This document shows, one piece after another, positions 1 through 64,000 of a stretch of 64,000 nucleotides of DNA. The notes below the pieces were generated by a model. The model did no database searches. It was given only the letters and a program-made list of their open reading frames with translations, and was not told the DNA's origin. A program made the translations under genes and the position numbers. Origin of the DNA: Acidobacteriota bacterium (GTDB taxonomy: Bacteria > Acidobacteriota > Vicinamibacteria > Fen-336 > JAGNNV01); assembly GCA_032127745.1 (NCBI GenBank), contig JAQBHL010000225.1:655-64654 (forward strand), in the 5' to 3' direction. The stretch's first letter is position 1; each line of letters starts with the position of its first letter.

Positions 1-131
1 ATCCCTCCGTCCCCCTCCTGGGGCTCCCCCCGATGAGGGAGCGAAAGCCCGCACCGCAAGGGATCGCGGCGACCAGAGCCACAGCGAGGCGGGCTCAAGC
101 GCACGCCATCTCAGGCCGGAATCAAAACTGG

Positions 132-2252
132 CTACTTCAGCTTCTTGATGATCTCGCCGACCACGTTATGGAGATCGTTCTCCATCATTTCCAGCTCCAA
201 GTCAGCAGCAGTTGGCTGAAGGTTCGGAGACTTCTGCACATTGAAGTAACGGCGCAGAGCGGGCAACGCCTTGTGTGCGGCTGGGCCCATGCGGCGGAGC
301 GAATTCGCCGCAGCCTGCTGAACCACGATGGTGGTGTCGGTCTCGAGCGCGTAGCCGAGAATCTCAGCGGCATCAGCGCCGGCGGCAGCCAGAGCGTTCG
401 CCGCGTCGACGCGCTGCTGAATGGAGCCCTTCTGGAGCTGACGCGACAGCCGGCCGATGTCGATGGCGTCGTTGGCGGCCTCGGCCGCTTCCTTCTGGGC
501 CTGGTAGGCCGCTTCCGCTGCTTTCCCTTCGGCCACCGCCTTCTCGTACCGCGCTACCGCCTCGGCAAGGCGCGGATCGGGACGGTCGGCCGCCTCGGCC
601 GAAGCCAGCGCTGCCTTGGTCTTGGCGAAGTTGGGACTGTTCTTGTCCCCGTTCACGGCAATGAAGTACTGACTCCAGCCGATGCCGGACCGGGTCTCGG
701 GAATCAGGTTCTTGTCCATCGAGACGGCCTTCTCGAAATCGGCGATGGCATCGGGGTAGTCCTGGGCGTAATAGTGGGCCCAGGCCATGCCGTAGTACAG
801 GCCTGCGTTCGTGGGCTCGAGTTCGATGGCCTTGTCGTAGGCCGCGATGGCCTCGGCCGCCTTGGGCGGTTTCATGCGGGAGAGCACCCACCCGTAGTTC
901 GCAAAGCCTGCAGCACTCTTGTACCCGGGCGAGGTGGTCAGAGCGGCCAGAACCTGGCCGCCCTTGTCCGGCTCGCCGCTCATGCCCAGGAGCAGGCCGT
1001 AGTTCGACTTGATCTCGTTGTTGGTGGGATTGAGCGCCACCGCCTTGGCGTAGGCGTCCTTCGCGTCCTCGAACGAACGGGTCATGTGATAAGAGTGAGC
1101 GAGCATGGCGAAGGCATCGCCGTTGTTGGGCATGGCCGCGGTGGCCTTCTCCAGGTGTGGAATGGCTTCCTTGTACATGCCTTTGCGGGCCAGCAACTCG
1201 CCGTCCATCTTGTGCGCGGCCACGCTCTCGGGATTCGCCTTGACCAGCGCTTCCGCGTCACCGAGCGCGCCATCGAGGTCGCCCCGCCGGAACTTCGTCA
1301 TAATGAGCGCGGTTCGGGCGGAGGTGTATCCGGGGTCGATCGTGAGGGCGTTCTGGTAAGCCGCCTGGGCCTGATCGAGATTGCCGCGAACTTCGAAAAG
1401 AGTCGCGACCACCACCTGGACCTGGGGGTCGTTTGGAGCGAGGAAGGCGCCCTGCTGAGCCTGGGCGATCGCGTCGGTCCAGGAAGCATCGCCCCCGCTG
1501 AAACCCTTCTCCGCCGAGATCGCGTAGCCGAGGGCGGCAAACGCGGCGCCGGAGTTCTTGTCCATTTCCGTCGCCTTCAGGGCCACCGCCTTCGCTTCGG
1601 TCACCTTGTTCGAGGCGACGAGGGCGTAGGTAAGGCCCACCTGGGCGGCGGTGTCCTTCGGATCGAGCTGCACCGCCTTTCGATACGAGGCCACCGCCTC
1701 TTCGATCTGACCCGAAGCGGTAAGGGCATCGCCCTTGCCATTGTGCGCGACGGCGCTGGTGGCGCCCGCGGCGAGGGCCGCATCCGCGGCGGTGTGCGCC
1801 GACTTGGCGTCGCCCACCCGAGCGTAAGCCGAGGCAAGGGTTCCAAGCGACTGCGCATTCTTGTCGGCGGCCACCGCCTTGGTGGCGAGAGCGAGAGCTG
1901 CCTGGCCGGTTCCAGTCTTCAAGGCCATGCGGGCGGAGGCGGCGAGGGCCTCGGCCTGGAGGGCGGCCGGACCCGACGCGCTCACCGCGACGGCTTGGTT
2001 GAGAGCCTCCGCGGACTCGGCGGCATTGCCGTTCATCTCCTGGAGACGGGCCAGGGCCAGATACGCCTCCACCGAGGGCGTATTGCCCACAAGCTTGACC
2101 AGCGACTTGATGGCATCGTCTGTCTTGCCCTTGGCGAACTGTTCCTGGGCTTTGGCGATCGTCTGATCCGTCTTGACATCCGCCTGCGCCACTGCGGCCA
2201 CGAGAGAGCCGGCGGCGAGCAGGACGACAAGAGTGAGTGATTTCTGCTTCAT
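132..2252 (-). CDS. Secreted tetratricopeptide (TPR) repeat protein
   Basis: ORF 132..2351. The internal Met MKQKSLTLVVLLAAGSLVAAVAQA is a classic signal peptide and is preceded by a GAGGG Shine-Dalgarno-like sequence, so the start is placed at 2252. The rest of the protein is a long array of degenerate 34-aa A/L/Y/G-rich TPR-like repeats. Confidence 0.8.
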   Translation of the reverse strand: MKQKSLTLVVLLAAGSLVAAVAQADVKTDQTIAKAQEQFAKGKTDDAIKSLVKLVGNTPSVEAYLALARLQEMNGNAAESAEALNQAVAVSASGPAALQAEALAASARMALKTGTGQAALALATKAVAADKNAQSLGTLASAYARVGDAKSAHTAADAALAAGATSAVAHNGKGDALTASGQIEEAVASYRKAVQLDPKDTAAQVGLTYALVASNKVTEAKAVALKATEMDKNSGAAFAALGYAISAEKGFSGGDASWTDAIAQAQQGAFLAPNDPQVQVVVATLFEVRGNLDQAQAAYQNALTIDPGYTSARTALIMTKFRRGDLDGALGDAEALVKANPESVAAHKMDGELLARKGMYKEAIPHLEKATAAMPNNGDAFAMLAHSYHMTRSFEDAKDAYAKAVALNPTNNEIKSNYGLLLGMSGEPDKGGQVLAALTTSPGYKSAAGFANYGWVLSRMKPPKAAEAIAAYDKAIELEPTNAGLYYGMAWAHYYAQDYPDAIADFEKAVSMDKNLIPETRSGIGWSQYFIAVNGDKNSPNFAKTKAALASAEAADRPDPRLAEAVARYEKAVAEGKAAEAAYQAQKEAAEAANDAIDIGRLSRQLQKGSIQQRVDAANALAAAGADAAEILGYALETDTTIVVQQAAANSLRRMGPAAHKALPALRRYFNVQKSPNLQPTAADLELEMMENDLHNVVGEIIKKLK

Positions 2253-2460
2253 TTTACGTAAACCCTCGTTAAGAACTTTTCCAAAGCGTGTGAGTGTACA
2301 AGACAACACAAGCCAAGTCACAAGAGCGTGTCTGAAGATCCACGCTCTCAAGCCCCGATCTGGTGAGCAGAATCTCTGGCCCGGCTCTCAATTCCGCCCG
2401 GAATTTCAACGGTTTCAATTCATGAGACGCACGACGAGGCCAAAAATCGGTGACTTGGAT

Positions 2461-2480
2461 CACGAAAATGAAATTTCGTG
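2461..2480. promoter_or_regulatory. Perfect 7-bp inverted repeat CACGAAA-n6-TTTCGTG in a divergent promoter region; candidate operator
   Basis: cacgaaaatgaaatttcgtg read directly in the sequence. It lies in the ~490-bp AT-richer gap between the TPR gene and the glycan operon. No regulator is assigned. Confidence 0.2.
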
Positions 2481-2739
2481 AGAATCGTTACAACCATGGC
2501 ACGCCGGTTGCTCGTCTAATGGGGCAGAAGACGCAACTACCCTCCAATAACCCTCCAAACCAAACTCTGCTCCCGTAAAGTCGGGAACCTCCTCCAAGAG
2601 GAACGCTTCGGGAGGGGACGCAGCAAGTGCTGCGCCCCCCTCCCAAAAGCAATTTTTGGCCCCGGGCCAGGCATTTTCGCCCCCGCCCAGCCCCCGTCGG
2701 CCGGTTTCGGCTACTCTCCCCTGCCAGCGCCAACCAGCC

Positions 2740-3807
2740 ATGACCAGCCTTGAGATCGTCCGCCGCCGCCCCGAACACGACCCCGAACTGTTCGCCCTTT
2801 ATGCCGAGGTCTTCGGCGACGGGAACCTGGAGCGGAGTCGAAGGCGGTACGACTGGCAGTATTTCGAGAACCCGAACACGCCAGAGGACGGTCCGGTGAT
2901 CTGGATGGCCCGGGAAGGGGACACTCTTCTGGGTCAGATGGCCACTATGCCTTTTCCGATGTGGTGGGGCGATCGGGAGTTCCGGGCTTCGGCCGGCAAC
3001 GACTACTTCGTGCGGAAGAGCGCTCAGGGCCGCGGGATCGGGATCGCTCTCTCCAACCGGTGGGCGGACGAAGTGGATGTGGCTCTGGCTCTGGGCCTCA
3101 CTCCTTCCTCGTATCCCCTTTTTAGAAAGCTATTTACGGATGTCGGGCCCGTGCCCTCTTTCGTGAAGATTCTCGATCCGGTCGCGGTCGCGCGGAAGAA
3201 GTGGGGCCGGGCCGCTGGAACACTGGCCGGCCCTTTCCTGGGAATAGGCCTGGCTCTCTTTTCGCGGGGTCCAGCGACGCCCCTGGAAGCAGACGTGCGG
3301 CTGGTCGAAAGCTTCAGCGACGAGTATGACGACCTCTGGCTCCGGACTCGCTCGTCTTTCGGCGCCAGCGTCCGCCGCGACGCCCGGTACCTGCGCTGGA
3401 AGTACCTGGCCTGCCCGTTCCGCGATTATCGGGTCCTGGAGGCTCGCCAGGCGGGCCGGCTTTCGGGTTACGCCGTGATTCGGGAAGAAGGGGAGGCAGG
3501 TTTCCGGCGCGGGGTCATCGCCGACCTTTTTTGCGACACCACGGATGTGGCCACCCAGGACGCACTTCTTGCCGCCTCCATCGCAGAATTTTCCGGCCGG
3601 GGACTGGTCCGAGTCGAGGTCTACTGCCTCAATTCCCGTCTAGGGATGGGCCTTCGGCGCCACGGCTTTCGTTCTGGGACCACCGCGGTTCAGTACTGCG
3701 TCGCCTGCCGTGGGACCCCTGACGGTACCGGAGGCCCCAGGTCGGTGCTGGACGATGTCGCCAATTGGAATCTCTTCATCGGCGATGGAGACCTGGATCG
3801 CGCATGA
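2740..3807 (+). CDS. GNAT-family acyltransferase (FemAB-like size, ~355 aa)
   Basis: The acetyl-CoA motif A-like segment RKSAQGRGIGIAL is present. An ATG at 2740 (MTSLEIV) is preferred over the TTG at 2656. The gene is the first of the co-directional glycan operon. Confidence 0.6.
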   Translation: MTSLEIVRRRPEHDPELFALYAEVFGDGNLERSRRRYDWQYFENPNTPEDGPVIWMAREGDTLLGQMATMPFPMWWGDREFRASAGNDYFVRKSAQGRGIGIALSNRWADEVDVALALGLTPSSYPLFRKLFTDVGPVPSFVKILDPVAVARKKWGRAAGTLAGPFLGIGLALFSRGPATPLEADVRLVESFSDEYDDLWLRTRSSFGASVRRDARYLRWKYLACPFRDYRVLEARQAGRLSGYAVIREEGEAGFRRGVIADLFCDTTDVATQDALLAASIAEFSGRGLVRVEVYCLNSRLGMGLRRHGFRSGTTAVQYCVACRGTPDGTGGPRSVLDDVANWNLFIGDGDLDRA

Positions 3808-4784
3808 GTGAAAAGCCTCTCTTCATGGTCGGGGTCGATACGGAGGCCGACGATCAATGGTCCCTTGAGGGCCGAAAGCGGCTCTCGGTCGAAAACGCCC
3901 GTGCGCTGCCCCGTCTGCAGGCCCTGTGCAACGTGTACGGCGTTCGTCCGTCGTATCTCGTCACCCACGAAATGGCCACCCGGGAACCTGCCCGGTCGAT
4001 CCTCCGCGATTTATCGGACTCTGGGCGTTGTGAGATCGGTGCTCACCTGCACCCCTGGAGTTCACCTCCGTATCGCGAGGAAGATCTGGTCGGCCGATAT
4101 CCGAGCCAGTTGGGCGACGCTCTGCTGGAGACCCAGTTGAGCGAACTCACCGAGGCCATACACTCGTCGGTCGGGGTACGGCCGCGGAGTTATCGCGCGG
4201 GCCGCCACGGCTTCGATGGCCGCTCGCTGCGGATTCTGGAGACCCTCGGCTATCGGGTGGACACGAGCGTGGATCCGCTTTTCAACGAAACGCGCAAAGG
4301 GGGGCCGTCCTTCGCGGGGGCTCCGGTGGCGCCTTACTGGCCGAGCCCCGACGATGTGCGAACCGCGGGCGCATCCACGGTTCTCGAAATCCCCGTCTCC
4401 TCGGCGACCACACCCGCCCTGCCCAAGGCCCTGGAGCGGCAATTCGCGTCACTTCCCGCCATTCCCTGGCGGGGGTACCTGAAACGGCTGGGTCTGCGGG
4501 CGGTGTGGCTGCGACCCTCCTATTCGAGCGTGGAGGACGCCAAGACGCTGGCCAGCGCTCTGGTTTCGAGGGGCGTGCCCACTCTGAACATGCTCTTTCA
4601 TTCGAGCGAACTGGCTCCGGGCGGGTCTCCGTACAACCAGAAAGCCGCGGACGTGGATCGCTTCTTCGAAAGACTGGAGGCCGTCTTCGAACACATCATG
4701 AAGCGGATCGGCGCCCGAGGCGTTACCTACATCGAGGGAGCGGATGCGCTTCGGATGAAGCGCCCGGCGACCGCCCAGGGATGA
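3804..4784 (+). CDS. Polysaccharide deacetylase family protein
   Basis: ATGA overlap with the upstream stop. The sequence resembles the NodB/WalW-like polysaccharide deacetylase family (MVGVDTEAD..., ...GAHLHPW..., ...MLFHSSEL). Confidence 0.6.
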   Translation: MSEKPLFMVGVDTEADDQWSLEGRKRLSVENARALPRLQALCNVYGVRPSYLVTHEMATREPARSILRDLSDSGRCEIGAHLHPWSSPPYREEDLVGRYPSQLGDALLETQLSELTEAIHSSVGVRPRSYRAGRHGFDGRSLRILETLGYRVDTSVDPLFNETRKGGPSFAGAPVAPYWPSPDDVRTAGASTVLEIPVSSATTPALPKALERQFASLPAIPWRGYLKRLGLRAVWLRPSYSSVEDAKTLASALVSRGVPTLNMLFHSSELAPGGSPYNQKAADVDRFFERLEAVFEHIMKRIGARGVTYIEGADALRMKRPATAQG

Positions 4785-4797
4785 GATCGATCGCGTC

Positions 4798-5904
4798 TTG
4801 AAGATCCTCATGGTCACGCCGCACCTGCCCCCCTATCAGGCAGCGAATGCGCTATTGCCCCACGTGCTGGGAGTGGAGTTCGAGAAACGAAGCCATGAGG
4901 TCTCGTTTCTCACCTTCAAGACCGGGGATCCTGAGCGAGCGCGCACCGCCTACGTCACGCGGCGAACCCGCTTCCGGGTCACCCGCGTCCCCCAACTTCT
5001 GGAGGCCATGGAGACCCGCCTCAAAGCCCGGCCTCTTCTCGAAGCGGCAGACCTCATCCATGTGCATTCCAACACCTGGATGAACCAGGTGGCGGCGCGG
5101 GCGGCGGTCCGCCTCGGGAAGCCTTACATCCTCACCCACTACGGCACCGAGATATGGCACCACGACGGCCGGAACCGCGCCTTTCGGGAGCTGAACATGC
5201 ATGCTCGGCACACCACGTTCTACAGCGCCGGTCTTCTGGCCCGGGCGCGCGAACTGGAGGTGCCGATCCGCGAGGCCTCGGTGGTCTATCCCGCGGTGGA
5301 CCTCCTCTTCTCGCCCCTCGCCACCGCGGAACGGAACGCTGTGCGCGCGCCTTTGCTCGGCTCCGGCGAGTCACTGCTATTCAACGTCAAGCGCCTTCAT
5401 CCCCTCGCCGATCACGCGACCCTCCTGCGCGCTTTCGCCCTCCTGGACCCCTCGCGGGCCCGGCTAAGGCTGGTCATCGCGGGCTCCGGGGACGAGCGCG
5501 AGTCCCTGGAATCGCTGGTCCGGGAACTGGGGGTTGCGGGTCGGGTGCGATTCCTGGGCCTCGTGCCCAATGGTGAGGTGGCGAAACTCCACGCCGCCGC
5601 GGATCTATTCGTCCTCTCCTCGCGGCTCGAGGCCACCCCCACCGTGGTTCTGGAGGCCCTGGCCTGCGGAACGCGCGTGGTCTCGACCGACAATCCGGGC
5701 GGGCTCGAACTGGGCGAAATGTTCCCCGACGATCTCCGGATCGTCCCCCGGGAGAATCCCCAGGCCCTGGCCGATGGCATTGCCGCCGCATTGCGGGAAA
5801 ATAGGCGGATCAGCGAAAGAACTTCCCGGGTCATAGACGAACGTTTCTCGCTTCGCGGGCTCGTCGATCGCTATGGCGAGATCTACCAGAGCGCCCTGCG
5901 ATGA
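4798..5904 (+). CDS. Glycosyltransferase family 4 (GT-B, retaining)
   Basis: The C-terminal GT4 signature EATPTVVLEALACGTRVVSTDNPGG is present. The TTG start is from the ORF track; an ATG at 4810 is an alternative. Confidence 0.8.
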   Translation: MKILMVTPHLPPYQAANALLPHVLGVEFEKRSHEVSFLTFKTGDPERARTAYVTRRTRFRVTRVPQLLEAMETRLKARPLLEAADLIHVHSNTWMNQVAARAAVRLGKPYILTHYGTEIWHHDGRNRAFRELNMHARHTTFYSAGLLARARELEVPIREASVVYPAVDLLFSPLATAERNAVRAPLLGSGESLLFNVKRLHPLADHATLLRAFALLDPSRARLRLVIAGSGDERESLESLVRELGVAGRVRFLGLVPNGEVAKLHAAADLFVLSSRLEATPTVVLEALACGTRVVSTDNPGGLELGEMFPDDLRIVPRENPQALADGIAAALRENRRISERTSRVIDERFSLRGLVDRYGEIYQSALR

Positions 5905-6740
5905 GAGCGATCGACAACCACGCCATCCGGGCCGCGGGGGAGATCCGCTTCCGCAGCGAATACGATTACGCCCTTTTCGAATACCTCCGCAGTGCCAAGG
6001 TGATCCTCGCGGTCGAGCGTTCGGGGGTGAAGCTGCGGGGCCGGGTCCTTGACGCGGGCTGTGGAAGCGGCGGAACTGCGCTGTCCATTGCCGAGGAGGT
6101 GTCCTTCGCGGTGGGTCTGGACCTCTCGCCAAGGTTTTCGGACTCCGGCACCCGGCTGGCCCGCGAAAAAGGCATTCGGAACGTGGCCTTCACCCAGGGC
6201 GATGGTTTGAAGCTTCCCTACGCCAATGAGTCCTTCGACGTGGTTCTGTCTCATTCCGTGATCGAACACCTGCCCTCGGCCGAGACCTACATCGCCGAGT
6301 GCGCCCGGGTGTTGAAGCGGGGCGGCCGGTTCTACCTCTCCACCGCGCCGACCCTCTCTCTGGCCGGCGCGCACCTGCCCCGGCTTCGCCTTCCCGTTCC
6401 CATCCATCTGTTTCTCGGCCGGAAGCGGGCCTTTCGCGTCTTTGTCTTCCTGGCCGCCCGGGCTCCCTGGACGCTCAAAGAGCGCTCGAGCGCCAACACC
6501 TTCGTGAAGCTGGCCGAATCGGGACGAGAGAAGGAAGACGATCTGCTGACCCCGGTGACGCTCCGCGGCATGTCCTCCTGGATCGCACAATCGCCTTTCA
6601 AGCTGATCGCCGAACAGCGCACCGTGACTGGCTTCTTCAAGCGGGTGATCCCGGGATTCCTGCGCGGCTTCTTTCTGGCCATTCCGGGGGTGGGGGATGT
6701 GATGGTGTCCCAGATCGAATGCGTCCTGGAGAGACCGTGA
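5901..6740 (+). CDS. Class I SAM-dependent methyltransferase
   Basis: Motif I VLDAGCGSGGTAL and ...FDVVLSHSVIEHL are present. ATGA overlap with the upstream GT4. Confidence 0.8.
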   Translation: MRAIDNHAIRAAGEIRFRSEYDYALFEYLRSAKVILAVERSGVKLRGRVLDAGCGSGGTALSIAEEVSFAVGLDLSPRFSDSGTRLAREKGIRNVAFTQGDGLKLPYANESFDVVLSHSVIEHLPSAETYIAECARVLKRGGRFYLSTAPTLSLAGAHLPRLRLPVPIHLFLGRKRAFRVFVFLAARAPWTLKERSSANTFVKLAESGREKEDDLLTPVTLRGMSSWIAQSPFKLIAEQRTVTGFFKRVIPGFLRGFFLAIPGVGDVMVSQIECVLERP

Positions 6741-7924
6741 CCCCTCATCCCGCCATCGTTCTGTTCGCGGACATCCGCTTTCCTTCGCCGCGTGCGAACG
6801 GCATCCAGGTGGTGAAGACGGCTCACGCCCTGGCCGCGCGAGGCCTCGAGATCCGGCTCGTGGTCCGACACTCCGACCCGCGGCCCACCGCAGACATTCT
6901 CGCCGGTTTCGGGGTCGATCCCCCTCCCCGCCTGGTCGTGGACCGGCTGAAGGTCGGGCACGCTCCGAACGCGACCCTGGTTCCACGCCTGCGATATCTG
7001 GCCCGGGCTTTTCCGCTGGCCCGGCGAGCCTCGCGCCAGGGCGCTTTCGTTCTGACCCGCGATCTTCAGCTTGCGGATCTTCTGCTTCGCATCGGCTGCG
7101 ACCGTCTCACCTACGAAGCCCACGCGGTCGAGGCCATCATGTACGACGAACGCCAGCAGCTCTACCATCTCGCGGCGGGGCCGAACGCATCCAAGCGGCG
7201 CCGGATCGAAGGCCGGGAGCGTCGGGTATGGATGGGCGCGCGGGGCTTCATGGCCACCACGGCGGGCATTCTCGCCACCTTCGAACGCCTCTTTGGCCCC
7301 CGCCCTCGCACCGCGGTGGTCCCTAACGGTTGCGACATCCTCGCCGATCGAACCTTCACCCCTCCATCCGAGGAACAACGCGTGGTCTACGCGGGCCAGC
7401 TCTATCCCTGGAAAGGTGTCGACGTTCTGGTTCAGGCCTTCTCCCGGCTGACCCGCGGCGAGCTGGTGATCGTGGGCGGTCTGGCCGGCGAGAGCGACTT
7501 CGATCGCATCCAGAGCCTGGCCCGGAGCCTGAACCTGGGTGATCGAATACAGTTCAAGGGCTCGCTGCCCCAGAAGGATGTGGCCGCGGAGCTCGCCCGG
7601 GCCACGGTTGCGGTGGCGCCTTTCCTGAAGAGCGCCATGACCTCCGACCACACCTCGCCCATCAAGGCTTTCGAGGCCATGGCCGCGGGACGGCCCCTGC
7701 TCATCTCCGACACCGGCGCTTCGCGCGAGATCGTGGAGGACAGCCGCACCGGGCTTCTGGTTCCTCCCGGGAATATCGAAGCCTGGGCGGCGGCGCTTGA
7801 GAGGATCCTGTCCGATCGCACGCTTCAGATGAACCTCGGCCGAGCGGCCTTTGAAAAGGCAACCGAGTACTCCTGGGCCCGACGGGCCGAGCGAATCGAA
7901 CAATTCATCGGAGCGGCCGCTTGA
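6719..7924 (+). CDS. Glycosyltransferase family 4
   Basis: The GT4 C-terminal domain (FEAMAAGRPLLISDTGASREIVED) is present. The start is either the ATG at 6719 or a GTG at 6737 that overlaps the upstream stop as GTGA. The long in-frame 5' extension from 6299 is rejected. Confidence 0.75.
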   Translation: MRPGETVTPHPAIVLFADIRFPSPRANGIQVVKTAHALAARGLEIRLVVRHSDPRPTADILAGFGVDPPPRLVVDRLKVGHAPNATLVPRLRYLARAFPLARRASRQGAFVLTRDLQLADLLLRIGCDRLTYEAHAVEAIMYDERQQLYHLAAGPNASKRRRIEGRERRVWMGARGFMATTAGILATFERLFGPRPRTAVVPNGCDILADRTFTPPSEEQRVVYAGQLYPWKGVDVLVQAFSRLTRGELVIVGGLAGESDFDRIQSLARSLNLGDRIQFKGSLPQKDVAAELARATVAVAPFLKSAMTSDHTSPIKAFEAMAAGRPLLISDTGASREIVEDSRTGLLVPPGNIEAWAAALERILSDRTLQMNLGRAAFEKATEYSWARRAERIEQFIGAAA

Positions 7925-9255
7925 ATCGGGGAACCACTTTCGCGTTCCTGGTCGCGAGCGTCCTGACCCTGGCCCTCGTCTCCACGAAGATCCGGGGAGC
8001 GGACGAGATCGAATATTTCTCGCACCTGCGTTCCGTGGTCTTCGATCACGATCTCGACTTCACCAACGAGTACGAACATTTCTATCGAGCGGACCCCGGG
8101 GGTCTTCAGGCCTTCAAGGAGACGTTCCTGGATCGGCGAGAGCCGCGGACGAACCGGCCCATCAATTTCGCGCCCATCGGTTCGGCCCTGATCTGGGCGC
8201 CGTTTTATCTCGCCGCTCACGCTCTGGTCACCAACGGGGTTCTGCGCGGTCCCGCGGATGGTTTCTCCACCGCCTACACCGGTGCGGTGGCCTATGGTTC
8301 GGCGCTCCTCGCCATTCTTGGTTTCCTGCTCGCGTTCCGAACCCTCAAACGCCACCTTGGAGTCACCGAGGGACTGGCCCTTTTCTCTGTGCTGGCGGTC
8401 TGGTTTGGAACCCCCGCCTTCTACTACATGACCGTGGCCCCGGCCTTCGCCCACGCGCCCTCGATCTTCGCGGTGTCGCTGCTGTTTTTCTTGTGGCTGC
8501 GAGCCCGGGAAAAGGACAGGGTGTTCGATTGGGTTCTCATGGGTCTGGCCGCCGGCCTGGCCATGCTGATCCGCGAACAGGGAGGCTTGTTCCTGATCGC
8601 GCCGGGACTCGATCTGGGATTTCGCCTGATCCAGGGCGACGTCAACCGCGCGCTCAAACGCGGAGCCTCCGTCCTGGGCGCGGCCGGCCTCGCTTTCCTG
8701 CCCCAGTTGCTGGCCTACCACTCCCTCAACGGGACGTACGGACCCACTCAACTGGTTCAGAGGAAGATGGACTTCGGCTCGCCCCACTTCCTCGACGTGC
8801 TCGTGAACCCCGGCCACGGCCTGCTCCTCTGGACGCCTCTGTTGATCGTGGCCTTCTTCGGCCTGGGACGGGCCCTCTTCCGGCTCGGGGCGCTCGGCGT
8901 ATTCTCGAACGCGGCGCTTCTCGCTCAGATCTATATCAACGGCTCGGTCCTTTCCTGGCATCAGGCCGGGGCGTTTGGCTCGAGACGCTTCGTGGACTCC
9001 AGCGTGCTCTTTGTCATGGGCTTCGCTTTTGGTCTGATGGCCTTCACTCCCCGAGTCCAAAAACTGGTGGTCGTTCTCGCAATCTGGTGGAATATCTCTC
9101 TCATGATGCAGTTTGGTTTGAAACTCATGGATCGTCAGCAACTCGACTGGCCGGGGGTGGCTATCCGGCAGGTGAGCGCGGTGCCTCAGCGCATCCTGAA
9201 CACCGCGAAGCTCTACTTCACCGATCCCGAAGCGCTGGTTAAGAGCACTCGATGA
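7921..9255 (+). CDS. Polytopic membrane protein, GT-C fold (ArnT/PMT-like) glycosyltransferase candidate
   Basis: TTGA overlap start. There are at least 10 hydrophobic helices. The first extracytoplasmic loop carries ADEIEYFSHLRSV, which resembles the DE-x-x-Y motif of ArnT/PMT-type GT-C enzymes. Confidence 0.5.
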   Translation: MNRGTTFAFLVASVLTLALVSTKIRGADEIEYFSHLRSVVFDHDLDFTNEYEHFYRADPGGLQAFKETFLDRREPRTNRPINFAPIGSALIWAPFYLAAHALVTNGVLRGPADGFSTAYTGAVAYGSALLAILGFLLAFRTLKRHLGVTEGLALFSVLAVWFGTPAFYYMTVAPAFAHAPSIFAVSLLFFLWLRAREKDRVFDWVLMGLAAGLAMLIREQGGLFLIAPGLDLGFRLIQGDVNRALKRGASVLGAAGLAFLPQLLAYHSLNGTYGPTQLVQRKMDFGSPHFLDVLVNPGHGLLLWTPLLIVAFFGLGRALFRLGALGVFSNAALLAQIYINGSVLSWHQAGAFGSRRFVDSSVLFVMGFAFGLMAFTPRVQKLVVVLAIWWNISLMMQFGLKLMDRQQLDWPGVAIRQVSAVPQRILNTAKLYFTDPEALVKSTR

Positions 9256-10394
9256 TCCACCCCGATTGGATGGCGCAGTTCGCCTGCCCGGTGTGCCTCG
9301 ACCGGCTGGGGTGTGAGAAGTGCGGAGTCAAGACCGGAGGCCACGATGTCTGCGTCGCCTCCTATGCCGCGCGAGTGTCGTGCCCCTGCGGCGGCCCCGA
9401 CAAGCGGGCCCTCGAGCATCGAGGCGAGGGTTTCTATTGCTCCTGCTGTCTCACCCGCTATCAGTTCGGACCCTCGCGCGACTACGTCGATCTTCTGCCC
9501 CGCGCCGAGGTGGGCCGGGTGTCGCACTACGCCGATGAAGAGTTTCAGGAACGACTCGGCGTCCGCGAGGGGCCGCCCGTGCTCTCGGCCGGGGTCAAGG
9601 CGAAGATGGTCTCCAGGATGCTGGGCCTCAAGCCCGGCGATTCTGTTCTGGATCTGGGCAGCGGGGCCGGAAAATTCGCGGCCCACTTCGCGAACAAAGG
9701 CGCGTCCGTCTGCGGCATCGACATGGCGCCGTTCTTCCTGAAATCCGCCATCGACTCGGTCAATCTCGTGGTCGGCGATCTGAGACGGCTTCCCCTGAGA
9801 AAGGGCGCCTCGGCCCGCGCCTACTCGCTCGACGTCCTCGAACATCTCGATGAGGCGGGGGTTCGCGAAGTCCTGATCGAGGCCCGCCGGGCGGTGTCGA
9901 AAGAGGGCCGGATCTTCGTCTACACCCACGCCATGGAGTCTTCGAGGATCGCCTCCTTCCAGCGCGGCGTGAACACCCTCGCCAAGCGTCTCGGCCGCAT
10001 GGGCCTGGTCGACTCGGAGAAGGAGGCGATGCGCAAGAGCGATCACATCAACGCCATCAGGTCGCATGAGCACTTCGACGAGATCGCAAGGTCCGCGGGA
10101 CTGAGGGTCCAGGAACGCGTGTACTACAACGTCTTCGCGAAGGCGGTGATCGAGGACCTGGCTCTGAAGATGGTCGAGCAGCGCCGCGGCAAGAAATCCG
10201 CGGCCGGACCAGGCGCCGCGAAGGCGGCCTCGGCGGACAAGTCGGCGAGCCACATCGTGGGACGCCCGGCGCCTTCGAAAAGCGCCCGGTTCGTGGCCCG
10301 AGGCCTGACTCATGTCCTGATGCTGGATGTGGGCCTGTTCGGCAGGGTTCGCACCGGACCCTTTTTCGGAGTTCTGGCGCCCATCGCGTCATAG
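9252..10394 (+). CDS. SAM-dependent methyltransferase with N-terminal Cys-rich zinc-ribbon region
   Basis: ATGA overlap. The first 60 residues contain 10 Cys (CPVCLDRLGCEKCG...CPCGG...YCSCCLTRY). The central MT motif I is VLDLGSGAGKFA, followed by ...LDVLEHLDE. Confidence 0.65.
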   Translation: MIHPDWMAQFACPVCLDRLGCEKCGVKTGGHDVCVASYAARVSCPCGGPDKRALEHRGEGFYCSCCLTRYQFGPSRDYVDLLPRAEVGRVSHYADEEFQERLGVREGPPVLSAGVKAKMVSRMLGLKPGDSVLDLGSGAGKFAAHFANKGASVCGIDMAPFFLKSAIDSVNLVVGDLRRLPLRKGASARAYSLDVLEHLDEAGVREVLIEARRAVSKEGRIFVYTHAMESSRIASFQRGVNTLAKRLGRMGLVDSEKEAMRKSDHINAIRSHEHFDEIARSAGLRVQERVYYNVFAKAVIEDLALKMVEQRRGKKSAAGPGAAKAASADKSASHIVGRPAPSKSARFVARGLTHVLMLDVGLFGRVRTGPFFGVLAPIAS

Positions 10395-10409
10395 CTCGAT
10401 TGGGGTCGA

Positions 10410-11543
10410 ATGCGGATTCTGTACGTCGCGTCGGATCAGACGCTTCCCGGCGAGACCGGCGGCAGTGTCCACGTGCACGAGGTTTCGCGCGAACTGTCGA
10501 AGCGGGGCCATGAGGTTCATGCCGTGGTTCAGGACCAGGGCGAGGCGTCTCCCTCTGACCATGGCTATTCGGTCCATCGGATCCGCTGGTGGCCAGGGCA
10601 TCGCTTCTTCAGATTCCGAGCCCGGCCCCAGATCGCCGATCTCATTCGACGCCTGAAACCGGACGTTTTGATGGAGCGCTATTACAACTTCGGCGGCGAG
10701 GGGATCCTTTCCGCCGAGGCCGCGCACATCCCCAGCCTGCTGGAAGTGAACTCTCCCGTGGTGGATCATCCCGGATCGCTGAAGGCCGCGCTCGACACCC
10801 TTCTCGTCACCCGGCCGATGCGACGGTATCGCGAGCGCCTGGCCCGATCGGCCTCCGCTCTGATTTCGCCCATCAAGGAGATCGTTCCCGAGTTCGCACG
10901 GGCCAAGACTCAGGTCGTGACCTGGGGCGCCAACATCGAGGCCTTCCATCCAGGAAGACGCAGCACGGCGCGACGCCAGAGCTGGGGCGCCTCTGAGGAA
11001 ACATGCGTGGTTCTCTTCAGCGGATCTCATCGGCCCTGGCATGGAGTCGAAACCCTGCTGGCTGCCGCCCGTCGACTCCAGGGCCACAAGGCCCTGGTCT
11101 TCGTGCTGGCCGGCGGCGAGCGGGCCTTCGTGGCCACGGACTTCAATGGGCGCTATCTGGGACGGGTGCCTTACGCGGACATGCCCGAAGTCACGGCCAG
11201 CGCCGACCTTTCGGTGGCGCCCTATGACCGTTCGCAACTGCGCTCGCTGAAACTCGGCTTCTTCTGGTCGCCCCTGAAGCTATTCGAGGCCCTCGCGAGC
11301 GGCGTGCCCACGATTACTCTGGACATACCACCCCTTCACGACATCGTGCGAGCGAACCAGGAGGGCGTCTTCTTCAAGGAGAACGACGCGGAGGATCTGG
11401 CCCGGGCCATTGCCGCGCTGGCGAGCGATCCCGAGCGGCGTCTCCGGCTGGGTCGAAACTCCAGAGGGCGAGCGCCTCAGTTTTCATGGGCCGCCCATGC
11501 CGCCCAGGTCGAATCGATTCTCGAAGGCATCCGGGCGGCATGA
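10410..11543 (+). CDS. Glycosyltransferase family 4
   Basis: The N-terminus MRILYVASDQTLPGETGGSVHVHEVSREL is typical of GT4. The C-terminal domain contains ...FEALASGVPTITLD. Confidence 0.8.
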   Translation: MRILYVASDQTLPGETGGSVHVHEVSRELSKRGHEVHAVVQDQGEASPSDHGYSVHRIRWWPGHRFFRFRARPQIADLIRRLKPDVLMERYYNFGGEGILSAEAAHIPSLLEVNSPVVDHPGSLKAALDTLLVTRPMRRYRERLARSASALISPIKEIVPEFARAKTQVVTWGANIEAFHPGRRSTARRQSWGASEETCVVLFSGSHRPWHGVETLLAAARRLQGHKALVFVLAGGERAFVATDFNGRYLGRVPYADMPEVTASADLSVAPYDRSQLRSLKLGFFWSPLKLFEALASGVPTITLDIPPLHDIVRANQEGVFFKENDAEDLARAIAALASDPERRLRLGRNSRGRAPQFSWAAHAAQVESILEGIRAA

Positions 11544-12709
11544 AGATCACCCTCGCCACCGAAGTCTTTCCCCCCCGGGCCGGGGGCGCCGGCTGGTCGA
11601 CCCGGGCCCTCGCTCTGGGGTTGCGCGATGCGGGCCACGACGTCAGCGTGATCACCACGGCCGAGGGGCCGGCGCAGGAGGGGAAGGTGCCGGTGCTTCG
11701 AATCGCGGGAGCATCGGGCGCATTCCGGCGTGGGCGCATGGTGGAGACCTTCCGAAAAGCTCTGGCCGAACGAGCGGGCGATGCCGACGTGATCCATGCC
11801 CAGCACTCACTGTCCGCCCTGGGGACCCTGGCCCTAAAACCCCGCCCGCGCGCGGTGGTGACGGTGCGCGATCACTGGCCGGTGTGCTTCTGGTCCACCC
11901 GCATATCGCAGGGAAAGCTCTGCCCTCGGTGCTCGACCGGAGGCATGTGGCGATGCCTCGACGGCCGACTCCCCGCCCTGAGCGCTCCCGCCGCCATCCC
12001 CTACATGAAATGGGATCTCGCCATCAAGCGCGGCGCCCTGGCCCGCGCGGACGCCACCATCGCGGTGAGTGAGTCGATCGCGGCGGAGCTGCGGGCGGCC
12101 TTGATCCCGTCGGTCCACGTCCTGCCGAACATCGTGGACGCGGTGGAAGCGAACGAGATCGCGAATCAGACCCCCCTGATCTCTCTCCCCGATCGATTCA
12201 TCCTCTTTGTGGGAAAGCTCGAAGCGAACAAGGGAGCGGGCGATCTGATTGAGGCGCTGGTTCGCTCAAAGGCGCGCCTTCCCCTGGTGGTTCTCGGAAG
12301 CGGCGCTTCCGAGAGGGCGATCCGGGAATCGGCTCAGAAGGCATCGGTCGAGGTTCATCTCCCCGGCTGGACCGACCGTGCCGATGTCCTCCGGGTCATG
12401 AAACGGGCGGAGGCTCTGTTGTTCCCCTCGACCTGGCCCGAGCCTCTCTCCCGCGTTCTTCTGGAGGCTCTGGCCCTCGGAACGCCGATCGCGGCCATGG
12501 ATACTGGGGGCACCTCCGAACTGATCGAGCACGAGATCTCCGGCCTGCTGGCTCACGGCGTGGATCAGCTGGGCGACGCTCTCGGCCGGATCGTTCATGA
12601 TGCGTCGGTGCGCTCACGACTCAGGGAAGGGGCGGCCTCCCGGGCGCGGGCGTTCTGCCCTGAGGTTCTGATCCCTCACTACGAGGCCTTGTACCGGGGT
12701 TCGAACTGA
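11540..12709 (+). CDS. Glycosyltransferase family 4
   Basis: ATGA overlap. The sequence MKITLATEVFPPRAGGAG...EPLSRVLLEALALGTPIAAMDTGG is GT4-like. Confidence 0.8.
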   Translation: MKITLATEVFPPRAGGAGWSTRALALGLRDAGHDVSVITTAEGPAQEGKVPVLRIAGASGAFRRGRMVETFRKALAERAGDADVIHAQHSLSALGTLALKPRPRAVVTVRDHWPVCFWSTRISQGKLCPRCSTGGMWRCLDGRLPALSAPAAIPYMKWDLAIKRGALARADATIAVSESIAAELRAALIPSVHVLPNIVDAVEANEIANQTPLISLPDRFILFVGKLEANKGAGDLIEALVRSKARLPLVVLGSGASERAIRESAQKASVEVHLPGWTDRADVLRVMKRAEALLFPSTWPEPLSRVLLEALALGTPIAAMDTGGTSELIEHEISGLLAHGVDQLGDALGRIVHDASVRSRLREGAASRARAFCPEVLIPHYEALYRGSN

Positions 12710-13911
12710 TGCGGGTGGCTCTTCTGTCGAGGAGCGCCCATCCGCTCCATCCGCCCGGCGGTATGGAGCGGGCGGTCTATTCGCTGGCCAAGCACCTGCG
12801 CGCCCAGGGTGTGGACGTGACCCTGTTCACCCGGCCGGGGAAGAATCCAGAGTCATTCCCCGGGCATGTGGTGATGGTGAAGTACCAGCGCTATCGCCTC
12901 GGAACCCACGGGCGCGTGCTCGACCGGACCTTCAACTACCCCGCGTTCAGCGCCCTGATGGGGCGCGAGGTCGCGGAGCATGTGCGCCGGGGTGAGGTCG
13001 ACATCGTGGACGCGCAGGGCTTGAGCGCTCTCGGTTACGGCCGCGAGCGACTCCTCGATCCTTCTCTCGATGCGCCTCTGGTCATGAATCCTCAGGGCAT
13101 GGAGGAGCATCACGTGCGAGGCTTCAAGGCTCTCGCCCTCGGCCGGCTGAGACAGCTTTCGAAGGAGGCGGCCCAACTCGCAGACTGCGTGATCGCCACG
13201 GATGAGGCCACCCGGGGCGAGGTTCCCCGGCTTCTGGACGTGAATCCGGGACGAGTTCGAGTCATTCCCAACGGCGTCGATCTCGAGGAGATTCGAGCCC
13301 TCACCCCCGAAGACGCCATGCCCTTCGCCTTTGAGGTCCTGCCCTGGATGTCGACCTGTCGGCCGCTGTTCGTTTCGGTGGGCCGGCTCGAGAGCTACAA
13401 GGGTTTCGCCGATTCCCTCGAAGCCTTCAAGCGCATCGCGACCTTCCTGCCCCGGAGCTGGGGCTGGCTGGTGGTGGGAGAAGGCCCGTCGCGGCGTTCC
13501 CTTCAGGCCGCCGCCTCCGGCCTCACCGACCACATTCAGTTCACCGGCCGGGTCGGCGAGCAAACCCTTCATGCCCTCTATGCCGGCTCCGACGTCTTTT
13601 TGCACCCGACCCGGTTCGAAGGGTCGTCCCTGGTCACCCTCGAGGCTATGGCTCATGGACTTCCCGTGATCGCCACCCGGGCCGGAGGAATTCCGGACAA
13701 GGTGAAGGATGGGGCGAACGGCTTCCTGGTCGATCCGGGAGACGTGGCCGCCCTCGCGACCGCCATCCTCGAGATCGCGAACCAGCCTAAGGAGATGGAG
13801 AGGATGGGACGGGAGTCGATCCAGCTCCTCGAGCCCTTCCTCTGGCCGCAGATCGCCAAGCGGGTGATCGCGCAATACGAACGGCTGCTCCGCGAAAGGA
13901 AGAAACGGTGA
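12709..13911 (+). CDS. Glycosyltransferase family 4
   Basis: TGATG 1-nt overlap. The C-terminal GT4 signature ...EGSSLVTLEAMAHGLPVIATRAGG is present. Confidence 0.8.
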   Translation: MRVALLSRSAHPLHPPGGMERAVYSLAKHLRAQGVDVTLFTRPGKNPESFPGHVVMVKYQRYRLGTHGRVLDRTFNYPAFSALMGREVAEHVRRGEVDIVDAQGLSALGYGRERLLDPSLDAPLVMNPQGMEEHHVRGFKALALGRLRQLSKEAAQLADCVIATDEATRGEVPRLLDVNPGRVRVIPNGVDLEEIRALTPEDAMPFAFEVLPWMSTCRPLFVSVGRLESYKGFADSLEAFKRIATFLPRSWGWLVVGEGPSRRSLQAAASGLTDHIQFTGRVGEQTLHALYAGSDVFLHPTRFEGSSLVTLEAMAHGLPVIATRAGGIPDKVKDGANGFLVDPGDVAALATAILEIANQPKEMERMGRESIQLLEPFLWPQIAKRVIAQYERLLRERKKR

Positions 13912-14645
13912 ATCCGGACGAATACCGGCGGATGGCCGACCTGGAGGGCGTTTCGTGGTGGTACGTGGGCATGCGCCGGATCGCGCGTTCCCTTCTGACC
14001 CCGCTTCTGCCCGCCGAAGCCGGGCCTCGCCGGATTCTCGACGCCGGCTGCGGCACGGGCTGGAATCTTCAGGACCTCTCTTCCATGGGCGAAACCCATG
14101 GCCTGGATCTCTCGCCCCTGGCCGTGCTCGCCACCAGAGGGCGCGGCGGTCGGGTGGTGCAGGGCGATGTGCTCGGTTTGCCCTACGCGTCCGGCAGTTT
14201 CGATGTGGTCACTTCATTCGATGTGCTCTATCACGCCTGGGTCCAGGATGACGCTCAAGCGGTGCGGGAACTGGGCCGGGTGTTGAAGCCGGGAGGATTG
14301 ATCCTTATCAAGGTTCCCGCCCTCAAGATTCTGTGGGGTGCTCACGACGAGGCCGTTCATTCTCGACACCGGTACACCCGAGGCGAGCTGGAAGCCCTGC
14401 TGGAGGCGAGCGGGCTGGCCCTGGTTCGGTCCACCTATGCGAACTCTCTTCTTTTTCCAGTTCTGCTCTCGCGGCGCTTCCTCGACCGTCTCTTGAAGCG
14501 CCACGGATCCGACGTGGTCATGCTTCCTCTTCTGCTTGAACGGGCGTTCGGGGCGCTGCTTTCCATCGAAGCGGCGCTCCTTTCGGCGATCAACCTTCCC
14601 ATCGGCGCGAGCGTGTTCGCCATCGCCCGAAAGCCGGCCGCATAG
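13908..14645 (+). CDS. Class I SAM-dependent methyltransferase
   Basis: GTGA overlap start. Motif I ILDAGCGTGWNL is followed by ...SFDVVTSFDVLYH. Confidence 0.75.
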   Translation: MNPDEYRRMADLEGVSWWYVGMRRIARSLLTPLLPAEAGPRRILDAGCGTGWNLQDLSSMGETHGLDLSPLAVLATRGRGGRVVQGDVLGLPYASGSFDVVTSFDVLYHAWVQDDAQAVRELGRVLKPGGLILIKVPALKILWGAHDEAVHSRHRYTRGELEALLEASGLALVRSTYANSLLFPVLLSRRFLDRLLKRHGSDVVMLPLLLERAFGALLSIEAALLSAINLPIGASVFAIARKPAA

Positions 14646-14650
14646 AATCG

Positions 14651-15277
14651 GTGGGTCCCTTGGCCAGTGACACCGATATGACGCCTGAAGAATTCGAGAT
14701 GGAACGACGGAAAAGCGCCGAGGCGCTTCGTCGGGTGGCGGAGAACGCCCAGGGAGCGAACGTGGCCCGAAGTGCTGCGAGCGTACTCGGGCCGGTGGAA
14801 GCGGTGAAGACCACGGGGGAGACCGCCGGCCGCCCTTCTGCGGAGCCGCCGGTGTGGAATCCGCCGCCGCCGCCGGATCTGGGCCCGGTGAACGAATCGT
14901 GGACGACGGGCGGCGATCAAGCCCTGGGGAAGCTCGCGGCCCTCGTGGACGGATCTCGCGCCCGGAGCCGCGAGGCCCAGGTCCGGTTCAACTCCGATCA
15001 GGTCCGGCTCGACAACGCCCTCGTCGCCTGGACCGCCGATCATTTCGCCGCCACTCACAAGCACTACGATGCGGCGATCGCCTCCATGCAGAACCGGATG
15101 GACGACATCGATACCCGCCACCGCGAACTCGAAGCCGAACTGGTCCGCCATGTTCACGAAATGGCCCAGCGGATCGACGTCGTGCTGGGCGAGGGAGAGA
15201 AGGGCCGGGTTTCCCATGAAGCGGCTCTGCGATCGCTTCGTGACCGCCTGCGCCTCATCGAAGAGAAGCTCGGTTGA
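14651..15277 (+). CDS. Hypothetical coiled-coil protein within the glycan operon
   Basis: The ORF sits 5 nt after the upstream stop, and the next gene starts with a TTGA overlap at its end. No catalytic motif was found. The C-terminal half has heptad-like repeats rich in Glu, Leu and Arg. Confidence 0.45.
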   Translation: MGPLASDTDMTPEEFEMERRKSAEALRRVAENAQGANVARSAASVLGPVEAVKTTGETAGRPSAEPPVWNPPPPPDLGPVNESWTTGGDQALGKLAALVDGSRARSREAQVRFNSDQVRLDNALVAWTADHFAATHKHYDAAIASMQNRMDDIDTRHRELEAELVRHVHEMAQRIDVVLGEGEKGRVSHEAALRSLRDRLRLIEEKLG

Positions 15278-16323
15278 GCCCCCGGGTCCTGATCTGCGCG
15301 GCCCAGGCCCCGTTCATCAATGGCGGCGCGGAGATGCTCGTTTTGTCCCTGCAGCGTGAGTTGGTACGCCGCGGTTTCGTAACCGACGTGGCTCAGGTTC
15401 CCTTCAAGTGGTACCCGCCCGAGGAGATCATCCGGCAGGCGCTGGCCTGGCGGCTTCTCGATGTGACCGAGAGCAACGGGGCGAAGATCGATCTGGTCAT
15501 CGCCACGAAGTTTCCGACCTTCCTGGCCGAGCATCCGGGCAAGGTGGCGTGGATCTTTCATCAGCACCGCGAGGTCTACGACCTCTTCGGCACCGAATAC
15601 TGTTCCTTCACCGACTCGAAGGAACACCGCGAGATCAAGGACGCCATCCACTCCCTCGACACGAAAGCACTGTCGGAGTGCCGGGATCGTTTCACCATCT
15701 CGAGAACCGTGTCCGACCGGCTTTTGAAGTTCAATCAGATCGACTCCACGCCGCTCTACCCCCCGCCGCCTCACGCGGGACGGTATCGATTCGAGACGCT
15801 CGGCGACTTCCTGCTCTTCGCGGGGAGGCTGGACCGGCTGAAGCGGGTGGACCTGCTGATCGAAGCCCTGGCCCACGCCTCGACCGAGGTCAGGCTCAAG
15901 ATCGCGGGTCGGGGACCGCTCGAAGCCTCCCTCCGAGAACTGGCGGAGCGGCGCGGGGTCGCGGCGCGGGTCGATTTCCTGGGCTTCGTCTCGGATGAGG
16001 ACCTGCTGACCCTTCTCGCCACCGCGCGAGCCGCGGTCTACACCCCGGTGAACGAAGACTACGGATACGTGACCCTGGAAGCCTTCCTCTCGGGCAAGAC
16101 CCTCATCACCACGAATGATACGGGTGGAGTTCTCGAGTTCGCGACCACCGAGACCGGCTTCATCGCCGAACCCAGCCCCCAGAGCCTGGGAGCGGCGATG
16201 AGCCGGGCCTGGAACACCGCGCCCGCTCGACTCAAGGACATGGCCGAAGTCGGCCGGAAGAAAGTGGCGCCCATCCAATGGGACGCGGTCATTGATACCT
16301 TGACGGAAACGATCCGATCGTGA
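15274..16323 (+). CDS. Glycosyltransferase family 4
   Basis: TTG start. The N-terminus ICAAQAPFINGGAE and the C-terminus EDYGYVTLEAFLSGKTLITTNDTGG are GT4-like. Confidence 0.75.
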   Translation: MSPRVLICAAQAPFINGGAEMLVLSLQRELVRRGFVTDVAQVPFKWYPPEEIIRQALAWRLLDVTESNGAKIDLVIATKFPTFLAEHPGKVAWIFHQHREVYDLFGTEYCSFTDSKEHREIKDAIHSLDTKALSECRDRFTISRTVSDRLLKFNQIDSTPLYPPPPHAGRYRFETLGDFLLFAGRLDRLKRVDLLIEALAHASTEVRLKIAGRGPLEASLRELAERRGVAARVDFLGFVSDEDLLTLLATARAAVYTPVNEDYGYVTLEAFLSGKTLITTNDTGGVLEFATTETGFIAEPSPQSLGAAMSRAWNTAPARLKDMAEVGRKKVAPIQWDAVIDTLTETIRS

Positions 16324-17654
16324 CCGAACAGAGAAAGCTCGACTCAAAAGGCCTGGCGGTCGAGGTCTGGTCGCCTCTTCCCCCTCTCGAATCGGGCGTC
16401 GCCGATTATGTCCATGAACAGTTGGATGTCCTGGACCGCCTTCTCGATCTCACCCTGGTGGCCGAGGATGAAAGCCGGGTCGATGAGGGGATACGGAAGC
16501 GCTATCGCGTGGTCTCGAAGGACCGGAGCGACGAGACGAAACTGCGCGTCTATCACATCGGCAATTCGCCTCTCCACGCCTTTGCCTACCGCGAGGCCAT
16601 CCGGGTCCCGGGGGTGGTGATCCTGCACGAGTGGAACCTCCACGAGTTGCTCCTCGGCTTCGCGGTGACCGCCAATGACTTCGACGGGTATCGGTCCTTG
16701 ATGCGCGGTGAGCACGGCGCGCGCGGCTCAATCGCGGCCCAGACCGTAGCGTCGGCTCTGGGAGGGCGTCATTGGACCAGTGTCTTTCCCTTAAACGCCG
16801 AGATTCTCGATGGCGCTCTCGCCGTGGTCTGCCTCTCCGCTTCCACCGCGGCCAAAGTCGCCGCCCGCCGCATCGGCGGGCCCATGCTCCACCTTCCCCA
16901 TCACGCCCTCCTGCGCTCGCGGGCGACCAGCCGATCGGAGGCTCGAAGAAGGCTCGGTCTCGATTCCGAGGCGCGAGTGGTTCTGGCGCCGGGCCTCGCC
17001 ACCGCGTCCAAGTCCCTCGACGCGGCGGGCCGCGCGATGGAGCTCATCCGCCCTCGAGTTTCTGGTGCGGTGCTCGTCACCGTGGGCGGCGGGGCCCGAA
17101 TCGAACCCGCCCCGGCGAAGGGCCTGGCCATCCAGCAACTGGGACGCGTGGATCTTGAAACCCTGGGCGACGCTCTGCTGGCCGCGGATGTCGTGCTGGC
17201 CCTGAGGTTCCCGAGCCGGGGCGAGACCTCCGGCGTTTTGATGCGCGCGCTGGCCGCCGGTCGGGCCGCCATCGTGTCCTCGGGCTCGACCGCCGACGCG
17301 GATCTACCCGAGGGCGTGGTGGCGCGAGTCAACCCCGGGCCCGCAGAAAGCGAAGAACTCGCCGCCCTTCTGGAGTTCCTTCTCAATGACGATGGCTCGA
17401 GGCTTCGTCTGGAAAGGCTCGCCGGGGCCACCGCGGCGCAGCGTGGATTGGAACCACTGACCGAGCGGTTGACGGGCTTCCTGGTTGAGGTGGCCAAAGA
17501 CCGGGCCTCTTTGGAGGCGGACATCAAGAAGCGCGGCCGCCGAGCTTCGAGACTCCACTCCCGGTTCCGGAACGAGGTGGAGGCGGCCAGCGCCGGCCTC
17601 GGTCTCGCCCGCGTTCCTTCCGGCGTCTACGACCGACTGGCCGGGCTTCAATGA
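16320..17654 (+). CDS. Glycosyltransferase, divergent GT4/GT1-like
   Basis: GTGA overlap start. The C-terminal half shows the ...GETSGVLMRALAAGRAAIVS pattern. The N-terminal half is unusual. Confidence 0.55.
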   Translation: MTEQRKLDSKGLAVEVWSPLPPLESGVADYVHEQLDVLDRLLDLTLVAEDESRVDEGIRKRYRVVSKDRSDETKLRVYHIGNSPLHAFAYREAIRVPGVVILHEWNLHELLLGFAVTANDFDGYRSLMRGEHGARGSIAAQTVASALGGRHWTSVFPLNAEILDGALAVVCLSASTAAKVAARRIGGPMLHLPHHALLRSRATSRSEARRRLGLDSEARVVLAPGLATASKSLDAAGRAMELIRPRVSGAVLVTVGGGARIEPAPAKGLAIQQLGRVDLETLGDALLAADVVLALRFPSRGETSGVLMRALAAGRAAIVSSGSTADADLPEGVVARVNPGPAESEELAALLEFLLNDDGSRLRLERLAGATAAQRGLEPLTERLTGFLVEVAKDRASLEADIKKRGRRASRLHSRFRNEVEAASAGLGLARVPSGVYDRLAGLQ

Positions 17655-18346
17655 GTGTCTCCCTCTCCGTGGTCATTCCGGCGTTCAACGAGGAGCGGCG
17701 CCTCCCGGGAACGCTCTCCGCCATCCTGCCCTATCTTCGGGCCCGGGGCGAGACCTTCGAGGTCGTGGTGGTGGACGATGGATCCACCGACCGTACCGCG
17801 GATGTCGCGGAGCAGGCCGGACCCGAGGTGAGGGTTCTCAAGAACCCCGGAAACCGGGGGAAGGGCTACTCCGTTCGGAATGGAATGTTGAACGCCCGAG
17901 GTGAGTGGCGCCTGATGTCCGACGCCGATTTGTCAACCCCTGTGGAGGAACTGAAGCGGCTCGAGGCGGCGATCAGAGACGGCGCAGAGATCGCAATCGC
18001 GTCACGGGCGGTGTCGGGCGCCAACCTCGAAAAGCGGCAGTCGATCCTGCGGGAGAGTTCAGGACGGTTCTTCAATCTCCTCGTCCGGTGGCTGCACCTG
18101 CCCGGAATCATGGACACTCAGTGCGGTTTCAAGCTGTTCTCCGCGGCCGCCGCCGAAGCGGCCTTCCGAGATTCGAAGCTCGACGGCTTCGCCTTCGATG
18201 TGGAGGCTCTGGTGCTGGCGAAGAAGGCCGGATTCAGGATCGTCGAGGTGCCGGTGACCTGGCGGAATGACGAACAGTCGAGGGTCAGCTTCGGCCGGGG
18301 TCTTGCCGCCTTCGTGGATCTGTTTCGTTTGCGCTTCCGCCCCTGA
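17651..18346 (+). CDS. GT2 polyprenyl-phosphate sugar synthase (GtrB / dolichyl-phosphate glucosyltransferase-like)
   Basis: ATGA overlap. The sequence SVVIPAFNEERRL...VVVVDDGSTDRT...DADLSTP...QCGFK is the GT-A signature. Confidence 0.8.
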   Translation: MSVSLSVVIPAFNEERRLPGTLSAILPYLRARGETFEVVVVDDGSTDRTADVAEQAGPEVRVLKNPGNRGKGYSVRNGMLNARGEWRLMSDADLSTPVEELKRLEAAIRDGAEIAIASRAVSGANLEKRQSILRESSGRFFNLLVRWLHLPGIMDTQCGFKLFSAAAAEAAFRDSKLDGFAFDVEALVLAKKAGFRIVEVPVTWRNDEQSRVSFGRGLAAFVDLFRLRFRP

Positions 18347-18363
18347 GCGCGGCGCCACCCGGC

Positions 18364-18960
18364 CTATTGGGGAGCGACCGGTCGTCGGATGTCAGCCCTC
18401 AGGCGCATACCCGCCACCCACTCTTCGATCTTCGCGTCCAGCGCCCGTCCTTCGAGCGACGCGCGAAGAGCCGGAGCGACCTCGGAAAAGACCGGCGGCT
18501 CCGGAAGATCGGCCACCATCTCGTTGAAGGCCTTTCGAACCGTGGCGTCCTCGACTCTCACCAGTGGTCGCAACCGCTGGTCGATGTAGTTCGAGATGAC
18601 CAGTTGCACCACCGCCTTGCGTTTCAGCGCCGCGGCCGAGAAGCCGGTTCCGGCTTTCTCCCTCAACGTGAGGACGGCGCCCGCGATGGCCTCGTCGGTC
18701 GGCGCGTCGATCGCGAGCCGGGAGGCCTCTTCGGCCATCAGACTCTCATCGATGGTGCGCTCTATGGCCTCGGAGTCGCCCAGTCTCAGAAGCGCTTTGG
18801 CGAGTTCCACGTCGGAGAGAAGCACGGGCCGCTGGTTGACGAAGGCCACCGTGCGCTCCACCAGGGCGCCCGCGGCGGAGGCACTGGCGCCCGGAGCGGC
18901 GACCGTGAGGGCGAGGAGGATCGAATGAACGAGCCGGCTCAGGCGGCGATCAGAATGCAT
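18364..18960 (-). CDS. Periplasmic chaperone, SurA N-terminal-domain-like (no PPIase domains)
   Basis: The start is at the internal Met MHSDRRLSRLVHSILLALTVAAPGASA, which is a signal peptide. The segment VAFVNQRPVLLSDVE... parallels the SurA N-terminus. Confidence 0.55.
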   Translation of the reverse strand: MHSDRRLSRLVHSILLALTVAAPGASASAAGALVERTVAFVNQRPVLLSDVELAKALLRLGDSEAIERTIDESLMAEEASRLAIDAPTDEAIAGAVLTLREKAGTGFSAAALKRKAVVQLVISNYIDQRLRPLVRVEDATVRKAFNEMVADLPEPPVFSEVAPALRASLEGRALDAKIEEWVAGMRLRADIRRPVAPQ

Positions 18961-21652
18961 AGCCCACCCCCAGGTGCAACTCATGAAGGCTCTCTCCGGG
19001 GCGTCGATCGAGTTTGAAGCCCCAGTCCAGACGCACCGGGCCGAACGGACTTCGATAGCCGAGCCCCACCCCCGCAACCTCGCGAAGGTCTCGGAGGCGG
19101 ACCTCGGAGACGCTGGAAAAGACGTTGCCGGCTTCGGCAAAGAACTGCAGGCCCCACGACCTGGTCAAATGGATCCTCGCTTCCAGCGCCGCCGTGATCA
19201 GGGCATTGCCGCCTTCGGGCACGAACATCCCGTCCTCGGTGTAAGTCCCGGGCCCCAGTTCGTCGGTCTTGAACCCGCGCATCAGCGAGGGGCCTCCGGC
19301 GAAGAACCTTTCCGGCAGAGGCAGCTCCACGGAAGGGCCGAAGGCGCGCGCGACGCCGAGCCGCACCGAACCGGCGAGCACGAAGCCTGCCCGTAACTCG
19401 TCATAACGCGCGGCAAACGCGGAAATCTTGAGGAACGAGTCCCCTCCGAGGCTGGAAAGGGACAACAACGTCTCCACCGAATAGAGCAGCCCGCGTCTGG
19501 GATCTATGGCGTCGTTTCTGGTGTCATGGACAAAGCCGAGCGAGGGCCCGGAGACCTTGCCGTCGCACAGAGCTCGATTGACCTCGGCGCAATCCTGAGC
19601 CACGTTCGAGGTGGTGGTCTTCTGGAACGTGTACTGGGCCAGGATGTTTCCCGAGTGGAGGGGATAGATGGTCTGGGGCTGGAAGCCCACCCGCTTGAAA
19701 TCGAAGGCCTCGCGGGTGCGATCGTCCTCCGCGTAGAGTTGCACGTTGACCGCCTGGCGGCGGCCAAACGCATACGGTTCCTTGAGGGCTAGAAGCGCCC
19801 TCGATCCTCCGACCGAGCCACGGAGGAACAAGGAGACCGACCGCCCCATTCCGGAAAGGTTCAGCTTGGTCAGTTCCAGGCTCGCTCGGAGCTTCTCCGT
19901 CTCGGCAAACCCCAGGCCCGGCACGATGGTGGTGCGAGGGCCCTCGGTCACTTCGATGATGAGGTTCCGCTCGTCGCCCGCGGCCGCGAGTTCCCTGATC
20001 TGGACGTTTACGAACAGCCCGGTGGCGGAGAGGGCGGATCGAGTGTCCAGCAGCTTCTGATACGAAAGGATGTCGCCTTCCTTCAGGCGGCTTTCGCGGA
20101 GAACCACCGTCTCCTTCGTGTCTTTGAGGCCCACCACGAGGATTTGACCCACTCGGACCCGCGGGCCGGGGGTGACGTGAAAAACGATGGCGACGCGGCT
20201 GCGATCGTCCGAATAGTCCGCGGTCGCCTCCACCTGGGCGTCCACGTACCCATCGTCGCGAAGGGAAGTGAGCAGCGCGATACGGTCGCGGGCCACGTCG
20301 TCGTTGCGGAAAGGGATGCTCTCACGGGTCGAAAGCTCGGTGGCGGAGTTCCGGCCTCGCTGAGCCGGCGCGGGCGCGCCTTCGATCTCGACCGATCCCA
20401 CCGTGGTCACGGGTCCGGGCACCGAATTGAACGTGATCCGGGCGCTTCCGGGCTCGCCCGATTCTTCGGCCGAGACCAGGGCGGCCGCGTAGCCCTGCTG
20501 GATGAGGGCGGAGCGCAGTCGCGCCTTCTCGGCATCGATGTCGGCGTCAAGCCAGGGACCGGCGATCGAGAGGGGTCCTTCGGGGGGGGCGGAGACAATT
20601 CCATTGGTTCGATACTCCGCGGCGGCCAGAATCCACAAAGGGCCCGGACGCACCACGAACGCGCCCGAGACGCGATCACCGGTCTGAATCTCCTGAAATT
20701 CGACGTCCACGTAGCGATAGCCGCGCTTCACGTAGTCCGATTCGATGACCGAGACCGTCTCTTCGATCGCGTCCTGGGACAGTCCCTCCTCCGCAAACCG
20801 GACCTCGGCCTTCAGCCTCTCGTTCTGGCTCAGCGGGGCCAGATCGAGGTCGAAGGGCGGGCCCGGATTGACGAAGAAGACCAGGTCACCCCACACGCTG
20901 TCCGTCTTCACCTGTGCGTGGTAGTACGAATTCCTTCGAAGGCTGTCGAGAAGCGCCCCTTTCCAGGCTTCCTTGGTGTCGTCGGTCAAAGCTTCGCCGA
21001 TCCGCGCGGGCGACTTCGGGGGTTCCAGACCCCGGGGCCAGCCGTCGATCCGTGACGAGACCAGCCTTTCCGGGCGGGCCTCCACCACGCGAACCCGGAC
21101 ATCCTCGAGGAAACCGTCGCGCCGAGAGGCCGTGGCCGGCGCCAGGGGCTCGATCTCGATGGTGGCCCGCGGATAGGCATTCGCTCGAAGCCACGTGGTC
21201 ATCCGTGAGGAGGCGTCGGCGAGGGCCTGGTTGCGGAACGGCTCCGAGGAACGCAGGGCCGCGGCGCGCGCGAGCTTCTTCGCCAGCCCGGAGTCCAGAG
21301 GGACATCCGGACCCCCGGCGACCAGGCGGGTGACGAAAATCAACTCTCCCAGACGAGGCGTCTCCGCCACGTTGAAGACGAGACCAAGGGTTCCATCGGG
21401 TTGGGCTTCCTGTTCGACCGACACGTCGTCGAACAGATCCATGGCCGCGAGAAGAAGCACGCTGGACCGGATGGTCTCGGAATCCAGCCGTTCGCCCACC
21501 CTGACGGTCAGGTACCGGACCAAAGAGGGGTCGCTCGATCCGTTGATCTCGATGGAGGAGACCACGGGTGGTTGAGCCAGGGCGGCGGTCGGAACGCTCA
21601 GGGCGAGAGCCGACAAGACCCATCGCAACGCCGGCGCACCCGGTTCAATCAT
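18950..21652 (-). CDS. bamA: Outer membrane protein assembly factor BamA
   Basis: A signal peptide is followed by POTRA repeats and a C-terminal beta-barrel ending ...LGVGYAF. The start ATG at 21652 overlaps the tamB stop as ATGA. Confidence 0.85.
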   Translation of the reverse strand: MIEPGAPALRWVLSALALSVPTAALAQPPVVSSIEINGSSDPSLVRYLTVRVGERLDSETIRSSVLLLAAMDLFDDVSVEQEAQPDGTLGLVFNVAETPRLGELIFVTRLVAGGPDVPLDSGLAKKLARAAALRSSEPFRNQALADASSRMTTWLRANAYPRATIEIEPLAPATASRRDGFLEDVRVRVVEARPERLVSSRIDGWPRGLEPPKSPARIGEALTDDTKEAWKGALLDSLRRNSYYHAQVKTDSVWGDLVFFVNPGPPFDLDLAPLSQNERLKAEVRFAEEGLSQDAIEETVSVIESDYVKRGYRYVDVEFQEIQTGDRVSGAFVVRPGPLWILAAAEYRTNGIVSAPPEGPLSIAGPWLDADIDAEKARLRSALIQQGYAAALVSAEESGEPGSARITFNSVPGPVTTVGSVEIEGAPAPAQRGRNSATELSTRESIPFRNDDVARDRIALLTSLRDDGYVDAQVEATADYSDDRSRVAIVFHVTPGPRVRVGQILVVGLKDTKETVVLRESRLKEGDILSYQKLLDTRSALSATGLFVNVQIRELAAAGDERNLIIEVTEGPRTTIVPGLGFAETEKLRASLELTKLNLSGMGRSVSLFLRGSVGGSRALLALKEPYAFGRRQAVNVQLYAEDDRTREAFDFKRVGFQPQTIYPLHSGNILAQYTFQKTTTSNVAQDCAEVNRALCDGKVSGPSLGFVHDTRNDAIDPRRGLLYSVETLLSLSSLGGDSFLKISAFAARYDELRAGFVLAGSVRLGVARAFGPSVELPLPERFFAGGPSLMRGFKTDELGPGTYTEDGMFVPEGGNALITAALEARIHLTRSWGLQFFAEAGNVFSSVSEVRLRDLREVAGVGLGYRSPFGPVRLDWGFKLDRRPGESLHELHLGVGYAF

Positions 21653-24600
21653 CGGTCGAGGACGATCCGGGTTCTGACGTCGATTCCGAATCCGCCGGGC
21701 TCCGCCCAACTGGCCACCAGGGAAAAGCGGTTGGAGATGGAGTACTCGGCGGTGGCCAGCTGGCTCTCGGTGCCCCCGAAGATGTTGCGGGAGTAGGTGA
21801 CATCAATCTCGGAGGTGACCCTCTTCCCCACGGTAAGGCGCGACCCTCCGGTTCGCTTCAGAAGCCCCATCCCGGGATCGATGGACAGACGCGACAGTCC
21901 AAATCCCTGGGCCATCCGGCCGGTGACGTTGTCGTCCAGCAGGGTGGAGGCGAACGAGCTCAGCCCCCCCGCCCCCAGGGTCTGGAGACTCGCCGAGCTT
22001 CCGATGCTGGCCAGGTCGCTCTCATCGCCCCCGGTGAGCAGACTGGCAATCTGCGGCGCGGTGAGCGGCGGATCCGAGGTGATCCGGGTGGACACCCGGT
22101 CCAGAGTTCCATTCGCTTGAAGGGTGAGCCGGTAGGTGCGCACCCGCGTATCCGCCTCGATCTCGAAGGCGGGATTTATCTCACGCGGGTTGGAAAAGAC
22201 GGCCACTCCCTTGCGGACCTCGTAGGTGTTGCCTCCGAAGAAGACCTTGCCCCGGGCCACCTCCAGACGCCCGAGCAACTGGGGCTCGGTCGGCGATCCG
22301 GTCAGGGTGAGATCGGCGCTGGCCACGAGGGAGGCGAGATTGTTGTCGAGCCTCAGGGTTCCCGGCGCCTTGATGGCGATATCAAGACGCATGGGCGAAG
22401 TTCCCAGACCAAAGGCGGAACGAGACCCGGCGGCCGAGTCGCTCGAGCCGAACAGCTCGGAGGTGATCGCGTATCGCCGGGTCCAGAGGGCCTTCGACAC
22501 GGAGAGCTCACCGGTAAGCCAGTGCGATTCCGTGGTGCCCTGAAGGCGAAGGGAGGCTCCGAAGGTCGAGCGCAGGCCCTCGGGATAGCGAAGTCCGAGG
22601 TCCGCTCCGGTGAACGAGAAGTCGAACGACGGCGGACCGGCTCCCCCAAACCCCATCTGCCCCGAGACCGAGACCCGGCCGCCGCCAAAGCGACCCTCCA
22701 ACCCGGCCACCCGGAGTTGGGTCTCGTTGAACACAAGCCTGCCGTTCAGGGCATCGAGGCCCTGGGGGAAGGTGCGGAGACGGAGGGCGCCGTCTTCGAT
22801 GTCGAGACCACCTGAGATCCTTGGGTCATTCTTCGATCCGCCGATCTGGCTGCGCAGGGTCGCCGAACCTCGGGCCCGCCAGTCTCTGGAAAAGGCCGAA
22901 AGCACGCGAAGATCCGCGCGGCCGGTGACGGCGAGATCGTTCTCGTCGGCCGGCTTGAGAGCCAGTCGGCCTGAAACCGCCAGAGACGTCCCTTCACCGT
23001 TGAGGGTGAGACCGGAGATCTGAATCGCGCCTCTTTCCAGATCGAGCACGAAGCCGGGAGCCGCCTCGATAGCGTATTCGGGAACGGCGATCTTGAGCTG
23101 ACCCTCGCGCACGCGGGCCGTGATCAAGTCCGGCTCGAGCAGCGGTCCGAGAACGCTGGCGTTCGCGGAAGCGGTGATGACCACGGAATTCTGGAAACGG
23201 GATCCGAGAGCCCGAAGGACCGGATCGATGCGCGCGGTCACCAGATTGACCTCCAGGCGGCTCTGGTGCGGGGCCTTGGCTTCTATGGACCCCGAAACCT
23301 CCGCCTGGAAGCGGGGTGAGTCCGACTGACCTTTCACGTGGAGAATTCCGTCGCCCGCCCCTACGACATCGACCACGAAGGCGCCGATCCCCTCATCTCC
23401 GTAGAAAATCCGTTTCGATTCGAGGCGCGCGCTCACCCGGGGCGTTTCGATCGGTCCGCTCAGGCTGGCTCGGCCGGTAACGTGTCCTCCGATCATGGGG
23501 GCCTCGGGATTCTGAAGCCCGAGATCCGAAAGCTCCACCTCGCGAAGGTCCACCTCTCCCTCAAACGCCGGAACTCCCTGGGCATTGATCCAAGTACCCT
23601 GAACCTTGAGATCTCCGCCACCAAGGGCGGCGTTCAGGTTCTTGATCCTCAGCGCTTCTCCCTGAAACTCGAGGTCCAGTTCGGCGGTGGTGAAATCGAC
23701 ACCGAACGCCTTCCCGGATGCGCTCGTGAGACGGGCCTGACCGAGAGGCCTGGCCCTCGTGCCCTGAAGCCGCACCTTTCCCGAGATGGCGCTGTCCACG
23801 TCCAGGGCCGAATCCACGATGTGGAGCAGATCCCTGGCCGGCCAATCCTCGATCTTGATGTCGAGATCCATGGCATCGTCGACTCCAAGGGCGCCCAGCC
23901 GCTGCTTTCCCGTCAACTCCGCGCGGGAGGCGCCGCGGAGGGCGGTGAGACGGTCGGTGTCGAGATCATCCGGGGAGGCCAACCCGGTCCAGTCGACCTC
24001 ACCCCAGAAAACGCCGGCGTAGGCGACATTCTTCCCCTGAAAGCGACCGGAAACGACCGGAGACGAAATCGTTCCGGAGACCTGGCCTTGAAGAACGCCC
24101 TGGCCGGTGGCGCCCAGCGGTTGAGCATCCGGAGTTCCAAAAGCGACCCTGAGGCGCACGCCAAGATCGTCGGTGACGGCCAGATCGTCGCTCGCCAGTT
24201 TCACCTGCAGGCTCAATCGACGGTCGGCCTGAACCGAGCCGTCGAGGGTCACCCGGGTCCGGGGCGCCTCCAGCTGGACGGAACTCATCGTGATCTCGCC
24301 TTCTTTGGCCTCGAAGGGAAATCGCCCGGAGACAGGATCGCCCGCCGCCAAATCGGGGATGAGAACGAGATCGCCCGTGCCGCTCAGCAGGTTCGGCGCC
24401 CCCGCGGGGAGGGAGAGGTCGATCGGTCCGGAGACACGGGCGCCGAGACGGGCGCCGCGATAGTCGAAGAGCCAGCGCAGGAGGGGCTCGGCCGCGAGGC
24501 TGTCGAGGGCGCCCACCACCCGAACCGGTCCTCCTTCCGGCACCTCCACATCGAGCAAACTGTGGCCGCCGATGGCTTCGAGGTCGAGTTCCTTGAGACT

Positions 24601-25542
24601 CAGGTTGGAGCCGTCGAAGGAAACATTCACGGCGAAGGCGTCAACCGGGATGGACGAAACCGAAGCATCCCGCCCATTCAGCCGGCCGCTGAGCTCGATC
24701 TTCTCGCCCCGGATGGAAAGGACGGCCCTGGTCTGAGCCACACCCTTGAGACCGAGGCCGGTCCGAACCACCGAGCGATCGAAAGCTCCGAGGTCGAAGG
24801 GGCCGGAGAGGCGAATCTCGCCCTGGGGCTCCTGGTGAAGGTCCACCTTCCCGGCCAGCGACAGGTTCGTGCCCGCGAAGACCAATAATCCCTGATCGAT
24901 GACCAGATTCGAGTCGGCAAATCTCAGGGACAACTCGAAGCGCGCGTCCTCGGCCGGAAGCGCACCAACCCGCATGGGACCGGGTCCGGCGCTCACCGTT
25001 CCCTGGAGGAGGCTTTTCTCGTCCGCGGCGAGGGAGGCCTCGAAGTTGGGCCAGAAAATCTCCAACGGAATCCGCTGATCGTTGAGGAACAGGTCGCCTT
25101 CGTGGATGACCACGCTCCCTATCGAGACCTCGCGCGAGGAGGCGCCGGTCGAGACCATCCGCGGCAGATCGGTGGAACCATCCGGAAGGACCTGAAGGGA
25201 AATCCGAGGCTGGTCGAGCTCGAACCGGCGCAACAGGATCTTGTGGGTGAAAAGGGATCGGAAAGACAGAGCCAGACGCACGCGGGCGGCCAGGAAGGTG
25301 GGCCGCTTGGATCCGGGCCGGCCGGGAATCATCACGTCCCGCAGTTCGACTTCGCGCCGAGGCAGGTTGACGGACAGGGCGCCCACCGTCACCGGTCGCT
25401 CCAGAGCCTCGGAAAGGCGCCGCTCGACCTGTGTTCTCAGAGCCTTCTCACCCAGGAGCGCGAACAGGGTCAGAGCCACGACCCCGGTGAGGGCCAAGGC
25501 CGCAAGGCCGATCCTGCTGAATCGGGCGAACTTTCGAATCAA
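21649..25542 (-). CDS. tamB: Translocation and assembly module protein TamB (AsmA-like, DUF490 C-terminus)
   Basis: The protein is 1297 aa with an N-terminal signal-anchor. Its Gly/Ser/Leu-rich beta-taco-like body ends with the DUF490-type C-terminus ...SRFSLVASWAEPGGFGIDVRTRIVLDR. Confidence 0.8.
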   Translation of the reverse strand: MIRKFARFSRIGLAALALTGVVALTLFALLGEKALRTQVERRLSEALERPVTVGALSVNLPRREVELRDVMIPGRPGSKRPTFLAARVRLALSFRSLFTHKILLRRFELDQPRISLQVLPDGSTDLPRMVSTGASSREVSIGSVVIHEGDLFLNDQRIPLEIFWPNFEASLAADEKSLLQGTVSAGPGPMRVGALPAEDARFELSLRFADSNLVIDQGLLVFAGTNLSLAGKVDLHQEPQGEIRLSGPFDLGAFDRSVVRTGLGLKGVAQTRAVLSIRGEKIELSGRLNGRDASVSSIPVDAFAVNVSFDGSNLSLKELDLEAIGGHSLLDVEVPEGGPVRVVGALDSLAAEPLLRWLFDYRGARLGARVSGPIDLSLPAGAPNLLSGTGDLVLIPDLAAGDPVSGRFPFEAKEGEITMSSVQLEAPRTRVTLDGSVQADRRLSLQVKLASDDLAVTDDLGVRLRVAFGTPDAQPLGATGQGVLQGQVSGTISSPVVSGRFQGKNVAYAGVFWGEVDWTGLASPDDLDTDRLTALRGASRAELTGKQRLGALGVDDAMDLDIKIEDWPARDLLHIVDSALDVDSAISGKVRLQGTRARPLGQARLTSASGKAFGVDFTTAELDLEFQGEALRIKNLNAALGGGDLKVQGTWINAQGVPAFEGEVDLREVELSDLGLQNPEAPMIGGHVTGRASLSGPIETPRVSARLESKRIFYGDEGIGAFVVDVVGAGDGILHVKGQSDSPRFQAEVSGSIEAKAPHQSRLEVNLVTARIDPVLRALGSRFQNSVVITASANASVLGPLLEPDLITARVREGQLKIAVPEYAIEAAPGFVLDLERGAIQISGLTLNGEGTSLAVSGRLALKPADENDLAVTGRADLRVLSAFSRDWRARGSATLRSQIGGSKNDPRISGGLDIEDGALRLRTFPQGLDALNGRLVFNETQLRVAGLEGRFGGGRVSVSGQMGFGGAGPPSFDFSFTGADLGLRYPEGLRSTFGASLRLQGTTESHWLTGELSVSKALWTRRYAITSELFGSSDSAAGSRSAFGLGTSPMRLDIAIKAPGTLRLDNNLASLVASADLTLTGSPTEPQLLGRLEVARGKVFFGGNTYEVRKGVAVFSNPREINPAFEIEADTRVRTYRLTLQANGTLDRVSTRITSDPPLTAPQIASLLTGGDESDLASIGSSASLQTLGAGGLSSFASTLLDDNVTGRMAQGFGLSRLSIDPGMGLLKRTGGSRLTVGKRVTSEIDVTYSRNIFGGTESQLATAEYSISNRFSLVASWAEPGGFGIDVRTRIVLDR

Positions 25543-25599
25543 GGCCTACATGATCGCAAAGGAACTGCTTCGCTGACCATTCCCGTCCTTTTCGAAACC

Positions 25600-26115
25600 T
25601 CAGACAATCACAAGGAGGAGGGCTCCCGTTTCGACCGCCTGACCCTCCTCGACCCGGATCTCCTGGATGGTTCCCGGCCTCGACGCCTTGAGTTCGTTTT
25701 CCATCTTCATGGCTTCCATGACGAGAAGGCCGCGGCCGGCCTCGACGGTATCGCCGAGACGGACCAGCACCTTGACGATCTTTCCGGGCATGGGGGCGAT
25801 GAGTTTGAGCGGACCGGAGTGAGCGGCCGGGCCCAGAGCCGCTCCCTTCACCGCATCCTTGAGTTCGACATCGAACCGGTCCCCTCGCACCAGAACCGCG
25901 AAGCCCTGAGCGGTCTTCTGGAGACCCAGATCGTGGGACTTTCCGTCCAGGAGGACAGAAAGGTGATGGCTGCCGGTCCTCACCAGGTCGAGCTTCAGCA
26001 TCTTCTCGCCGATGGTGACCCGGTAGATGCCCTGGGTTTCGCGCACCTCCACGCGCGCGGTCCGCCCCGCGGTGGTGGCGTCAAAGAGCACGCCGCACCT
26101 CGGAGAATCCGTCAT
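25600..26115 (-). CDS. Biotin carboxyl carrier protein-like (biotinyl domain)
   Basis: The C-terminal biotinyl-lysine motif EAMKMENE is present. The gene is 3 nt downstream of the accC stop. Confidence 0.8.
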   Translation of the reverse strand: MTDSPRCGVLFDATTAGRTARVEVRETQGIYRVTIGEKMLKLDLVRTGSHHLSVLLDGKSHDLGLQKTAQGFAVLVRGDRFDVELKDAVKGAALGPAAHSGPLKLIAPMPGKIVKVLVRLGDTVEAGRGLLVMEAMKMENELKASRPGTIQEIRVEEGQAVETGALLLVIV

Positions 26116-26118
26116 CCA

Positions 26119-27633
26119 TCACAGCCGGGTCACCGATTCGCGATTCCCGAGCCGCCACCACAAAGACGAGGATGAGCTTCCCGTTCCCGGAGCGAGACTC
26201 GTGCGCCGGCGGGCGCGATACGCGGCGACCGCGGCCACCGCCATGGCGATTTCCGTGGCCCGATCCCGATCGTCCGTGCCGGCCTGCAGCCGGGCCACAA
26301 AGCCGGTGTCGAAATCACCCTCGATGAACCGAGGGTCCCGGAGCGCCCGGTCGAAGAAAGGAAGCGTGGTCTTGATCCCGGTGATCCCGTATTCGGAGAC
26401 CGCCCGGAGCATTCGGGCGATCGCGGCCTCGCGGGTCGGGGCATGGACGACCAGCTTCGAAATCAAGGGGTCGTAGAACATCGACACGTCGCAGCCTTCA
26501 TAAACCCCCGAATCGTCACGCACCCCCGGACCTCCGGGCGTACGCAGAGATTCGATCCGGCCCGGGTTCGGAATGAAGTTCGCCTCCGGGTCCTCGGCGC
26601 ACACCCGGCACTCGATCGAATGGCCGCGCTGGGTCAGATCCTTCTGGGCGAAGGGGAGAGCCTCTCCCTGGGCGATTCGGATCTGCATCTGGACCAGATC
26701 GACACCGGTCACCATTTCCGTGATGGGATGCTCGACCTGAAGGCGAGTATTCATCTCCAGGAAATAGGGCTGCCGGTTCTCGTCGACCAGGAACTCGATG
26801 GTGCCCGCATTCACGTAACCGACCTTCTTCACCAGGGCCACGGCCAGAGACCCCATCCGCTCCCGCAACTCGGGGGTCACGAACGGGGAGGGGCTCTCCT
26901 CGATGATCTTCTGGTGGCGACGCTGGATGGAACATTCGCGCTCGAAGAGATGGACCGCATTGCCGTGGGTGTCGGCAAGAACCTGGATCTCGATGTGCCT
27001 GGGCTTGAGAAGGGCCCGCTCCAGGTAGAGGCTGTCGTCACCAAACGCGCCCTTCGCCTCGCTGCGCGCCCGGAGGATGCTCGCCTCGAGTTCTTCAGGG
27101 CCGCTCACCAGCCTGAGGCCCTTCCCGCCCCCGCCCGCGGCGGCTTTGAGCATCAGGGGATAGCCGATCCGTTTCGCCTCGCGAAGTACGGCGGCGTCGT
27201 CGACGAGGGCGTGGAGCGCTCCCGGAACCACCGGGACGCCTGCGTCCACGGCCACCCTTCGCGCCGCGGTCTTCTCGCCCATGGCGCTGATGGCCGCGGG
27301 GGGAGGGCCGATGAACACCACTCCCGCGTCCTGGCAGGCCCTCGCGAAGGCCGCGTTTTCCGAAAGGAAACCGTAGCCGGGATGAATCGCATCCGCGCTC
27401 GAACGCTGCGCCACCTCGAGAATCCGGTCCATCCTCAGATAGGACTCGGCCGAGGGCGACGGTCCGATGAAGTAGGCCTCGTCGGCGTAGCGAACGTGCA
27501 GGGCCGCCCGGTCCGCATCGGAGTAGACGGCGACCGTCCCGATGCCCATCTCCCGACAGGCCCGCATCACGCGCACGGCGATCTCGCCGCGGTTGGCGAT
27601 CAGGATCTTGCGGAACTTTCGGGAAGTCGACAC
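26119..27633 (-). CDS. accC: Acetyl/acyl-CoA carboxylase biotin carboxylase subunit
   Basis: The N-terminus KILIANRGEIAVRVMRA and the ATP-grasp motifs are present. Confidence 0.9.
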   Translation of the reverse strand: MSTSRKFRKILIANRGEIAVRVMRACREMGIGTVAVYSDADRAALHVRYADEAYFIGPSPSAESYLRMDRILEVAQRSSADAIHPGYGFLSENAAFARACQDAGVVFIGPPPAAISAMGEKTAARRVAVDAGVPVVPGALHALVDDAAVLREAKRIGYPLMLKAAAGGGGKGLRLVSGPEELEASILRARSEAKGAFGDDSLYLERALLKPRHIEIQVLADTHGNAVHLFERECSIQRRHQKIIEESPSPFVTPELRERMGSLAVALVKKVGYVNAGTIEFLVDENRQPYFLEMNTRLQVEHPITEMVTGVDLVQMQIRIAQGEALPFAQKDLTQRGHSIECRVCAEDPEANFIPNPGRIESLRTPGGPGVRDDSGVYEGCDVSMFYDPLISKLVVHAPTREAAIARMLRAVSEYGITGIKTTLPFFDRALRDPRFIEGDFDTGFVARLQAGTDDRDRATEIAMAVAAVAAYRARRRTSLAPGTGSSSSSLWWRLGNRESVTRL

Positions 27634-27722
27634 GAGAGGCTTGATTCTAGTGGCTGGGGCGAACGCGGCTCATCGGGCTTGCCAGGATCGGCATGCTTGT
27701 GACATCGTACCCCTCGCCCGAT

Positions 27723-27900
27723 GGAGGAGCGGTCCCCATCAGTAGTCCTCACTGACGAACGCTGGCTTCGGATGAAGGGGGACGAAAGGGGAGGACCGCC
27801 GAAGGGGTGAAAGGACGACAGCACTTTCATCCCTGGACGTGAGGGGAGAAGACCCCGCGGCTGCTGCGGCCTCACGAAGGAGGCCGTGGAGCGCCTGAGG
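27723..27900 (+). promoter_or_regulatory. Probable lysine riboswitch (L-box) in the asd-lysC leader
   Basis: Sequence elements match my recollection of the B. subtilis lysC and T. maritima L-box sequences. They are GGAGGAGCGG...CAUCAGUAG, GAAAGGGGAGG-ACCGCCGAAGGGGUGAAAGGA (the loop-E/K-turn core) and CCGUGGAGCGCC near the 3' end. The element sits ~175 nt upstream of asd on the correct strand. Confidence 0.55.
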
Positions 27901-27943
27901 AACAATCGTCACCGTGTGGTTTGCGGTGAGAGAAGTGGACTTT

Positions 27944-27970
27944 CAAGGAGTCCACGGTTGTTTCGACGAT
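27944..27970 (+). terminator. Hairpin GTGGACT-ttcaagg-AGTCCAC followed by GGTTGTTTCG; candidate attenuator of the riboswitch expression platform
   Basis: The inverted repeat was read directly. The U-tract is weak. Confidence 0.3.
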
Positions 27971-28075
27971 GGACTCCGGAGAGCGGAGTTCAACGGAGAT
28001 GAGACAAAAAACGATGTTCCTTCACAAGACGGAGCGGCTGACCCTGGTCTCGCCGTCGATATCGAGGTCGAGGCC

Positions 28076-29128
28076 ATGAACCGCATTCCCGTCACCATCC
28101 TGGGCGCCACCGGTGTGGTCGGCCAGCGCTTCGTCCGCCGTCTGGTGGATCACCCTCTTTTCGAAATTCAACATCTCGCCGCTTCCGATCGAAGCACCGG
28201 AAAGGCCTACCGGGAAGCCTGCGCCTGGCGGCTCGACAGCCGCCCTTACGGCGGCCTGGGAGGCCGGATCCTGAAGGCCGCGCACCCGAGGGAGGCTCTG
28301 TCTCCCGTGGTCTTCAGCGCCCTCGACTCCGGACCCGCCTCGGAGATCGAACCTCTCTTCGCCGCGGGCGGGTCGCTCGTCTTCTCGAATGCTTCGGCCT
28401 TCCGCATGGCCGCGGATGTGCCTCTGCTCGTCCCCGAGGCGAACGCCGATCACCTCGGCCTGATCGGAGCGCAGCGGAAGGCCCGGGGCTGGAACGGCGC
28501 CATTGTCTGCAACCCCAACTGCACCGCGACCGTCCTGGTCATGGGCCTGGCTCCGCTTCATCAGGCCTTTGGCATCGAGCGCGTCTTCATGACCTCGATG
28601 CAGGCGATCAGCGGCGCCGGGTATCCCGGCGTTCCGAGCCTGGACATCCTCGGTAACGTGATTCCCTTCATCCGGAACGAGGAGGAGAAGGTCGAGGAGG
28701 AGACCCCGAAGATGCTGGGGGGGTTCGCCGACGGCGCGGTCACGCACGCGCCCTTTACGATTTCCGCCATGTGCCATCGCGTTCCCGTGGTCGAGGGTCA
28801 CTCCGAGGCGGTGAGTGTCGCCCTGCGCGGGAGTCCTTCCCCCGACCAGGTGGCGAAAGTGTTTCAAAGCTGGCGCGGAGATTCCCGGGTGAGTTCGCTC
28901 CCCTCCGCGCCCGAGGTTCCGATTCGCGTTCATTCCGAGGAGGACCGGCCCCAGGTGCGCCTCGATGTGGAGAAAGATGGCGGCATGAGTGTGCATGTCG
29001 GACGGGTGCGCCGATGCCCGCTGCTGGGGGTGAAATTCGCCCTCCTGGGCCACAACACGGAGCGAGGTGCGGCGGGCGCTTCGGTCCTGAACGCCGAACT
29101 CGCCCATGCCCTTGGATATCTCGGATGA
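28076..29128 (+). CDS. asd: Aspartate-semialdehyde dehydrogenase
   Basis: The sequence MNRIPVTILGATGVVGQRF...CNPNCTATVLVMGLAPL (active-site Cys) is characteristic of Asd. Confidence 0.9.
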   Translation: MNRIPVTILGATGVVGQRFVRRLVDHPLFEIQHLAASDRSTGKAYREACAWRLDSRPYGGLGGRILKAAHPREALSPVVFSALDSGPASEIEPLFAAGGSLVFSNASAFRMAADVPLLVPEANADHLGLIGAQRKARGWNGAIVCNPNCTATVLVMGLAPLHQAFGIERVFMTSMQAISGAGYPGVPSLDILGNVIPFIRNEEEKVEEETPKMLGGFADGAVTHAPFTISAMCHRVPVVEGHSEAVSVALRGSPSPDQVAKVFQSWRGDSRVSSLPSAPEVPIRVHSEEDRPQVRLDVEKDGGMSVHVGRVRRCPLLGVKFALLGHNTERGAAGASVLNAELAHALGYLG

Positions 29129-30495
29129 GCGTGGTTCTCAAGTTCGGCGGAAGCAGCGTGGCCGACGCCGCCTGCATAAGGCGGGTCGCGGAAATCGCGA
29201 AGGGGGCGCTCGACCGAAGCCCGATAGTGGTTCTCTCGGCCATGGGCAAGACCACCGACGCTTTGTTCGCGGCCGCCCAGACCGCCGAACGCGGCGACAC
29301 CGAGGGGGCGCTCGGGGCCCTTCGCAACATGGTCGAAGGACATGGCCAGACCTGTTCTGATCTGTGGGGGAACGACCGGCCCGCGGATCTCCAGGCTTTC
29401 ATCGTGGCCGCCACCACCCAGCTCGACATGCTTCTGCGCGGCGTCTCCTTGCTTCGGGAACTGTCCGCGCGCAGCCGCGACGCCATCGTGTCCTTCGGCG
29501 AACTGCTGAGCTCGCAGATTCTGGCCGCCTTCCTTCACTCGGAGGGTGTTTCCACTTCGTGGCTCGACGTGCGGCGGGTCATGCGCACCGACGCCCGTTT
29601 CGGGAGTGCCGAGCCGCAGACGTCTCAGATCGCGGGGCTCGCGAAGACGGACCTGGCCCCCCTCATGGGTCCCGGCCGGATCGTGGTCACCCAGGGGTAT
29701 GTGGGAGCTACCAGGGACGGCATCACCACCACTCTGGGCCGCGGCGGTAGCGATTACTCCGCCTCCATCCTCGGGGCCGCGATCGGCGCGGATGAAGTTC
29801 AGATATGGACCGATGTCGAGGGCATTCTGACCGCGGACCCGCGGATGGTGCCTGAAGCCTCCCCTATCCTCGATCTGAGCTTCCGGGAGGCCGCGGAGCT
29901 TGCGGCCTTCGGGGCCAAGGTCCTTCATCCGGCGACCATTCAACCAGCGGTGGAGGCCGACATTCCGGTGACCGTGCGCCACACCCTGCGGCCTTTCGGC
30001 AGGTTCTCCACCATCACCGCGAAGGGCGGAACCGGCTCGCCGCGGCCCGCCACCGCCATCGCCAGCCGGAGCCCGATTCAGGTCATCACCATCGAGAGCA
30101 CGAGGATGCTGGCCCAGAGCGGCTTCCTGGCCCGCATCTTCGAGGTGTTCGGCCGTCTGGGCACATCGGTCGACGTGGTGGCAACCGCCGAGGTCAGTGT
30201 GTCCCTGACCGTGGAGGCGAGCGCCCCGGTTGAGGCGATCCAGAAGGAGCTGAGTGCTTTCGCCCGGGTTAGCATCGCTCCCGACCGCGCCCTCGTGGCC
30301 GTGGTGGGCGAGAGACTCAAGCACACTCCGGGTCTGGCCGCGCGTGTCTTCGGGGCCCTGTCTTCGATCAACGTGGAGATGATCTCGATGGGCAGCAATG
30401 AGATCAACCTGAGTCTCGTGGTGGAGCGCCGGGAAGAAGCGGCCGCGGTGCGTCTCCTCCACCAGGCCCTGTTCGCCGCGCAAGGATCCAGATGA
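29125..30495 (+). CDS. lysC: Aspartate kinase
   Basis: ATGA overlap with asd. The sequence MSVVLKFGGSSVAD... is followed by the C-terminal ACT domains. Confidence 0.9.
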   Translation: MSVVLKFGGSSVADAACIRRVAEIAKGALDRSPIVVLSAMGKTTDALFAAAQTAERGDTEGALGALRNMVEGHGQTCSDLWGNDRPADLQAFIVAATTQLDMLLRGVSLLRELSARSRDAIVSFGELLSSQILAAFLHSEGVSTSWLDVRRVMRTDARFGSAEPQTSQIAGLAKTDLAPLMGPGRIVVTQGYVGATRDGITTTLGRGGSDYSASILGAAIGADEVQIWTDVEGILTADPRMVPEASPILDLSFREAAELAAFGAKVLHPATIQPAVEADIPVTVRHTLRPFGRFSTITAKGGTGSPRPATAIASRSPIQVITIESTRMLAQSGFLARIFEVFGRLGTSVDVVATAEVSVSLTVEASAPVEAIQKELSAFARVSIAPDRALVAVVGERLKHTPGLAARVFGALSSINVEMISMGSNEINLSLVVERREEAAAVRLLHQALFAAQGSR

Positions 30496-31217
30496 AGGTC
30501 GGCCTCTTCGGTCGGGGGCGTCTCGCCTCCGCCATCGCCGCCCATGGTGGCGACACCGTGGTCTGGAAGCTTGGACGCCACGACCCTCCCCCCGAGAACG
30601 CGAGGGTGGATGCCGCGATTGACGCCTCGACGGGCAGCGCGGTGGAGGCGCACCTCCATTGGGCGCTCGAGCATGGCGTCGATCTCATCATCGGAGCCAC
30701 CGGTTGGTCGATCCCCGATCTCCAAACCCGCGTGGGGCAGAGGATCGGTTTGGTGGTGGCTCCGAACTTCTCTCTCTCGGTGGCGCTTTACGCGCGTCTC
30801 ACACTGGTCATGGCGCGGTTCGCCGCTCTCGATCCGGGGCGCGACCCCTACATCGTCGAACATCATCACGCCCGCAAGAAGGATGCGCCCTCGGGAACGG
30901 CGAAACTTCTGGCTGGTGTCATCCTGAAGGGGTGTCCGCGCAAGACGGAGTGGACGCTTCAGGGTCCGGGCGAGCTCAAGGAGCACCAGTTGAGCGTCTC
31001 CGCCATTCGCGCTGGGCACACCTACAGCTCTCACATCGTGGGCATCGACGCTCCCGCCGAAACCCTCGAGTTGCATCACGCCTCTCGTTCCGCCATGGCG
31101 TACGCGGACGGCGCCTTGCGGGTAGCCGCCTGGGTTCAAGGACGCAAGGGTGTTTTCACCATGGACCAGTTTGCCGAAGAGGCACTCGATCCGCTTTTCA
31201 AAGAGGTCCGACCGTGA
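30492..31217 (+). CDS. dapB: 4-hydroxy-tetrahydrodipicolinate reductase
   Basis: ATGA overlap. The EHHHARKKDAPSGTA signature is present. Confidence 0.85.
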   Translation: MKVGLFGRGRLASAIAAHGGDTVVWKLGRHDPPPENARVDAAIDASTGSAVEAHLHWALEHGVDLIIGATGWSIPDLQTRVGQRIGLVVAPNFSLSVALYARLTLVMARFAALDPGRDPYIVEHHHARKKDAPSGTAKLLAGVILKGCPRKTEWTLQGPGELKEHQLSVSAIRAGHTYSSHIVGIDAPAETLELHHASRSAMAYADGALRVAAWVQGRKGVFTMDQFAEEALDPLFKEVRP

Positions 31218-32101
31218 ACGCCGATTTTTCCGGGCTTGCCGTCGCTCTCGCCACACCCTTCACCGCGTCCGGCGAAATCGACCTGAAGGCGTTCCGGGCT
31301 CTGGTCCGGCACGTGGCCGGAGGTGGAGCGGATGTCCTGGTCGTGCTCGGCTCCACCGGCGAGGGCGCGACCATCGCCGAGGACGAGCGGGACCCGTTGA
31401 TCGCGGCCTGCCTGGAGGAGGCGGGGGGGAAGAAGGTGGTGGCAGGCACCGGGCACAACTCCACGCGCCAGACCGTGGCCTGGACCAGGCGGGCACAGGA
31501 ACTGGGCGCGCACGGCGCTCTGATCGTCACGCCCTTCTACAACAAGCCGACCCCCCAGGGACTGGTCGCCCACTTCAAAGCCGCGGCCGATGGGGCGCCC
31601 GGGCTTCCGTTCATCGTCTACAACGTTCCCGGCCGCACTGGTCTGAACCTCACCCCGACCGCGCTCCAGCTCCTCTGGCAGAACCCTCAGGTGGTGGCGG
31701 TGAAGGAATCTAGCGGGAACGTGGCCCAGGTCAGCGAAGTATCGCGCACTCTCCCCAAGGGCAAGACCCTTCTCTCCGGGGACGACAACCTCGCCCTGGC
31801 CTCGATCGCGGTGGGCGCCCATGGGCTGGTCTCCGTGCTTGGAAACATGTTCCCCGGGGAAACCAAACAGCTGGTCGAAGCCGCGCGGGCGGGAAGGCGC
31901 GAGGAAGCGGTGGCCCTCAACCATCGCTTGCTGCCGTTGATCGACGCGCTGTTCGTCGAGAGCAATCCGATTCCCCTGAAGGCCGGTCTGAAGATGCTCG
32001 GCCTGGGGGAGGACCATGTTCGCCTGCCCCTGACCACGGCCACCGAAACCACCCGAACCCGCCTCAAGGAAGCGCTGGCCCAGGCCGGCATCAAAGTCTA
32101 G
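31214..32101 (+). CDS. dapA: 4-hydroxy-tetrahydrodipicolinate synthase
   Basis: GTG start in a GTGA overlap with dapB. The sequence LATPFTASGEIDL...VLGSTGE...VKES (Schiff-base Lys) is characteristic. Confidence 0.85.
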   Translation: MNADFSGLAVALATPFTASGEIDLKAFRALVRHVAGGGADVLVVLGSTGEGATIAEDERDPLIAACLEEAGGKKVVAGTGHNSTRQTVAWTRRAQELGAHGALIVTPFYNKPTPQGLVAHFKAAADGAPGLPFIVYNVPGRTGLNLTPTALQLLWQNPQVVAVKESSGNVAQVSEVSRTLPKGKTLLSGDDNLALASIAVGAHGLVSVLGNMFPGETKQLVEAARAGRREEAVALNHRLLPLIDALFVESNPIPLKAGLKMLGLGEDHVRLPLTTATETTRTRLKEALAQAGIKV

Positions 32102-32109
32102 GGCGTCTC

Positions 32110-32925
32110 ATGGATCTTCAGACTCTCCAAGCCTTCTACGAGCGTCCTCCGGCCGAGGCCGCGGCGGATCCGCGGTGGCCGGAAGCGCACGCCGCCCTGT
32201 TGCTGGGCCTCGAGTCGGGCCGGCTGCGATCCGCCGAGCCGGATGGTTCCGGAGACTGGCGGGTCAACCTCTGGGTGAAGCAGGCCATCCTCGCCGGGTT
32301 TCGGGCCACCCGGATGGTGGAGTTGCCCGGTCCCGGGTTTCCCTTCATCGACAAGACCGCTTTCCCGCCGCGCGCGTTTTCGCTGGACGAGGGGGTGCGC
32401 ATGGTCCCGGGCGGATCGAGCGTGCGCCGGGGCTCGTTCATCGCGGCGGGCGTGACTGTGATGCCGCCCGCCTTCATCAACATGGGCGCCTTCGTGGACG
32501 AAGGAACCATGGTGGATTCGCACGCGCTCGTGGGCTCGTGCGCGCAGATCGGGAAGCGGGTCCACCTCTCCGCCGCCGCGCAGATCGGCGGCGTGCTGGA
32601 GCCGGCGGGAGCCCGCCCGGTCATCATCGAGGACGATGCCTTCGTCGGGGGCCTGGTGGGGGTGTTCGAAGGGGTGCGGGTGCGTCAGGGCGCGGTGCTG
32701 GCGAGCGGCGTGGTCCTGACCGCCTCCACCGTGATCCACGACCTGGTCCTCGAGCGCGAGTGGACGCTGGAGGTCCCGGAGGGCGCGGTGGTGGTGCCGG
32801 GATCGCGACCGGCCCGGGGCGGCTTCGCGGATTCGCGCGGACTTCACCTCGCCACCGCGGTGATCGTGAAGTATCGGGATGCCCGAACCGACGCCGCCAC
32901 CGCGCTCGAAACCGCGCTCCGGTAG
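32110..32925 (+). CDS. dapD: Tetrahydrodipicolinate N-succinyl(acyl)transferase
   Basis: A hexapeptide-repeat fold is present, and ...NMGAFVDEGTMVDSHALVGSCAQIGKRVHLSAAAQIGGVLEP closely parallels E. coli DapD. Confidence 0.85.
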   Translation: MDLQTLQAFYERPPAEAAADPRWPEAHAALLLGLESGRLRSAEPDGSGDWRVNLWVKQAILAGFRATRMVELPGPGFPFIDKTAFPPRAFSLDEGVRMVPGGSSVRRGSFIAAGVTVMPPAFINMGAFVDEGTMVDSHALVGSCAQIGKRVHLSAAAQIGGVLEPAGARPVIIEDDAFVGGLVGVFEGVRVRQGAVLASGVVLTASTVIHDLVLEREWTLEVPEGAVVVPGSRPARGGFADSRGLHLATAVIVKYRDARTDAATALETALR

Positions 32926-32928
32926 TCC

Positions 32929-34890
32929 TCAGCCGACGTGGATGCGGGGCCGATGCTCCGGATTTGGGACGGCGCGCCGCAGGACCTCCTGGGTGACGGG
33001 CGCGGTGTCGCCCTCCCCAAGAAAGATGTACTTCAGGACGTAGGAAATGGGGTTGCCCTCCGTCCAGCCGAAATAGGCGTGAGCCGTCCTGCCGGATCGC
33101 TTCTGGGCCTCGATCAGGATCGCGGCAATGGCGTTGGGAATGGCGGGAGAAACGCAGCGCAGAATGCGATGACCGCCGATCCGAACCGCTCGCACCTCCA
33201 GCTCGTCCTTGATGAAACTCGACGCGTCTCCCTGCGTCACCTCGAGAAAGACGATGGGCTCTCCGGCATCGAGTGCGTGGTCTTCCCGGGCCCGGCGTTC
33301 CTTGCCCGCGTACTCGTCCATGGCCTGCCGGTCGGGCCGATGCGCGATGATGCGCACCGGTTGGGGAGCCAGGGCATCGAGAAACTCCGAGGCCTTGGGC
33401 GAGAAACGGACGGTCTCGATGCGCAGCTCGGTGGAGCGCTGAAAGCGGGACAGGATCGAGAGGAAGACGATCCCCCCGATGAAGAGCAGAGAAATCGCGA
33501 GCCCCATGGGAGCGTTGATCACCACGGTGAGGGTGGTGTAGGCGAAGACCAGGGCCATCCCCGTGTAGATCCACTTGGAGTCGTTCTCCCGCCATTTCTG
33601 GATGGCCACGGCCAGGGCCGCCGAACTCATCATGGCCAGGACTCCGGTGCCGTAGGCATCGCCCTGGGCCTTGACGCTGGCGTCGAAGAACCAGGTGACC
33701 ACCAGGGTGATGAAGGTGAAGACCAGCACCAGGGGGCGGGTGGCCCGGGCCCAGTCGGGCGCCATTCCGTAGGGAGGCAGATACTGGGGCACCAGGTTGA
33801 GGAGGCCGGCCATGGCGGAGGCGCCGGCGAACCAGAGGATGGCGATGGTCACCATGTCGTAGAACGTGCCGAATCCATCCCCGAAGAACTGATGAGCCAG
33901 GAAGGCGAGGGCGCGGTCGTGCGCTTTCCCGCCCGGCTGGTGAGCCTCCATGGGAATCAGGAGCGTGGTCGCGAACGAGGACGCGATCAGGGCCACGCTC
34001 ATGATGAGCGCAGCCATGAGCAAAAGCTTGCGCGCGTTTCGAATTCGCCCCCGAGGGGTCTCTTCGGTGTCCGCGGCATCGCCTCTTACCAGGGGCATCA
34101 CCTGCACTCCGGTTTCGAAACCGGAGAGCCCAAGGGCGATGCGCGGGAAGACGAGAAGGCCGACCAGGAACGCGGAGCCCAGGCCTCCATGCGACGACAT
34201 GACGTTGACCGTCCAGTTCTCCACGAGTTCGGGATGCCTCCCGATTTCCAGGAACGCGCGGCCGAGGACCACGGTGTTGGCCAGCAGATAGGCGGCCACG
34301 ATGAAGACCGCAACCCCGATCGCCTCATGCAGGCCCTTGAGAAACACGCCGCCCAGGCCGATCAGCAGCAGACCGGTCACGATCACTTCATGGTGCTGGA
34401 GAAACCCCGGGGTGTACGGGTTCTCCACGATGTGGGCGGTGGCGTCGGCGGCCGACAGGGTCATGGTGATGATGTAGGCGGTGAAGGTGAAGCCCAAGAG
34501 GACGAGGACGAGGGCCTTGCCCCTCCACCGGGTGAGCAGGTGTTCCAGCATGGACACACTTCCGCGCCCGTGGGGGGAATAGTGCGCCACCTGCCGGTAG
34601 ACGGGGAGAGCGACGAAGAGGGTCACCAGGACGAGGATGCTGGTGGCAATCGGGGAGAGGGCCCCCGCGGCCAGAATGGCGATGCCGGGCTGGTAGCCGA
34701 GAGTGGAGAAGTAGTCGACGCCGGTGAGGCACATGACCTGCCACCAGGGGGCGGTGGGTTTCTCGGCCGAAGGATCGTCGCGGCCCTTCATCAGCCACTC
34801 CCCGAGCCATCGTCCGTCGGCCGCCGGCCTGCCGCTTCCGGCGAGGGCCCCGCGAGCGATCGTCGGATCGCTCTCGTTCATTTCACTCAT
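32929..34890 (-). CDS. APC-superfamily amino acid permease with ~200-aa C-terminal cytoplasmic extension
   Basis: There are about 12 TM helices. The C-terminal soluble domain is of unknown type. The true start may be an internal Met (MKGRDD...). Confidence 0.6.
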
Positions 34891-35001
34891 TGGCGGGTCC
34901 GAGCATAGCGAATCCTGCGGTCCCGCTCGGTGGAGCCGGCGGCGGTCTCGAATCGGACGGGTGGTCTGGAAGTCCTTCCCAGGAAGGCGAAAGCCCGGCC
35001 T

Positions 35002-35877
35002 TCAGCGACGCTCGAAGACCATTATGTCGTGGCTCATGGTCACGCTCATGAGGGTGAGCCCCTCCACGGCAGCGCGCTCGCTCTGCCTGAACCCTCGGTA
35101 GGTAGCGATCAGGAGATCTCGAAGATCGGAGGGTTCGAGCTTCCGGATTTCACGAACCGCCATCCTGTCCGCCAGCGTGAATCGCGGCGCCAGTGCCTCA
35201 CCCACCCTGGCCCCGCGCCACTTTTCGACCTTGGCCCCCTGGATCCGTTCGCGCAGCTCGATCAGGTCGTCGGGGCCGGGAACGGCCATGAGGACGAGAC
35301 CCTGCTTGGTCAAAACCCTCTCGAATTCGGGCGCGTTCACGCGGGAGTCGATGGAGGTGACGATGTCGAACGAGTCGCCGGCGTAGGGGAGGGCACGGTC
35401 GGCGTTCGCCAAGACGAACAGAACCTCCGGCGATGCCTTGGCCGCGAGCTGGATCGACGGCGGCGAAATGTCCACACCGTGGCGTTCCAGATCGGGAAGC
35501 GAGGCGAGGGCACGGAGGAACCCACCCTCGCCGCATCCGACGTCCAGAAGCGAAGCCGGGCCTTGACTCCACCGGCGGCGAACCACCTGGGCCAGGGCCT
35601 GCTGGGCGGGATCGGTGTGACCCCGGGTCGCGAGTCGGCGCCTGGCCTGCGCCGCTTCGCGAGAGTCGCCCGGATTTTTCGACCGGCGGTCCTGGGGCTG
35701 CAGAAGATTGAGGAAGCCGTAGCGGTGTCGATCGAACGCATGACCCCGGGGGCAGGCCCAGGTCGAGTCTCCGCGATTCAGCGATTGCCCGCACCCTCGA
35801 ACCGGACAGCGGAGGACCACTCTCATCGCCGCCGTTCCCCTCGCCCCGGTGGAGCCCGGCGGGCGAGTCTTTGTCAT
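35002..35877 (-). CDS. rlmA: 23S rRNA (guanine745-N1)-methyltransferase RlmA-like
   Basis: An N-terminal Zn ribbon CPVRGCG...CPRGHAFD is present. GFLNLLQPQDRRSKNPGDSREAAQARR parallels E. coli RlmA, and MT motif I is LLDVGCGEGGF. The start is either the ATG at 35877, which abuts the upstream TAG, or 35826. Confidence 0.75.
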   Translation of the reverse strand: MTKTRPPGSTGARGTAAMRVVLRCPVRGCGQSLNRGDSTWACPRGHAFDRHRYGFLNLLQPQDRRSKNPGDSREAAQARRRLATRGHTDPAQQALAQVVRRRWSQGPASLLDVGCGEGGFLRALASLPDLERHGVDISPPSIQLAAKASPEVLFVLANADRALPYAGDSFDIVTSIDSRVNAPEFERVLTKQGLVLMAVPGPDDLIELRERIQGAKVEKWRGARVGEALAPRFTLADRMAVREIRKLEPSDLRDLLIATYRGFRQSERAAVEGLTLMSVTMSHDIMVFERR

Positions 35878-37422
<1,545 letters not shown>

Positions 37423-37438
37423 GCTCGGTGAACCCCGG

Positions 37439-37678
37439 CTAATTGGGAAGACGACCGCACTGAACGGCCCCGCAAGGGGGGCCTTCGCCGCATCCCCCAG
37501 AGGAAGGCTGGTGTTCTCCTCGGGCCGCCTGTCCGCCCGTGGAGACGGCGAAGGTCGAGAGGAGTCGGGTGACGTCTTTGGTCCCGCAGCTCGGACAGTC
37601 TGGCTGGTCATTGAAGGTGCGGGCGTACCGCTCGAAGGGCCGGGCGCACTGTGAACAGCGATATTCGTAAAGAGGCAT
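37439..37678 (-). CDS. FmdB-family zinc-ribbon protein
   Basis: The N-terminus [16 protein letters not shown]...CPSCG is the canonical FmdB N-terminus. Confidence 0.7.
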
Positions 37679-37953
37679 GGGTAAAGTGCGATCAAGGATC
37701 AGGGAAGAGCGGTCTTCCCAGTGGTCGTGCGCGATCATGATATCGCTGACGCGCTTTCACCACGGACTGCTGGTGTCCCGCCTCGTAAGTACGTGGCACA
37801 TGCGAGGGTCGAGGCGCCCGGAGCGCAAGGCGCCGAGGAGGCCGCATATCCAGCATAGGCAAGGAGCGCGAAGCCTGCCCTCGGGGCACGAGCGACGCCG
37901 GGATCCGGGATGCATCGGCGCTCCCAGGTGACGCGTACTTGCGAGGCCGAACA

Positions 37954-39288
37954 CTAGGGAATGATCATCCTGAGCAGGGGGCTGGGCGGGCTCTCATTGC
38001 CGCCCTTGTCCACCGCGGTGACTTCATAGGTTCGGGGGCCGGGCGTCAGCCGCAGGTCGCGCACGCGCAGGAGCAGGCCCTCGGTCTGGATGATCATGGC
38101 CCGGGCCTCCCACTCCGCGGTCCGGTAGATGCGATAGAAGTCGACATCGCCCGAGGACGAGGGCAGCCAGGACAACTCGATGAAACTGTCCCCGATATCG
38201 CCCAGCAGACGTTCAGGAGGCTCGGGAGGGATCAGGTCCTTGACCTCGAGACAGACCGGTTCGGTAGGCGCGCTCTCCACCAGAGGCTTGATGGAGCTGG
38301 CGTACCGGAGGGAGTAGCAGGCTGTTTCGCCCGACTTCGGAGACGTGTCCAGCCACGACGAAGCCTGAAGAGGCTCGCGCGCGAGGCGGAGAGTCCCATC
38401 CGTCCGGAAGATGCGAATGGCGGTGGGGAGAACGGGCTTGGGGGTGGGGGACGGAGTCGAGAGCGGGCGGGCGGCGGGTGCCGCCGCGGGGGAGCCCAGA
38501 GGCTCCGCTCCCGAATCTGGAGGGGAGAGGGGTGCCGGTAATGGGCTCGATGGTGTGGCGTCGGGGGTCGGCGTGGGGGCGGGCGTGGGCGTCGGCGTGG
38601 GGGCGGGCGTGGGCGTCGGCGTTGGGGCGGGGGTCTCGAACGCGGTCTCGCTCTGAGACGTTACGGGCTGGAGAGGGGCCGTTGATTCGGAAATGTCGGG
38701 GGCTGGAGTGAGAGGCGCCGCCGGGACCCCCAGGGACAACTGAGGCGAGGGGCTCGGTGAAGGCGTTGTGGCGGGCGTCGCAGTCGGCCAGGGTTCGGCG
38801 CCCTCTGGATTGGTCCAGGAAAGTTCGACTCCGGCTGGAAGGTTCCGGGCCTGAACGCCGGTGGGCGGGGCGGGAATCGGGGCGGGCTTGAAGGCGGCGG
38901 GCGGGGCCAGGCTCGACCGGGCCTTCCCGTTGTAGGCACGGACGGAGAACCTCACGTCGGCCGCGGGGATCGGAAAGGTCTTGATCCGAAGCTCGCCCGG
39001 AGCGACCTCCTCACGGAGAATGGGCACGGCGAACTTTCCGAAGTCTCCACTCGCCGGGGCCTGAAACCATTCGAGCCCGATGACGGGCAGGGGCCGGTTC
39101 TGGGTGGTGGTGCGCGGGGCGATGATCCGGATCTGGACCGAATCACCCTGCTGGGACACTTCGAGCCCCGAGGGGGGTTGCGGGTTCTTCAGGTACGGTG
39201 CCAGGGGGTCGGCGCGCTTCCCGCAGCCAGGCGATGCACCCAGGGCCAGGGTCATGAGAATGGGAAGAGGCAGGGCGCGACGACGCAT
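37954..39288 (-). CDS. Putative lipoprotein with fibronectin-III-like domains and Pro/Thr-rich linker
   Basis: The signal peptide ends LALGASPGC. Beta-rich Fn3-like segments are present, and the centre contains (TPAPTPTP)x3. Confidence 0.6.
   Translation of the reverse strand: MRRRALPLPILMTLALGASPGCGKRADPLAPYLKNPQPPSGLEVSQQGDSVQIRIIAPRTTTQNRPLPVIGLEWFQAPASGDFGKFAVPILREEVAPGELRIKTFPIPAADVRFSVRAYNGKARSSLAPPAAFKPAPIPAPPTGVQARNLPAGVELSWTNPEGAEPWPTATPATTPSPSPSPQLSLGVPAAPLTPAPDISESTAPLQPVTSQSETAFETPAPTPTPTPAPTPTPTPAPTPTPDATPSSPLPAPLSPPDSGAEPLGSPAAAPAARPLSTPSPTPKPVLPTAIRIFRTDGTLRLAREPLQASSWLDTSPKSGETACYSLRYASSIKPLVESAPTEPVCLEVKDLIPPEPPERLLGDIGDSFIELSWLPSSSGDVDFYRIYRTAEWEARAMIIQTEGLLLRVRDLRLTPGPRTYEVTAVDKGGNESPPSPLLRMIIP
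38570..38641. repeat. Three tandem copies of a 24-nt unit ggcgtgggggcgggcgtgggcgtc (third copy imperfect)
   Basis: The repeat was read directly. It encodes the TPAPTPTP repeats of the lipoprotein. Confidence 0.7.
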
Positions 39289-39313
39289 GGCGTCTCGATA
39301 GTATAGGCAGGCG

Positions 39314-39709
39314 ATGGGGTTTCCCTCTCTGCGTGCGCTGGCGGTTCTGGGAGGAATCTACGATCTGGCCCTCTCCTTTCCCATGATGCTGATCCCGGAG
39401 CTGACCGCTCGTCTTTTCGGCGCCCCTCCGCCAACCCCGGTGCTCAACGCGCAGCTCAACGGTCTTTTCGCCCTGACCCTGGCCCTGGGGTATTTCTGGT
39501 GCGCGCAGGACGTGGAGGAGCGCCGCGGTTATTTGTGGGTGGCCGGGGTGTTCGTGAAGCTGGCGGGGGCGGCGCTGTTCATCGGCGACCATTTCCTCCG
39601 CGGCTCGCCGTCGTCGTTCCTGATCTTTGCCGCCACCGATGGGTCGATCGGCGTGGTCACTCTTTGGGCTCTGATCCGGACTAGTAGGCGTTCGTCTGCA
39701 CGCGCTTGA
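39314..39709 (+). CDS. Small hydrophobic membrane protein (hypothetical)
   Basis: The ORF encodes 131 aa with 3-4 predicted TM helices. It is antisense to its neighbours and overlaps the convergent gene by 29 nt. Confidence 0.4.
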   Translation: MGFPSLRALAVLGGIYDLALSFPMMLIPELTARLFGAPPPTPVLNAQLNGLFALTLALGYFWCAQDVEERRGYLWVAGVFVKLAGAALFIGDHFLRGSPSSFLIFAATDGSIGVVTLWALIRTSRRSSARA

Positions 39710-40517
39710 GCAGGTCGTCCCTGGTGAGCTTGCCGGCGACGAAGGCGTCCAGATCGGCTTTCTGAGCCTTGACGATCACCGTGCGCGCGGGCCGGGCGCG
39801 AACCCAGGGCTGGGGGCGGGACACAAGATCCACTGAGGCGGTCACCATGTCGCCCGGCTGCAGCGATCTCAGGAGAGCACCGTCCTCGAGAATGGTGGTG
39901 ACGAGCGCGTCCTTCACGTCCTTCTCAACCTGCTCGGGGGGGCGGTTGTCCTCGACCACCTCTTCGAGGAGGAGCGTCCAGGGCACGGGAAAACTCGTGG
40001 TCACCGTCGATTCGGAGAGTCCCGGCCTGAGTTCGGACATGAGCTGACGCTCGGCATCGGCGAAGGCGGCGTCGGCCTGAGCACGCATGCGCTCCGCTTC
40101 CTTGCGGGTTTCGCGAATGCGAGCTTCGAGATTGGTGAGGTCGCTCGGTCTCTTGATGACGCGGAGCTCGAGGCCTTCGGGGGCGGCATGGCGAGCCCCG
40201 GATACGGACAACTCGGGGGCCGGTTCATCGGGCCGGGGCGCGGACCTTCGGGGCAGCGCCCTCGCCGGGAGCAAGAAGACGGCGCCCACGCCATCGAGAT
40301 AGACGGAACGGGTTTCGGGAATGCCGGACATGAAGGCCATGGGTTCGGCCGGCCGGCAGGCGGCGGCGAGGTTCTGCTCCAGCCGCGCGGAGAAGCGCTG
40401 CAGTTCGACCCGGCGGTCCACCAGACGCTGTTCTGCGGGAGACCGGTCGACCGGCCCGGCCGGGGTGTTTGCGGCCGCGGTCTGAACCGCGAGGGCGAGG
40501 GCGAGGGTGGTCAGCAT
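39681..40517 (-). CDS. Secreted hypothetical protein
   Basis: The signal peptide is MLTTLALALAVQTAAA. The gene is the last in the ECF sigma operon. Confidence 0.5.
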   Translation of the reverse strand: MLTTLALALAVQTAAANTPAGPVDRSPAEQRLVDRRVELQRFSARLEQNLAAACRPAEPMAFMSGIPETRSVYLDGVGAVFLLPARALPRRSAPRPDEPAPELSVSGARHAAPEGLELRVIKRPSDLTNLEARIRETRKEAERMRAQADAAFADAERQLMSELRPGLSESTVTTSFPVPWTLLLEEVVEDNRPPEQVEKDVKDALVTTILEDGALLRSLQPGDMVTASVDLVSRPQPWVRARPARTVIVKAQKADLDAFVAGKLTRDDLLKRVQTNAY

Positions 40518-40534
40518 GTCCAGTCGGGACGGGA

Positions 40535-41293
40535 TTATCGGTCCTGTGGCTTGGCGGTCACGCGCACCAGGTTCTTCATCAGTTCGCTGGTGCGGGCCGC
40601 GTCCGCTCCGGTGCGGGAGTCGATATAGGCGAGACCGGCGGCGATCTGGGCCATGTCGTACTGTCGCTGGAGATCGGTCTGGCTCTTGAGGCCGGCGAGG
40701 CGTGTCTCCACCAGGCTCGCCTGGCGGGCTTCGCTTTCCTTGAGGAGTCTCTCGATGACGTTGGGCGAGACGGTGGAGACCGATTTCAGGGAGTTTTCCG
40801 GGCGAGCGGTGGAAGCGGACGCCTGAAGAACCAGGGACTGACGCAGATCGGCCAGCTCGGCCTGATGCCGGCTTTCCTGGGTCTGCAGCAACTCCTGCAG
40901 TTCGTCATATGAAACCAGCCTCGGAGTGGACGCGCCCGTCGACGCGGAGGGGGTGAAACTCTGGTTGGACGCGACCGGAGAAGAAGGCGTCAAGGCGTTA
41001 CGTCCCGCCATCGAGAGCCCGACGCCGAGCACGAGGCCGGCGGCCGCGGCCAGACCGGCCGGGAACCATCGGACCCTGGCCCGGGGCGGCACGGGCAAGG
41101 TGGCAGCGGGGAGGGTCCAGCCACCGAGTTCCTTGCGGACCGCTTTGAGGTCCGCGTAGTCGGCCCGGCAGGGCACGCACCGGGCTAGATGATCCCGGGC
41201 GCGCGACCGCTCGGCGTGTTCGCCGTCGTCGTAGAGAAGGGCGACCATGTCGTCGCGCAGGGCTTCGCAGTTGGAGTTGGAATTTGTGGTCAT
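40535..41293 (-). CDS. Anti-sigma factor (zinc-finger, single-pass)
   Basis: The N-terminal motif HLARCVPCRADY is followed by a single TM segment. The gene lies directly downstream of the ECF sigma gene. Confidence 0.65.
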   Translation of the reverse strand: MTTNSNSNCEALRDDMVALLYDDGEHAERSRARDHLARCVPCRADYADLKAVRKELGGWTLPAATLPVPPRARVRWFPAGLAAAAGLVLGVGLSMAGRNALTPSSPVASNQSFTPSASTGASTPRLVSYDELQELLQTQESRHQAELADLRQSLVLQASASTARPENSLKSVSTVSPNVIERLLKESEARQASLVETRLAGLKSQTDLQRQYDMAQIAAGLAYIDSRTGADAARTSELMKNLVRVTAKPQDR

Positions 41294-41339
41294 GAGAGTT
41301 GATCCAGAGGGAAATTCATGCTGAAAGTGCTCGCTGATC

Positions 41340-41945
41340 CTAAGAGGCGTTGGAATCGGGTATGGGAGATGCGCCGGTCACGCCATCCCGGGCGAGGTGC
41401 TGCTTCAGCTCCACGAGGCCGCGATAGAGACGGGTCTTCACGGTCGAGGTAGGCAGGCCCAGGGTCTCGGCGATTTCGACGAACGTCAGGCCCTCGTATT
41501 CCTTCAAGACGATGACCTCGCGCTGATCTTCGGAGAGTTTCTGAATAGCTGAGCGGACCCGCTCGGCCAGTTGATTCCCCTCACTGAGCTCCAGGGGCGA
41601 GGGGCCCTTGGACAGCAGTAGGGGGATCCTGGGTTCGGGTTCGTCGAGGCTGACATAGTTCTTTCCCTTCTTACGACGCAGAGAGTCGCGACAAAGATTG
41701 AGGGCGATCTGGTAGATCCAGGACGAAAACTTGGCCTCGCGCTTGAACGCCTTGAGACCACGGAAAGCTCGCAGGAAGGCCTCCTGCGTGATGTCCGCGG
41801 CGTCCTCGGTAGAGCCCAGAACGCGCCACACCGCGCCCCGGATCCTCGACTGCCAGCGAGACACAAGTTCATCGTAGGCGGCCAGATGGCCGGCTTGGAA
41901 GGCTTCGACGAGCTGCTCGTCCGACATCTGCGAATTATCAAGCAT
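41340..41945 (-). CDS. ECF-subfamily RNA polymerase sigma-70 factor
   Basis: Region 2 DITQEAFLRAFR and region 4 ...LTFVEIAETLGLPTSTVKTRLYRG are both present. Confidence 0.85.
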   Translation of the reverse strand: MLDNSQMSDEQLVEAFQAGHLAAYDELVSRWQSRIRGAVWRVLGSTEDAADITQEAFLRAFRGLKAFKREAKFSSWIYQIALNLCRDSLRRKKGKNYVSLDEPEPRIPLLLSKGPSPLELSEGNQLAERVRSAIQKLSEDQREVIVLKEYEGLTFVEIAETLGLPTSTVKTRLYRGLVELKQHLARDGVTGASPIPDSNAS

Positions 41946-42000
41946 CAGCCGGGAACTTCCTGGCTTTCAAGGGTTGAGACGCGGGGGGCCGCAAACAGTT

Positions 42001-42882
42001 TCAAGCCTTAGGGTGAGTCTGTTTGTATATATCGAGCAAATACTTGGGATTCACGTGGGTGTAACGTTGTGTGGTCGAGAGGCTGGAGTGACCAAGAAGC
42101 TCCTGAATCGATCTCAGGTCGCCTCCTCGCTGGAGCATGTGGGTCGCGAAGGAGTGTCTCAAGGTGTGGGTGCTCGCCTTCGTTCGAATCGAGGCTCTCA
42201 CCAGGCCTCGAGCCACGATTCGCCTTATCGTGCGGTCCGAAAGGTGCTTCCCGTTTAGCCCCATGAAGAGAGGATCCGTACCAAGGATCTTCGGGCGCTT
42301 AGCTAAATAGCGCGTTATAGCTAAAGATGCCGGAACTCCGAATGGCACCCATCGTTCTTTTCGTCCTTTACCAAGAATACGTATCGATCTATTTGCCTGG
42401 TCGACGTCGTCCAGGACGAGTCCTACTATCTCAGAGCACCGCATCCCGGTCGAGTACAGCAATTCGAGGACGGCCGTATCCCTTGTTTCCGATTTTTTGG
42501 TCTTATCGGAAGTATTGATGAGTTGGTCTGCCTCGTCCTCCTGAAGATAGGTCGGAATCCGGAGGTCCTTCCTGGGTCCGATCAGGCTGCGGGCCGGATT
42601 CCTGCTGAGTGTGCCCTCTCGACAAAGAAACCGGAAGAATGAGCGAAAAGTCGCAAGCTTCCTGCCCGCCGTGGTGGCCGAGGCCTTGCGGCCATGGAGA
42701 TCGGCGAAGAAAGCGCGCAGGAGCCAGAGGTCGATCTCGATCGGAGCCGGTTCATGACCCAGTCGGACCCCCGCGAACGCCTCCAACTGGCTTAGATCCT
42801 TCGAGTAGGCCCTGAGGGTGTGGGGAGACGCGTTGCGCTCGTTGGCCAGGGAGGCCAGGAAGCGGCCGATGTCTTCCTTCAT
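42001..42882 (-). CDS. xerC: Tyrosine recombinase XerC/XerD
   Basis: The catalytic residues R..HxxR..Y are present (HTLRHSFATHML...RYTH). The gene sits in the conserved dprA-topA-trmFO-xerC order. Confidence 0.85.
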   Translation of the reverse strand: MKEDIGRFLASLANERNASPHTLRAYSKDLSQLEAFAGVRLGHEPAPIEIDLWLLRAFFADLHGRKASATTAGRKLATFRSFFRFLCREGTLSRNPARSLIGPRKDLRIPTYLQEDEADQLINTSDKTKKSETRDTAVLELLYSTGMRCSEIVGLVLDDVDQANRSIRILGKGRKERWVPFGVPASLAITRYLAKRPKILGTDPLFMGLNGKHLSDRTIRRIVARGLVRASIRTKASTHTLRHSFATHMLQRGGDLRSIQELLGHSSLSTTQRYTHVNPKYLLDIYKQTHPKA

Positions 42883-42885
42883 GGC

Positions 42886-44235
42886 TCAGGCGACGACGGG
42901 GGGCGTCGCCTCCTCGGCTTTGAAGTCCCGGTCGATGAAAGCGGCGAGGGCGCCTAGCGCTCTTTCCGAAAGCGCCCGGCGGCGGCGGCGCTTGTCGCGG
43001 ATGGGCTCGGCCAGGTCGGGAAAAAGGCCGAAGGCGATGTTCGTCGGCTGGTAGTGTTTCGGATCGGAGAGGGAGATGTAGCGGCCCAGGGCGCCCATCG
43101 CGGTCTCGGCGGGAAAGGAAGCCGGCTCAACGCCGCGGGCGCGGGCGGCCGCCGCGATCCCCGCGAGCAGCCCGGACGCGGCAGACTCGACGTAGCCCTC
43201 AACCCCGCTCATCTGTCCGGCGAAGAAGAGCCCGGGACGGACGCGCGCCTCGAATGTGGGCTGAAGGGCTTTCGGCGCGTTGATGAAGGTGTTGCGATGG
43301 ATCATTCCGAAGCGCACGAACTCGGCGTTCTCCAGTCCCGGAATCATTCTGAAGATCCTCTTCTGCTCGGGCCACTTGAGGTGGGTCTGAAAGCCCACCA
43401 TCGAGAAATGGCTCGCGGCCAGATTGTCCTGCCTCAACTGCACCACCGCAAAAGGACGGCGGCCGGTGACCGGATCGATCAGCCCGACCGGCTTCATGGG
43501 CCCGAAGCGCATGGTCTCGGGACCCCGGCTCGCGATCACTTCGATGGGCAGGCAGCCCTCGAAGAAGAACTCCTTCTCGAAATCCTTCACCTCCGAACAC
43601 TCCGCCCCGGTGAGCGCCTCGAAGAAGGCCCGGTATGCGCCCTCGTCCATCGGGCAGTTGAGGTAGTCGTCCGTGCCCTTCTGGTAGCGCGAGGCGCGGA
43701 AAACCTTCTTCATGTCGATGCTGTCCGCTTCGATCACCGGGCTGACCGCGTCGTAGAAATGCAGGTGGGTGTCTCCGACGAATCGGGCGATGTCCTGGGC
43801 GAGGGCGTCGGAAGTCAGCGGTCCGGTGGCCACGATGACGAGGGGCGCTTCGGGGATGGACCGGCATTCCTCCCTATGAATGGCCACCCCGGGCAGCTTG
43901 GTGATTTCTTCGGTGATCCGTTGGGCGAAGACACCGCGATCCACGGCCAGGGCGCTGCCGGCGGGGACGCGGACCTCGTCGGCCACCTTGATGATCAGGG
44001 AGTCGAGCCGCCGCATCTCCTCTTTGAGAATGCCCGCGGCCTGATCCAGATCATTCCCTCGCAGGGAGTTGGAACACACGAGTTCGGCGAAGTCCGAGGT
44101 CTGGTGCACCGGCGTCTTCAATACCGGTCGCATCTCGAACAGATCAACGCCCAGCCCGCGCTTGGCGAGCTGCCAGGTGGCCTCGCTTCCGGCGAGGCCG
44201 CCGCCCACGACCGTGACCCTGGGCGTGGAGCTCAA
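42886..44235 (-). CDS. trmFO: Methylenetetrahydrofolate--tRNA-(uracil54-C5)-methyltransferase TrmFO
   Basis: The sequence VTVVGGGLAGSEATWQLAKRGL...ELVCSNSL is characteristic. The TTG start at 44235 overlaps the topA stop as TTGA and matches the family start spacing. An ATG at 44277 is an alternative. Confidence 0.8.
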   Translation of the reverse strand: MSSTPRVTVVGGGLAGSEATWQLAKRGLGVDLFEMRPVLKTPVHQTSDFAELVCSNSLRGNDLDQAAGILKEEMRRLDSLIIKVADEVRVPAGSALAVDRGVFAQRITEEITKLPGVAIHREECRSIPEAPLVIVATGPLTSDALAQDIARFVGDTHLHFYDAVSPVIEADSIDMKKVFRASRYQKGTDDYLNCPMDEGAYRAFFEALTGAECSEVKDFEKEFFFEGCLPIEVIASRGPETMRFGPMKPVGLIDPVTGRRPFAVVQLRQDNLAASHFSMVGFQTHLKWPEQKRIFRMIPGLENAEFVRFGMIHRNTFINAPKALQPTFEARVRPGLFFAGQMSGVEGYVESAASGLLAGIAAAARARGVEPASFPAETAMGALGRYISLSDPKHYQPTNIAFGLFPDLAEPIRDKRRRRRALSERALGALAAFIDRDFKAEEATPPVVA

Positions 44236-46761
44236 CTGGCCTTCTCGGCGGGCACCGGCGCCGCCGCGACGAACCATTCCGGAGCCCCATCCATGGGCCG
44301 CTCGTAGCCGCAGTCCTCGTCGGAACAGGCGATCATCCAGCCCTGTTTCTTGGTGTCCTTTTGAAGCAGATACGGCTTCGCACACTTGGGGCACGGCTCC
44401 GCGATCGGGCGGTGGTAAGCGGTGAACTTGCACTTCGGATACTGGCGACACCCGTAGAAAGGCTTGCCGAACCGGCCCTTGCGCTCGACGATCTGGCCTT
44501 CATGGCACTCGGGGCAGAGAAGACCGATGTCCTTGGCTTCCTTCTTCTTGATGTATTTGCAGGTCGGGTAGTCGGAGCAGGCAATGAAGTTGCCGAAGCG
44601 ACCCTTGCGCCAGGCCAGCGGCTTCTTGCACTCCGGGCAGAACTCGTTTTCGATGGGCTTGAGCTTCTCCAGTTCGAGCCTGCCCTCCGCCCCTCGCACC
44701 AGTTTCTTGGTGACCTTGCAGTCAGGATACTTGGGGCAGGCCAGGAAGAAACCAAACCGGCCCTTGCGGGGCACGAGCATTTCGGCGTGCTCCGGGCACG
44801 GCTGCGACAAGGCCTCCTCGGAGGCCTCGGGCGCGCCCTCCGCCGCCCCCGCGATCTGTCTCGTGGTCTTGCAGTCGGGATAGTTCGAGCAGGCGAGAAA
44901 CCGGCCGTAGCGGCCCCACTTCATCACCATGGGCGAGCTGCACTTTTCGCAGATCTCGTCGGTCTTCTCTTCCACGCCCTTGACCGACCGCATCTTCTTG
45001 GCCGCGAGCTTCAAGTCCTTCTCGAACTTCTTCCAGAATTGATTCAGGGTGTTGAGGAGGGTGTCGGTGCCCTCCTCGATCTCATCGAGTTCGTGCTCCA
45101 TGGCCGCGGTGTATTCCACGTTGACGATGTCGGCGAAGTTCTCGACCAGAAGGTCGGTGACGAGAAAGCCGATCTCGCTCGGCCAGAGGCGGCCATCGCG
45201 CTTCTCGATGTAGTCGCGCGCCTCGATGGTGGAGATGATGGAGGCGTAGGTCGAAGGCCGGCCGATGCCGTTCTCTTCGAGCTCCTTCACCAGGCTCGCT
45301 TCGGAGAAGCGGGGCGGCGGCTCGGTGAAGTGCTGATCGGTGTCGAGTTTGAGGAGCTTGAGCTTCTGGCCTTCTTCGAGAGGAGGCAGTCCCTCCTTCG
45401 CTTCCGGTTCGGCGTCAGCCTCGGCGGCGGGCCCGCCCATGGCTTCGTTCTTCTTCGCTCTGGCTTTCGCCACCTCGTCCTTGGATTCCTCGTAGACGGC
45501 CAGGAAGCCCTTGAATTTCATGACCTGGCCGCGCGCCCGAAGCAGGTACTCGGCCGCCGTGATCTCCACCGCGGTCTCGTCGAACACCGCCGGCTTCATC
45601 TGGGAGGCGACGAAGCGGTTCCAGATCAGCTCATAGAGGGCGATCTCGTCCTTGCCGAGGTGCTTGCGCAGGCTCGAGGGCGTGAGGGTCAGGTCGGTCG
45701 GTCGTATGGCTTCGTGAGCGTCCTGGGCGCCTTCCTTGGTTCGGTACAGAATCGGCTTTTCGGGAAGGTAGTCCTCCCCATAGGCCGAGCCGATGTGGCC
45801 CCGAACCGCGGTCAGGGCGTCGTCGGAGACTCGGGTCGAGTCGGTTCTCATGTACGTGATCAACCCCACGCTGCCTTCGCCCCCGACTTCGAGCCCCCTC
45901 ATACAGTTTCTGCGCCACCTGCATGGTCTTCTTGACCGGAAAGCGCAGCTTGCGGAAGGCGTCCTGCTGAAGCTTGGAGGTGATGAAAGGCGGCACGGGA
46001 TAGCGCTTGCGCTCTTTCCGCGTGACCTTGGAGACGCGGTAGGCCGCTTTCTCGAGGTCCTTGCGGACGGCCATGGCGTCGGTCTCGTTGGTGACCTCGA
46101 TCTTCTCGCCGTTCTTCCGGGAGAGGCCGGCGGGGAAGATGGGGGGAACGCCGCTGTCGAGACGCGCTATGACCGACCAGTACTCCTCGGGCACGAAGGC
46201 CTTGATCTCGCGGTCACGCTCGCAGATCAAACGCAGGGCCACGGACTGAACCCGCCCGGCGGAAAGGCCGCGGCGCACTTTGTCCCAGAGGATGGGAGAG
46301 ACCTTGTAGCCGACCAGACGGTCCAGAACGCGCCTCGCCTGCTGCGCGTCCACCTTCTGAACGTTCAGTTCCTCGGGGTGCTCGAAGGCCTTCTGGATGG
46401 CGGTCTTGGTGATTTCGTGAAAGACCACGCGCTTGAACTTCGACTTGCCCTTGGCCTTCTTGCCGCCCAGTTCCTGGGCCAGGTGCCAGCAGATGGCCTC
46501 TCCCTCGCGATCGGGGTCGGCGGCCAGGAAGACTTCATCCGCATCCTTGGCCGCCTTCTTGAGCTCGTCCATGATCTTCTTGCGGGTGGGCAGGATTTCG
46601 TAGTCGATTTCGAAACCCTTTTCGACATCGACGCCCAGTTTGCTCTTGGGCAAATCCCGGACGTGGCCCATGGAAGCCTTCACCGTGTAGCCCTTCCCCA
46701 GATACTTGTTTATGGTCCTGGCTTTGGCGGGTGACTCAACAATGACGAGGCGATTTGGCAA
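44232..46761 (-). CDS. topA: DNA topoisomerase I, split by a 1-nt homopolymer frameshift in this assembly
   Basis: The N-terminal ORF (to ...KKTMQVAQKLYEG) and the C-terminal ORF (from ...GLITYMRTDS, plus five C4 zinc ribbons) lie in frames that differ by one nucleotide. Deleting one C from the C5 run at 45894..45898 joins them as KLYEGLEVGGEGSVGLITYMRTDS. Confidence 0.8.
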
Positions 46762-46811
46762 GATGAGGGGTCTTTCTTCCTTGGCTTGAGGGATGCGCTT
46801 TCCTTTCTAGG

Positions 46812-47873
46812 TTATGCCGGACTTGCGCTGCGGAACAAAGTGCCCGGTAATCTTTCGATTTTTCCGTCGAGTTCCAGCTCGGATAAACGGGCGATCAGGA
46901 CGGACGGAGCAAGACCTGTATCCACAGCAAGTTGGTCGACCGATTTGGCGGTGGAATGGGCGAGTCTTTCAAGAATCGGATCCCCCGCGAGCGAGTGATC
47001 CCGGGACGGGGCGGTGTTGATTCCGAGATGCTCGAGAACGTCCTCCAGGCCTCGCACCAGGACCGCGCCATCCCGCAGCAGAAGGTTCGGGCCGTAGGCG
47101 AGCGGGTCCGCGGGACGACCCGGAACCGCCAGCACATCACGACCCTCCTCGAGGGCCACGCGCGCGGTGATGAGGGCGCCGCTCTTCGATCCCGCCTCGA
47201 CCACCACCACCGCCTCGCACAGACCCACGATGATCCGGTTGCGGGAGGGGAAGTGAGATGGAGCCGGTCGCGTCCCGGGCGGGAGTTCCGAGACCACGCC
47301 ACCGTCTTTTTCGATTCGAGCGGCGAGGCCGGAGTGTTCGCCCGGGTAGATGATGTCGACGCTCGATCCGAGGACGGCGAGGGTCGTCCCCTTTCCCGAC
47401 AGCGCTCCCTCGTGCGCGGCGCCGTCGATCCCGCGGGCGAGTCCTGACACCACCTCGATGCCCTGCGCGCCGAGGCCGCGGGCCAGGTCCCGCGCAAAGG
47501 AACGACCCCAGGGGGTGGCGCCACGCGCGCCCACGACGGCCACCCGGCGAACCCCGCCGCGCAGCGACCCGCGCAGGAAGAGAACCGGCGGCGGGTCGTA
47601 GAGCGCTTCGAGGGACTTTGGATAGGCGGGAGTGTCGAGAACGATCAGCGACTGGCCCTTCCTCGTCGCCTGTTCATGAACCCGTTCCGCCTCGCGCCGG
47701 GCCGAGCGGTCTTCAAGGCCGCGCAGGGCGGCGGCGGCGATGAGATGCCCGAAACGCCGCGGGTTCTCATAAACCTCGTCGATCCCGCCCACCCGGACCA
47801 GGCTGGCCAGGCGACGGGGACTGAAGCCGGGAAGGCGCATGAGGGTGAGGACACGAAGGGTTCTTTCTTCCAT
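46812..47873 (-). CDS. dprA: DNA processing protein DprA (Smf)
   Basis: The start is at the internal Met MEERTLRV. The Rossmann-like DprA core is ...VVSGLARGIDGAAHEGAL.... Confidence 0.8.
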   Translation of the reverse strand: MEERTLRVLTLMRLPGFSPRRLASLVRVGGIDEVYENPRRFGHLIAAAALRGLEDRSARREAERVHEQATRKGQSLIVLDTPAYPKSLEALYDPPPVLFLRGSLRGGVRRVAVVGARGATPWGRSFARDLARGLGAQGIEVVSGLARGIDGAAHEGALSGKGTTLAVLGSSVDIIYPGEHSGLAARIEKDGGVVSELPPGTRPAPSHFPSRNRIIVGLCEAVVVVEAGSKSGALITARVALEEGRDVLAVPGRPADPLAYGPNLLLRDGAVLVRGLEDVLEHLGINTAPSRDHSLAGDPILERLAHSTAKSVDQLAVDTGLAPSVLIARLSELELDGKIERLPGTLFRSASPA

Positions 47874-47983
47874 CGAGGGATTGTGCGCGGGCGCCCGTCC
47901 AGACCGGGTCCCTTGGCGGCGATCCCTGGTCGGATGAGCGGCCAGCAGCCGCGGAGCGGCATAATCAGGGTTTTCATAGCGCC

Positions 47984-50146
47984 ATGATTCGGTTCGAAGA
48001 GATCGCCGAAATTGTCCAGCTCCACCACCCGGGAGCCGATCTCGACGTGCTGCGACGGGCCTACGTCTTCTCGGCCGTCGCTCACAAGGGCCAGATCCGG
48101 GCCAGCGGCGAGCCCTACCTCTCGCATCCTCTCGAAGTCGCGAACATCCTCGCCTCCTGGCGTCTCGACCCCATCTGCGTGGCCGTAGGCCTGCTCCATG
48201 ATGCTCTGGAAGACACTCTCGCCACTCCAAAGGAGATCGAGGAGAAGTTCGGCCCCGTGGTCCTGCACATCGTGGAAGGGCTCACCAAGATTTCGCAGAT
48301 CTCGTTCTCCTCGGCGGAGGACCGCCAGGCGGAGAGTTTCCGGAAGCTGCTTCTCGCCATGGTCGACGATGTCCGGGTGATTCTGGTCAAGCTCGCGGAT
48401 CGCCTGCACAACATGAGGACGCTCGAGCACCTGCCCGAGGAAAAGCGTCTGCGGATCGCGGAAGAGACCATGGAGATCTACGCGGCCCTGGCCGGCCGCC
48501 TGGGCATGAGCCGGATCAAGAACGAGCTCGAGGACCTTGCCTTCAAGCACCTCGAACCGGAGGCCTACCGCGCCCTCGCGAAACGGGTGGAGGGCCGTCG
48601 CGCCGACGCCGATGCTGTGATCGCCAGGATGAGCGGGGTGATTCGCGACCTCATCGCCGAGGCCGGCATCGAGGCTCGAATCGATGGCCGGGTGAAACGA
48701 CTCTTTTCCATTCATCAGAAACTGGTTCGTCAGAAGATCGATCTGGACGAGTTGTACGACTTCATCGCGTTGCGGGTGGTGGTGAATTCGGTATCGGACT
48801 GCTACGCGGTCTTGGGCCTGCTTCATCACGCGCTCAAGCCCGTGCCCGGACGGATCAAGGACCTGATCGCCATCCCCCGACCGAACGGCTATCGCTCGCT
48901 CCACACCTCGCTGGTGGGAGATCACGGCACGCCCTTCGAGGTCCAGATCCGGACCGAGGAGATGCACCGGATCGCCGAAGAAGGCATCGCCGCTCACTGG
49001 AAGTACAAGGAAGGCCAGCCGGCGCTTTCGAAGGACGATGAGACCTTCGCCTGGCTGAGGCAGCTTCTGGAGGACGTACAGGACCCGAAGGAATTCCTGA
49101 GTTCCCTCAAACTCGATCTGTACCCGGAAGAGGTGTACTGCTTCACCCCCAAGGGCGCGGTGCGGACCCTGCCCCGGGGGGCCACGCCCATCGACTTCGC
49201 CTTCGCGATTCACTCGGAAGTCGGGAGACGCTGCGTGGGCGCACGGGTGGGCGGCAGGATCGTCCCCCTCCGGACCAAACTCAAGAACGGGGACATCGTG
49301 GAGATCCTGACCGCGCCCGGCCAGCACCCCAGCCGTGACTGGCTCAACTTCGCGGTGACTTCCCGCGCCCGGTCGCGGATCAAGCACGACCTGCATCTGG
49401 CCGAAAGGCAGCAGGCGCGCGACCTCGGCCGCCGTCTCCTGGAGCGCGAATGGAAGAAGTCTCCTCTTCGATCAAAGACGATCGAGGACGAAGCGAGCAG
49501 AATCGAGGCGCTGGGTCGGGAGCTCGGGGCAGGAAACCGGTTCGAGGAGGTCCTCTCCTCCCTGGGCTTCGGTCGGATCGACGCCGCCTCTTTCGTCGAG
49601 AAACTGACCCCGCCGGAGCTGCGGGGCAAGACGCCCCTCCCGCCGCCGCCGCCGCCGCGACGCCATCGGTCGGTCGCTCCCGGCGACGCCCGGATCTCCG
49701 TGCAGGGCGTCGATCACCTGCTCGTGTATCGCGCCCGATGCTGCTCGCCCATCCAGGGTGATGCGATCACCGGCTACATCACCCGAGGACAAGGCGTCTC
49801 CGTGCACTCGGTGAACTGCCCCAACGTGAAGAACGCGGTGGTGGACGCTCAACGCCGGGTGCCGGTGTCCTGGGACGCGACCCCGGGAGAAACCTATCCC
49901 GTGCGTCTCAGTGTCGAAGTCCACGACCGTCCCGGTCTTCTCGCCGCCATGACCACCGCCGTGTCCGACAAGGGCGGCGATATCCGGCGGGCCGAGGCCA
50001 GGACGTACGACGACCGCCCGGGGGTGGTGGACCTGGTCATCCGGGTCCGGGACCTCGAGCACCTGAAGGCGCTGGTGCGGTCGGTGAAGGACATTTCCGG
50101 CGTGGCCAAGGTGGAACGAACCTCTCTGTCGGACACGCCCCACTGA
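47984..50146 (+). CDS. rel: Bifunctional (p)ppGpp synthetase/hydrolase Rel (RelA/SpoT family)
   Basis: An HD domain (HPLEVANILA...HDALEDT) is followed by synthetase, TGS and C-terminal ACT domains. Confidence 0.9.
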   Translation: MIRFEEIAEIVQLHHPGADLDVLRRAYVFSAVAHKGQIRASGEPYLSHPLEVANILASWRLDPICVAVGLLHDALEDTLATPKEIEEKFGPVVLHIVEGLTKISQISFSSAEDRQAESFRKLLLAMVDDVRVILVKLADRLHNMRTLEHLPEEKRLRIAEETMEIYAALAGRLGMSRIKNELEDLAFKHLEPEAYRALAKRVEGRRADADAVIARMSGVIRDLIAEAGIEARIDGRVKRLFSIHQKLVRQKIDLDELYDFIALRVVVNSVSDCYAVLGLLHHALKPVPGRIKDLIAIPRPNGYRSLHTSLVGDHGTPFEVQIRTEEMHRIAEEGIAAHWKYKEGQPALSKDDETFAWLRQLLEDVQDPKEFLSSLKLDLYPEEVYCFTPKGAVRTLPRGATPIDFAFAIHSEVGRRCVGARVGGRIVPLRTKLKNGDIVEILTAPGQHPSRDWLNFAVTSRARSRIKHDLHLAERQQARDLGRRLLEREWKKSPLRSKTIEDEASRIEALGRELGAGNRFEEVLSSLGFGRIDAASFVEKLTPPELRGKTPLPPPPPPRRHRSVAPGDARISVQGVDHLLVYRARCCSPIQGDAITGYITRGQGVSVHSVNCPNVKNAVVDAQRRVPVSWDATPGETYPVRLSVEVHDRPGLLAAMTTAVSDKGGDIRRAEARTYDDRPGVVDLVIRVRDLEHLKALVRSVKDISGVAKVERTSLSDTPH

Positions 50147-50231
50147 TCCATCAGGAAAGGACGGTCAAGATGGCCAACTGGTCCGAGCTCACTCCAAGAC
50201 CGGCCCTTGGGAGGAGCTTCACAAGGTGCGA

Positions 50232-50307
50232 TGGTGGGCCCGCCGGGATTCGAACCCGGGACTTGCCGGTTATGAGCCGGGGGTTCTAACCGCTGAACTA
50301 CAGGCCC
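50232..50307 (-). tRNA. tRNA with anticodon CAU (elongator Met or Ile2/lysidine type; not initiator)
   Basis: A 76-nt cloverleaf was folded by hand. The acceptor stem is GGGCCTG/CGGGCCC (G1-C72), the D stem GTTC/GAAC, the anticodon loop CUCAUAA, the T arm CCGGG-TTCGAAT-CCCGG, and CCA is encoded. Confidence 0.8.
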
Positions 50308-50341
50308 GCCCGGGAGACTAGCAGGCCGGGCGCGGGCCCTT

Positions 50342-51715
50342 CTACCGGACGGGCAGAACCGGGGTGGCGGGCGGTTGCGGATTCGGGGGCAGCGGCGGCG
50401 GCAGAGTGGTGAGAGGGGGGCCGTCCGGCGGACCCGAGGAGCCCGGTGGAGAAACCCCGGGGGCCGTGGTGGACGCGGTCAGGCTCCCGCCAGCAAGCTG
50501 CCCGGCCACCGTCAGGGTCCCCAGCAAGGGTTGGATGTTGCAGGACCGGGAATCGGCCAGCACCTGCTTCCAGCGGCTCCGCAGCCAGTCCATGGCCTCG
50601 CGGGCCCGGGCCCGCGTGATCTGACCCTTCGGCCCCGAATCGAAACCGACGCGCTTGAGCGCAGCGACGTAGTCCTCGGGCGAGGCCTTCAGACGCTGAA
50701 GTCGAATCCGGCCCACCATGGCGCCATCGGCCATCAGCACGGAGAAGGAATGCCGTCCCACGTTGAAATCGCTGGTGAGGATGGTGCGCCATCTCGGGGC
50801 CACAACTCCGCTCGAGCAGATGTCGGCGCCGCGGCAGGAGTCGGCGAGCCAGGTCTGTCCGCCGCCTTCAACCGTCCACACCGATACCGCGTACAGACCC
50901 GCGGTCTCGACATCGGCGTAGACGATCGCATGAAGTCCCTGGGTCGAGGCGCGGAGTTCGTAGCCTTCGGTCTCATCCCCGCCCTTTGCGAGCACCGATT
51001 CCGGGGCCAGCCGGTCGAAGGCTTCCGCACGAAGCTCGATCGGACCGTCAGCGGGTGGAAGCTCGTGCTCCAGATCCAGCGCCTGCAGCATGGTTCGCGC
51101 GAGGTCTTCGCTGGTGGCGAGGGCGGCGGCTCGCCAGCCGTTCTCGGGCTCGATCGGACCCAGACAGGGAGGCGAAACCTGGATCGACTCGAGCGATGTT
51201 CCTGGAGGCAGGATGACGGAGAGGGTGTGATTGCCGGGCTCCAGGCGGACCCAGCCCAGATCGACCGAGGTGTACTCGCTGCCGCTTCCAGTCGGGTGAT
51301 AGGTCTCGACGGAATCGAGTTGTCCATCCTTCCGGATCTCGACCTTGAACGGCCGATCCGGCGCGCCCTGCAGGCGAAGGCGCACGTTGTAGTCTCCGCT
51401 GCGAACGACCGGAAGATCGTAGGCACTCTCGCCGGATTCCGTGGCGGTGTCCACGAAGACGCCTCGTCGAGTCACGCCCGTGCCTCGCTTGTACTTCGAG
51501 GCGACGAGATACCGCTCGTCTTTCCAGGCCAGACCACGAAAGAGGGCATCGGCGTTCTCGACGCGTTGGAGCGCGTCCTCGAACCCAAGGCTGAGCATCA
51601 TCATGCGCGCCCACTCCGAGTGGGTCACGGGCGCGCGGCGAGGATCCCCATAGAGCGGCACCAGAATGGCCATGGACAGGGCCGCAACAATCCAGAGAGA
51701 GCGCTTAGGGTTCAT
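50342..51715 (-). CDS. Secreted hypothetical protein with Pro-rich C-terminal tail
   Basis: The signal peptide is MNPKRSLWIVAALSMAILVPLYG. Its amino-acid composition is unlike the Arg/Gly-rich shadow ORF on the opposite strand. Confidence 0.55.
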   Translation of the reverse strand: MNPKRSLWIVAALSMAILVPLYGDPRRAPVTHSEWARMMMLSLGFEDALQRVENADALFRGLAWKDERYLVASKYKRGTGVTRRGVFVDTATESGESAYDLPVVRSGDYNVRLRLQGAPDRPFKVEIRKDGQLDSVETYHPTGSGSEYTSVDLGWVRLEPGNHTLSVILPPGTSLESIQVSPPCLGPIEPENGWRAAALATSEDLARTMLQALDLEHELPPADGPIELRAEAFDRLAPESVLAKGGDETEGYELRASTQGLHAIVYADVETAGLYAVSVWTVEGGGQTWLADSCRGADICSSGVVAPRWRTILTSDFNVGRHSFSVLMADGAMVGRIRLQRLKASPEDYVAALKRVGFDSGPKGQITRARAREAMDWLRSRWKQVLADSRSCNIQPLLGTLTVAGQLAGGSLTASTTAPGVSPPGSSGPPDGPPLTTLPPPLPPNPQPPATPVLPVR

Positions 51716-51761
51716 CGACAAGGGCCGGTCCGGACAACTCTATCCACCATTCCGGACGTCC

Positions 51762-51797
51762 CGGAGAAGAAGGAGAGAAGGAAGGAAGGAAGGACTT
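51762..51797. repeat. GA-rich (GGAA/GAAG)n purine tract
   Basis: ccggagaagaaggagagaaggaaggaaggaaggac read directly in the divergent promoter region. Confidence 0.6.
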
Positions 51798-51923
51798 GAT
51801 ACAAACCGGGGTGATGATGTACCGAACTCGTTGAATACACAAAACTAGGGTTGTGATCACGCTCACCCGCGTCCGTGGCGTTCCGATCCCGCCAGCCGCT
51901 AACTGTATAGTGTAACTTGTTCA

Positions 51924-52379
51924 ATGCAAAGAGCATTTGATGACGAAACGGCCATCCTAGAGGCCCACTTGAAACGCCGCGGCCTCAACCGAAGCTCGCG
52001 GCGGGATCTCGTGGTTAGCGCCTTTCTCTCCTCGAACAAACATTTGTCGGTCGATGATCTGTATGCCCTCGTCCGCCGAAAGTCTCCCGCCATCGGGCGG
52101 ACCACCGTCTACCGGACCCTGAAGCTCCTGGAGAACGCGGGGCTGGCCCAGGCTTTGGTGCTGAAGGGCGAAACGCGGTTTGAGCGCGTCTTCAACCGGC
52201 GCCATCACGACCACTTTATCTGCAACGATTGCGGAGCCATCTTTGAGTTCAGTTCGGACGAAATCGAGGCCCTCCAGGAAGAGGAGGCGGGCCGCATCGG
52301 CTTTCGGATCGACGGACACGAGCACCGGGTGTTCGGAAAATGCGCCACCTGCCAGGGAGCCGGGAAGCAAACGCGGTGA
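51924..52379 (+). CDS. fur: Fur-family metalloregulator (Fur/Zur/PerR)
   Basis: An N-terminal winged helix DLYALVRRKSPAIGRTTVYRTLKLLENAGL is followed by the C-terminal HxH...CxxC metal site. Confidence 0.85.
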   Translation: MQRAFDDETAILEAHLKRRGLNRSSRRDLVVSAFLSSNKHLSVDDLYALVRRKSPAIGRTTVYRTLKLLENAGLAQALVLKGETRFERVFNRRHHDHFICNDCGAIFEFSSDEIEALQEEEAGRIGFRIDGHEHRVFGKCATCQGAGKQTR

Positions 52380-53497
52380 AACTCCGCATCACCCGCATCG
52401 AACTTCGGCACCTGAAAATGCCGCTCCGGTTCCGTTTCGAAACTTCCTTCGGGGCCATGACCGAAAAGTCGTTTCTGCTGGCCCGGGTCTTCGCGGACGA
52501 CGGCGCCTGGGGTCTGGGCGAATGCGTGGCCGAGGATCATCCGTACTACCTCCCCGAGACCAATGGAACGGTGACCCATGTCATTCGCGACTTTCTGGCT
52601 CCGCTTATCCTGGGCCACGTTTTCGAGAGCCCCGCGGAGACGGACGGCCTCCTGTCCAGGATCCGGGGTCACGAGATGGCGAAGGCGACCATCGAAATGG
52701 CCATCTGGGATCTGTTCGCGCGCGCGCGCGGAGAAGCGCTCTCAAAGACCCTTGGGGGAGCGGCGATGGAGACCATCCCTGCGGGTGTTTCCATCGGCCT
52801 GCAGGCCGACGTTCCTGCTCTTCTCGAACGTGTGGCCATCGAGGTCGCGGCCGGATACCAGCGGATCAAGATCAAGATCAAGCCGGGCGCCGATATCGAG
52901 CTCGCGCGCGCGATTCGGAAGGAGTTTCCGTCCCTTCCCCTGATGGTCGACGCCAACAGCGCCTACACCCTCGAAGACGCGGAGACCCTGGAGCGATTCG
53001 ACGAGTTCAACCTGATGATGATCGAGCAGCCCCTGGCCTGGCACGACATCGTGGACCATTCGAAGCTCCAGCCCAAGCTCAAGACCCCGATCTGTCTCGA
53101 CGAGTCGATCACCAGCCCCGCCGCGGCCCTTAGCGCGCTGTCGGTGGGCGCGTGTGGAATCATCAACATCAAGGCGGGGCGGGTGGGCGGTCTGTTGAAC
53201 TCGAAGCGCATTCAGGCCGCCTGTGCCGAGCGGGCCATCCCGGTCTGGTGCGGCGGCATGCTCGAATCGGGAATCGGCCGGCTGGCCAATGTCCATCTCC
53301 AGACCCTGCCCGGGTTCAAGCTGCCGGGCGACACCTCCGCGAGCGCCCGCTACTTCGACGAAGATCTGATCGAGCCCGGGGTCACCGTGGATGCCCGCGG
53401 CCGGATCCGGGTGCCGGACCAGCCCGGCCTCGGGCATGAAGTGGTCTGGTCGCGAGTCGATCGCGCCACTGTGCATCGAGAGGTCTGGACGATCTGA
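52376..53497 (+). CDS. Enolase-superfamily enzyme, o-succinylbenzoate synthase / N-acylamino-acid racemase-like
   Basis: GTG start in a GTGA overlap with fur. The metal ligands are in KIKIKPG...MVDANSAYT...MIEQPL...ICLDES. Confidence 0.7.
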   Translation: MKLRITRIELRHLKMPLRFRFETSFGAMTEKSFLLARVFADDGAWGLGECVAEDHPYYLPETNGTVTHVIRDFLAPLILGHVFESPAETDGLLSRIRGHEMAKATIEMAIWDLFARARGEALSKTLGGAAMETIPAGVSIGLQADVPALLERVAIEVAAGYQRIKIKIKPGADIELARAIRKEFPSLPLMVDANSAYTLEDAETLERFDEFNLMMIEQPLAWHDIVDHSKLQPKLKTPICLDESITSPAAALSALSVGACGIINIKAGRVGGLLNSKRIQAACAERAIPVWCGGMLESGIGRLANVHLQTLPGFKLPGDTSASARYFDEDLIEPGVTVDARGRIRVPDQPGLGHEVVWSRVDRATVHREVWTI

Positions 53498-53574
53498 ACC
53501 GGGGGAGGAAGAGGGCACCCATGCACATGAGAGGGCGTTGGTCAGATATTCTGTCCCTTGTACTCTGAAGAATC

Positions 53575-54123
53575 ATGGAACAGACTCTGGTTCTGAACGC
53601 GACCTACGAACCATTGGGCGTGGTGTCGTGGCAGCGCGCCATGACCCTGCTCTATCAGAACAAGGTCGAAGTGGTGGCCAACTACGAGCGCTTCGTGCGG
53701 GGGGTGAAGGCCGCCATTCCGCTCCCTTCCGTGCTGCGCCTGTTGCGTCACGTGCGCCTGCGACGGATCTTCTCCGAAGTGCCTTTTTCGCGAACCAACG
53801 TGTACGCCCGGGACGACTACCGCTGCCAGTATTGCGGCCGGGAATTCGACTCGGCCCGGCTCACTTTCGACCACGTGGTTCCGGTGGCCAGAGGCGGCCT
53901 CAAGACCTGGGAGAACATCGTCACCTGCTGCATCGAATGCAACCGGAAGAAGGGCGACCGCCTGCCCGACGAGCGGGGCTTGCGCCTCATCCGCAAGCCG
54001 CGCCGGCCTGACCTTCCCCGCGCCCTGGCCCTGATCTTCGCCCATCGGTTCGCCCACGAGACCTGGCGCGACTATCTCTATTTCGGCCGGCGTTCGCAAC
54101 CTGCCTACGGCGGCCTCGGTTGA
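53575..54123 (+). CDS. HNH endonuclease
   Basis: The sequence CQYCGREFDSARLTFDHVVPVARGG...CCIECNRKKGDRLP contains the HNH and zinc motifs. Confidence 0.8.
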   Translation: MEQTLVLNATYEPLGVVSWQRAMTLLYQNKVEVVANYERFVRGVKAAIPLPSVLRLLRHVRLRRIFSEVPFSRTNVYARDDYRCQYCGREFDSARLTFDHVVPVARGGLKTWENIVTCCIECNRKKGDRLPDERGLRLIRKPRRPDLPRALALIFAHRFAHETWRDYLYFGRRSQPAYGGLG

Positions 54124-55214
54124 GCCTAAAGGGCGAACTCGGCACCATGGCCCTCGCGGACATCCTTCAGTGGGTGTCGCAGGGCCGGAAGACGGGAACC
54201 CTGCACGTCACCCGAGGCGCGGTCGAGAAACGGGTCTCGTTCTCCGCCGGCACCATTCATTCGTCATGGTCCAACGACCCTCGTGAGTCCTTGGGCCAGT
54301 TCCTGATCCGGGAAAGACTGGTCAGCGAAGAGCAGTTGTTCAAGACCCTGCTCCGGCAGGAAGGCCAGGAGCAGCCGCTGGGGGCCCTGCTCGTGGAAAG
54401 CGGGATGCTCGACGATGAAGACCTGCGCCGCATGCTTGTCCAGCAGGCCGAGGAGACGATCTACGACCTCTTCCACTGGACGGAGGGCCACTTCGAATTC
54501 ACGGACGGAGAAATCGAGAAAGACGCGCCTTTCCCGGTGGACCTCTACGTGACCACCGTCATCATGGAGGGCATCCGGCGGATCGACGAGTGGGAGCGGA
54601 TGCGGGAACTTATTCCCTCCACCGAGTCCACGTTTCGGGCCCTCGGCCAGCCCGTGGATCCGGTGGATCACGAGGTCCTGCTTCTATGCTCCGAGGACAA
54701 GGGCGTCACCGAGATCGCTTTCGCGTTGCGACGAACCGTCTTTGACACCACGGTCCTGCTGTACGAGATGCACCGTCGGGGACTCATTTGCGTGGACCGT
54801 CCGGGCAAGTCCACGGACCCTTTCGAAACCGTGGATCGAATCCAGGGCGGGCTCGAAGCGGCCGCCCAGGCCATCGAAGCCCTTGACTTCGACGCCGCCC
54901 TGACCAGCTACGAGGCCGTCCTGAAGCTCGACCCGTTGAACCTCCACGCCAGGAAGGGCCTGGTCAAAGCCATCGAGGGGCGCGGACGAACGCTTTCCTT
55001 GCGCCTGGTGCCGAGAAACAAGATCCCCCGGCTGCTGGTTTCCATCGCCCAACTCACCCAGGAGAAGTTCGACCCTCGGGAAGGCTTTGTGCTCTCTCGC
55101 GTGAATGGCGAATGGGACGTCCAGTCGATCCTGAAGATCTGCCCCATGCCCGAAGACGAAGCCATGCTGATTTTCTCGAGGCTGTTCGAGCGCCAGGTCA
55201 TCGAATTCGTCTGA
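54120..55214 (+). CDS. DUF4388-domain protein
   Basis: TTGA overlap start. The N-terminus LKGELGTMALADILQWV is the DUF4388 signature. Confidence 0.55.
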   Translation: MSLKGELGTMALADILQWVSQGRKTGTLHVTRGAVEKRVSFSAGTIHSSWSNDPRESLGQFLIRERLVSEEQLFKTLLRQEGQEQPLGALLVESGMLDDEDLRRMLVQQAEETIYDLFHWTEGHFEFTDGEIEKDAPFPVDLYVTTVIMEGIRRIDEWERMRELIPSTESTFRALGQPVDPVDHEVLLLCSEDKGVTEIAFALRRTVFDTTVLLYEMHRRGLICVDRPGKSTDPFETVDRIQGGLEAAAQAIEALDFDAALTSYEAVLKLDPLNLHARKGLVKAIEGRGRTLSLRLVPRNKIPRLLVSIAQLTQEKFDPREGFVLSRVNGEWDVQSILKICPMPEDEAMLIFSRLFERQVIEFV

Positions 55215-55361
55215 AGCCTCCTCGGTCTGGACCCCGGCTTTCGCCGGGGTGACGGAAGGTGCCCGGCGGAAGTCGGGGTCCACGGCTCCGCTCTTCTTTC
55301 GTCACGCCGGCAGAAGCCGGCGTCCCGGCTGACGCTTCGGGGCGGGCCATCACGGCTCTGC

Positions 55362-57140
55362 TCAGAAGGGGTAGCTGCTCTTGTCCAGGGTCATCGCGGC
55401 GAGCGAGCGCCGCAGGGGGATGGTGGCCATGGGCTGACGGTCGGTGAAGCGGGCCACGCCCTCCATGCAGGTGGCCAGCATGTCCCCGCTTTCAATGGCG
55501 GGCAGGGCCTGGCGGGCCGCGGCCTCGATCCGGCTCACCGCGCCCTCCGCGAAGACCTGCAGAGCGGCGAGGAAAGGCGCCGCCGCCGCTTCGCCATCGC
55601 GCTCGGCCTTCTTACGCGTTCTCAGCAGCGCGCTCTCCAGAGCGTAGGTGTCGATGGCCACATCGGCGAAAAAGCCCATCACCTCCTGCTCGTCCTGCAG
55701 CCTGGCCTGGAACTTCTGGGCGGCGAGAGCGAGGAGCATGAGAGATATTTTCTTCGCTCCTTTGCTCAGCCGGATCTCCGCGGCCAGGAAGCCTGAGTCG
55801 GCGGCCGACGGCCGGCCTTCGGGACGCGGCTCGTCCAGCAGGGCCATGGCCGCATCGAAGATGGGCAGAGTGCCCTTGAGGGCGCGACGAACCAGCCGGC
55901 CGGGCACGAGCAGGCGATTGATCTCGTTGGTGCCTTCGAAGATCCGATTGATGCGCGCGTCGCGGTAGTAGCGCTCGACCGGATAGTCCTCCACGTAACC
56001 GGCCCCGCCAAGGATCTGGACCGTCTCGTCCACCACGAAGTCGAGGACCTCGGAGCAGAAGACCTTGACCATCGAACACTCGGCGTCGTATTCCTCGATG
56101 CGCTTGAGCGCGGTGGCGTTGTCGTTGACGCCTTCGAGGTTGGCGTCGATCATGCCCGCGGTCCGATAGACCATCGACTCGGCGGCGAAGATGCGCGAGG
56201 TCATCTCGCCGATCTTGGATTGAATCAGGCCGAAATCGGCGATCTTCCGGCCGAAAGCGCTGCGATCCTTCGCGTACTCGCAGGCCGCCTTCAACGCGAC
56301 CTCCGAACCGCCCACGCAGCCGGCGCCCAGCTTGAACCGCCCGATGTTGAGGATGTTGAAGGCGATCTTGTGGCCCTTGCCGATCTCGCCCAGAAGGTTC
56401 TCCCTGGGAATCACCGCATCCTGCAGAATCAGGGGGCGGGTGGAGCTGCCCTTGATGCCGAGCTTGCGCTCCTCGGGCCCGAGGGACACGCCCGGCGAAC
56501 CCTGGTCGATGATGAAGGCGGTGAAATGCTCGCCGTCGACCTTGGCGAAGGTGATGTAGACGTCGGCGAACCCTCCGTTGGTGAGCCACATCTTCTCGCC
56601 GTTCAGGATCCAGCTCTGGCCGTCGGGCGAGAGCACGGCCTTGGCCTTCGCGTTCAGGGCGTCGGACGCGGACGAAGCCTCGGAGAGCGAATAGGAACTG
56701 ATCCATTCCCCGGTGCCGAACTTGGGCAGATATTTCGCCTTCTGCTCCTCGGTCCCGAAGTAGGTGATGGGCAACGTGCCGATTCCGGTGTGGCCCATGA
56801 AGGTGACCGCCCAGCTACCCTCCATGGCGGAGATCTGGGAGGCCAGGGCTCCCGTGACCTTGCCGAGGGCGAGGCCGCCGTGCTCCTCGGGCACTTCGAT
56901 GGCCAGAAGACCGATCTCCCCCGCCTTGCGCATCAATTCGCGGATGGCCTGGTAGTCGAGCTTGAGGATCTCCGCGGTCTTCGGCAGGACGTCCTTGAGC
57001 ATGAAATCCCGCGCGGTCTGAGCGAGCATCTCCTGCTCGTCGGTGAAGTCCTCGGGGGTGAAGATGTCCCGGGACGATCGATCCTCGATCAGAAACTCGC
57101 CGCCTTTGGCGGGCGCGGGCAGAACGGCTTCGCTGGTCAT
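55362..57140 (-). CDS. Acyl-CoA dehydrogenase (long-chain, FadE-like)
   Basis: The ACAD N, middle and C domains are present. Confidence 0.85.
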   Translation of the reverse strand: MTSEAVLPAPAKGGEFLIEDRSSRDIFTPEDFTDEQEMLAQTARDFMLKDVLPKTAEILKLDYQAIRELMRKAGEIGLLAIEVPEEHGGLALGKVTGALASQISAMEGSWAVTFMGHTGIGTLPITYFGTEEQKAKYLPKFGTGEWISSYSLSEASSASDALNAKAKAVLSPDGQSWILNGEKMWLTNGGFADVYITFAKVDGEHFTAFIIDQGSPGVSLGPEERKLGIKGSSTRPLILQDAVIPRENLLGEIGKGHKIAFNILNIGRFKLGAGCVGGSEVALKAACEYAKDRSAFGRKIADFGLIQSKIGEMTSRIFAAESMVYRTAGMIDANLEGVNDNATALKRIEEYDAECSMVKVFCSEVLDFVVDETVQILGGAGYVEDYPVERYYRDARINRIFEGTNEINRLLVPGRLVRRALKGTLPIFDAAMALLDEPRPEGRPSAADSGFLAAEIRLSKGAKKISLMLLALAAQKFQARLQDEQEVMGFFADVAIDTYALESALLRTRKKAERDGEAAAAPFLAALQVFAEGAVSRIEAAARQALPAIESGDMLATCMEGVARFTDRQPMATIPLRRSLAAMTLDKSSYPF

Positions 57141-57170
57141 GAGCGTTTCCTCAATCAGTGCGGGCTGGGG

Positions 57171-58967
57171 TCACGCGACGGGCGTGTACATGCGATCGAT
57201 CAGGTCCTTGTATTTCGCTTCCACCACCCGCCGCTTGACCTTCAGGGTCGGGGTCAGCTCCCCCGCGTCGATGGAGAACTCCCTGGGCAGGAGGGTGATC
57301 CTCTTGATCTTCTCGTACGAGGCCAGATCCTTCGACATCGAGGTGATGGCGTGCTCCACCAGCTCGATCACGCGGGGATTCGTCAGCAGCTCTTCGCGCG
57401 ACGCTTTGGCCACCCGGTGCTCGCCCGCCTCCCGGACCAGGTTCTCGAAATTCGGGACCACCAGAGCGGTCGGATAGTTGCGGCCGTTGCCCACCACGAC
57501 GATCTCCGCAATCAGGGGATGCGTCTTCATGATGTTTTCGATGGGCTGGGGCGCGATGTTCTTTCCCGCCGAGGTCACGATCAGATCCTTCTTGCGATCG
57601 GTGATGTAGAGGTACCCGTCCGCGTCGAGCCGGCCGATGTCGCCGGTATGGAAGAAGCCGTCGCGGTCGATGACTTCCGCGGTGGCTTCGGGCTTGTTGA
57701 AGTAGCCGCGCATCACGTGGGGGCCGCGGGTCAGGATCTCGCCGTCCCCCGCGATTCTCACCTCGATTCCGCCGATGGGCCGGCCGACACTTCCCTGCCG
57801 GTTGTCCCAGGGCGTGTTGACGGCGATGACCGGCGAGGTCTCGGTGAGACCGTAGCCTTCGAGAATGGGCAGGCCCATGGCCCCGAAGAACATGCCGATC
57901 TCCTTGGGCAGGGCGGCGCCGCCGGAGACCGCGATCTTTATGCTGCCGCCGAGGCCGGAGCGGACCGTGCTCAGAACCAGGCGATCGGCGAGCGCGTGCT
58001 TGAAGGCGAGCCACGGCGACGGTTTCTCGCCCCGCTGGCCGGCCTCGAACACCGCGCGACCGGCGGCCTCGGCAAAGGCGAAAAGCTTCTTCCGCATCGG
58101 CGAAGAGGTGGCCACTTTCTCTCGCACCCGGGCCATGACCTTTTCATAGAGGCGCGGCACCGAGATCAGGATGGTGGGCCTGATCTCGGCCAGATTCTGG
58201 GGAACCTTGTCGAAGGCCTCCGCATAGGAGATGGTGACGCCGCGCTTCAGCATCACGAACTGGCCGCCCATTCGCTCGAACACGTGGCACAGGGGCAGGA
58301 AAGACAGCACCGAATCGGCGGGCCCCAGGATGCTGAAGATGGCCTTCGCGCAGGTCTCGATGTTCGACCCCAGGTTGGCGTGGGTCAGCATCACACCCTT
58401 GGGATCGCCGGTGGTGCCCGAGGTGTAGATCAAAGTGGCCAGGTCGTCGGGCCGCACGGTGGCGGCGCGGCGGCGAATGAGGTCGGGGTCGAGAGCGAGG
58501 GCCCGACGCCCCACCTCGCGGAGCGAAGCGAGGGTCTGAGTTCCGAGGACCGAGGCGTCGTCCATCACGACCACGTGCTGAAGAGCGGGCGCTTCCGCCT
58601 TCACGGAGAGAATTTTCTCGGCCTGGGAAGGGGTCGAGGCCACCACGATGCGCGCGCCGCTGTCCTTGAGGATGTAGAGGATCTGCTTCGGAGGAAGGGA
58701 GGGATAGATCGTCACCACGGTCCCGCGAATGCACAGGGTGGCGAGGTCGGCGTAGGCCCACTCGGGCCGGTTCTCGCCCAGGATGGCCACCCGCTCCGCG
58801 GGCTTCAGGCCCAGGCTCTCGAAACCGGCCGCCACCTCCTCGACCGCAGTCTTGAATTCCGCCGACGAAATCGACGTCCAGACCCTGCCCTTCTTCACCT
58901 TCAGGTGATCGGGTTTGCGAAACTGGTCGACGGAACGGTAGAAGATTTCTGAGAGGGTCTCGGTCAC
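57171..58967 (-). CDS. fadD: Long-chain-fatty-acid--CoA ligase
   Basis: The AMP-binding motif is YTSGTTGDPKGVMLTH. The gene abuts the tetR stop. Confidence 0.85.
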   Translation of the reverse strand: MTETLSEIFYRSVDQFRKPDHLKVKKGRVWTSISSAEFKTAVEEVAAGFESLGLKPAERVAILGENRPEWAYADLATLCIRGTVVTIYPSLPPKQILYILKDSGARIVVASTPSQAEKILSVKAEAPALQHVVVMDDASVLGTQTLASLREVGRRALALDPDLIRRRAATVRPDDLATLIYTSGTTGDPKGVMLTHANLGSNIETCAKAIFSILGPADSVLSFLPLCHVFERMGGQFVMLKRGVTISYAEAFDKVPQNLAEIRPTILISVPRLYEKVMARVREKVATSSPMRKKLFAFAEAAGRAVFEAGQRGEKPSPWLAFKHALADRLVLSTVRSGLGGSIKIAVSGGAALPKEIGMFFGAMGLPILEGYGLTETSPVIAVNTPWDNRQGSVGRPIGGIEVRIAGDGEILTRGPHVMRGYFNKPEATAEVIDRDGFFHTGDIGRLDADGYLYITDRKKDLIVTSAGKNIAPQPIENIMKTHPLIAEIVVVGNGRNYPTALVVPNFENLVREAGEHRVAKASREELLTNPRVIELVEHAITSMSKDLASYEKIKRITLLPREFSIDAGELTPTLKVKRRVVEAKYKDLIDRMYTPVA

Positions 58968-59600
58968 TTACGATTCTCCACGGGCCGTGAGGCGCTTCGT
59001 TCTGGGTCGCTTTGGACTCGCATCGAGACCACCCAGGAACAGGTCGGTCACAGGCTCGGCCAGATCCACGAGATTGTAGTGGGTCGGAGAGAGGATCCAC
59101 GATGTCACCATCTCATCGAGGGCGCCGAAGAATGCCTGAACCACCAGGCTGCGCGGCAGCCTGGCCGTGAAGACACCTTTCGCCTGTCCCTCTTCGATCA
59201 CCATCGAAAGCAGATCGAAATAGCGGCGCAGCTCTTTGGAAGAAAGCCGCGACATGAGCGTCGACTGTCGCAGCTCGGTCTGGAACAGGATGGCCACATC
59301 GCGGCGCTCGCTCAGGGCGGCGAGATGGTGACGGGCGATGGCGAGGAGCTTCTCGCGCGGCGTCCGGGCCCCTTCAATCTCCTCCTTCGCCCGGGCCAGA
59401 TGCCGCTCGAGGACGTCGGCGAAGAGGGAGACGATGATGTCTTCCTTGTTCTTGAAGTACAGATAGATGGTGCCATCGGCCACGCCGGCCGCCCCCGCGA
59501 TGTCGCTCACCCGGGCGGTGAAGTATCCCTTCCGGGCGAAGACCGTCACCGCGGCCTCCAGAATCTGCCGCCTCTTGTCTCCTTCGGGTTTTCTGGCCAT
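58968..59600 (-). CDS. TetR/AcrR-family transcriptional regulator
   Basis: The N-terminal HTH is ILEAAVTVFARKGYFTARVSDIAGAAGVADGTIYLYFKNKEDI. Confidence 0.85.
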   Translation of the reverse strand: MARKPEGDKRRQILEAAVTVFARKGYFTARVSDIAGAAGVADGTIYLYFKNKEDIIVSLFADVLERHLARAKEEIEGARTPREKLLAIARHHLAALSERRDVAILFQTELRQSTLMSRLSSKELRRYFDLLSMVIEEGQAKGVFTARLPRSLVVQAFFGALDEMVTSWILSPTHYNLVDLAEPVTDLFLGGLDASPKRPRTKRLTARGES

Positions 59601-59690
59601 GTCTGAGCGTGCTTTCTGATCGACACCCTGACCCCCTTGGGTCCCCGGGGTCGATACCGGCGAATGGAGACCTTAGAATGCCAGAAAGGC

Positions 59691-60329
59691 ATGAGGTTCC
59701 GCTATATCGCCATTGAGGGTGTGATCGGCGTTGGCAAGACCACCCTGGTGGAGGCTTTGGCCGAGCGTATCGACGCCACCCAGGTTCTGGAGGAATGGGA
59801 GGAAAACCCTTTCCTGAAGCCTTTCTACGACGGCAAGGCCCACTCGGCCTTCCAGACCGAAGTCTTTTTCCTGCTTTCGCGCTATCGCCAGCAGCGCGAA
59901 CTGGTCCAGAGAAAACTCTTCGCCGACACTCTGGTGGCCGACTACGTCTTCGAGAAGAGCCGCCTTTTCGGGTATCTCAACCTGGACGACTCCGACCTGT
60001 CGATCTTCGAGAAGCTCTACTCCGCGCTGTCCGAGGGCCTGCCCAAGCCGGACGTGATCATCTACCTGCAAGCGCAAACCGACGTGCTGATGCGGCGGAT
60101 TCAGAGCCGCGGGCGGCCCGAGGAGCGCGGCATCGCGCGCGAGTACATCAACGAACTCGGCCAGGCCTATAACCACTACTACTTCCATTACGACGCCACC
60201 CCCCTGCTGGTGGTGAACACGGAGGACGTGAATTTCTCGCGGCGCCCCGAGGATGTGGATGACCTGCTGAAGCAGCTGAGGACGCTGACCGGGGGGACGC
60301 AGTACTACACCCCGCGGCCTCGGGGGTGA
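59691..60329 (+). CDS. Deoxynucleoside kinase
   Basis: The P-loop is IAIEGVIGVGKTTL. An AAAGG RBS lies 6 nt upstream of the ATG at 59691. Confidence 0.75.
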   Translation: MRFRYIAIEGVIGVGKTTLVEALAERIDATQVLEEWEENPFLKPFYDGKAHSAFQTEVFFLLSRYRQQRELVQRKLFADTLVADYVFEKSRLFGYLNLDDSDLSIFEKLYSALSEGLPKPDVIIYLQAQTDVLMRRIQSRGRPEERGIAREYINELGQAYNHYYFHYDATPLLVVNTEDVNFSRRPEDVDDLLKQLRTLTGGTQYYTPRPRG

Positions 60330-60614
60330 GTGGGGGGCACCACCGTCTGAGCGAAGGGGTCGGCGCGTCGCATGACCATGTGACTGCCGTGCGGGAATTC
60401 CTCAAGGTAGAGCTGCGCGGCTTCGCGCCGATTGACCAGCGCTTCTTCGATGGTCTCGCCCTGAGTTTGTTGTGCCCGTCTCCGGGTTCAGAGCAACGAA
60501 CCCGCCCTCGAGCGCGGGAGTGAGTACAGCGGATAATTCCATAAGGTCAAATCCTTCCAGGCCAGCGCACCCTGGCTGCCGATTCGATCTTCGAATTGAA
60601 CATTCGGACCGCCC

Positions 60615-62300
60615 TCACACCACCCGCAGGATCACGAAGGTCACATCGTCGTTGGCCAGGAAGTCTCCGGCCCACTCCCGCAGCGTCGTCTCCACCGTCT
60701 CCCCCAGCTCCTTCGGGGCCTTGGTCCCGTGGGTGGTGATGAGGTCCATGAGCCGGCCGGTGCCGAATTCCTGATCGCCGTTCCAGGCCTCGGTGACCCC
60801 GTCCGAGTGGAAGACGAATACGTCCCCGGGCTCGAGAGAAAGGGTGAGTTCGTCGTACTTGACGTCGTCGAAGAGCCCCAGCGGAATGCCGGGAAGGACG
60901 ATTTGCGACGCCTTCCCCGTCGAAGCCTTGAAGTGGATGACGTAAGGCAGCCCTGAGCTTGCGATACGCACTTCGTTCTTCTCGAAATCGAAGTGCGCGT
61001 AGGTCAGTGCGCAATAGAGCCCGCCTCCGGCCCGGCGGATGAGCGTGCGGTTGGCCCGGTACAAAACCGTGCTGGGCGCCGAGCTCTGAAACGCGCGCCC
61101 GCGGATCGTGCCTGATGTGAAGGCCCCCAGCAGGGCCGCGGGAATACCCTTGCCCGCCACATCGCCCACGCACACACCCAGGTGGTTTTCATCCACATGG
61201 TAGAAGTCGAACAGGTCGCCGGCGAGTTCCCGGGCGGGGATGAAGTGGGCCGATGCCTCCCACCTGTCGCCCTCGGGGGGCTCCTCCGGGAAGAGGCCCT
61301 CCTGGGTTCGCCGGGCGACGGCCAGCTCGTTCCGGTAGCGGGTCTCCCGTTTCGAGATCTCTTCGTACAGACTCGCGTTCTCGATGGCCACCGCCACCTG
61401 CGAGGCGAGCGGGGTCAGCACCTTGATGTGTTCCTGGGTGAACCGGTTCAACTCTCTTGACTCGAGGTCGAACACCCCGACCACTCGGCCTTTGTTGACC
61501 AGCGGCATGACCAGTTCCGATCGCACTTCCGGTTCGATCGAGATATACCGCGGGTCTTCGCGCACGTCTCCCACGATCACCGGCTCCTTCGAGCTGGCGG
61601 CCGCGCCGGTCAAACCCTCGCCCAGGGCGATCCGGCGTCTGGGCGCGATGGCCGCCATCTGCCGGGCCGTCTTCAGTACCAGTTCGTTGGCCTTTTCGTC
61701 GACCAGGAAAATGGCGAACATCTCGTAGTCCACCACCCGGTGAACCACCTCGGCGACGTGGTCGCACAAAGCGTCCAGGTTCAGAATCGAACCCATCTCC
61801 TTGCCCGCTTCGTGGAGCATGGCCAGCAGGCCGGAATACCAGCGGGCCTCGCGGTAGAGATTGGCGTTCTCGATGGCGGTGGCCAGGTTCCCGGCGATCA
61901 TCTGCACCAGCGAGACCCCGCGTTTGCCGAAGGTCCGGCTCTGGTTGGCTTCCAGACCCAGCACGCCCACCAGTTTGTCGCCATACATCAGGGGCTGGGT
62001 CAGAACGTGAATGGAGTCGTGGGCTCGGACCAGCGCCTCCCGCTTTTGGGTGGTCTCTCTCAGCTGGGCGCCGCCGGTGGCGGGGTCGGACAGGGTCTTG
62101 GGATCGCCCTCCCCGAAGGCGACCCGGAAGCCTCCCTCTTCGGCGGCGTAGAGGAGGAGGGCTTCGTACTTCACCAGGCTGCGAAGCTGCTTGGCGATGG
62201 TTGGAAAGAGCGCCTCGGGGTCGAGCACGGAGTCGATCCGGGCCACCGCAGGAAGTATCTGCGCGACTTCGGACTCGGTGAGTTCGTCTTTCTCGGTCAT
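60615..62300 (-). CDS. GAF-GAF-PP2C protein serine/threonine phosphatase
   Basis: The start is at MTEKDELTES. Two GAF-like regions (...LGLEANQSRTF..., ...VGVFDLESRELNRF...) are followed by the PP2C motif ...GDVAGKGIPAALL.... Confidence 0.75.
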   Translation of the reverse strand: MTEKDELTESEVAQILPAVARIDSVLDPEALFPTIAKQLRSLVKYEALLLYAAEEGGFRVAFGEGDPKTLSDPATGGAQLRETTQKREALVRAHDSIHVLTQPLMYGDKLVGVLGLEANQSRTFGKRGVSLVQMIAGNLATAIENANLYREARWYSGLLAMLHEAGKEMGSILNLDALCDHVAEVVHRVVDYEMFAIFLVDEKANELVLKTARQMAAIAPRRRIALGEGLTGAAASSKEPVIVGDVREDPRYISIEPEVRSELVMPLVNKGRVVGVFDLESRELNRFTQEHIKVLTPLASQVAVAIENASLYEEISKRETRYRNELAVARRTQEGLFPEEPPEGDRWEASAHFIPARELAGDLFDFYHVDENHLGVCVGDVAGKGIPAALLGAFTSGTIRGRAFQSSAPSTVLYRANRTLIRRAGGGLYCALTYAHFDFEKNEVRIASSGLPYVIHFKASTGKASQIVLPGIPLGLFDDVKYDELTLSLEPGDVFVFHSDGVTEAWNGDQEFGTGRLMDLITTHGTKAPKELGETVETTLREWAGDFLANDDVTFVILRVV

Positions 62301-62357
62301 GGTGGTGAGGTAGCCCGCGATGCTACCGCGACGGGGTCGAATAGACTTCAGTCGTTC

Positions 62358-62822
62358 ATGTGCACGCCGACTCTGCCCATCGAGATCGAGGGGATCAAGA
62401 AGATCCTTCCCCACCGCCATCCCTTCCTTTTTGTCGACCGGATCATCGCCCTGGAGCCGGACAAGCGGATTGTGGGGATCAAGAACGTCACCTCCGACGA
62501 ACGATATTTCATCGCCGGGCCGGGGGGCATTCCGGTTCTACCCGCGTCCATCCTCACCGAGGCCCTGGCCCAGGTGGGAGCCGTGCTCGTCCTGTTGAAG
62601 GCGGAGAACCGTTCGCGCCTCCTCTACTTCATGGGGATTGATCGTGTGCGCTATCGGCGGCCGGTCCGGGCCGGCGACACGCTGGAGCTCGAAGCCATCG
62701 TCCTGCGGCTGCGGGCGAGGATGGGGTCGTTTCGCGGGGTGGCGCGGGTGGGTGGAGTGGTGGTGTGCGAGGGACAGATGACCTTTGCGTTGGGAGACGC
62801 TGCTCCTGAGCCGCAGCCCTAG
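62358..62822 (+). CDS. FabZ-like hotdog-fold protein; catalytic His apparently absent
   Basis: The N-terminal FabZ motif ILPHRHPFLFVDRI is present. The expected FxGHFPG region reads FIAGPGGIP, while the Glu of ...ILTEALAQ is retained. Confidence 0.6.
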   Translation: MCTPTLPIEIEGIKKILPHRHPFLFVDRIIALEPDKRIVGIKNVTSDERYFIAGPGGIPVLPASILTEALAQVGAVLVLLKAENRSRLLYFMGIDRVRYRRPVRAGDTLELEAIVLRLRARMGSFRGVARVGGVVVCEGQMTFALGDAAPEPQP

Positions 62823-63564
62823 CGGGGCCCCTCGTCGAGCCATCAGCCTTCCTCGCGCTCTCTCGAAGCTCGGACTGTGCTCGCGGACCCAGGCCTTCGA
62901 CTGCATCGCCCTTGGCCGGGTCGAGGTCAATGGGCGGATCTCCAAGGATCCGACCTTGCGGGTTTCTCTTGAAGCGGATCGCATCTCCGTTGATGGGGCG
63001 CTGGCCACTGAGGCGCGCGAACCGGTCGTGATCGCCCTTCATAAGCCGGTCGGCTACGTCACGACGCGGACCGACCCTCAGGGACGAAAGACGGTGTACG
63101 ACCTTCTGCCCCGGCTCGATCGCTTTGTCTTCCCCGTCGGCCGGCTGGACAAGGAAACCTCGGGCCTGCTGATCCTGACCGACGATCACCGCCTCGGTGA
63201 GGCCTTGACCAATCCCGACCGCCACGTGCCCAAGACCTACGAGGTCACCGTGGATCGCCTGCCCGATGAGCCAGGGCTTGCCGCTCTGCGCGGCGGCCTG
63301 GACATAGGGAAGGGCGAAACCACGAGGCCCGCGGGGGTTGTCGTGCTTGAGCCGTCTTTCGAGGCGCCCCGGCTGCGGATCAGGATCGACGAGGGGAAGA
63401 ACCGGCAGATCCGGCGGATGCTCGCAGCCGTCGGCCTCTCGGTGCGAGCCCTGTCCAGAGTCGCCATAGGCGGATTCGCCCTGGGGCCGCTGGCGCCCGG
63501 GGAGCACACGATCCTCTCAGCCCAGGAGAGACGCCGGCTCCAGAACTCCCCAAGCGACCACTAG
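62785..63564 (+). CDS. Pseudouridine synthase (RsuA/RluB family) with S4 domain
   Basis: An S4 domain ISLPRALSKLGLCSR is followed by the catalytic Asp in GRLDKETSGLLILTDD and ...GKNRQIRRM. Confidence 0.8.
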   Translation: MRWETLLLSRSPSGAPRRAISLPRALSKLGLCSRTQAFDCIALGRVEVNGRISKDPTLRVSLEADRISVDGALATEAREPVVIALHKPVGYVTTRTDPQGRKTVYDLLPRLDRFVFPVGRLDKETSGLLILTDDHRLGEALTNPDRHVPKTYEVTVDRLPDEPGLAALRGGLDIGKGETTRPAGVVVLEPSFEAPRLRIRIDEGKNRQIRRMLAAVGLSVRALSRVAIGGFALGPLAPGEHTILSAQERRRLQNSPSDH

Positions 63565-63589
63565 AGCCCTCCTCAGCCCCCTCACCCCA

Positions 63590-63688
63590 GCCAACCACGC
63601 GCGGCAGAAGCGCCAGTGCCCCCAATTTCGAGAGAACGATCAGCGGCCCCGCATCGGCCACGATCAGGCGGGGATGCGTTTCGTCCAC
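63590..63688 (-). pseudogene. Decayed DUF3368/PIN-like toxin N-terminal remnant
   Basis: The N-terminus MDETHPRLIVADAGPLIVLSKLGALALLPRV matches the DUF3368 N-terminus. The reading frame then degenerates into Gly/Ser/Arg junk that overlaps the rsuA 3' end on the opposite strand. Confidence 0.4.
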
Positions 63689-63939
63689 GCGTCGAGAGTC
63701 GCAAGATCGTGCTCGATGTCCGGGCCGCTCACCTTCACGATGGGGATTCCCATATCGGTCAGCATATCCATCATGTCCGACAGGGATTTGCCGGCAATTC
63801 GGGCCGCATAGCCCAAGGACACGTTACCCTGCCCAAACAAGGCGACCGCCAGCGCAACCTTGACGCTCGCCATATCGGGCAGCTTCAGGCGGGTCAGGTC
63901 CACCAGCAGGGCCTGCGGTTGATCGCGATTCATGACCAC
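63664..63939 (-). CDS. UPF0175-family antitoxin-like protein
   Basis: The sequence ...VALAVALFGQGNVSLGYAARIAGKSLSDMMDMLTDMGIPI is UPF0175-like. The gene overlaps the start of the toxin remnant by 25 nt. Confidence 0.55.
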   Translation of the reverse strand: MVMNRDQPQALLVDLTRLKLPDMASVKVALAVALFGQGNVSLGYAARIAGKSLSDMMDMLTDMGIPIVKVSGPDIEHDLATLDAWTKRIPA

Positions 63940-64000
63940 GACCAGATCATCCTCGCGCGCACTGCGTAAGGCCTCGGACGGATCGCTCTTCAGTTCGCGG

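Follow-up and report, generated by a model that had tools for sequence, protein, structure and literature searches.

What would a bacterium assemble with fifteen consecutive genes for glycosyltransferases, methyltransferases and acyl-modifying enzymes that lie apart from any recognizable gene for initiating or exporting a glycan? The locus examined here (genes g1-g15) belongs to an uncultured member of the Vicinamibacteria (Acidobacteriota), a soil group, and was analysed within a 64-kb window, i.e., the whole stretch of DNA under study. Our analysis suggests that the product is most likely a methylated cell-surface glycan and not an intracellular polysaccharide of the mycobacterial type; that the operon builds a conserved, membrane-associated cell-envelope glycan of these bacteria is a reading to which we give about an even chance.

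Layout and enzyme content of the operon

All 15 genes are read from the plus strand (Table 1) with GC3 values of 0.70-0.83, and the identical set was called on NCBI contig JAQBCY010000079.1, so the unidirectional run claimed by the earlier note is borne out by the ORF listing, by GC3 and by the recurrence of the gene order in about 40 MAG loci. Eleven of the 14 junctions overlap, ten by four bases and one (g9/g10) by a single base, while the other three are short gaps of 13-25, 15 and 5 nt (g3 may start at TTG 4798 or ATG 4810). The picture of a tightly coupled, single glycan-assembly operon stands, with one overlapping junction fewer than the 12 counted before. Similarly, the enzyme types were named correctly according to Pfam, but the glycosyltransferases number six GT4s (g3, g5, g8, g9, g10, and g13) plus one divergent GT-B-like protein (g14) instead of seven plus one, and the former tally added up to 16 enzymes, not 15 genes. 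The class-I methyltransferases are g4, g7, and g11, of which g4 and g11 share 41% identity over the methyltransferase core and g7 has a Cys-rich (zinc-ribbon-like) N-terminal extension and, on inspection of its sequence, a hydrophobic C-terminal tail. No family was found for g12 in Pfam or NCBIfam, although its helical-looking C-terminal half is possibly a coiled coil, and g14 had no NCBIfam match.

Table 1. Positions and assignments of the operon genes and of the features upstream of them
Feature	Position	Strand	Length	Assignment
TPR protein	132..2351	-	739 aa	Divergent; one N-terminal TM segment; Pfam TPR families
Inverted repeats	2450-2463	+		GTGA-N6-TCAC; 5' of promoter
Inverted repeat	2460-2481	+		TCACGAAA..TTTCGTGA; overlaps GTGA-N6-TCAC repeat
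Sigma-54 type -24/-12 promoter	2497..2512	+		TGGCACGCCGGTTGCT; directed at g1
Structured leader RNA	2520..2660	+	~135 nt	Between promoter and g1
g1	2740..3807	+	355 aa	Tandem-GNAT acyl-CoA N-acyltransferase, cytoplasmic
g2	3804..4784	+	326 aa	CE4-type (NodB-fold) de-N-acylase, cytoplasmic
g3	4798..5904	+		GT4; Glycos_transf_1 1.8e-31 and Glyco_transf_4 (Pfam)
g4	5901..6740	+	279 aa	Class-I SAM methyltransferase; Methyltransf_11 2.2e-23
g5	6737..7924	+		GT4; Glycos_transf_1 2.7e-32
g6	7921..9255	+	444 aa	GT-C polytopic membrane glycosyltransferase
g7	9252..10394	+	380 aa	SAM methyltransferase; Methyltransf_11 1.2e-11 (residues 133-222)
g8	10410..11543	+		GT4 (Pfam)
g9	11540..12709	+		GT4 (Pfam)
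g10	12709..13911	+		GT4 (Pfam); final gene of universally conserved core g1-g10
g11	13908..14645	+		Class-I SAM methyltransferase; hydrophobic C-terminal tail
g12	14651..15277	+	208 aa	No family; Pro-rich N-terminus
g13	15274..16323	+		GT4-type; Glycos_transf_1 1.1e-25, C-terminal domain only
g14	16320..17654	+	444 aa	Divergent GT-B/GT4-like; Glyco_trans_1_4 28.7 bits (cut-off 27)
g15	17651..18346	+	231 aa	Soluble GT2, polyprenyl-phosphate glycosyltransferase type

Signal peptides and TM segments are absent from all operon products bar g6, and the only other polytopic protein in the window is an unclassified one with 11 TM segments (32929-34890). The ORFs scanned across the 64 kb yielded no domain of a Wzx, a Wzy, an ABC exporter or a phosphoglycosyltransferase, in agreement with the reported local lack of initiating and export genes. 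The suggestion that the system is undescribed likewise held against NCBIfam, where no curated system matched and every score fell far under its cut-off.

The first two genes are assigned from predicted structures as well as profiles. A marginal Pfam GNAT match was all that g1 itself returned, its orthologues matching PF13508, PF13527, and PF00583; its AF2 model (pLDDT 86) has an Eis-like protein (2hv2) and N-myristoyltransferases as top folds (E about 1e-13; TM about 0.57 and rmsd about 7 A to the latter), and neither a TM segment nor a signal peptide was found in it. The CE4 match of g2 lies under the Pfam cut-off, its profile reaches chitin deacetylase 2y8u (E=8e-4), and its model (pLDDT 83) resembles HP0310 (3qbu), 3rxz, and Salmonella ArnD (8t0j, E=3.8e-9), with D12, D16, D17, H81, H83, and H266 invariant. 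In both cases the modelled folds confirmed the weak Pfam assignment. The g2-ArnD match is no better than that of g2 to other CE4 enzymes, and this non-specificity counts against the envelope-glycan reading.

These two translationally coupled genes head the conserved core, which invites the explanation of a self-anchored lipo-oligosaccharide: the GT4s would build a GlcNAc oligosaccharide, g2 would de-N-acetylate a residue and g1 would N-acylate it with a fatty acyl group, following a NodB/NodA or LpxC/LpxD logic that gives a membrane anchor without polyprenyl priming. The fold of g1 is like that of long-chain acyl-CoA N-acyltransferases, g2 is cytoplasmic as NodB is, and acyl-handling genes stand immediately beside g1 or g3 in three sister loci (L049 has FabA, L040 a FabH-like gene, and L050 a fusion of a CapK-type ligase with a GT2). 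We nevertheless consider this explanation quite improbable: the N-myristoyltransferase match is generic to tandem GNATs, with Eis-like acetyltransferases scoring equally, and the acyl-gene neighbours are anecdotal.

Conservation and genomic context

The search for this gene order in other genomes, which the earlier note had proposed, found it in about 40 independent MAG loci, a recurrence which argues that the arrangement did not arise by chance. Since the order g1-g10 is kept in about 40 species-level MAGs at 45-90% amino-acid identity, we regard the region as a conserved housekeeping glycan locus and not as a variable O-antigen island. Within the operon, conservation is highest for g13 (84-90% identity within the clade), the orthologues of g12 are syntenic at 39-76% identity, and those of g6 share 75-86% identity in many MAGs and about 50-57% in the sister clade. 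Variant-B loci contain two extra GT-C proteins, larger paralogues of g6, and lack the g15 GT2 in their 10-gene core; this last observation is a point against an envelope glycan.

Constant linkage to Wzx/Wzy or ABC exporters and to a known O-antigen structure had been named as evidence against an undescribed pathway, and such linkage was found in part. In 10 sister-clade loci a Wzx-type flippase, NeuB, a CMP-sugar synthetase, and a dehydratase are encoded 3-7 kb 5' of g1, but this set occurs in 0 of 13 loci of the window clade within the ~4.8 kb available upstream, and none of the related loci is tied to a known O-antigen structure. Malic enzyme, SodC, DinB, and opposite-strand genes lie between the sister-clade Wzx and nonulosonic-acid genes and g1, which weighs against the envelope-glycan reading, and the Wzx and nonulosonic-acid genes may belong to another pathway.

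The window clade, like L026 and L030, has the tamB-bamA operon as a convergent neighbour of the locus. A TPR protein is encoded 5' of g1 in 13/13 window-clade loci and in 14 of 16 metagenome contigs and is a conserved neighbour in that clade only, the sister-clade protein in its position being non-homologous; its membership in the operon's system is uncertain.

Membrane enzymes and the nature of the product

The analogy favoured by the earlier note was with the mycobacterial PMPS (MGLP/MMP), in which the GT4s would polymerise a glucan or mannan that is then methylated and acyl-decorated and stays in the cytoplasm. GT4s, several SAM methyltransferases, and an acyltransferase do occur together here without export genes, and g10 is distantly related to the broad GT4 group of mycobacterial enzymes (nearest solved relatives BshA, MshA, and PimB'). 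However, MMP is made by a four-gene cytoplasmic cluster of one mannosyltransferase, two methyltransferases, and a hydrolase (PMC9883506), whereas this operon includes the GT-C membrane transferase g6 inside its most conserved core, the DPMS/ArnC-like enzyme g15, and six to seven GT4s in place of one polymerising enzyme. Pairwise identity among these GT4 paralogues is only 23-34%, which suggests distinct linkages and fits a defined hetero-oligosaccharide. Further arguments against the analogy are the hydrophobic tails of g7 and g11, the sister-clade core near Wzx and nonulosonic-acid genes, the lack of any MmpH-like hydrolase, GH57 branching enzyme, GT81 or GpgS detected in the operon by Pfam and NCBIfam, and the solved-structure matches listed for g4, which are generic methyltransferases with no MMP methyltransferase among them. 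A cytoplasmic polysaccharide of this type is thus extremely improbable, and the methylated glycolipid or glycoprotein pathway that had been offered as an alternative is the better reading, placed at the envelope.

The closest solved relatives of g15 (Pfam Glycos_transf_2, 2.9e-28; no TM helices) are P. furiosus DPMS (5mlz, 3e-19), ArnC, and GtrB, and its DADLS motif at residues 91-95 can be compared with DADLQ(D/N/H) (PMC12690121). For g6, PMT_2 scored 41.4 bits (cut-off 26.1); the protein has at least 6-7 hydrophobic segments, and D28-E29, immediately past TM1, is invariant in alignment A1. No sequence relatives of g6 were detectable among solved GT-C structures, another point against an envelope glycan. 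Together with g2, whose fold also matches ArnD, g15 and g6 resemble the periplasmic sugar-addition modules of the Arn, Lgm, and Gtr type.

This resemblance also suits LPS (lipid A-core) assembly, in which the GT4s would extend Kdo-lipid A directly at the cytoplasmic face and g15, g2, and g6, likened to ArnC, ArnD, and ArnT, would add a periplasmic amino sugar. Rhizobium RgtE with RgtA-D performs comparable periplasmic sugar addition. Because MsbA would flip the product, a polyprenyl priming enzyme and Wzx would be dispensable, so that the window clade's lack of priming and export genes is accounted for; core regions are typically conserved throughout a class, and the conserved tamB-bamA neighbour serves outer-membrane biogenesis. 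We consider core assembly unlikely, given that no GT30 Kdo transferase, GT9 heptosyltransferase, lipid A gene or WaaL was found in the window or the related loci, that the sister-clade flippase points to a polyprenyl-PP-linked intermediate, and that NCBIfam LPS models score under EPS-type GT4 models.

The PMT_2 (protein mannosyltransferase-type) match of g6 raises the alternative of protein glycosylation, whereby a methylated oligosaccharide, assembled while attached to a polyprenyl carrier, would be flipped and then moved to envelope proteins by g6 (and the larger variant-B paralogues) acting as a PMT-like protein glycosyltransferase or an oligosaccharyltransferase. In general O-glycosylation loci of Bacteroidota, as in the sister clade, glycosyltransferase genes are accompanied by methyltransferases, a Wzx flippase, and nonulosonic-acid genes, and the conserved TPR neighbour would fit. 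But PMT_2 is broad and also takes in ArnT-like lipid glycosyltransferases, g6 is short and has no large periplasmic or TPR domain, and neither a target protein nor sequon evidence was found, so this explanation seems very unlikely.

For the envelope glycan that we prefer, the points in favour are the gene content and predicted cellular location of the products, the GT-C enzyme in the conserved core, the g15 relatives (all polyprenyl-phosphate glycosyltransferases), the folds of g1 and g2, the mutual distance of the GT4 paralogues, the hydrophobic methyltransferase tails, the sister-clade Wzx context with the extra GT-C proteins of variant B, convergent tamB-bamA, the g1-g10 co-linearity, and the promoter and leader described below. 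Of these, the analysis directly establishes the domain families, the absence of TM segments and signal peptides outside g6, the class-wide g1-g10 co-linearity, and the promoter and leader, whereas the pathway that follows is proposed. The core GT4s g3, g5, g8, g9, and g10 with g13 and g14 would each add one different sugar at the cytoplasmic face, so that a lipid-linked acceptor would come to bear a defined hetero-oligosaccharide, which g4, g7, and g11 would O-methylate at the membrane surface. The N-acyl group of an amino sugar would be removed by g2, after which g1 would acylate an amine; g15 would load a sugar onto polyprenyl phosphate and, once flipped, this sugar would be transferred by g6, on the periplasmic side, to the exported glycan in the manner of the Arn, Lgm, and Gtr modules. 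The priming enzyme and flippase would be encoded outside the locus. The final acceptor might be lipid A-core, another lipid or a protein. Neither an acceptor nor a priming enzyme nor a flippase came to light, which weighs against this reading; that the main chain is lipid-linked and exported is our inference.

Promoter and leader RNA ahead of g1

The sigma-54 promoter and the structured leader RNA ahead of g1 are previously undescribed. TGGCAY-N5-TTGCW has its sole match in the 64 kb here, a perfect one (0.04 expected), with a predicted transcription start near 2523; the motif occurs once per locus at the same position in 13/13 related loci, and alignment A6 shows no variation in its columns. 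The half-sites of the inverted repeats upstream are kept with a variable spacer in 11 aligned loci, making 2450..2481 a candidate regulator-binding site. The window showed no gene for a sigma-54 activator, which counts against the envelope-glycan reading.

The leader RNA had no match in Rfam. Its predicted fold combines a closing stem, whose loop bears two CCCUCC motifs, with hairpins, one at 2570-2585, a variable one of CCUCC/GGAGG, and, at the 3' end, that of an intrinsic terminator (2605-2650), after which comes a U-run (2653-2657). Eight of the leader's pairs show compensatory changes compared with 0.8 in shuffles. The leader DNA is nearly invariant, whereas the flanking proteins share 70-88% identity. 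A covariance model found a single copy in each window-clade locus, in every case in sense orientation 5' of g1. A 24-mer of the leader occurs in 16 metagenome contigs, all of which have the RNA ahead of g1, and at least 14 of which show the full order TPR, RNA, g1. Transcription from the sigma-54 promoter would have to pass this terminator-ended RNA, a probable attenuating leader, so that an enhancer-binding activator and conditional read-through probably control expression. In locus L009, the U-run is separated from the ATG of g1 by 22 nt.

Layout and conservation of the operon

The fifteen + strand ORFs (g1 to g15; Table) have coding-type GC3 values of 0.70-0.83 in a window with a G+C content of 65%, and an independent NCBI gene call on an identical MAG contig (JAQBCY010000079.1, GCA_032124695.1) yielded the same 15 genes. 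Pfam placed all products except g12, which matched no family. An earlier note, made without database searches, had listed seven GT4 glycosyltransferases plus one divergent enzyme, in an inventory that adds up to 16 genes; our count is six clear GT4 enzymes and one divergent member (g14). Similarly, 11 rather than the claimed 12 of the 14 gene junctions overlap (ten by 4 bases and one by 1 base), and the other three are gaps of 5-25 nt. The note's statement that exporters and priming enzymes are absent was borne out: no phosphoglycosyltransferase, Wzx, or Wzy was detected in the operon or in the ORFs scanned across the 64-kb window, and ABC_tran or ABC2_membrane domains (Wzm/Wzt exporter) were found neither in these ORFs nor in the related loci. 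All NCBIfam matches of the 15 proteins fell far below the curated cut-offs, so no named system applies, and a literature search found no paper on glycosyltransferase clusters of Vicinamibacteria. Weak 'GT4-conflict' Pfam matches prompted a defence-system reading, which was dropped because far stronger generic GT4 matches cover the same regions. A scan of positions 2000-19500 for consensus sigma-70 promoters and terminators gave counts not above those in shuffled sequences, and is evidence neither for nor against internal transcription units.

Table. Coordinates of the features discussed, in the window and in related loci
Feature	Sequence	Positions	Strand	Description
Conserved upstream block	window	2450-2660	+	almost invariant in DNA
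Inverted repeats	window	2450-2481	+	GTGA-N6-TCAC and TCACGAAA..TTTCGTGA
Sigma-54 -24/-12 element	window	2497-2512	+	TGGCACGCCGGTTGCT, perfect; TGGCAC-N5-TTGCW
Structured RNA	window	2520-2660	+	about 135 nt; closing stem, loop with two CCCUCC motifs, two small hairpins
Terminator hairpin	window	2605-2650	+	long, GC-rich, conserved; UUUUU after hairpin
g1-g15	window	2740-18346	+	15 ORFs
g1	window		+	GNAT (marginal Pfam match)
g2	window		+	CE4 (Pfam match under threshold)
g3, g5, g8, g9, g10, g13	window		+	GT4 (Pfam)
g4, g7, g11	window		+	class-I SAM methyltransferases (Pfam)
g6	window		+	GT-C (Pfam PMT_2, 41.4 bits against a cut-off of 26.1)
g14	window		+	weak C-terminal domain, GT1/GT4-type (Pfam)
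g15	window		+	GT2 (Pfam)
tamB, bamA, 206-aa protein	window	18364-25542	-	convergent operon; TamB 1297 aa, BamA (Omp85/POTRA) ~900 aa
11-TM protein	window	32929-34890	-	653 aa, about 11 hydrophobic segments; no Pfam family (best E=0.04)
Unusually high GC skew	window	36000-42000		0.08-0.15
ORFs without Pfam family	window	37954-39288, 39681-40517, 40535-41293	-	downstream of ECF sigma factor gene
131-aa ORF	window	39314-39709		3 TM; weak DUF4345 match
ECF sigma factor gene	window	41340-41945		
Topoisomerase I	window	44232-46761	-	apparently split
Topoisomerase I ORF	window	45631-46761	-	Toprim and Topoisom_bac positions 2-155
Topoisomerase I ORF	window	44232-45902	-	Topoisom_bac positions 157-405 and zinc ribbons
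Variant B region	L004	16020-20316		g12-g15 replaced
Variant B region	L006	16026-21125		g12-g15 replaced
Disrupted core	L008	4100-10004		g1 and g2 region in small ORFs; g5 as two genes
FabH-like KAS III	L040	7696-8727	-	next to cluster head
FabA	L049	9497-9925		at cluster head
GT2 fused to CapK-type adenylating enzyme	L050	7742-9946		next to cluster head

Homologous loci were collected from GTDB species representatives with two short peptide patterns, a scan that returned MAGs only: 39 loci, all from uncultured MAGs labelled Vicinamibacteria or Acidobacteriota, except for one labelled Actinobacteria. Orthologues of g6 were 75-86% identical in many Vicinamibacteria-labelled MAGs and about 50-57% identical in further Acidobacteriota MAGs. 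When all 15 proteins were mapped onto the scanned loci by tblastn, the order of g1-g10 (the core) was the same in essentially every long-enough locus, at 45-90% identity, the exceptions being a small number of loci (L040, L046, L034, and L008) with a reduced or broken version. Strain-variable O-antigen and capsule islands show the opposite pattern of conservation. In the broken version on metagenome contig L008, where the g5 halves encode 171 and 180 aa, the disruption could mean that the core cluster is decaying, or could stem from sequencing errors. Searching metagenomic proteins with the g2 profile retrieved 2,100 of them at E<=0.001. Vicinamibacteria are abundant in soil, where their cell surface is relevant to aggregation, desiccation tolerance, and recognition by phages and predators, and a 10-15-gene glycan pathway with its order kept class-wide is probably a major component of this surface.

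The window clade (13 loci) and its sister clade flank this core with different genes. Among the carriers in the sister clade are the long records OY970399.1 and CBDFGD010000002.1. The full window-clade layout is a TPR gene (-), g1-g15, and then a small periplasmic protein gene, bamA, and tamB (all -). Within the window, the 206-aa protein beside bamA bears a signal peptide and weakly resembles the N-terminal domain of SurA (E=0.011). In the sister clade, L026 and L030 have g11-g15 and a bamA neighbour after the core, and the tamB-bamA position at the 3' end is kept even there. Many other sister-clade loci (variant B, including L004 and L006) have, after the core and in place of g12-g15, a 660-aa g6 paralogue, a flavin amine-oxidase-type protein, a ~590-aa protein with a weak PMT_2 match, and g11, which brings them to three GT-C genes per locus. 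On comparison, the TPR protein and the 655-aa protein that holds the same upstream position in the sister clade were not homologues.

Ten distinct sister-clade loci (among them L004, L006, L032, L036/L049, L040, L041, L044, and L050) carry, 3-7 kb upstream of g1, genes for NeuB, a 565-aa CMP-sugar synthetase that carries a fused PseG-like domain, a dehydratase/epimerase, and a flippase of the Wzx type (Polysacc_synt), that is, a nonulosonic-acid pathway adjoining the core cluster; five other loci had too little upstream sequence to decide. No phosphoglycosyltransferase or Wzy was seen in the sister-clade loci with the Wzx-type gene. Between the block and g1 lie genes that are unrelated or on the opposite strand (cytochrome c peroxidase, malic enzyme, SodC, and DinB); in L050, all genes are co-directional and the CapK-GT2 fusion abuts g1. 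The block was found in 0 of the 13 window-clade loci within the ~4.8 kb of upstream sequence seen. Homologous clusters always linked to Wzx would, according to the earlier note, tell against a system outside the standard export loci, and this linkage holds in the sister clade and fails in the window clade. The latter appears to have lost, or never to have had, the neighbouring flippase and nonulosonic-acid genes, and carries the TPR neighbour and a leader instead.

A sigma-54 promoter and a putative leader RNA upstream of g1

Alignment of the 400 nt before g1 from 11 window-clade loci revealed the conserved block, next to proteins that are 70-88% identical. Its sigma-54 motif is the sole match in the 64-kb window (0.04 expected) and occurs once per locus, at the same position, in 13 loci. 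From this element, transcription would begin near 2523. No Sigma54_activat domain, which marks AAA+ enhancer-binding activators, was found in the scanned window ORFs, and the activator gene could be encoded elsewhere.

The structured RNA had no real match in Rfam, either at the gathering threshold (positions 1-20000) or in E-value mode (2350-2760). Each window-clade locus that includes the region had exactly one match to a covariance model of the RNA, always on the sense strand and at 80-190 nt before g1; the sister clade had none, and the window itself had no other. Similarly, each of the 16 metagenome contigs that carry an invariant 24-mer of the RNA has the order TPR, RNA, g1. Among 27 distinct sequences, aligned by fitting to the model and therefore biased toward the structure, 99% of cells pair and eight pairs show compensatory double changes, compared with 0.8 in shuffles and 1-4 in slid controls.

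Locus L009 has the most divergent copy, and there only 22 nt separate the end of a textbook terminator from the start codon of g1. This spacing leaves no room for a second promoter, so that g1 in L009 must rely on read-through. Most other loci have a ~80-nt spacer between terminator and g1, in which a second promoter could fit. Folding of truncated transcripts predicted that GGGAGGG (2610-2616), in the 5' arm of the terminator, pairs first with an upstream CCUCCUC (2590-2596; -27.6 kcal/mol), before the 3' arm is made, whereas the terminator prevails at full length (-49.9 kcal/mol). Because of the read-through in L009 and these competing folds, the element is most simply read as a putative sigma-54-driven attenuating leader, and it may also act as a small RNA. 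It resembles sigma-54 small RNAs and terminator leaders in its -24/-12 promoter, short structured RNA, Rho-independent terminator, and competing CCUCCUC/GGGAGGG pairing. Unlike attenuators and riboswitches, the window-clade element is tied strictly to one operon and one clade, the sister clade being without it, and it is a candidate leader only. We regard promoter and leader together as undescribed and as a candidate new cis-regulatory RNA class; its genetic setting is clear, and in vitro tests of it would not require the host to be cultured.

Candidate pathway and related systems

Signal peptides and TM segments were absent from all products but g6, and polytopic proteins in the 64-kb window were limited to g6 and, at a distance of 14 kb, an unclassified protein with 11 TM segments. 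In g6, the pair D28-E29 is invariant and directly follows TM segment 1; GT-C enzymes usually have their catalytic acidic residues right after the first TM segment. No relative of g6 was found among solved structures, ArnT and other GT-Cs included, with either the single sequence or a family profile alignment. The closest solved relatives of g15 are all polyprenyl-phosphate glycosyltransferases (DPMS 5mlz at 3e-19 over residues 2-205, ArnC at 1.7e-14, and GtrB); g15 has DADLS in place of the DADLQ of the class, and no TM helices. The g2 model (pLDDT 83) is a CE4-type barrel whose top folds are HP0310, the mycobacterial deacetylase 3rxz, and Salmonella ArnD (8t0j; rank 5 below the former two, E=3.8e-9, TM 0.52/0.61). 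This assignment fits better than GH57 (TM about 0.5 only), and invariant Asp and His residues occupy motif-like positions. Against solved structures, the single g2 sequence gave nothing informative and its family profile a weak match to chitin deacetylase (E=8e-4). The g1 model (pLDDT 86) is a tandem GNAT with top fold matches to Eis-like 2hv2 and N-myristoyltransferases; its orthologues have clear GNAT Pfam domains, and g1, alone or as a profile alignment, gave only marginal GNAT matches among solved structures. The GT4 paralogues share only 23-34% pairwise identity and thus each probably makes a different linkage; the nearest solved relatives of g10 are BshA, MshA, and PimB'. Methyltransferases matched only generic class-I structures, with no sugar-specific assignment, and g7 and g11 have hydrophobic C-terminal tails, with a Cys-rich N-terminal extension in g7.

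This gene set points to an envelope glycoconjugate. As judged from the sequences, assembly and methylation of the main chain would take place at the cytoplasmic face, the g15/g6 pair would add at least one sugar from a polyprenyl-phosphate donor on the periplasmic face, and the g2 deacylase and g1 acyltransferase would remodel an amino sugar. The combination of GT2, CE4-fold deacylase, and PMT_2-family GT-C (g15, g2, and g6) resembles the Arn/Lgm/Gtr modules: ArnD deformylates the ArnC product, followed by flipping and transfer by ArnT (PMC12690121), and LgmABC comparably adds glucosamine to Bordetella lipid A (PMC4993483). However, ArnC and GtrB have two C-terminal TM helices that g15 is without, g6 has no sequence similarity to ArnT, and the operon encodes neither an ArnE/F- or GtrA-type flippase (no small multi-TM ORF was found in it) nor ArnA/ArnB-type sugar-nucleotide enzymes. 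Elsewhere in the window, a 131-aa ORF is the only candidate for such a flippase. Here, moreover, g15, g2, and g6 sit among six to seven GT4 enzymes and three methyltransferases, and g15 lies outside the universally conserved core. The operon has the GT2 of this type, g6 and g2 are candidates for the GT-C and the deacylase that act with the lipid-linked sugar, and the fit to the family is partial. We give about an even chance to a generic surface glycan that is lipid-linked and whose priming and flipping genes lie elsewhere. Transfer to the LPS core would account for the absent priming and export genes and for the bamA/tamB neighbourhood, but no Kdo transferase (GT30), GT9 heptosyltransferase, lipid A gene, or WaaL was found in the window or among the neighbours of related loci, and we consider this acceptor unlikely.

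The logic of mycobacterial PIM/LM/LAM synthesis (GT4s PimA and PimB', an acyltransferase, Ppm1, and GT-Cs such as PimE) is similar: with no phosphoglycosyltransferase involved, cytoplasmic GT4s and an acyltransferase modify a membrane lipid before a polyprenyl-phosphate-fed GT-C takes over. The solved relatives of g10 include PimB'. Yet the methyltransferases and CE4 of the operon have no PIM counterpart, there is no sign of a phosphatidylinositol acceptor, and phylum and envelope differ (diderm here, with BamA and TamB). Wzx/Wzy O-antigen and EPS loci share runs of GT4s with modifying enzymes, and the sister clade has Wzx and nonulosonic-acid genes at 3-7 kb; the operon, in contrast, is without phosphoglycosyltransferase, Wzy, Wzz, and WaaL, is conserved class-wide rather than hypervariable, and in the window clade has no nearby Wzx. 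Bacteroidota general O-glycosylation loci likewise combine GT4 runs with modifying enzymes, and protein glycosylation is, in our judgement, an improbable role for the operon. The polymethylated polysaccharide (PMPS, MGLP/MMP) analogy proposed in the earlier note rested on GT4s, several SAM methyltransferases, and an acyltransferase; the operon shares this set, and the lack of an exporter, with those pathways. It was rejected on the features tested, namely gene set, membrane GT-C g6, and polyprenyl-phosphate GT g15. The cytoplasmic MMP pathway has four genes, MeT1, the hydrolase MmpH, pMeT3, and a single alpha-1,4-mannosyltransferase, ManT (PMC9883506), compared with 15 genes and six to seven diverse GT4s here; PMPS synthesis is wholly cytoplasmic, whereas this operon has the polytopic g6 in its core and the polyprenyl-phosphate-type g15, and its relatives are linked to a Wzx flippase. 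Pfam found no glycoside-hydrolase domain (MmpH-like) in the operon, no MMP methyltransferase was among the solved-structure matches listed for g4, and the MGLP hallmarks GpgS (GT81) and GH57 branching enzyme had no Pfam or NCBIfam match in it. A PMPS product is accordingly very improbable.

Acyl-handling genes stand at the cluster head in three sister loci (L049, L040, and L050), and these FabA, FabH-like, and CapK neighbours hint that the acyl donor of g1, the tandem GNAT, may be an unusual one. A self-anchored N-acyl lipo-oligosaccharide seems to us a doubtful product, of low probability. We can also imagine, as a speculation with little likelihood, a class-wide 'common antigen' of Vicinamibacteria, an N-fatty-acylated, amino-sugar-anchored, methylated lipo-oligosaccharide gated by the sigma-54-driven riboregulatory leader. 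The g2 deacetylase and g1 tandem GNAT would then make the anchor by a Nod-factor/lipid-A-like logic, so that no polyprenyl priming enzyme would be needed, and the CCCUCC/GGGAGG elements of the leader would toggle between terminator and antiterminator.

The enzyme families are all known, and large uncharacterised glycan operons are common. The locus combines modules that are usually separate, namely serial GT4s with methyltransferases, an Arn-like polyprenyl-phosphate module, and a deacetylase with a tandem GNAT. Its distinctive traits are these mixed modules, class-wide conservation in an abundant uncultured soil lineage, the TPR gene and leader that one clade carries in place of the neighbouring flippase and nonulosonic-acid genes, and the new leader and promoter.

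Other features of the window

Comparison of the 11-TM protein with the large variant-B GT-C, of which it might have been a paralogue, showed the two to be unrelated. Elsewhere in the window, topoisomerase I appears to be divided between two ORFs that overlap in different frames; the gene may be truly disrupted, or a frameshift or an assembly error could be the cause. The three ORFs without a Pfam family lie, together with the ECF sigma factor gene, in the region of unusually high GC skew.

Follow-up and report, generated by a model that had tools for sequence, protein, structure and literature searches.

The locus analysed here raises the question of whether the leader of its asd-lysC-dapB-dapA-dapD operon is a working lysine riboswitch and, if so, by which route lysine would silence the five genes behind it. 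A sequence-only reading had proposed such a riboswitch, and its proposal is borne out by a 70-bit RF00168 match, by compensatory changes in 18/50 base pairs and by conserved synteny. Judged by its sequence, a genuine lysine riboswitch (L-box, RF00168) heads the operon, and as an overall explanation we give a lysine riboswitch acting as an OFF switch for the five genes a probability of about 0.8. The features are collected in Table 1, where positions refer to the window, that is, the whole 64-kb stretch of DNA analysed.

Table 1. Leader elements and genes of the operon, with their positions in the window
Feature	Position	Strand	Basis or property
Possible promoter: TTGCCA (27679-27684) and conserved TGTGACAT (27698-27705)	27679..27705	+	Near-invariant blocks in a 14-locus leader alignment
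Aptamer, helices P1-P5	27714..27904	+	RF00168 match and consensus fold
Segment A (GGAACAAUCGU)	27899..27909	+	Includes the two final G of the P1 3' strand; complementary to X
Hairpin H1	27910..27928	+	Covariation
Hairpin H2, terminator-like stem-loop GTGGACT-TTCAAGG-AGTCCAC	27935..27955	+	Stem GUGGACU/AGUCCAC
Segment X, U-rich tract (ACGGUUGUUUCG)	27954..27965	+	Predicted to pair with A upstream or B downstream
Hairpin H3 (core UGGACUCC / GGAGUUCA at 27970-27992)	27967..27995	+	-16.6 kcal/mol, z -5.6
SD-like GGAG (27995-27998) and segment B (GAGACAA, 28001-28007)	27995..28007	+	Leader alignments
Relic uORF, 21 codons (MFLHKTERLTLVSPSISRSRP, then stop)	28014..28079	+	Opens at the ATG with which asd begins in most relatives
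Hairpin inside the uORF	28045..28076	+	-20.1 kcal/mol
asd, aspartate-semialdehyde dehydrogenase, archaeal-like 'EA' type	28076..29128	+	NF006416, 429 bits; TIGR00978, 394 bits (cut-off 301)
lysC, aspartokinase, monofunctional, lysine-sensitive AK III-like	29125..30495	+	NF006570, 469 bits (cut-off 455)
dapB, 4-hydroxy-tetrahydrodipicolinate reductase, short 241-aa form	30492..31217	+	Pfam DapB_N and DapB_C above cut-offs
dapA, 4-hydroxy-tetrahydrodipicolinate synthase, GTG start	31214..32101	+	TIGR00674, 280 bits (cut-off 206)
dapD, tetrahydrodipicolinate N-succinyltransferase, last operon gene	32110..32925	+	NF008808, 285 bits (cut-off 204)

The aptamer and its operon

Rfam cmscan of the whole window placed the RF00168 Lysine aptamer on the plus strand with 70.0 bits (E-value = 3.2e-16). 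The gathering score of this family is 30, and the match spans model positions 1-182 of 182 without truncation, so that the covariance search proposed earlier as a check on the riboswitch returned a significant hit over the full model. The sole further Rfam family above its gathering score in the 64 kb was tRNA. The L-box motifs quoted in the sequence-only reading are all present and occur once each in the window (GGAGGAGCGG at 27723, CATCAGTAG at 27737, GAAAGGGGAG at 27784, CGCCGAAGG at 27797 and CCGTGGAGCGCC at 27884). The junction and core sequences GGAGGAGCG (P1/P2), CGCCGAAGG (P2/P3) and CCGUGGAGYGCC (P5/P1) likewise lie at their expected places, once each, and are invariant across the aptamer alignment. 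The interval first assigned to the riboswitch, 27723-27970, does hold the aptamer, but the latter starts 9 nt earlier, at 27714, and ends at 27904, the remainder being expression platform.

RNAalifold, applied to eight aptamers from Vicinamibacteria, Holophagaceae and 'Solibacteraceae', recovered the anticipated helices P1-P5 around a five-way junction, and it is in this consensus that 18 of the 50 pairs show compensatory changes; the pairing of P2-P5 is maintained by such changes across classes of Acidobacteriota. The loop E (AGUA ... GAAAGG) and K-turn (CUGA ... GAUGAAG) signatures of P2 are present at the level of sequence, with AGUA, CUGA, GAUGAAG and GAAAGGG aligning to upper-case consensus positions of the RF00168 model. 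Helix P1 (27718-27724 paired with 27894-27900) has only four Watson-Crick pairs and holds a 3x3 non-Watson-Crick internal loop (GAU/UGA). Infernal flags three non-Watson-Crick positions in this helix, and the odd loop is itself conserved in all relatives. Complementarity between loops L2 and L3 amounts in the window to GCUG/CAGC, which at 4 bp is not above shuffles. Over 31 distinct aptamers the mean longest complementary run is 4.87, against 3.80 in shuffles, and the complementary pairs are diverse (UGCUG/CAGCA, UUGC/GCAA, UGUGC/GCACA, GCUGAC/GUCAGC). Family membership and gene function, from which we infer both ligand binding and the direction of the response, make a lysine-responsive OFF switch for the five-gene operon highly probable.

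The five genes are those named at the outset, with identities given by NCBIfam and Pfam profile matches. The short DapB scores 102 bits against TIGR00036, under the cut-off of 122, and its gene is kept at the same operon position in relatives. Overlaps join the first four genes as had been described (ATGA for asd-lysC and lysC-dapB, GTGA for dapB-dapA), while the gap between dapA and dapD, earlier counted as 9 nt, measures 8 nt. A convergent gene on the minus strand (32929..34890) ends 3 nt past dapD; it is the conserved frame of that region, and the operon therefore ends at dapD. The overlapping plus-strand ORF (32938..34908) was rejected as a further operon gene, as the minus frame is the one conserved in relatives (78-79% vs 42-49% identity) and the coding-type GC3 belongs to it. 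A second plus-strand ORF (34930..36195) was discarded likewise, having no family match and lying where GC3 gene calling points to a methyltransferase gene on the minus strand. Genes for a biotin carboxylase and a BCCP lie upstream of the operon and diverge from it. The operon products catalyse the first five steps from aspartate to lysine (lysC, asd, dapA, dapB, dapD). The description of the operon as the whole pathway does not stand: the succinylase branch has nine steps, of which the operon covers five, and dapC, dapE, dapF and lysA were not recognisable among the genes of the 64-kb window.

Expression platform and mode of control

Ahead of the aptamer, an alignment of the leaders of 14 Vicinamibacteria loci contains the near-invariant blocks listed in Table 1 as a possible promoter, which would put the transcript start near 27712; a sigma-70 consensus scan did not call a promoter there. 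A pairing of GUGAC (27699-27703) with the 5' arm of H1 was considered and dropped because the segment lies within this promoter-like block and is probably not transcribed. Behind the aptamer, about 110 nt lead to the ancestral start codon and hold three hairpins with very conserved linkers. A permissive Rfam scan of 27880-28120 for a second RNA motif between aptamer and asd gave chance-level matches only (best E-value = 0.13, far below gathering scores). H1 covaries: a G-C pair of the relatives is A-U in the window, and a C-G pair of theirs is U-A in L012 and L013. The terminator-like hairpin H2 exists as had been noted, though the coordinates given for it, 27944..27964, were offset by about 9 nt. 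In 19 leaders its stem is invariant and its loop variable, and in the window it is directly followed by GGTTGTTTCG (27956..27965). H3 is invariant, highly stable and shared by all Vicinamibacteria-type leaders, and it carries in its 5' arm a CUCC (27974-27977) complementary to GGAG. The SD-like GGAG stands 15 nt ahead of the AUG at 28014, an unusually long spacing, and segment B, which reads GAAACAAC in relatives, closely precedes the ancestral start codon.

Segments A and B nearly duplicate each other in the Vicinamibacteria type, and each is complementary to X, which is invariant in the 19 leaders. In most relatives the best pairing is the 11-bp A:X duplex, and analogous helices are present in distant subtypes. 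X:B appears in the minimum-energy folds of relatives and in a constrained fold of the window. Across the 19 leaders, A:X and X:B each fit 96-98% of cells, vs 26-48% in slid controls. Compensatory changes in these alternative helices are confined to A:X in the window (pair 27907/27956, C-G where relatives have G-C) and to X:B in L082 (C-G at the outer pair where relatives have G-C). A formal covariation test on about 20 near-identical Vicinamibacteria platforms found the platform helices compatible with the data; the sequences are nearly invariant, and covariation therefore cannot discriminate between A:X and X:B.

Control may be mainly translational, an option that we put a little short of even odds. 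With lysine bound, P1 would close and the platform would be held compact, with H3 and the X:B helix next to the start codon, a fold that would bury the translation initiation region at AUG 28014. With lysine absent, the P1 strands would be free to take other partners: the P1 3' end together with segment A would pair with X, the P1 5' strand GAUGGAG would pair with the CUCC arm of H3, and these alternative pairings would open the ribosome-binding region. AUG 28014, the ancestral asd start, now opens the 21-codon relic uORF; ribosomes translating it would melt the hairpin that buries the asd SD and then restart at the ATGA overlap. Similar overlaps would carry the repression on to lysC, dapB and dapA, probably with help from Rho polarity or mRNA decay.

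Such a platform would act by offering decoy partners to both P1 strands. On the 3' side, the end of P1 would pair with X, which otherwise masks the ribosome-binding region through B; on the 5' side, the P1 strand would pair with a stretch of an anti-SD hairpin that duplicates the P1 3' strand. Leaders of distant lineages with the same aptamer type bear on the latter point. Those that were read end in a hairpin, the equivalent of H3, that buries GGAGG 7-9 nt ahead of the AUG and whose 5' arm and loop copy the P1 3' strand (CUCCAUCGG and variants). Complementarity of these segments (CUCCAUCGG, CUCCNUCGG, CACCGUCGG) to the P1 5' strand CCGAUGGAG extends to 8 of 9 positions in 15/67 leaders and to at least 7 in 53/67, which suggests that two partners, the true one and a copy further downstream, are open to that strand. 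The equivalent segment in the Vicinamibacteria type is CUCCAUC or CUCCUGA, and the window has a weaker CUCCGGA. When the P1 5' strand was made to pair with the H3 arm in silico, A:X formed spontaneously and H3, X:B and the ribosome-binding site opened. In L115, a GTG start lies within the base of an extended H3.

The predicted energies are less clear-cut. The ON minus OFF difference in the modelled folds ranges from -7 to +9 kcal/mol (median about +3), ligand term excluded. X:B is predicted to be more stable than A:X by 0.5-13 kcal/mol whether or not the P1 strand is held, and holding P1 shifts the balance between the two by about 1 kcal/mol in most sequences. With so small a shift and an overlap of 2 nt between A and P1, a thermodynamic switch through that overlap alone does not explain switching and was rejected. 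The energetics being only roughly balanced, with X:B favoured in both states, we therefore keep the two-helix swap as a working hypothesis. An unusual decoy-partner translational platform for both P1 strands in Vicinamibacteria and related Acidobacteriota, together with a relic-uORF relay to asd in the window's lineage, would be the most novel interpretation, and we consider it less likely than not.

The relay concerns a short reading frame in front of asd. Most relatives start asd at the ATG matching 28014, whereas an insertion follows this ATG in the window, in L009 and in L005. The uORFs there have 21, 21 and 10 codons, respectively, and despite these unequal lengths their TGA overlaps the asd ATG as an ATGA in all three lineages. 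The sequence after 28014 (ATGTTCCTTCAC) resembles the ancestral asd 5' end with a deletion of 7 nt, so partial duplication of that end is the likely origin of the uORF. A longer uORF from an in-frame ATG at 27999 and a 5-codon mini-ORF in relatives were set aside: neither ATG is conserved, so the ATG at 28014 is preferred. The hairpin formed by the last 30 nt of the uORF pairs both GAGG SD candidates (28064-28067 and 28070-28073) and the A of the asd AUG. It has a counterpart in L009 (-22.8 kcal/mol), and the stem keeps its pairing through substitutions (GGUCUCG/CGAGGCC in the window vs GGCCUCG/CGAGGUC in L009). An ATGA overlap with an SD-burying hairpin is the classical layout of translational coupling, and it makes sense here if the signal passed to asd is translational.

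The main competing explanation is transcription attenuation, in which lysine would let H2 and GGUUGUUUCG act as an intrinsic terminator, whereas without lysine an antiterminator would block H2 and the operon would be transcribed. The hairpin and the U-rich tract satisfy the consensus rule for terminators, but the H2 stem is short (6-7 bp, or 7-9 pairs as matched by the rule) and U fills only five of eight positions of the tract, which is weak by canonical standards. The rule found one site in the 900-nt region against 0.6 expected, and across the window it matches mostly inside coding sequence, so the pattern alone is not significant; a canonical terminator after dapD is absent. Unlike the pattern alone, the conservation of H2 in relatives is significant. 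A hairpin with a U-rich tract occurs in 20/87 leaders, vs 3.5 expected by shuffling, and these are all 20 leaders of the Vicinamibacteria type; it was not found in any of the 87 outside that type. They include the divergent L082, whose hairpin differs in sequence and still stands directly before the U-rich tract, and in which a mutually exclusive upstream hairpin (ACGCCC/GGGCGU), as read from the letters, could be an antiterminator. Termination is moreover the usual mode of lysine riboswitches in Firmicutes (PMC5584792).

Several findings nevertheless speak against regulated termination at this locus. An antiterminator competing with H2 was not found in unconstrained folds, in folds with the P1 3' strand held or in duplex scans of the window and its relatives, and in neither the free nor the constrained folds of the window and 10 relatives is H2 disrupted by another structure. 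What pairs with the P1 3' end is the U-tract itself (A:X) and not a mutually exclusive antiterminator; this pairing overlaps H2 by two base pairs only and has to wait until the tract has emerged from the polymerase. One related locus, L043, has both H1 and H2 deleted and keeps an intact, high-scoring aptamer and the full operon. Finally, purely transcriptional control would leave the retention of the uORF-asd coupling unexplained. H2 is a real and conserved hairpin, but no predicted antiterminator backs it as a regulated terminator. We consider attenuation possible but doubtful, and dual control, combining translational effects with termination, rather unlikely. Translational occlusion of initiation is more likely than regulated termination.

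Conservation and loss among relatives

The window belongs to a Vicinamibacteria genome. The closest relatives of Asd (81-86% identity) come from metagenome-assembled genomes of Vicinamibacteria (Acidobacteriota), followed by those of Holophagaceae (about 72%), Planctomycetota (64-67%) and Acidobacteriaceae and Gemmatimonadales (about 52%). Vicinamibacteria, Holophagaceae, 'Solibacteraceae' and Planctomycetota share the gene order asd-lysC-dapB-dapA-dapD. An Rfam aptamer match was obtained in 7/11 loci sampled across the relative groups, and related loci were searched with a covariance model of our own, built from the eight aligned aptamers. With this model, a full-length aptamer was found in 24 genome loci, all with a DAP-gene operon downstream. 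All Vicinamibacteria loci that keep the operon have it, as do most loci of Holophagaceae and 'Solibacteraceae', where a DapE/ArgE-family gene lies between aptamer and asd; the same model found none in the loci of Planctomycetota, Acidobacteriaceae and Gemmatimonadales. Another 80 loci were retrieved from metagenomes by a scan with the aptamer core, and all of them carry the aptamer, at full length in 71 and cut by the contig end in the remaining 9. Those with enough downstream sequence always have DAP-pathway genes, in several orders (asd-lysC-dapB-dapA-dapD, dapE-asd-lysC-dapB-dapA-dapD, lysC-dapB-dapA-dapD, dapB-dapA-dapD and others). In the window and in every related locus with sufficient downstream sequence, the aptamer lies upstream of these genes and on the same strand. 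Across Vicinamibacteria and Holophagae, a lysine riboswitch is the usual control of DAP operons.

In two Vicinamibacteria loci, L008 and L005, asd is no longer followed by lysC-dapD. The first has lost the whole leader; the second keeps a remnant from which about 195 nt are deleted, with X-H3-B retained and the aptamer gone. These losses fit the pattern expected if selection for lysine control of lysine-specific genes maintains the aptamer. It is deleted quickly where such genes are lost, and its retention here therefore implies selection. An inactive relic, or an aptamer sensing a ligand other than lysine in an operon controlled otherwise (e.g., by LysC feedback inhibition only), is very improbable: the flagged non-Watson-Crick positions of P1 and the 4-bp L2-L3 complementarity of the window, not significant alone, would agree with it, but against it stand the full-model match at more than twice the gathering score, the intact core motifs, the upkeep of P2-P5 by compensatory changes across Acidobacteriota classes, the unusual P1 loop shared by all relatives, the quick deletions in L005 and L008, and a context of DAP genes in every case.

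Comparison with known systems

The sequence-only reading had regarded one sensor for the operon as notable; the arrangement is in fact documented already and is the rule in this lineage. Lysine riboswitches control a lysC-asd-dapA-dapB-dapD operon in Staphylococcus and stand ahead of a multi-gene DAP operon beginning with asd in Thermotoga and ahead of asd-lysC in the acidobacterium Ca. Solibacter usitatus (PMC5584792, Table 1), and lysC-dapB-dapA-dapD-lysA is under such control in Bacteriovorax (PMC5584792). One lysine sensor per multi-gene DAP operon is therefore already established, including in this phylum, and the window is a further example of a known arrangement with a slightly different gene order.

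With Thermotoga, the window shares the RF00168 family and the placement of one aptamer before a multi-gene DAP operon starting at asd. The two differ in gene set and order, the operon of the window having five genes and neither dapF nor lysA, and also in the conserved GAU/UGA internal loop of P1 in the window, whose platform (A, H1, H2, X, H3, B) does not recognisably resemble the T. maritima platform. Staphylococcus has the identical five gene functions under one lysine riboswitch, but in another order than the asd-lysC-dapB-dapA-dapD of the window, and the Firmicute cases are generally taken as transcription termination, whereas the mode in the window is not clearly so. Ca. Solibacter usitatus belongs to the same phylum and has its riboswitch before an operon starting with asd-lysC; only two genes are listed for it, while the window and most Vicinamibacteria and Holophagae loci continue with dapB-dapA-dapD. 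Regarding the mode of control, the lysC riboswitch of Escherichia coli reportedly controls translation initiation, coupled to mRNA decay, in work attributed to Caron et al. 2012. It would resemble the window as an OFF switch acting on the ribosome-binding region and not through a terminator, the mode thought most likely here, but its leader serves a single gene, sequesters in another way and lacks a uORF relay.

The outcome is a confident and well-delimited annotation of a riboswitch, a five-gene operon and the operon end point in a poorly studied soil phylum. Knowledge of lysine riboswitches is unchanged by it, and wider interest is limited to two unproven parts, the P1-decoy translational platform and the relic uORF that would relay control to asd. 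Taken together, the platform, the uORF and the natural deletion variants (L005, L008 and L043) make up a compact system in which the evolution and decay of riboswitch platforms may be followed.

Leader architecture among related loci

The riboswitch and the genes that normally follow asd were found to be missing at the asd locus of two relatives from Vicinamibacteria. Both loci (L005 and L008) carry asd without the downstream lysC-dapB-dapA-dapD, and the lysine aptamer is absent from both. Their leaders (L005:6650-7030 and L008:6650-7030) were compared with window 27714-28076. L008 has lost the entire leader, while L005 bears an internal deletion of approximately 195 nt, running from the aptamer helix P2 to the terminator-like hairpin H2. 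What remains in L005 is only the module of the U-rich tract X, the hairpin H3 and the potential pairing segment B, together with the short uORF that precedes asd.

A different deletion was detected at L043:6755-7001, where the aptamer is full-length and high-scoring and the operon is complete. Hairpins H1 and H2 are precisely deleted, leaving the junction GGAACAAT|CGTTGTTTCG. Additionally, the 3' arm of H3 reads GUUCCAC instead of GUUCAAC, which provides a new complementarity to the GGAAC of segment A, the proposed upstream pairing partner of X. This locus could represent a natural test of the requirement for H2, or else an assembly artefact.

Concerning the aptamer itself, helix P1 in the lineage of the window (27718-27724 / 27894-27900) has only four Watson-Crick pairs, arranged around a conserved 3x3 internal loop of GAU opposite UGA (G.A, A.G and U.U), the positions of which are marked as non-canonical by Infernal. 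P1 is entirely Watson-Crick (CCGAUGG/CCAUCGG) in some distant lineages harboring the same aptamer type.

The operon and its flanks

The dapB product is a short form of 241 aa, from which about 35 residues of the N-terminal dinucleotide-binding domain are absent in comparison with the TIGR00036 profile; its score is under the cut-off of that profile. The short DapB is kept at the same operon position in all relatives. The 653-aa protein encoded next to dapD is 78-79% conserved among Vicinamibacteria relatives, and no match was found for it in Pfam or NCBIfam. The interval between the two genes is too small for a terminator. Biotin carboxylase and BCCP genes lie upstream of the operon and an acyl-CoA carboxyltransferase gene lies beyond it, and therefore parts of one carboxylase seem to flank the DAP operon.

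Features of the window
Feature	Position	Strand	Remarks
Genes for glycosyltransferases (GT4, GT2), methyltransferases and PMT_2-like proteins	4798-18346	all same strand	long cluster
TamB/AsmA-family gene	21649-25542	minus	after the glycosyltransferase cluster
Biotin carboxylase and BCCP genes	25600-27633	minus	directly upstream of the riboswitch, divergent
DapB	30492-31217		short form
653-aa protein gene	32929-34890	minus	convergent on dapD; 3 nt separate the stop codons
Acyl-CoA carboxyltransferase gene	35878-37695	minus	about 3 kb past the DAP operon
Topoisomerase I, frame 1	45631-46761	minus	Toprim and Topoisom_bac positions 2-155
Topoisomerase I, frame 2	44232-45902	minus	Topoisom_bac positions 157-405 and zinc ribbons

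Other genes of the window

DNA topoisomerase I (44232-46761, minus) is apparently split into two overlapping reading frames, through a frameshift or else an error in sequencing. A tRNA-Ser (CGA) called by ARAGORN within this gene on the opposite strand (45341-45428) has no Rfam support and is probably false. At 50232-50307 (minus), 47984-50146, 41340-41945 and 42001-42882, a tRNA-Met (CAT) adjoins a RelA/SpoT-family gene, two genes that match no family come after the gene for an ECF sigma factor, and genes for a XerC/D-type tyrosine recombinase and a GidA-family protein are located close by. Finally, the long glycosyltransferase cluster probably serves exopolysaccharide or cell-envelope glycan synthesis.
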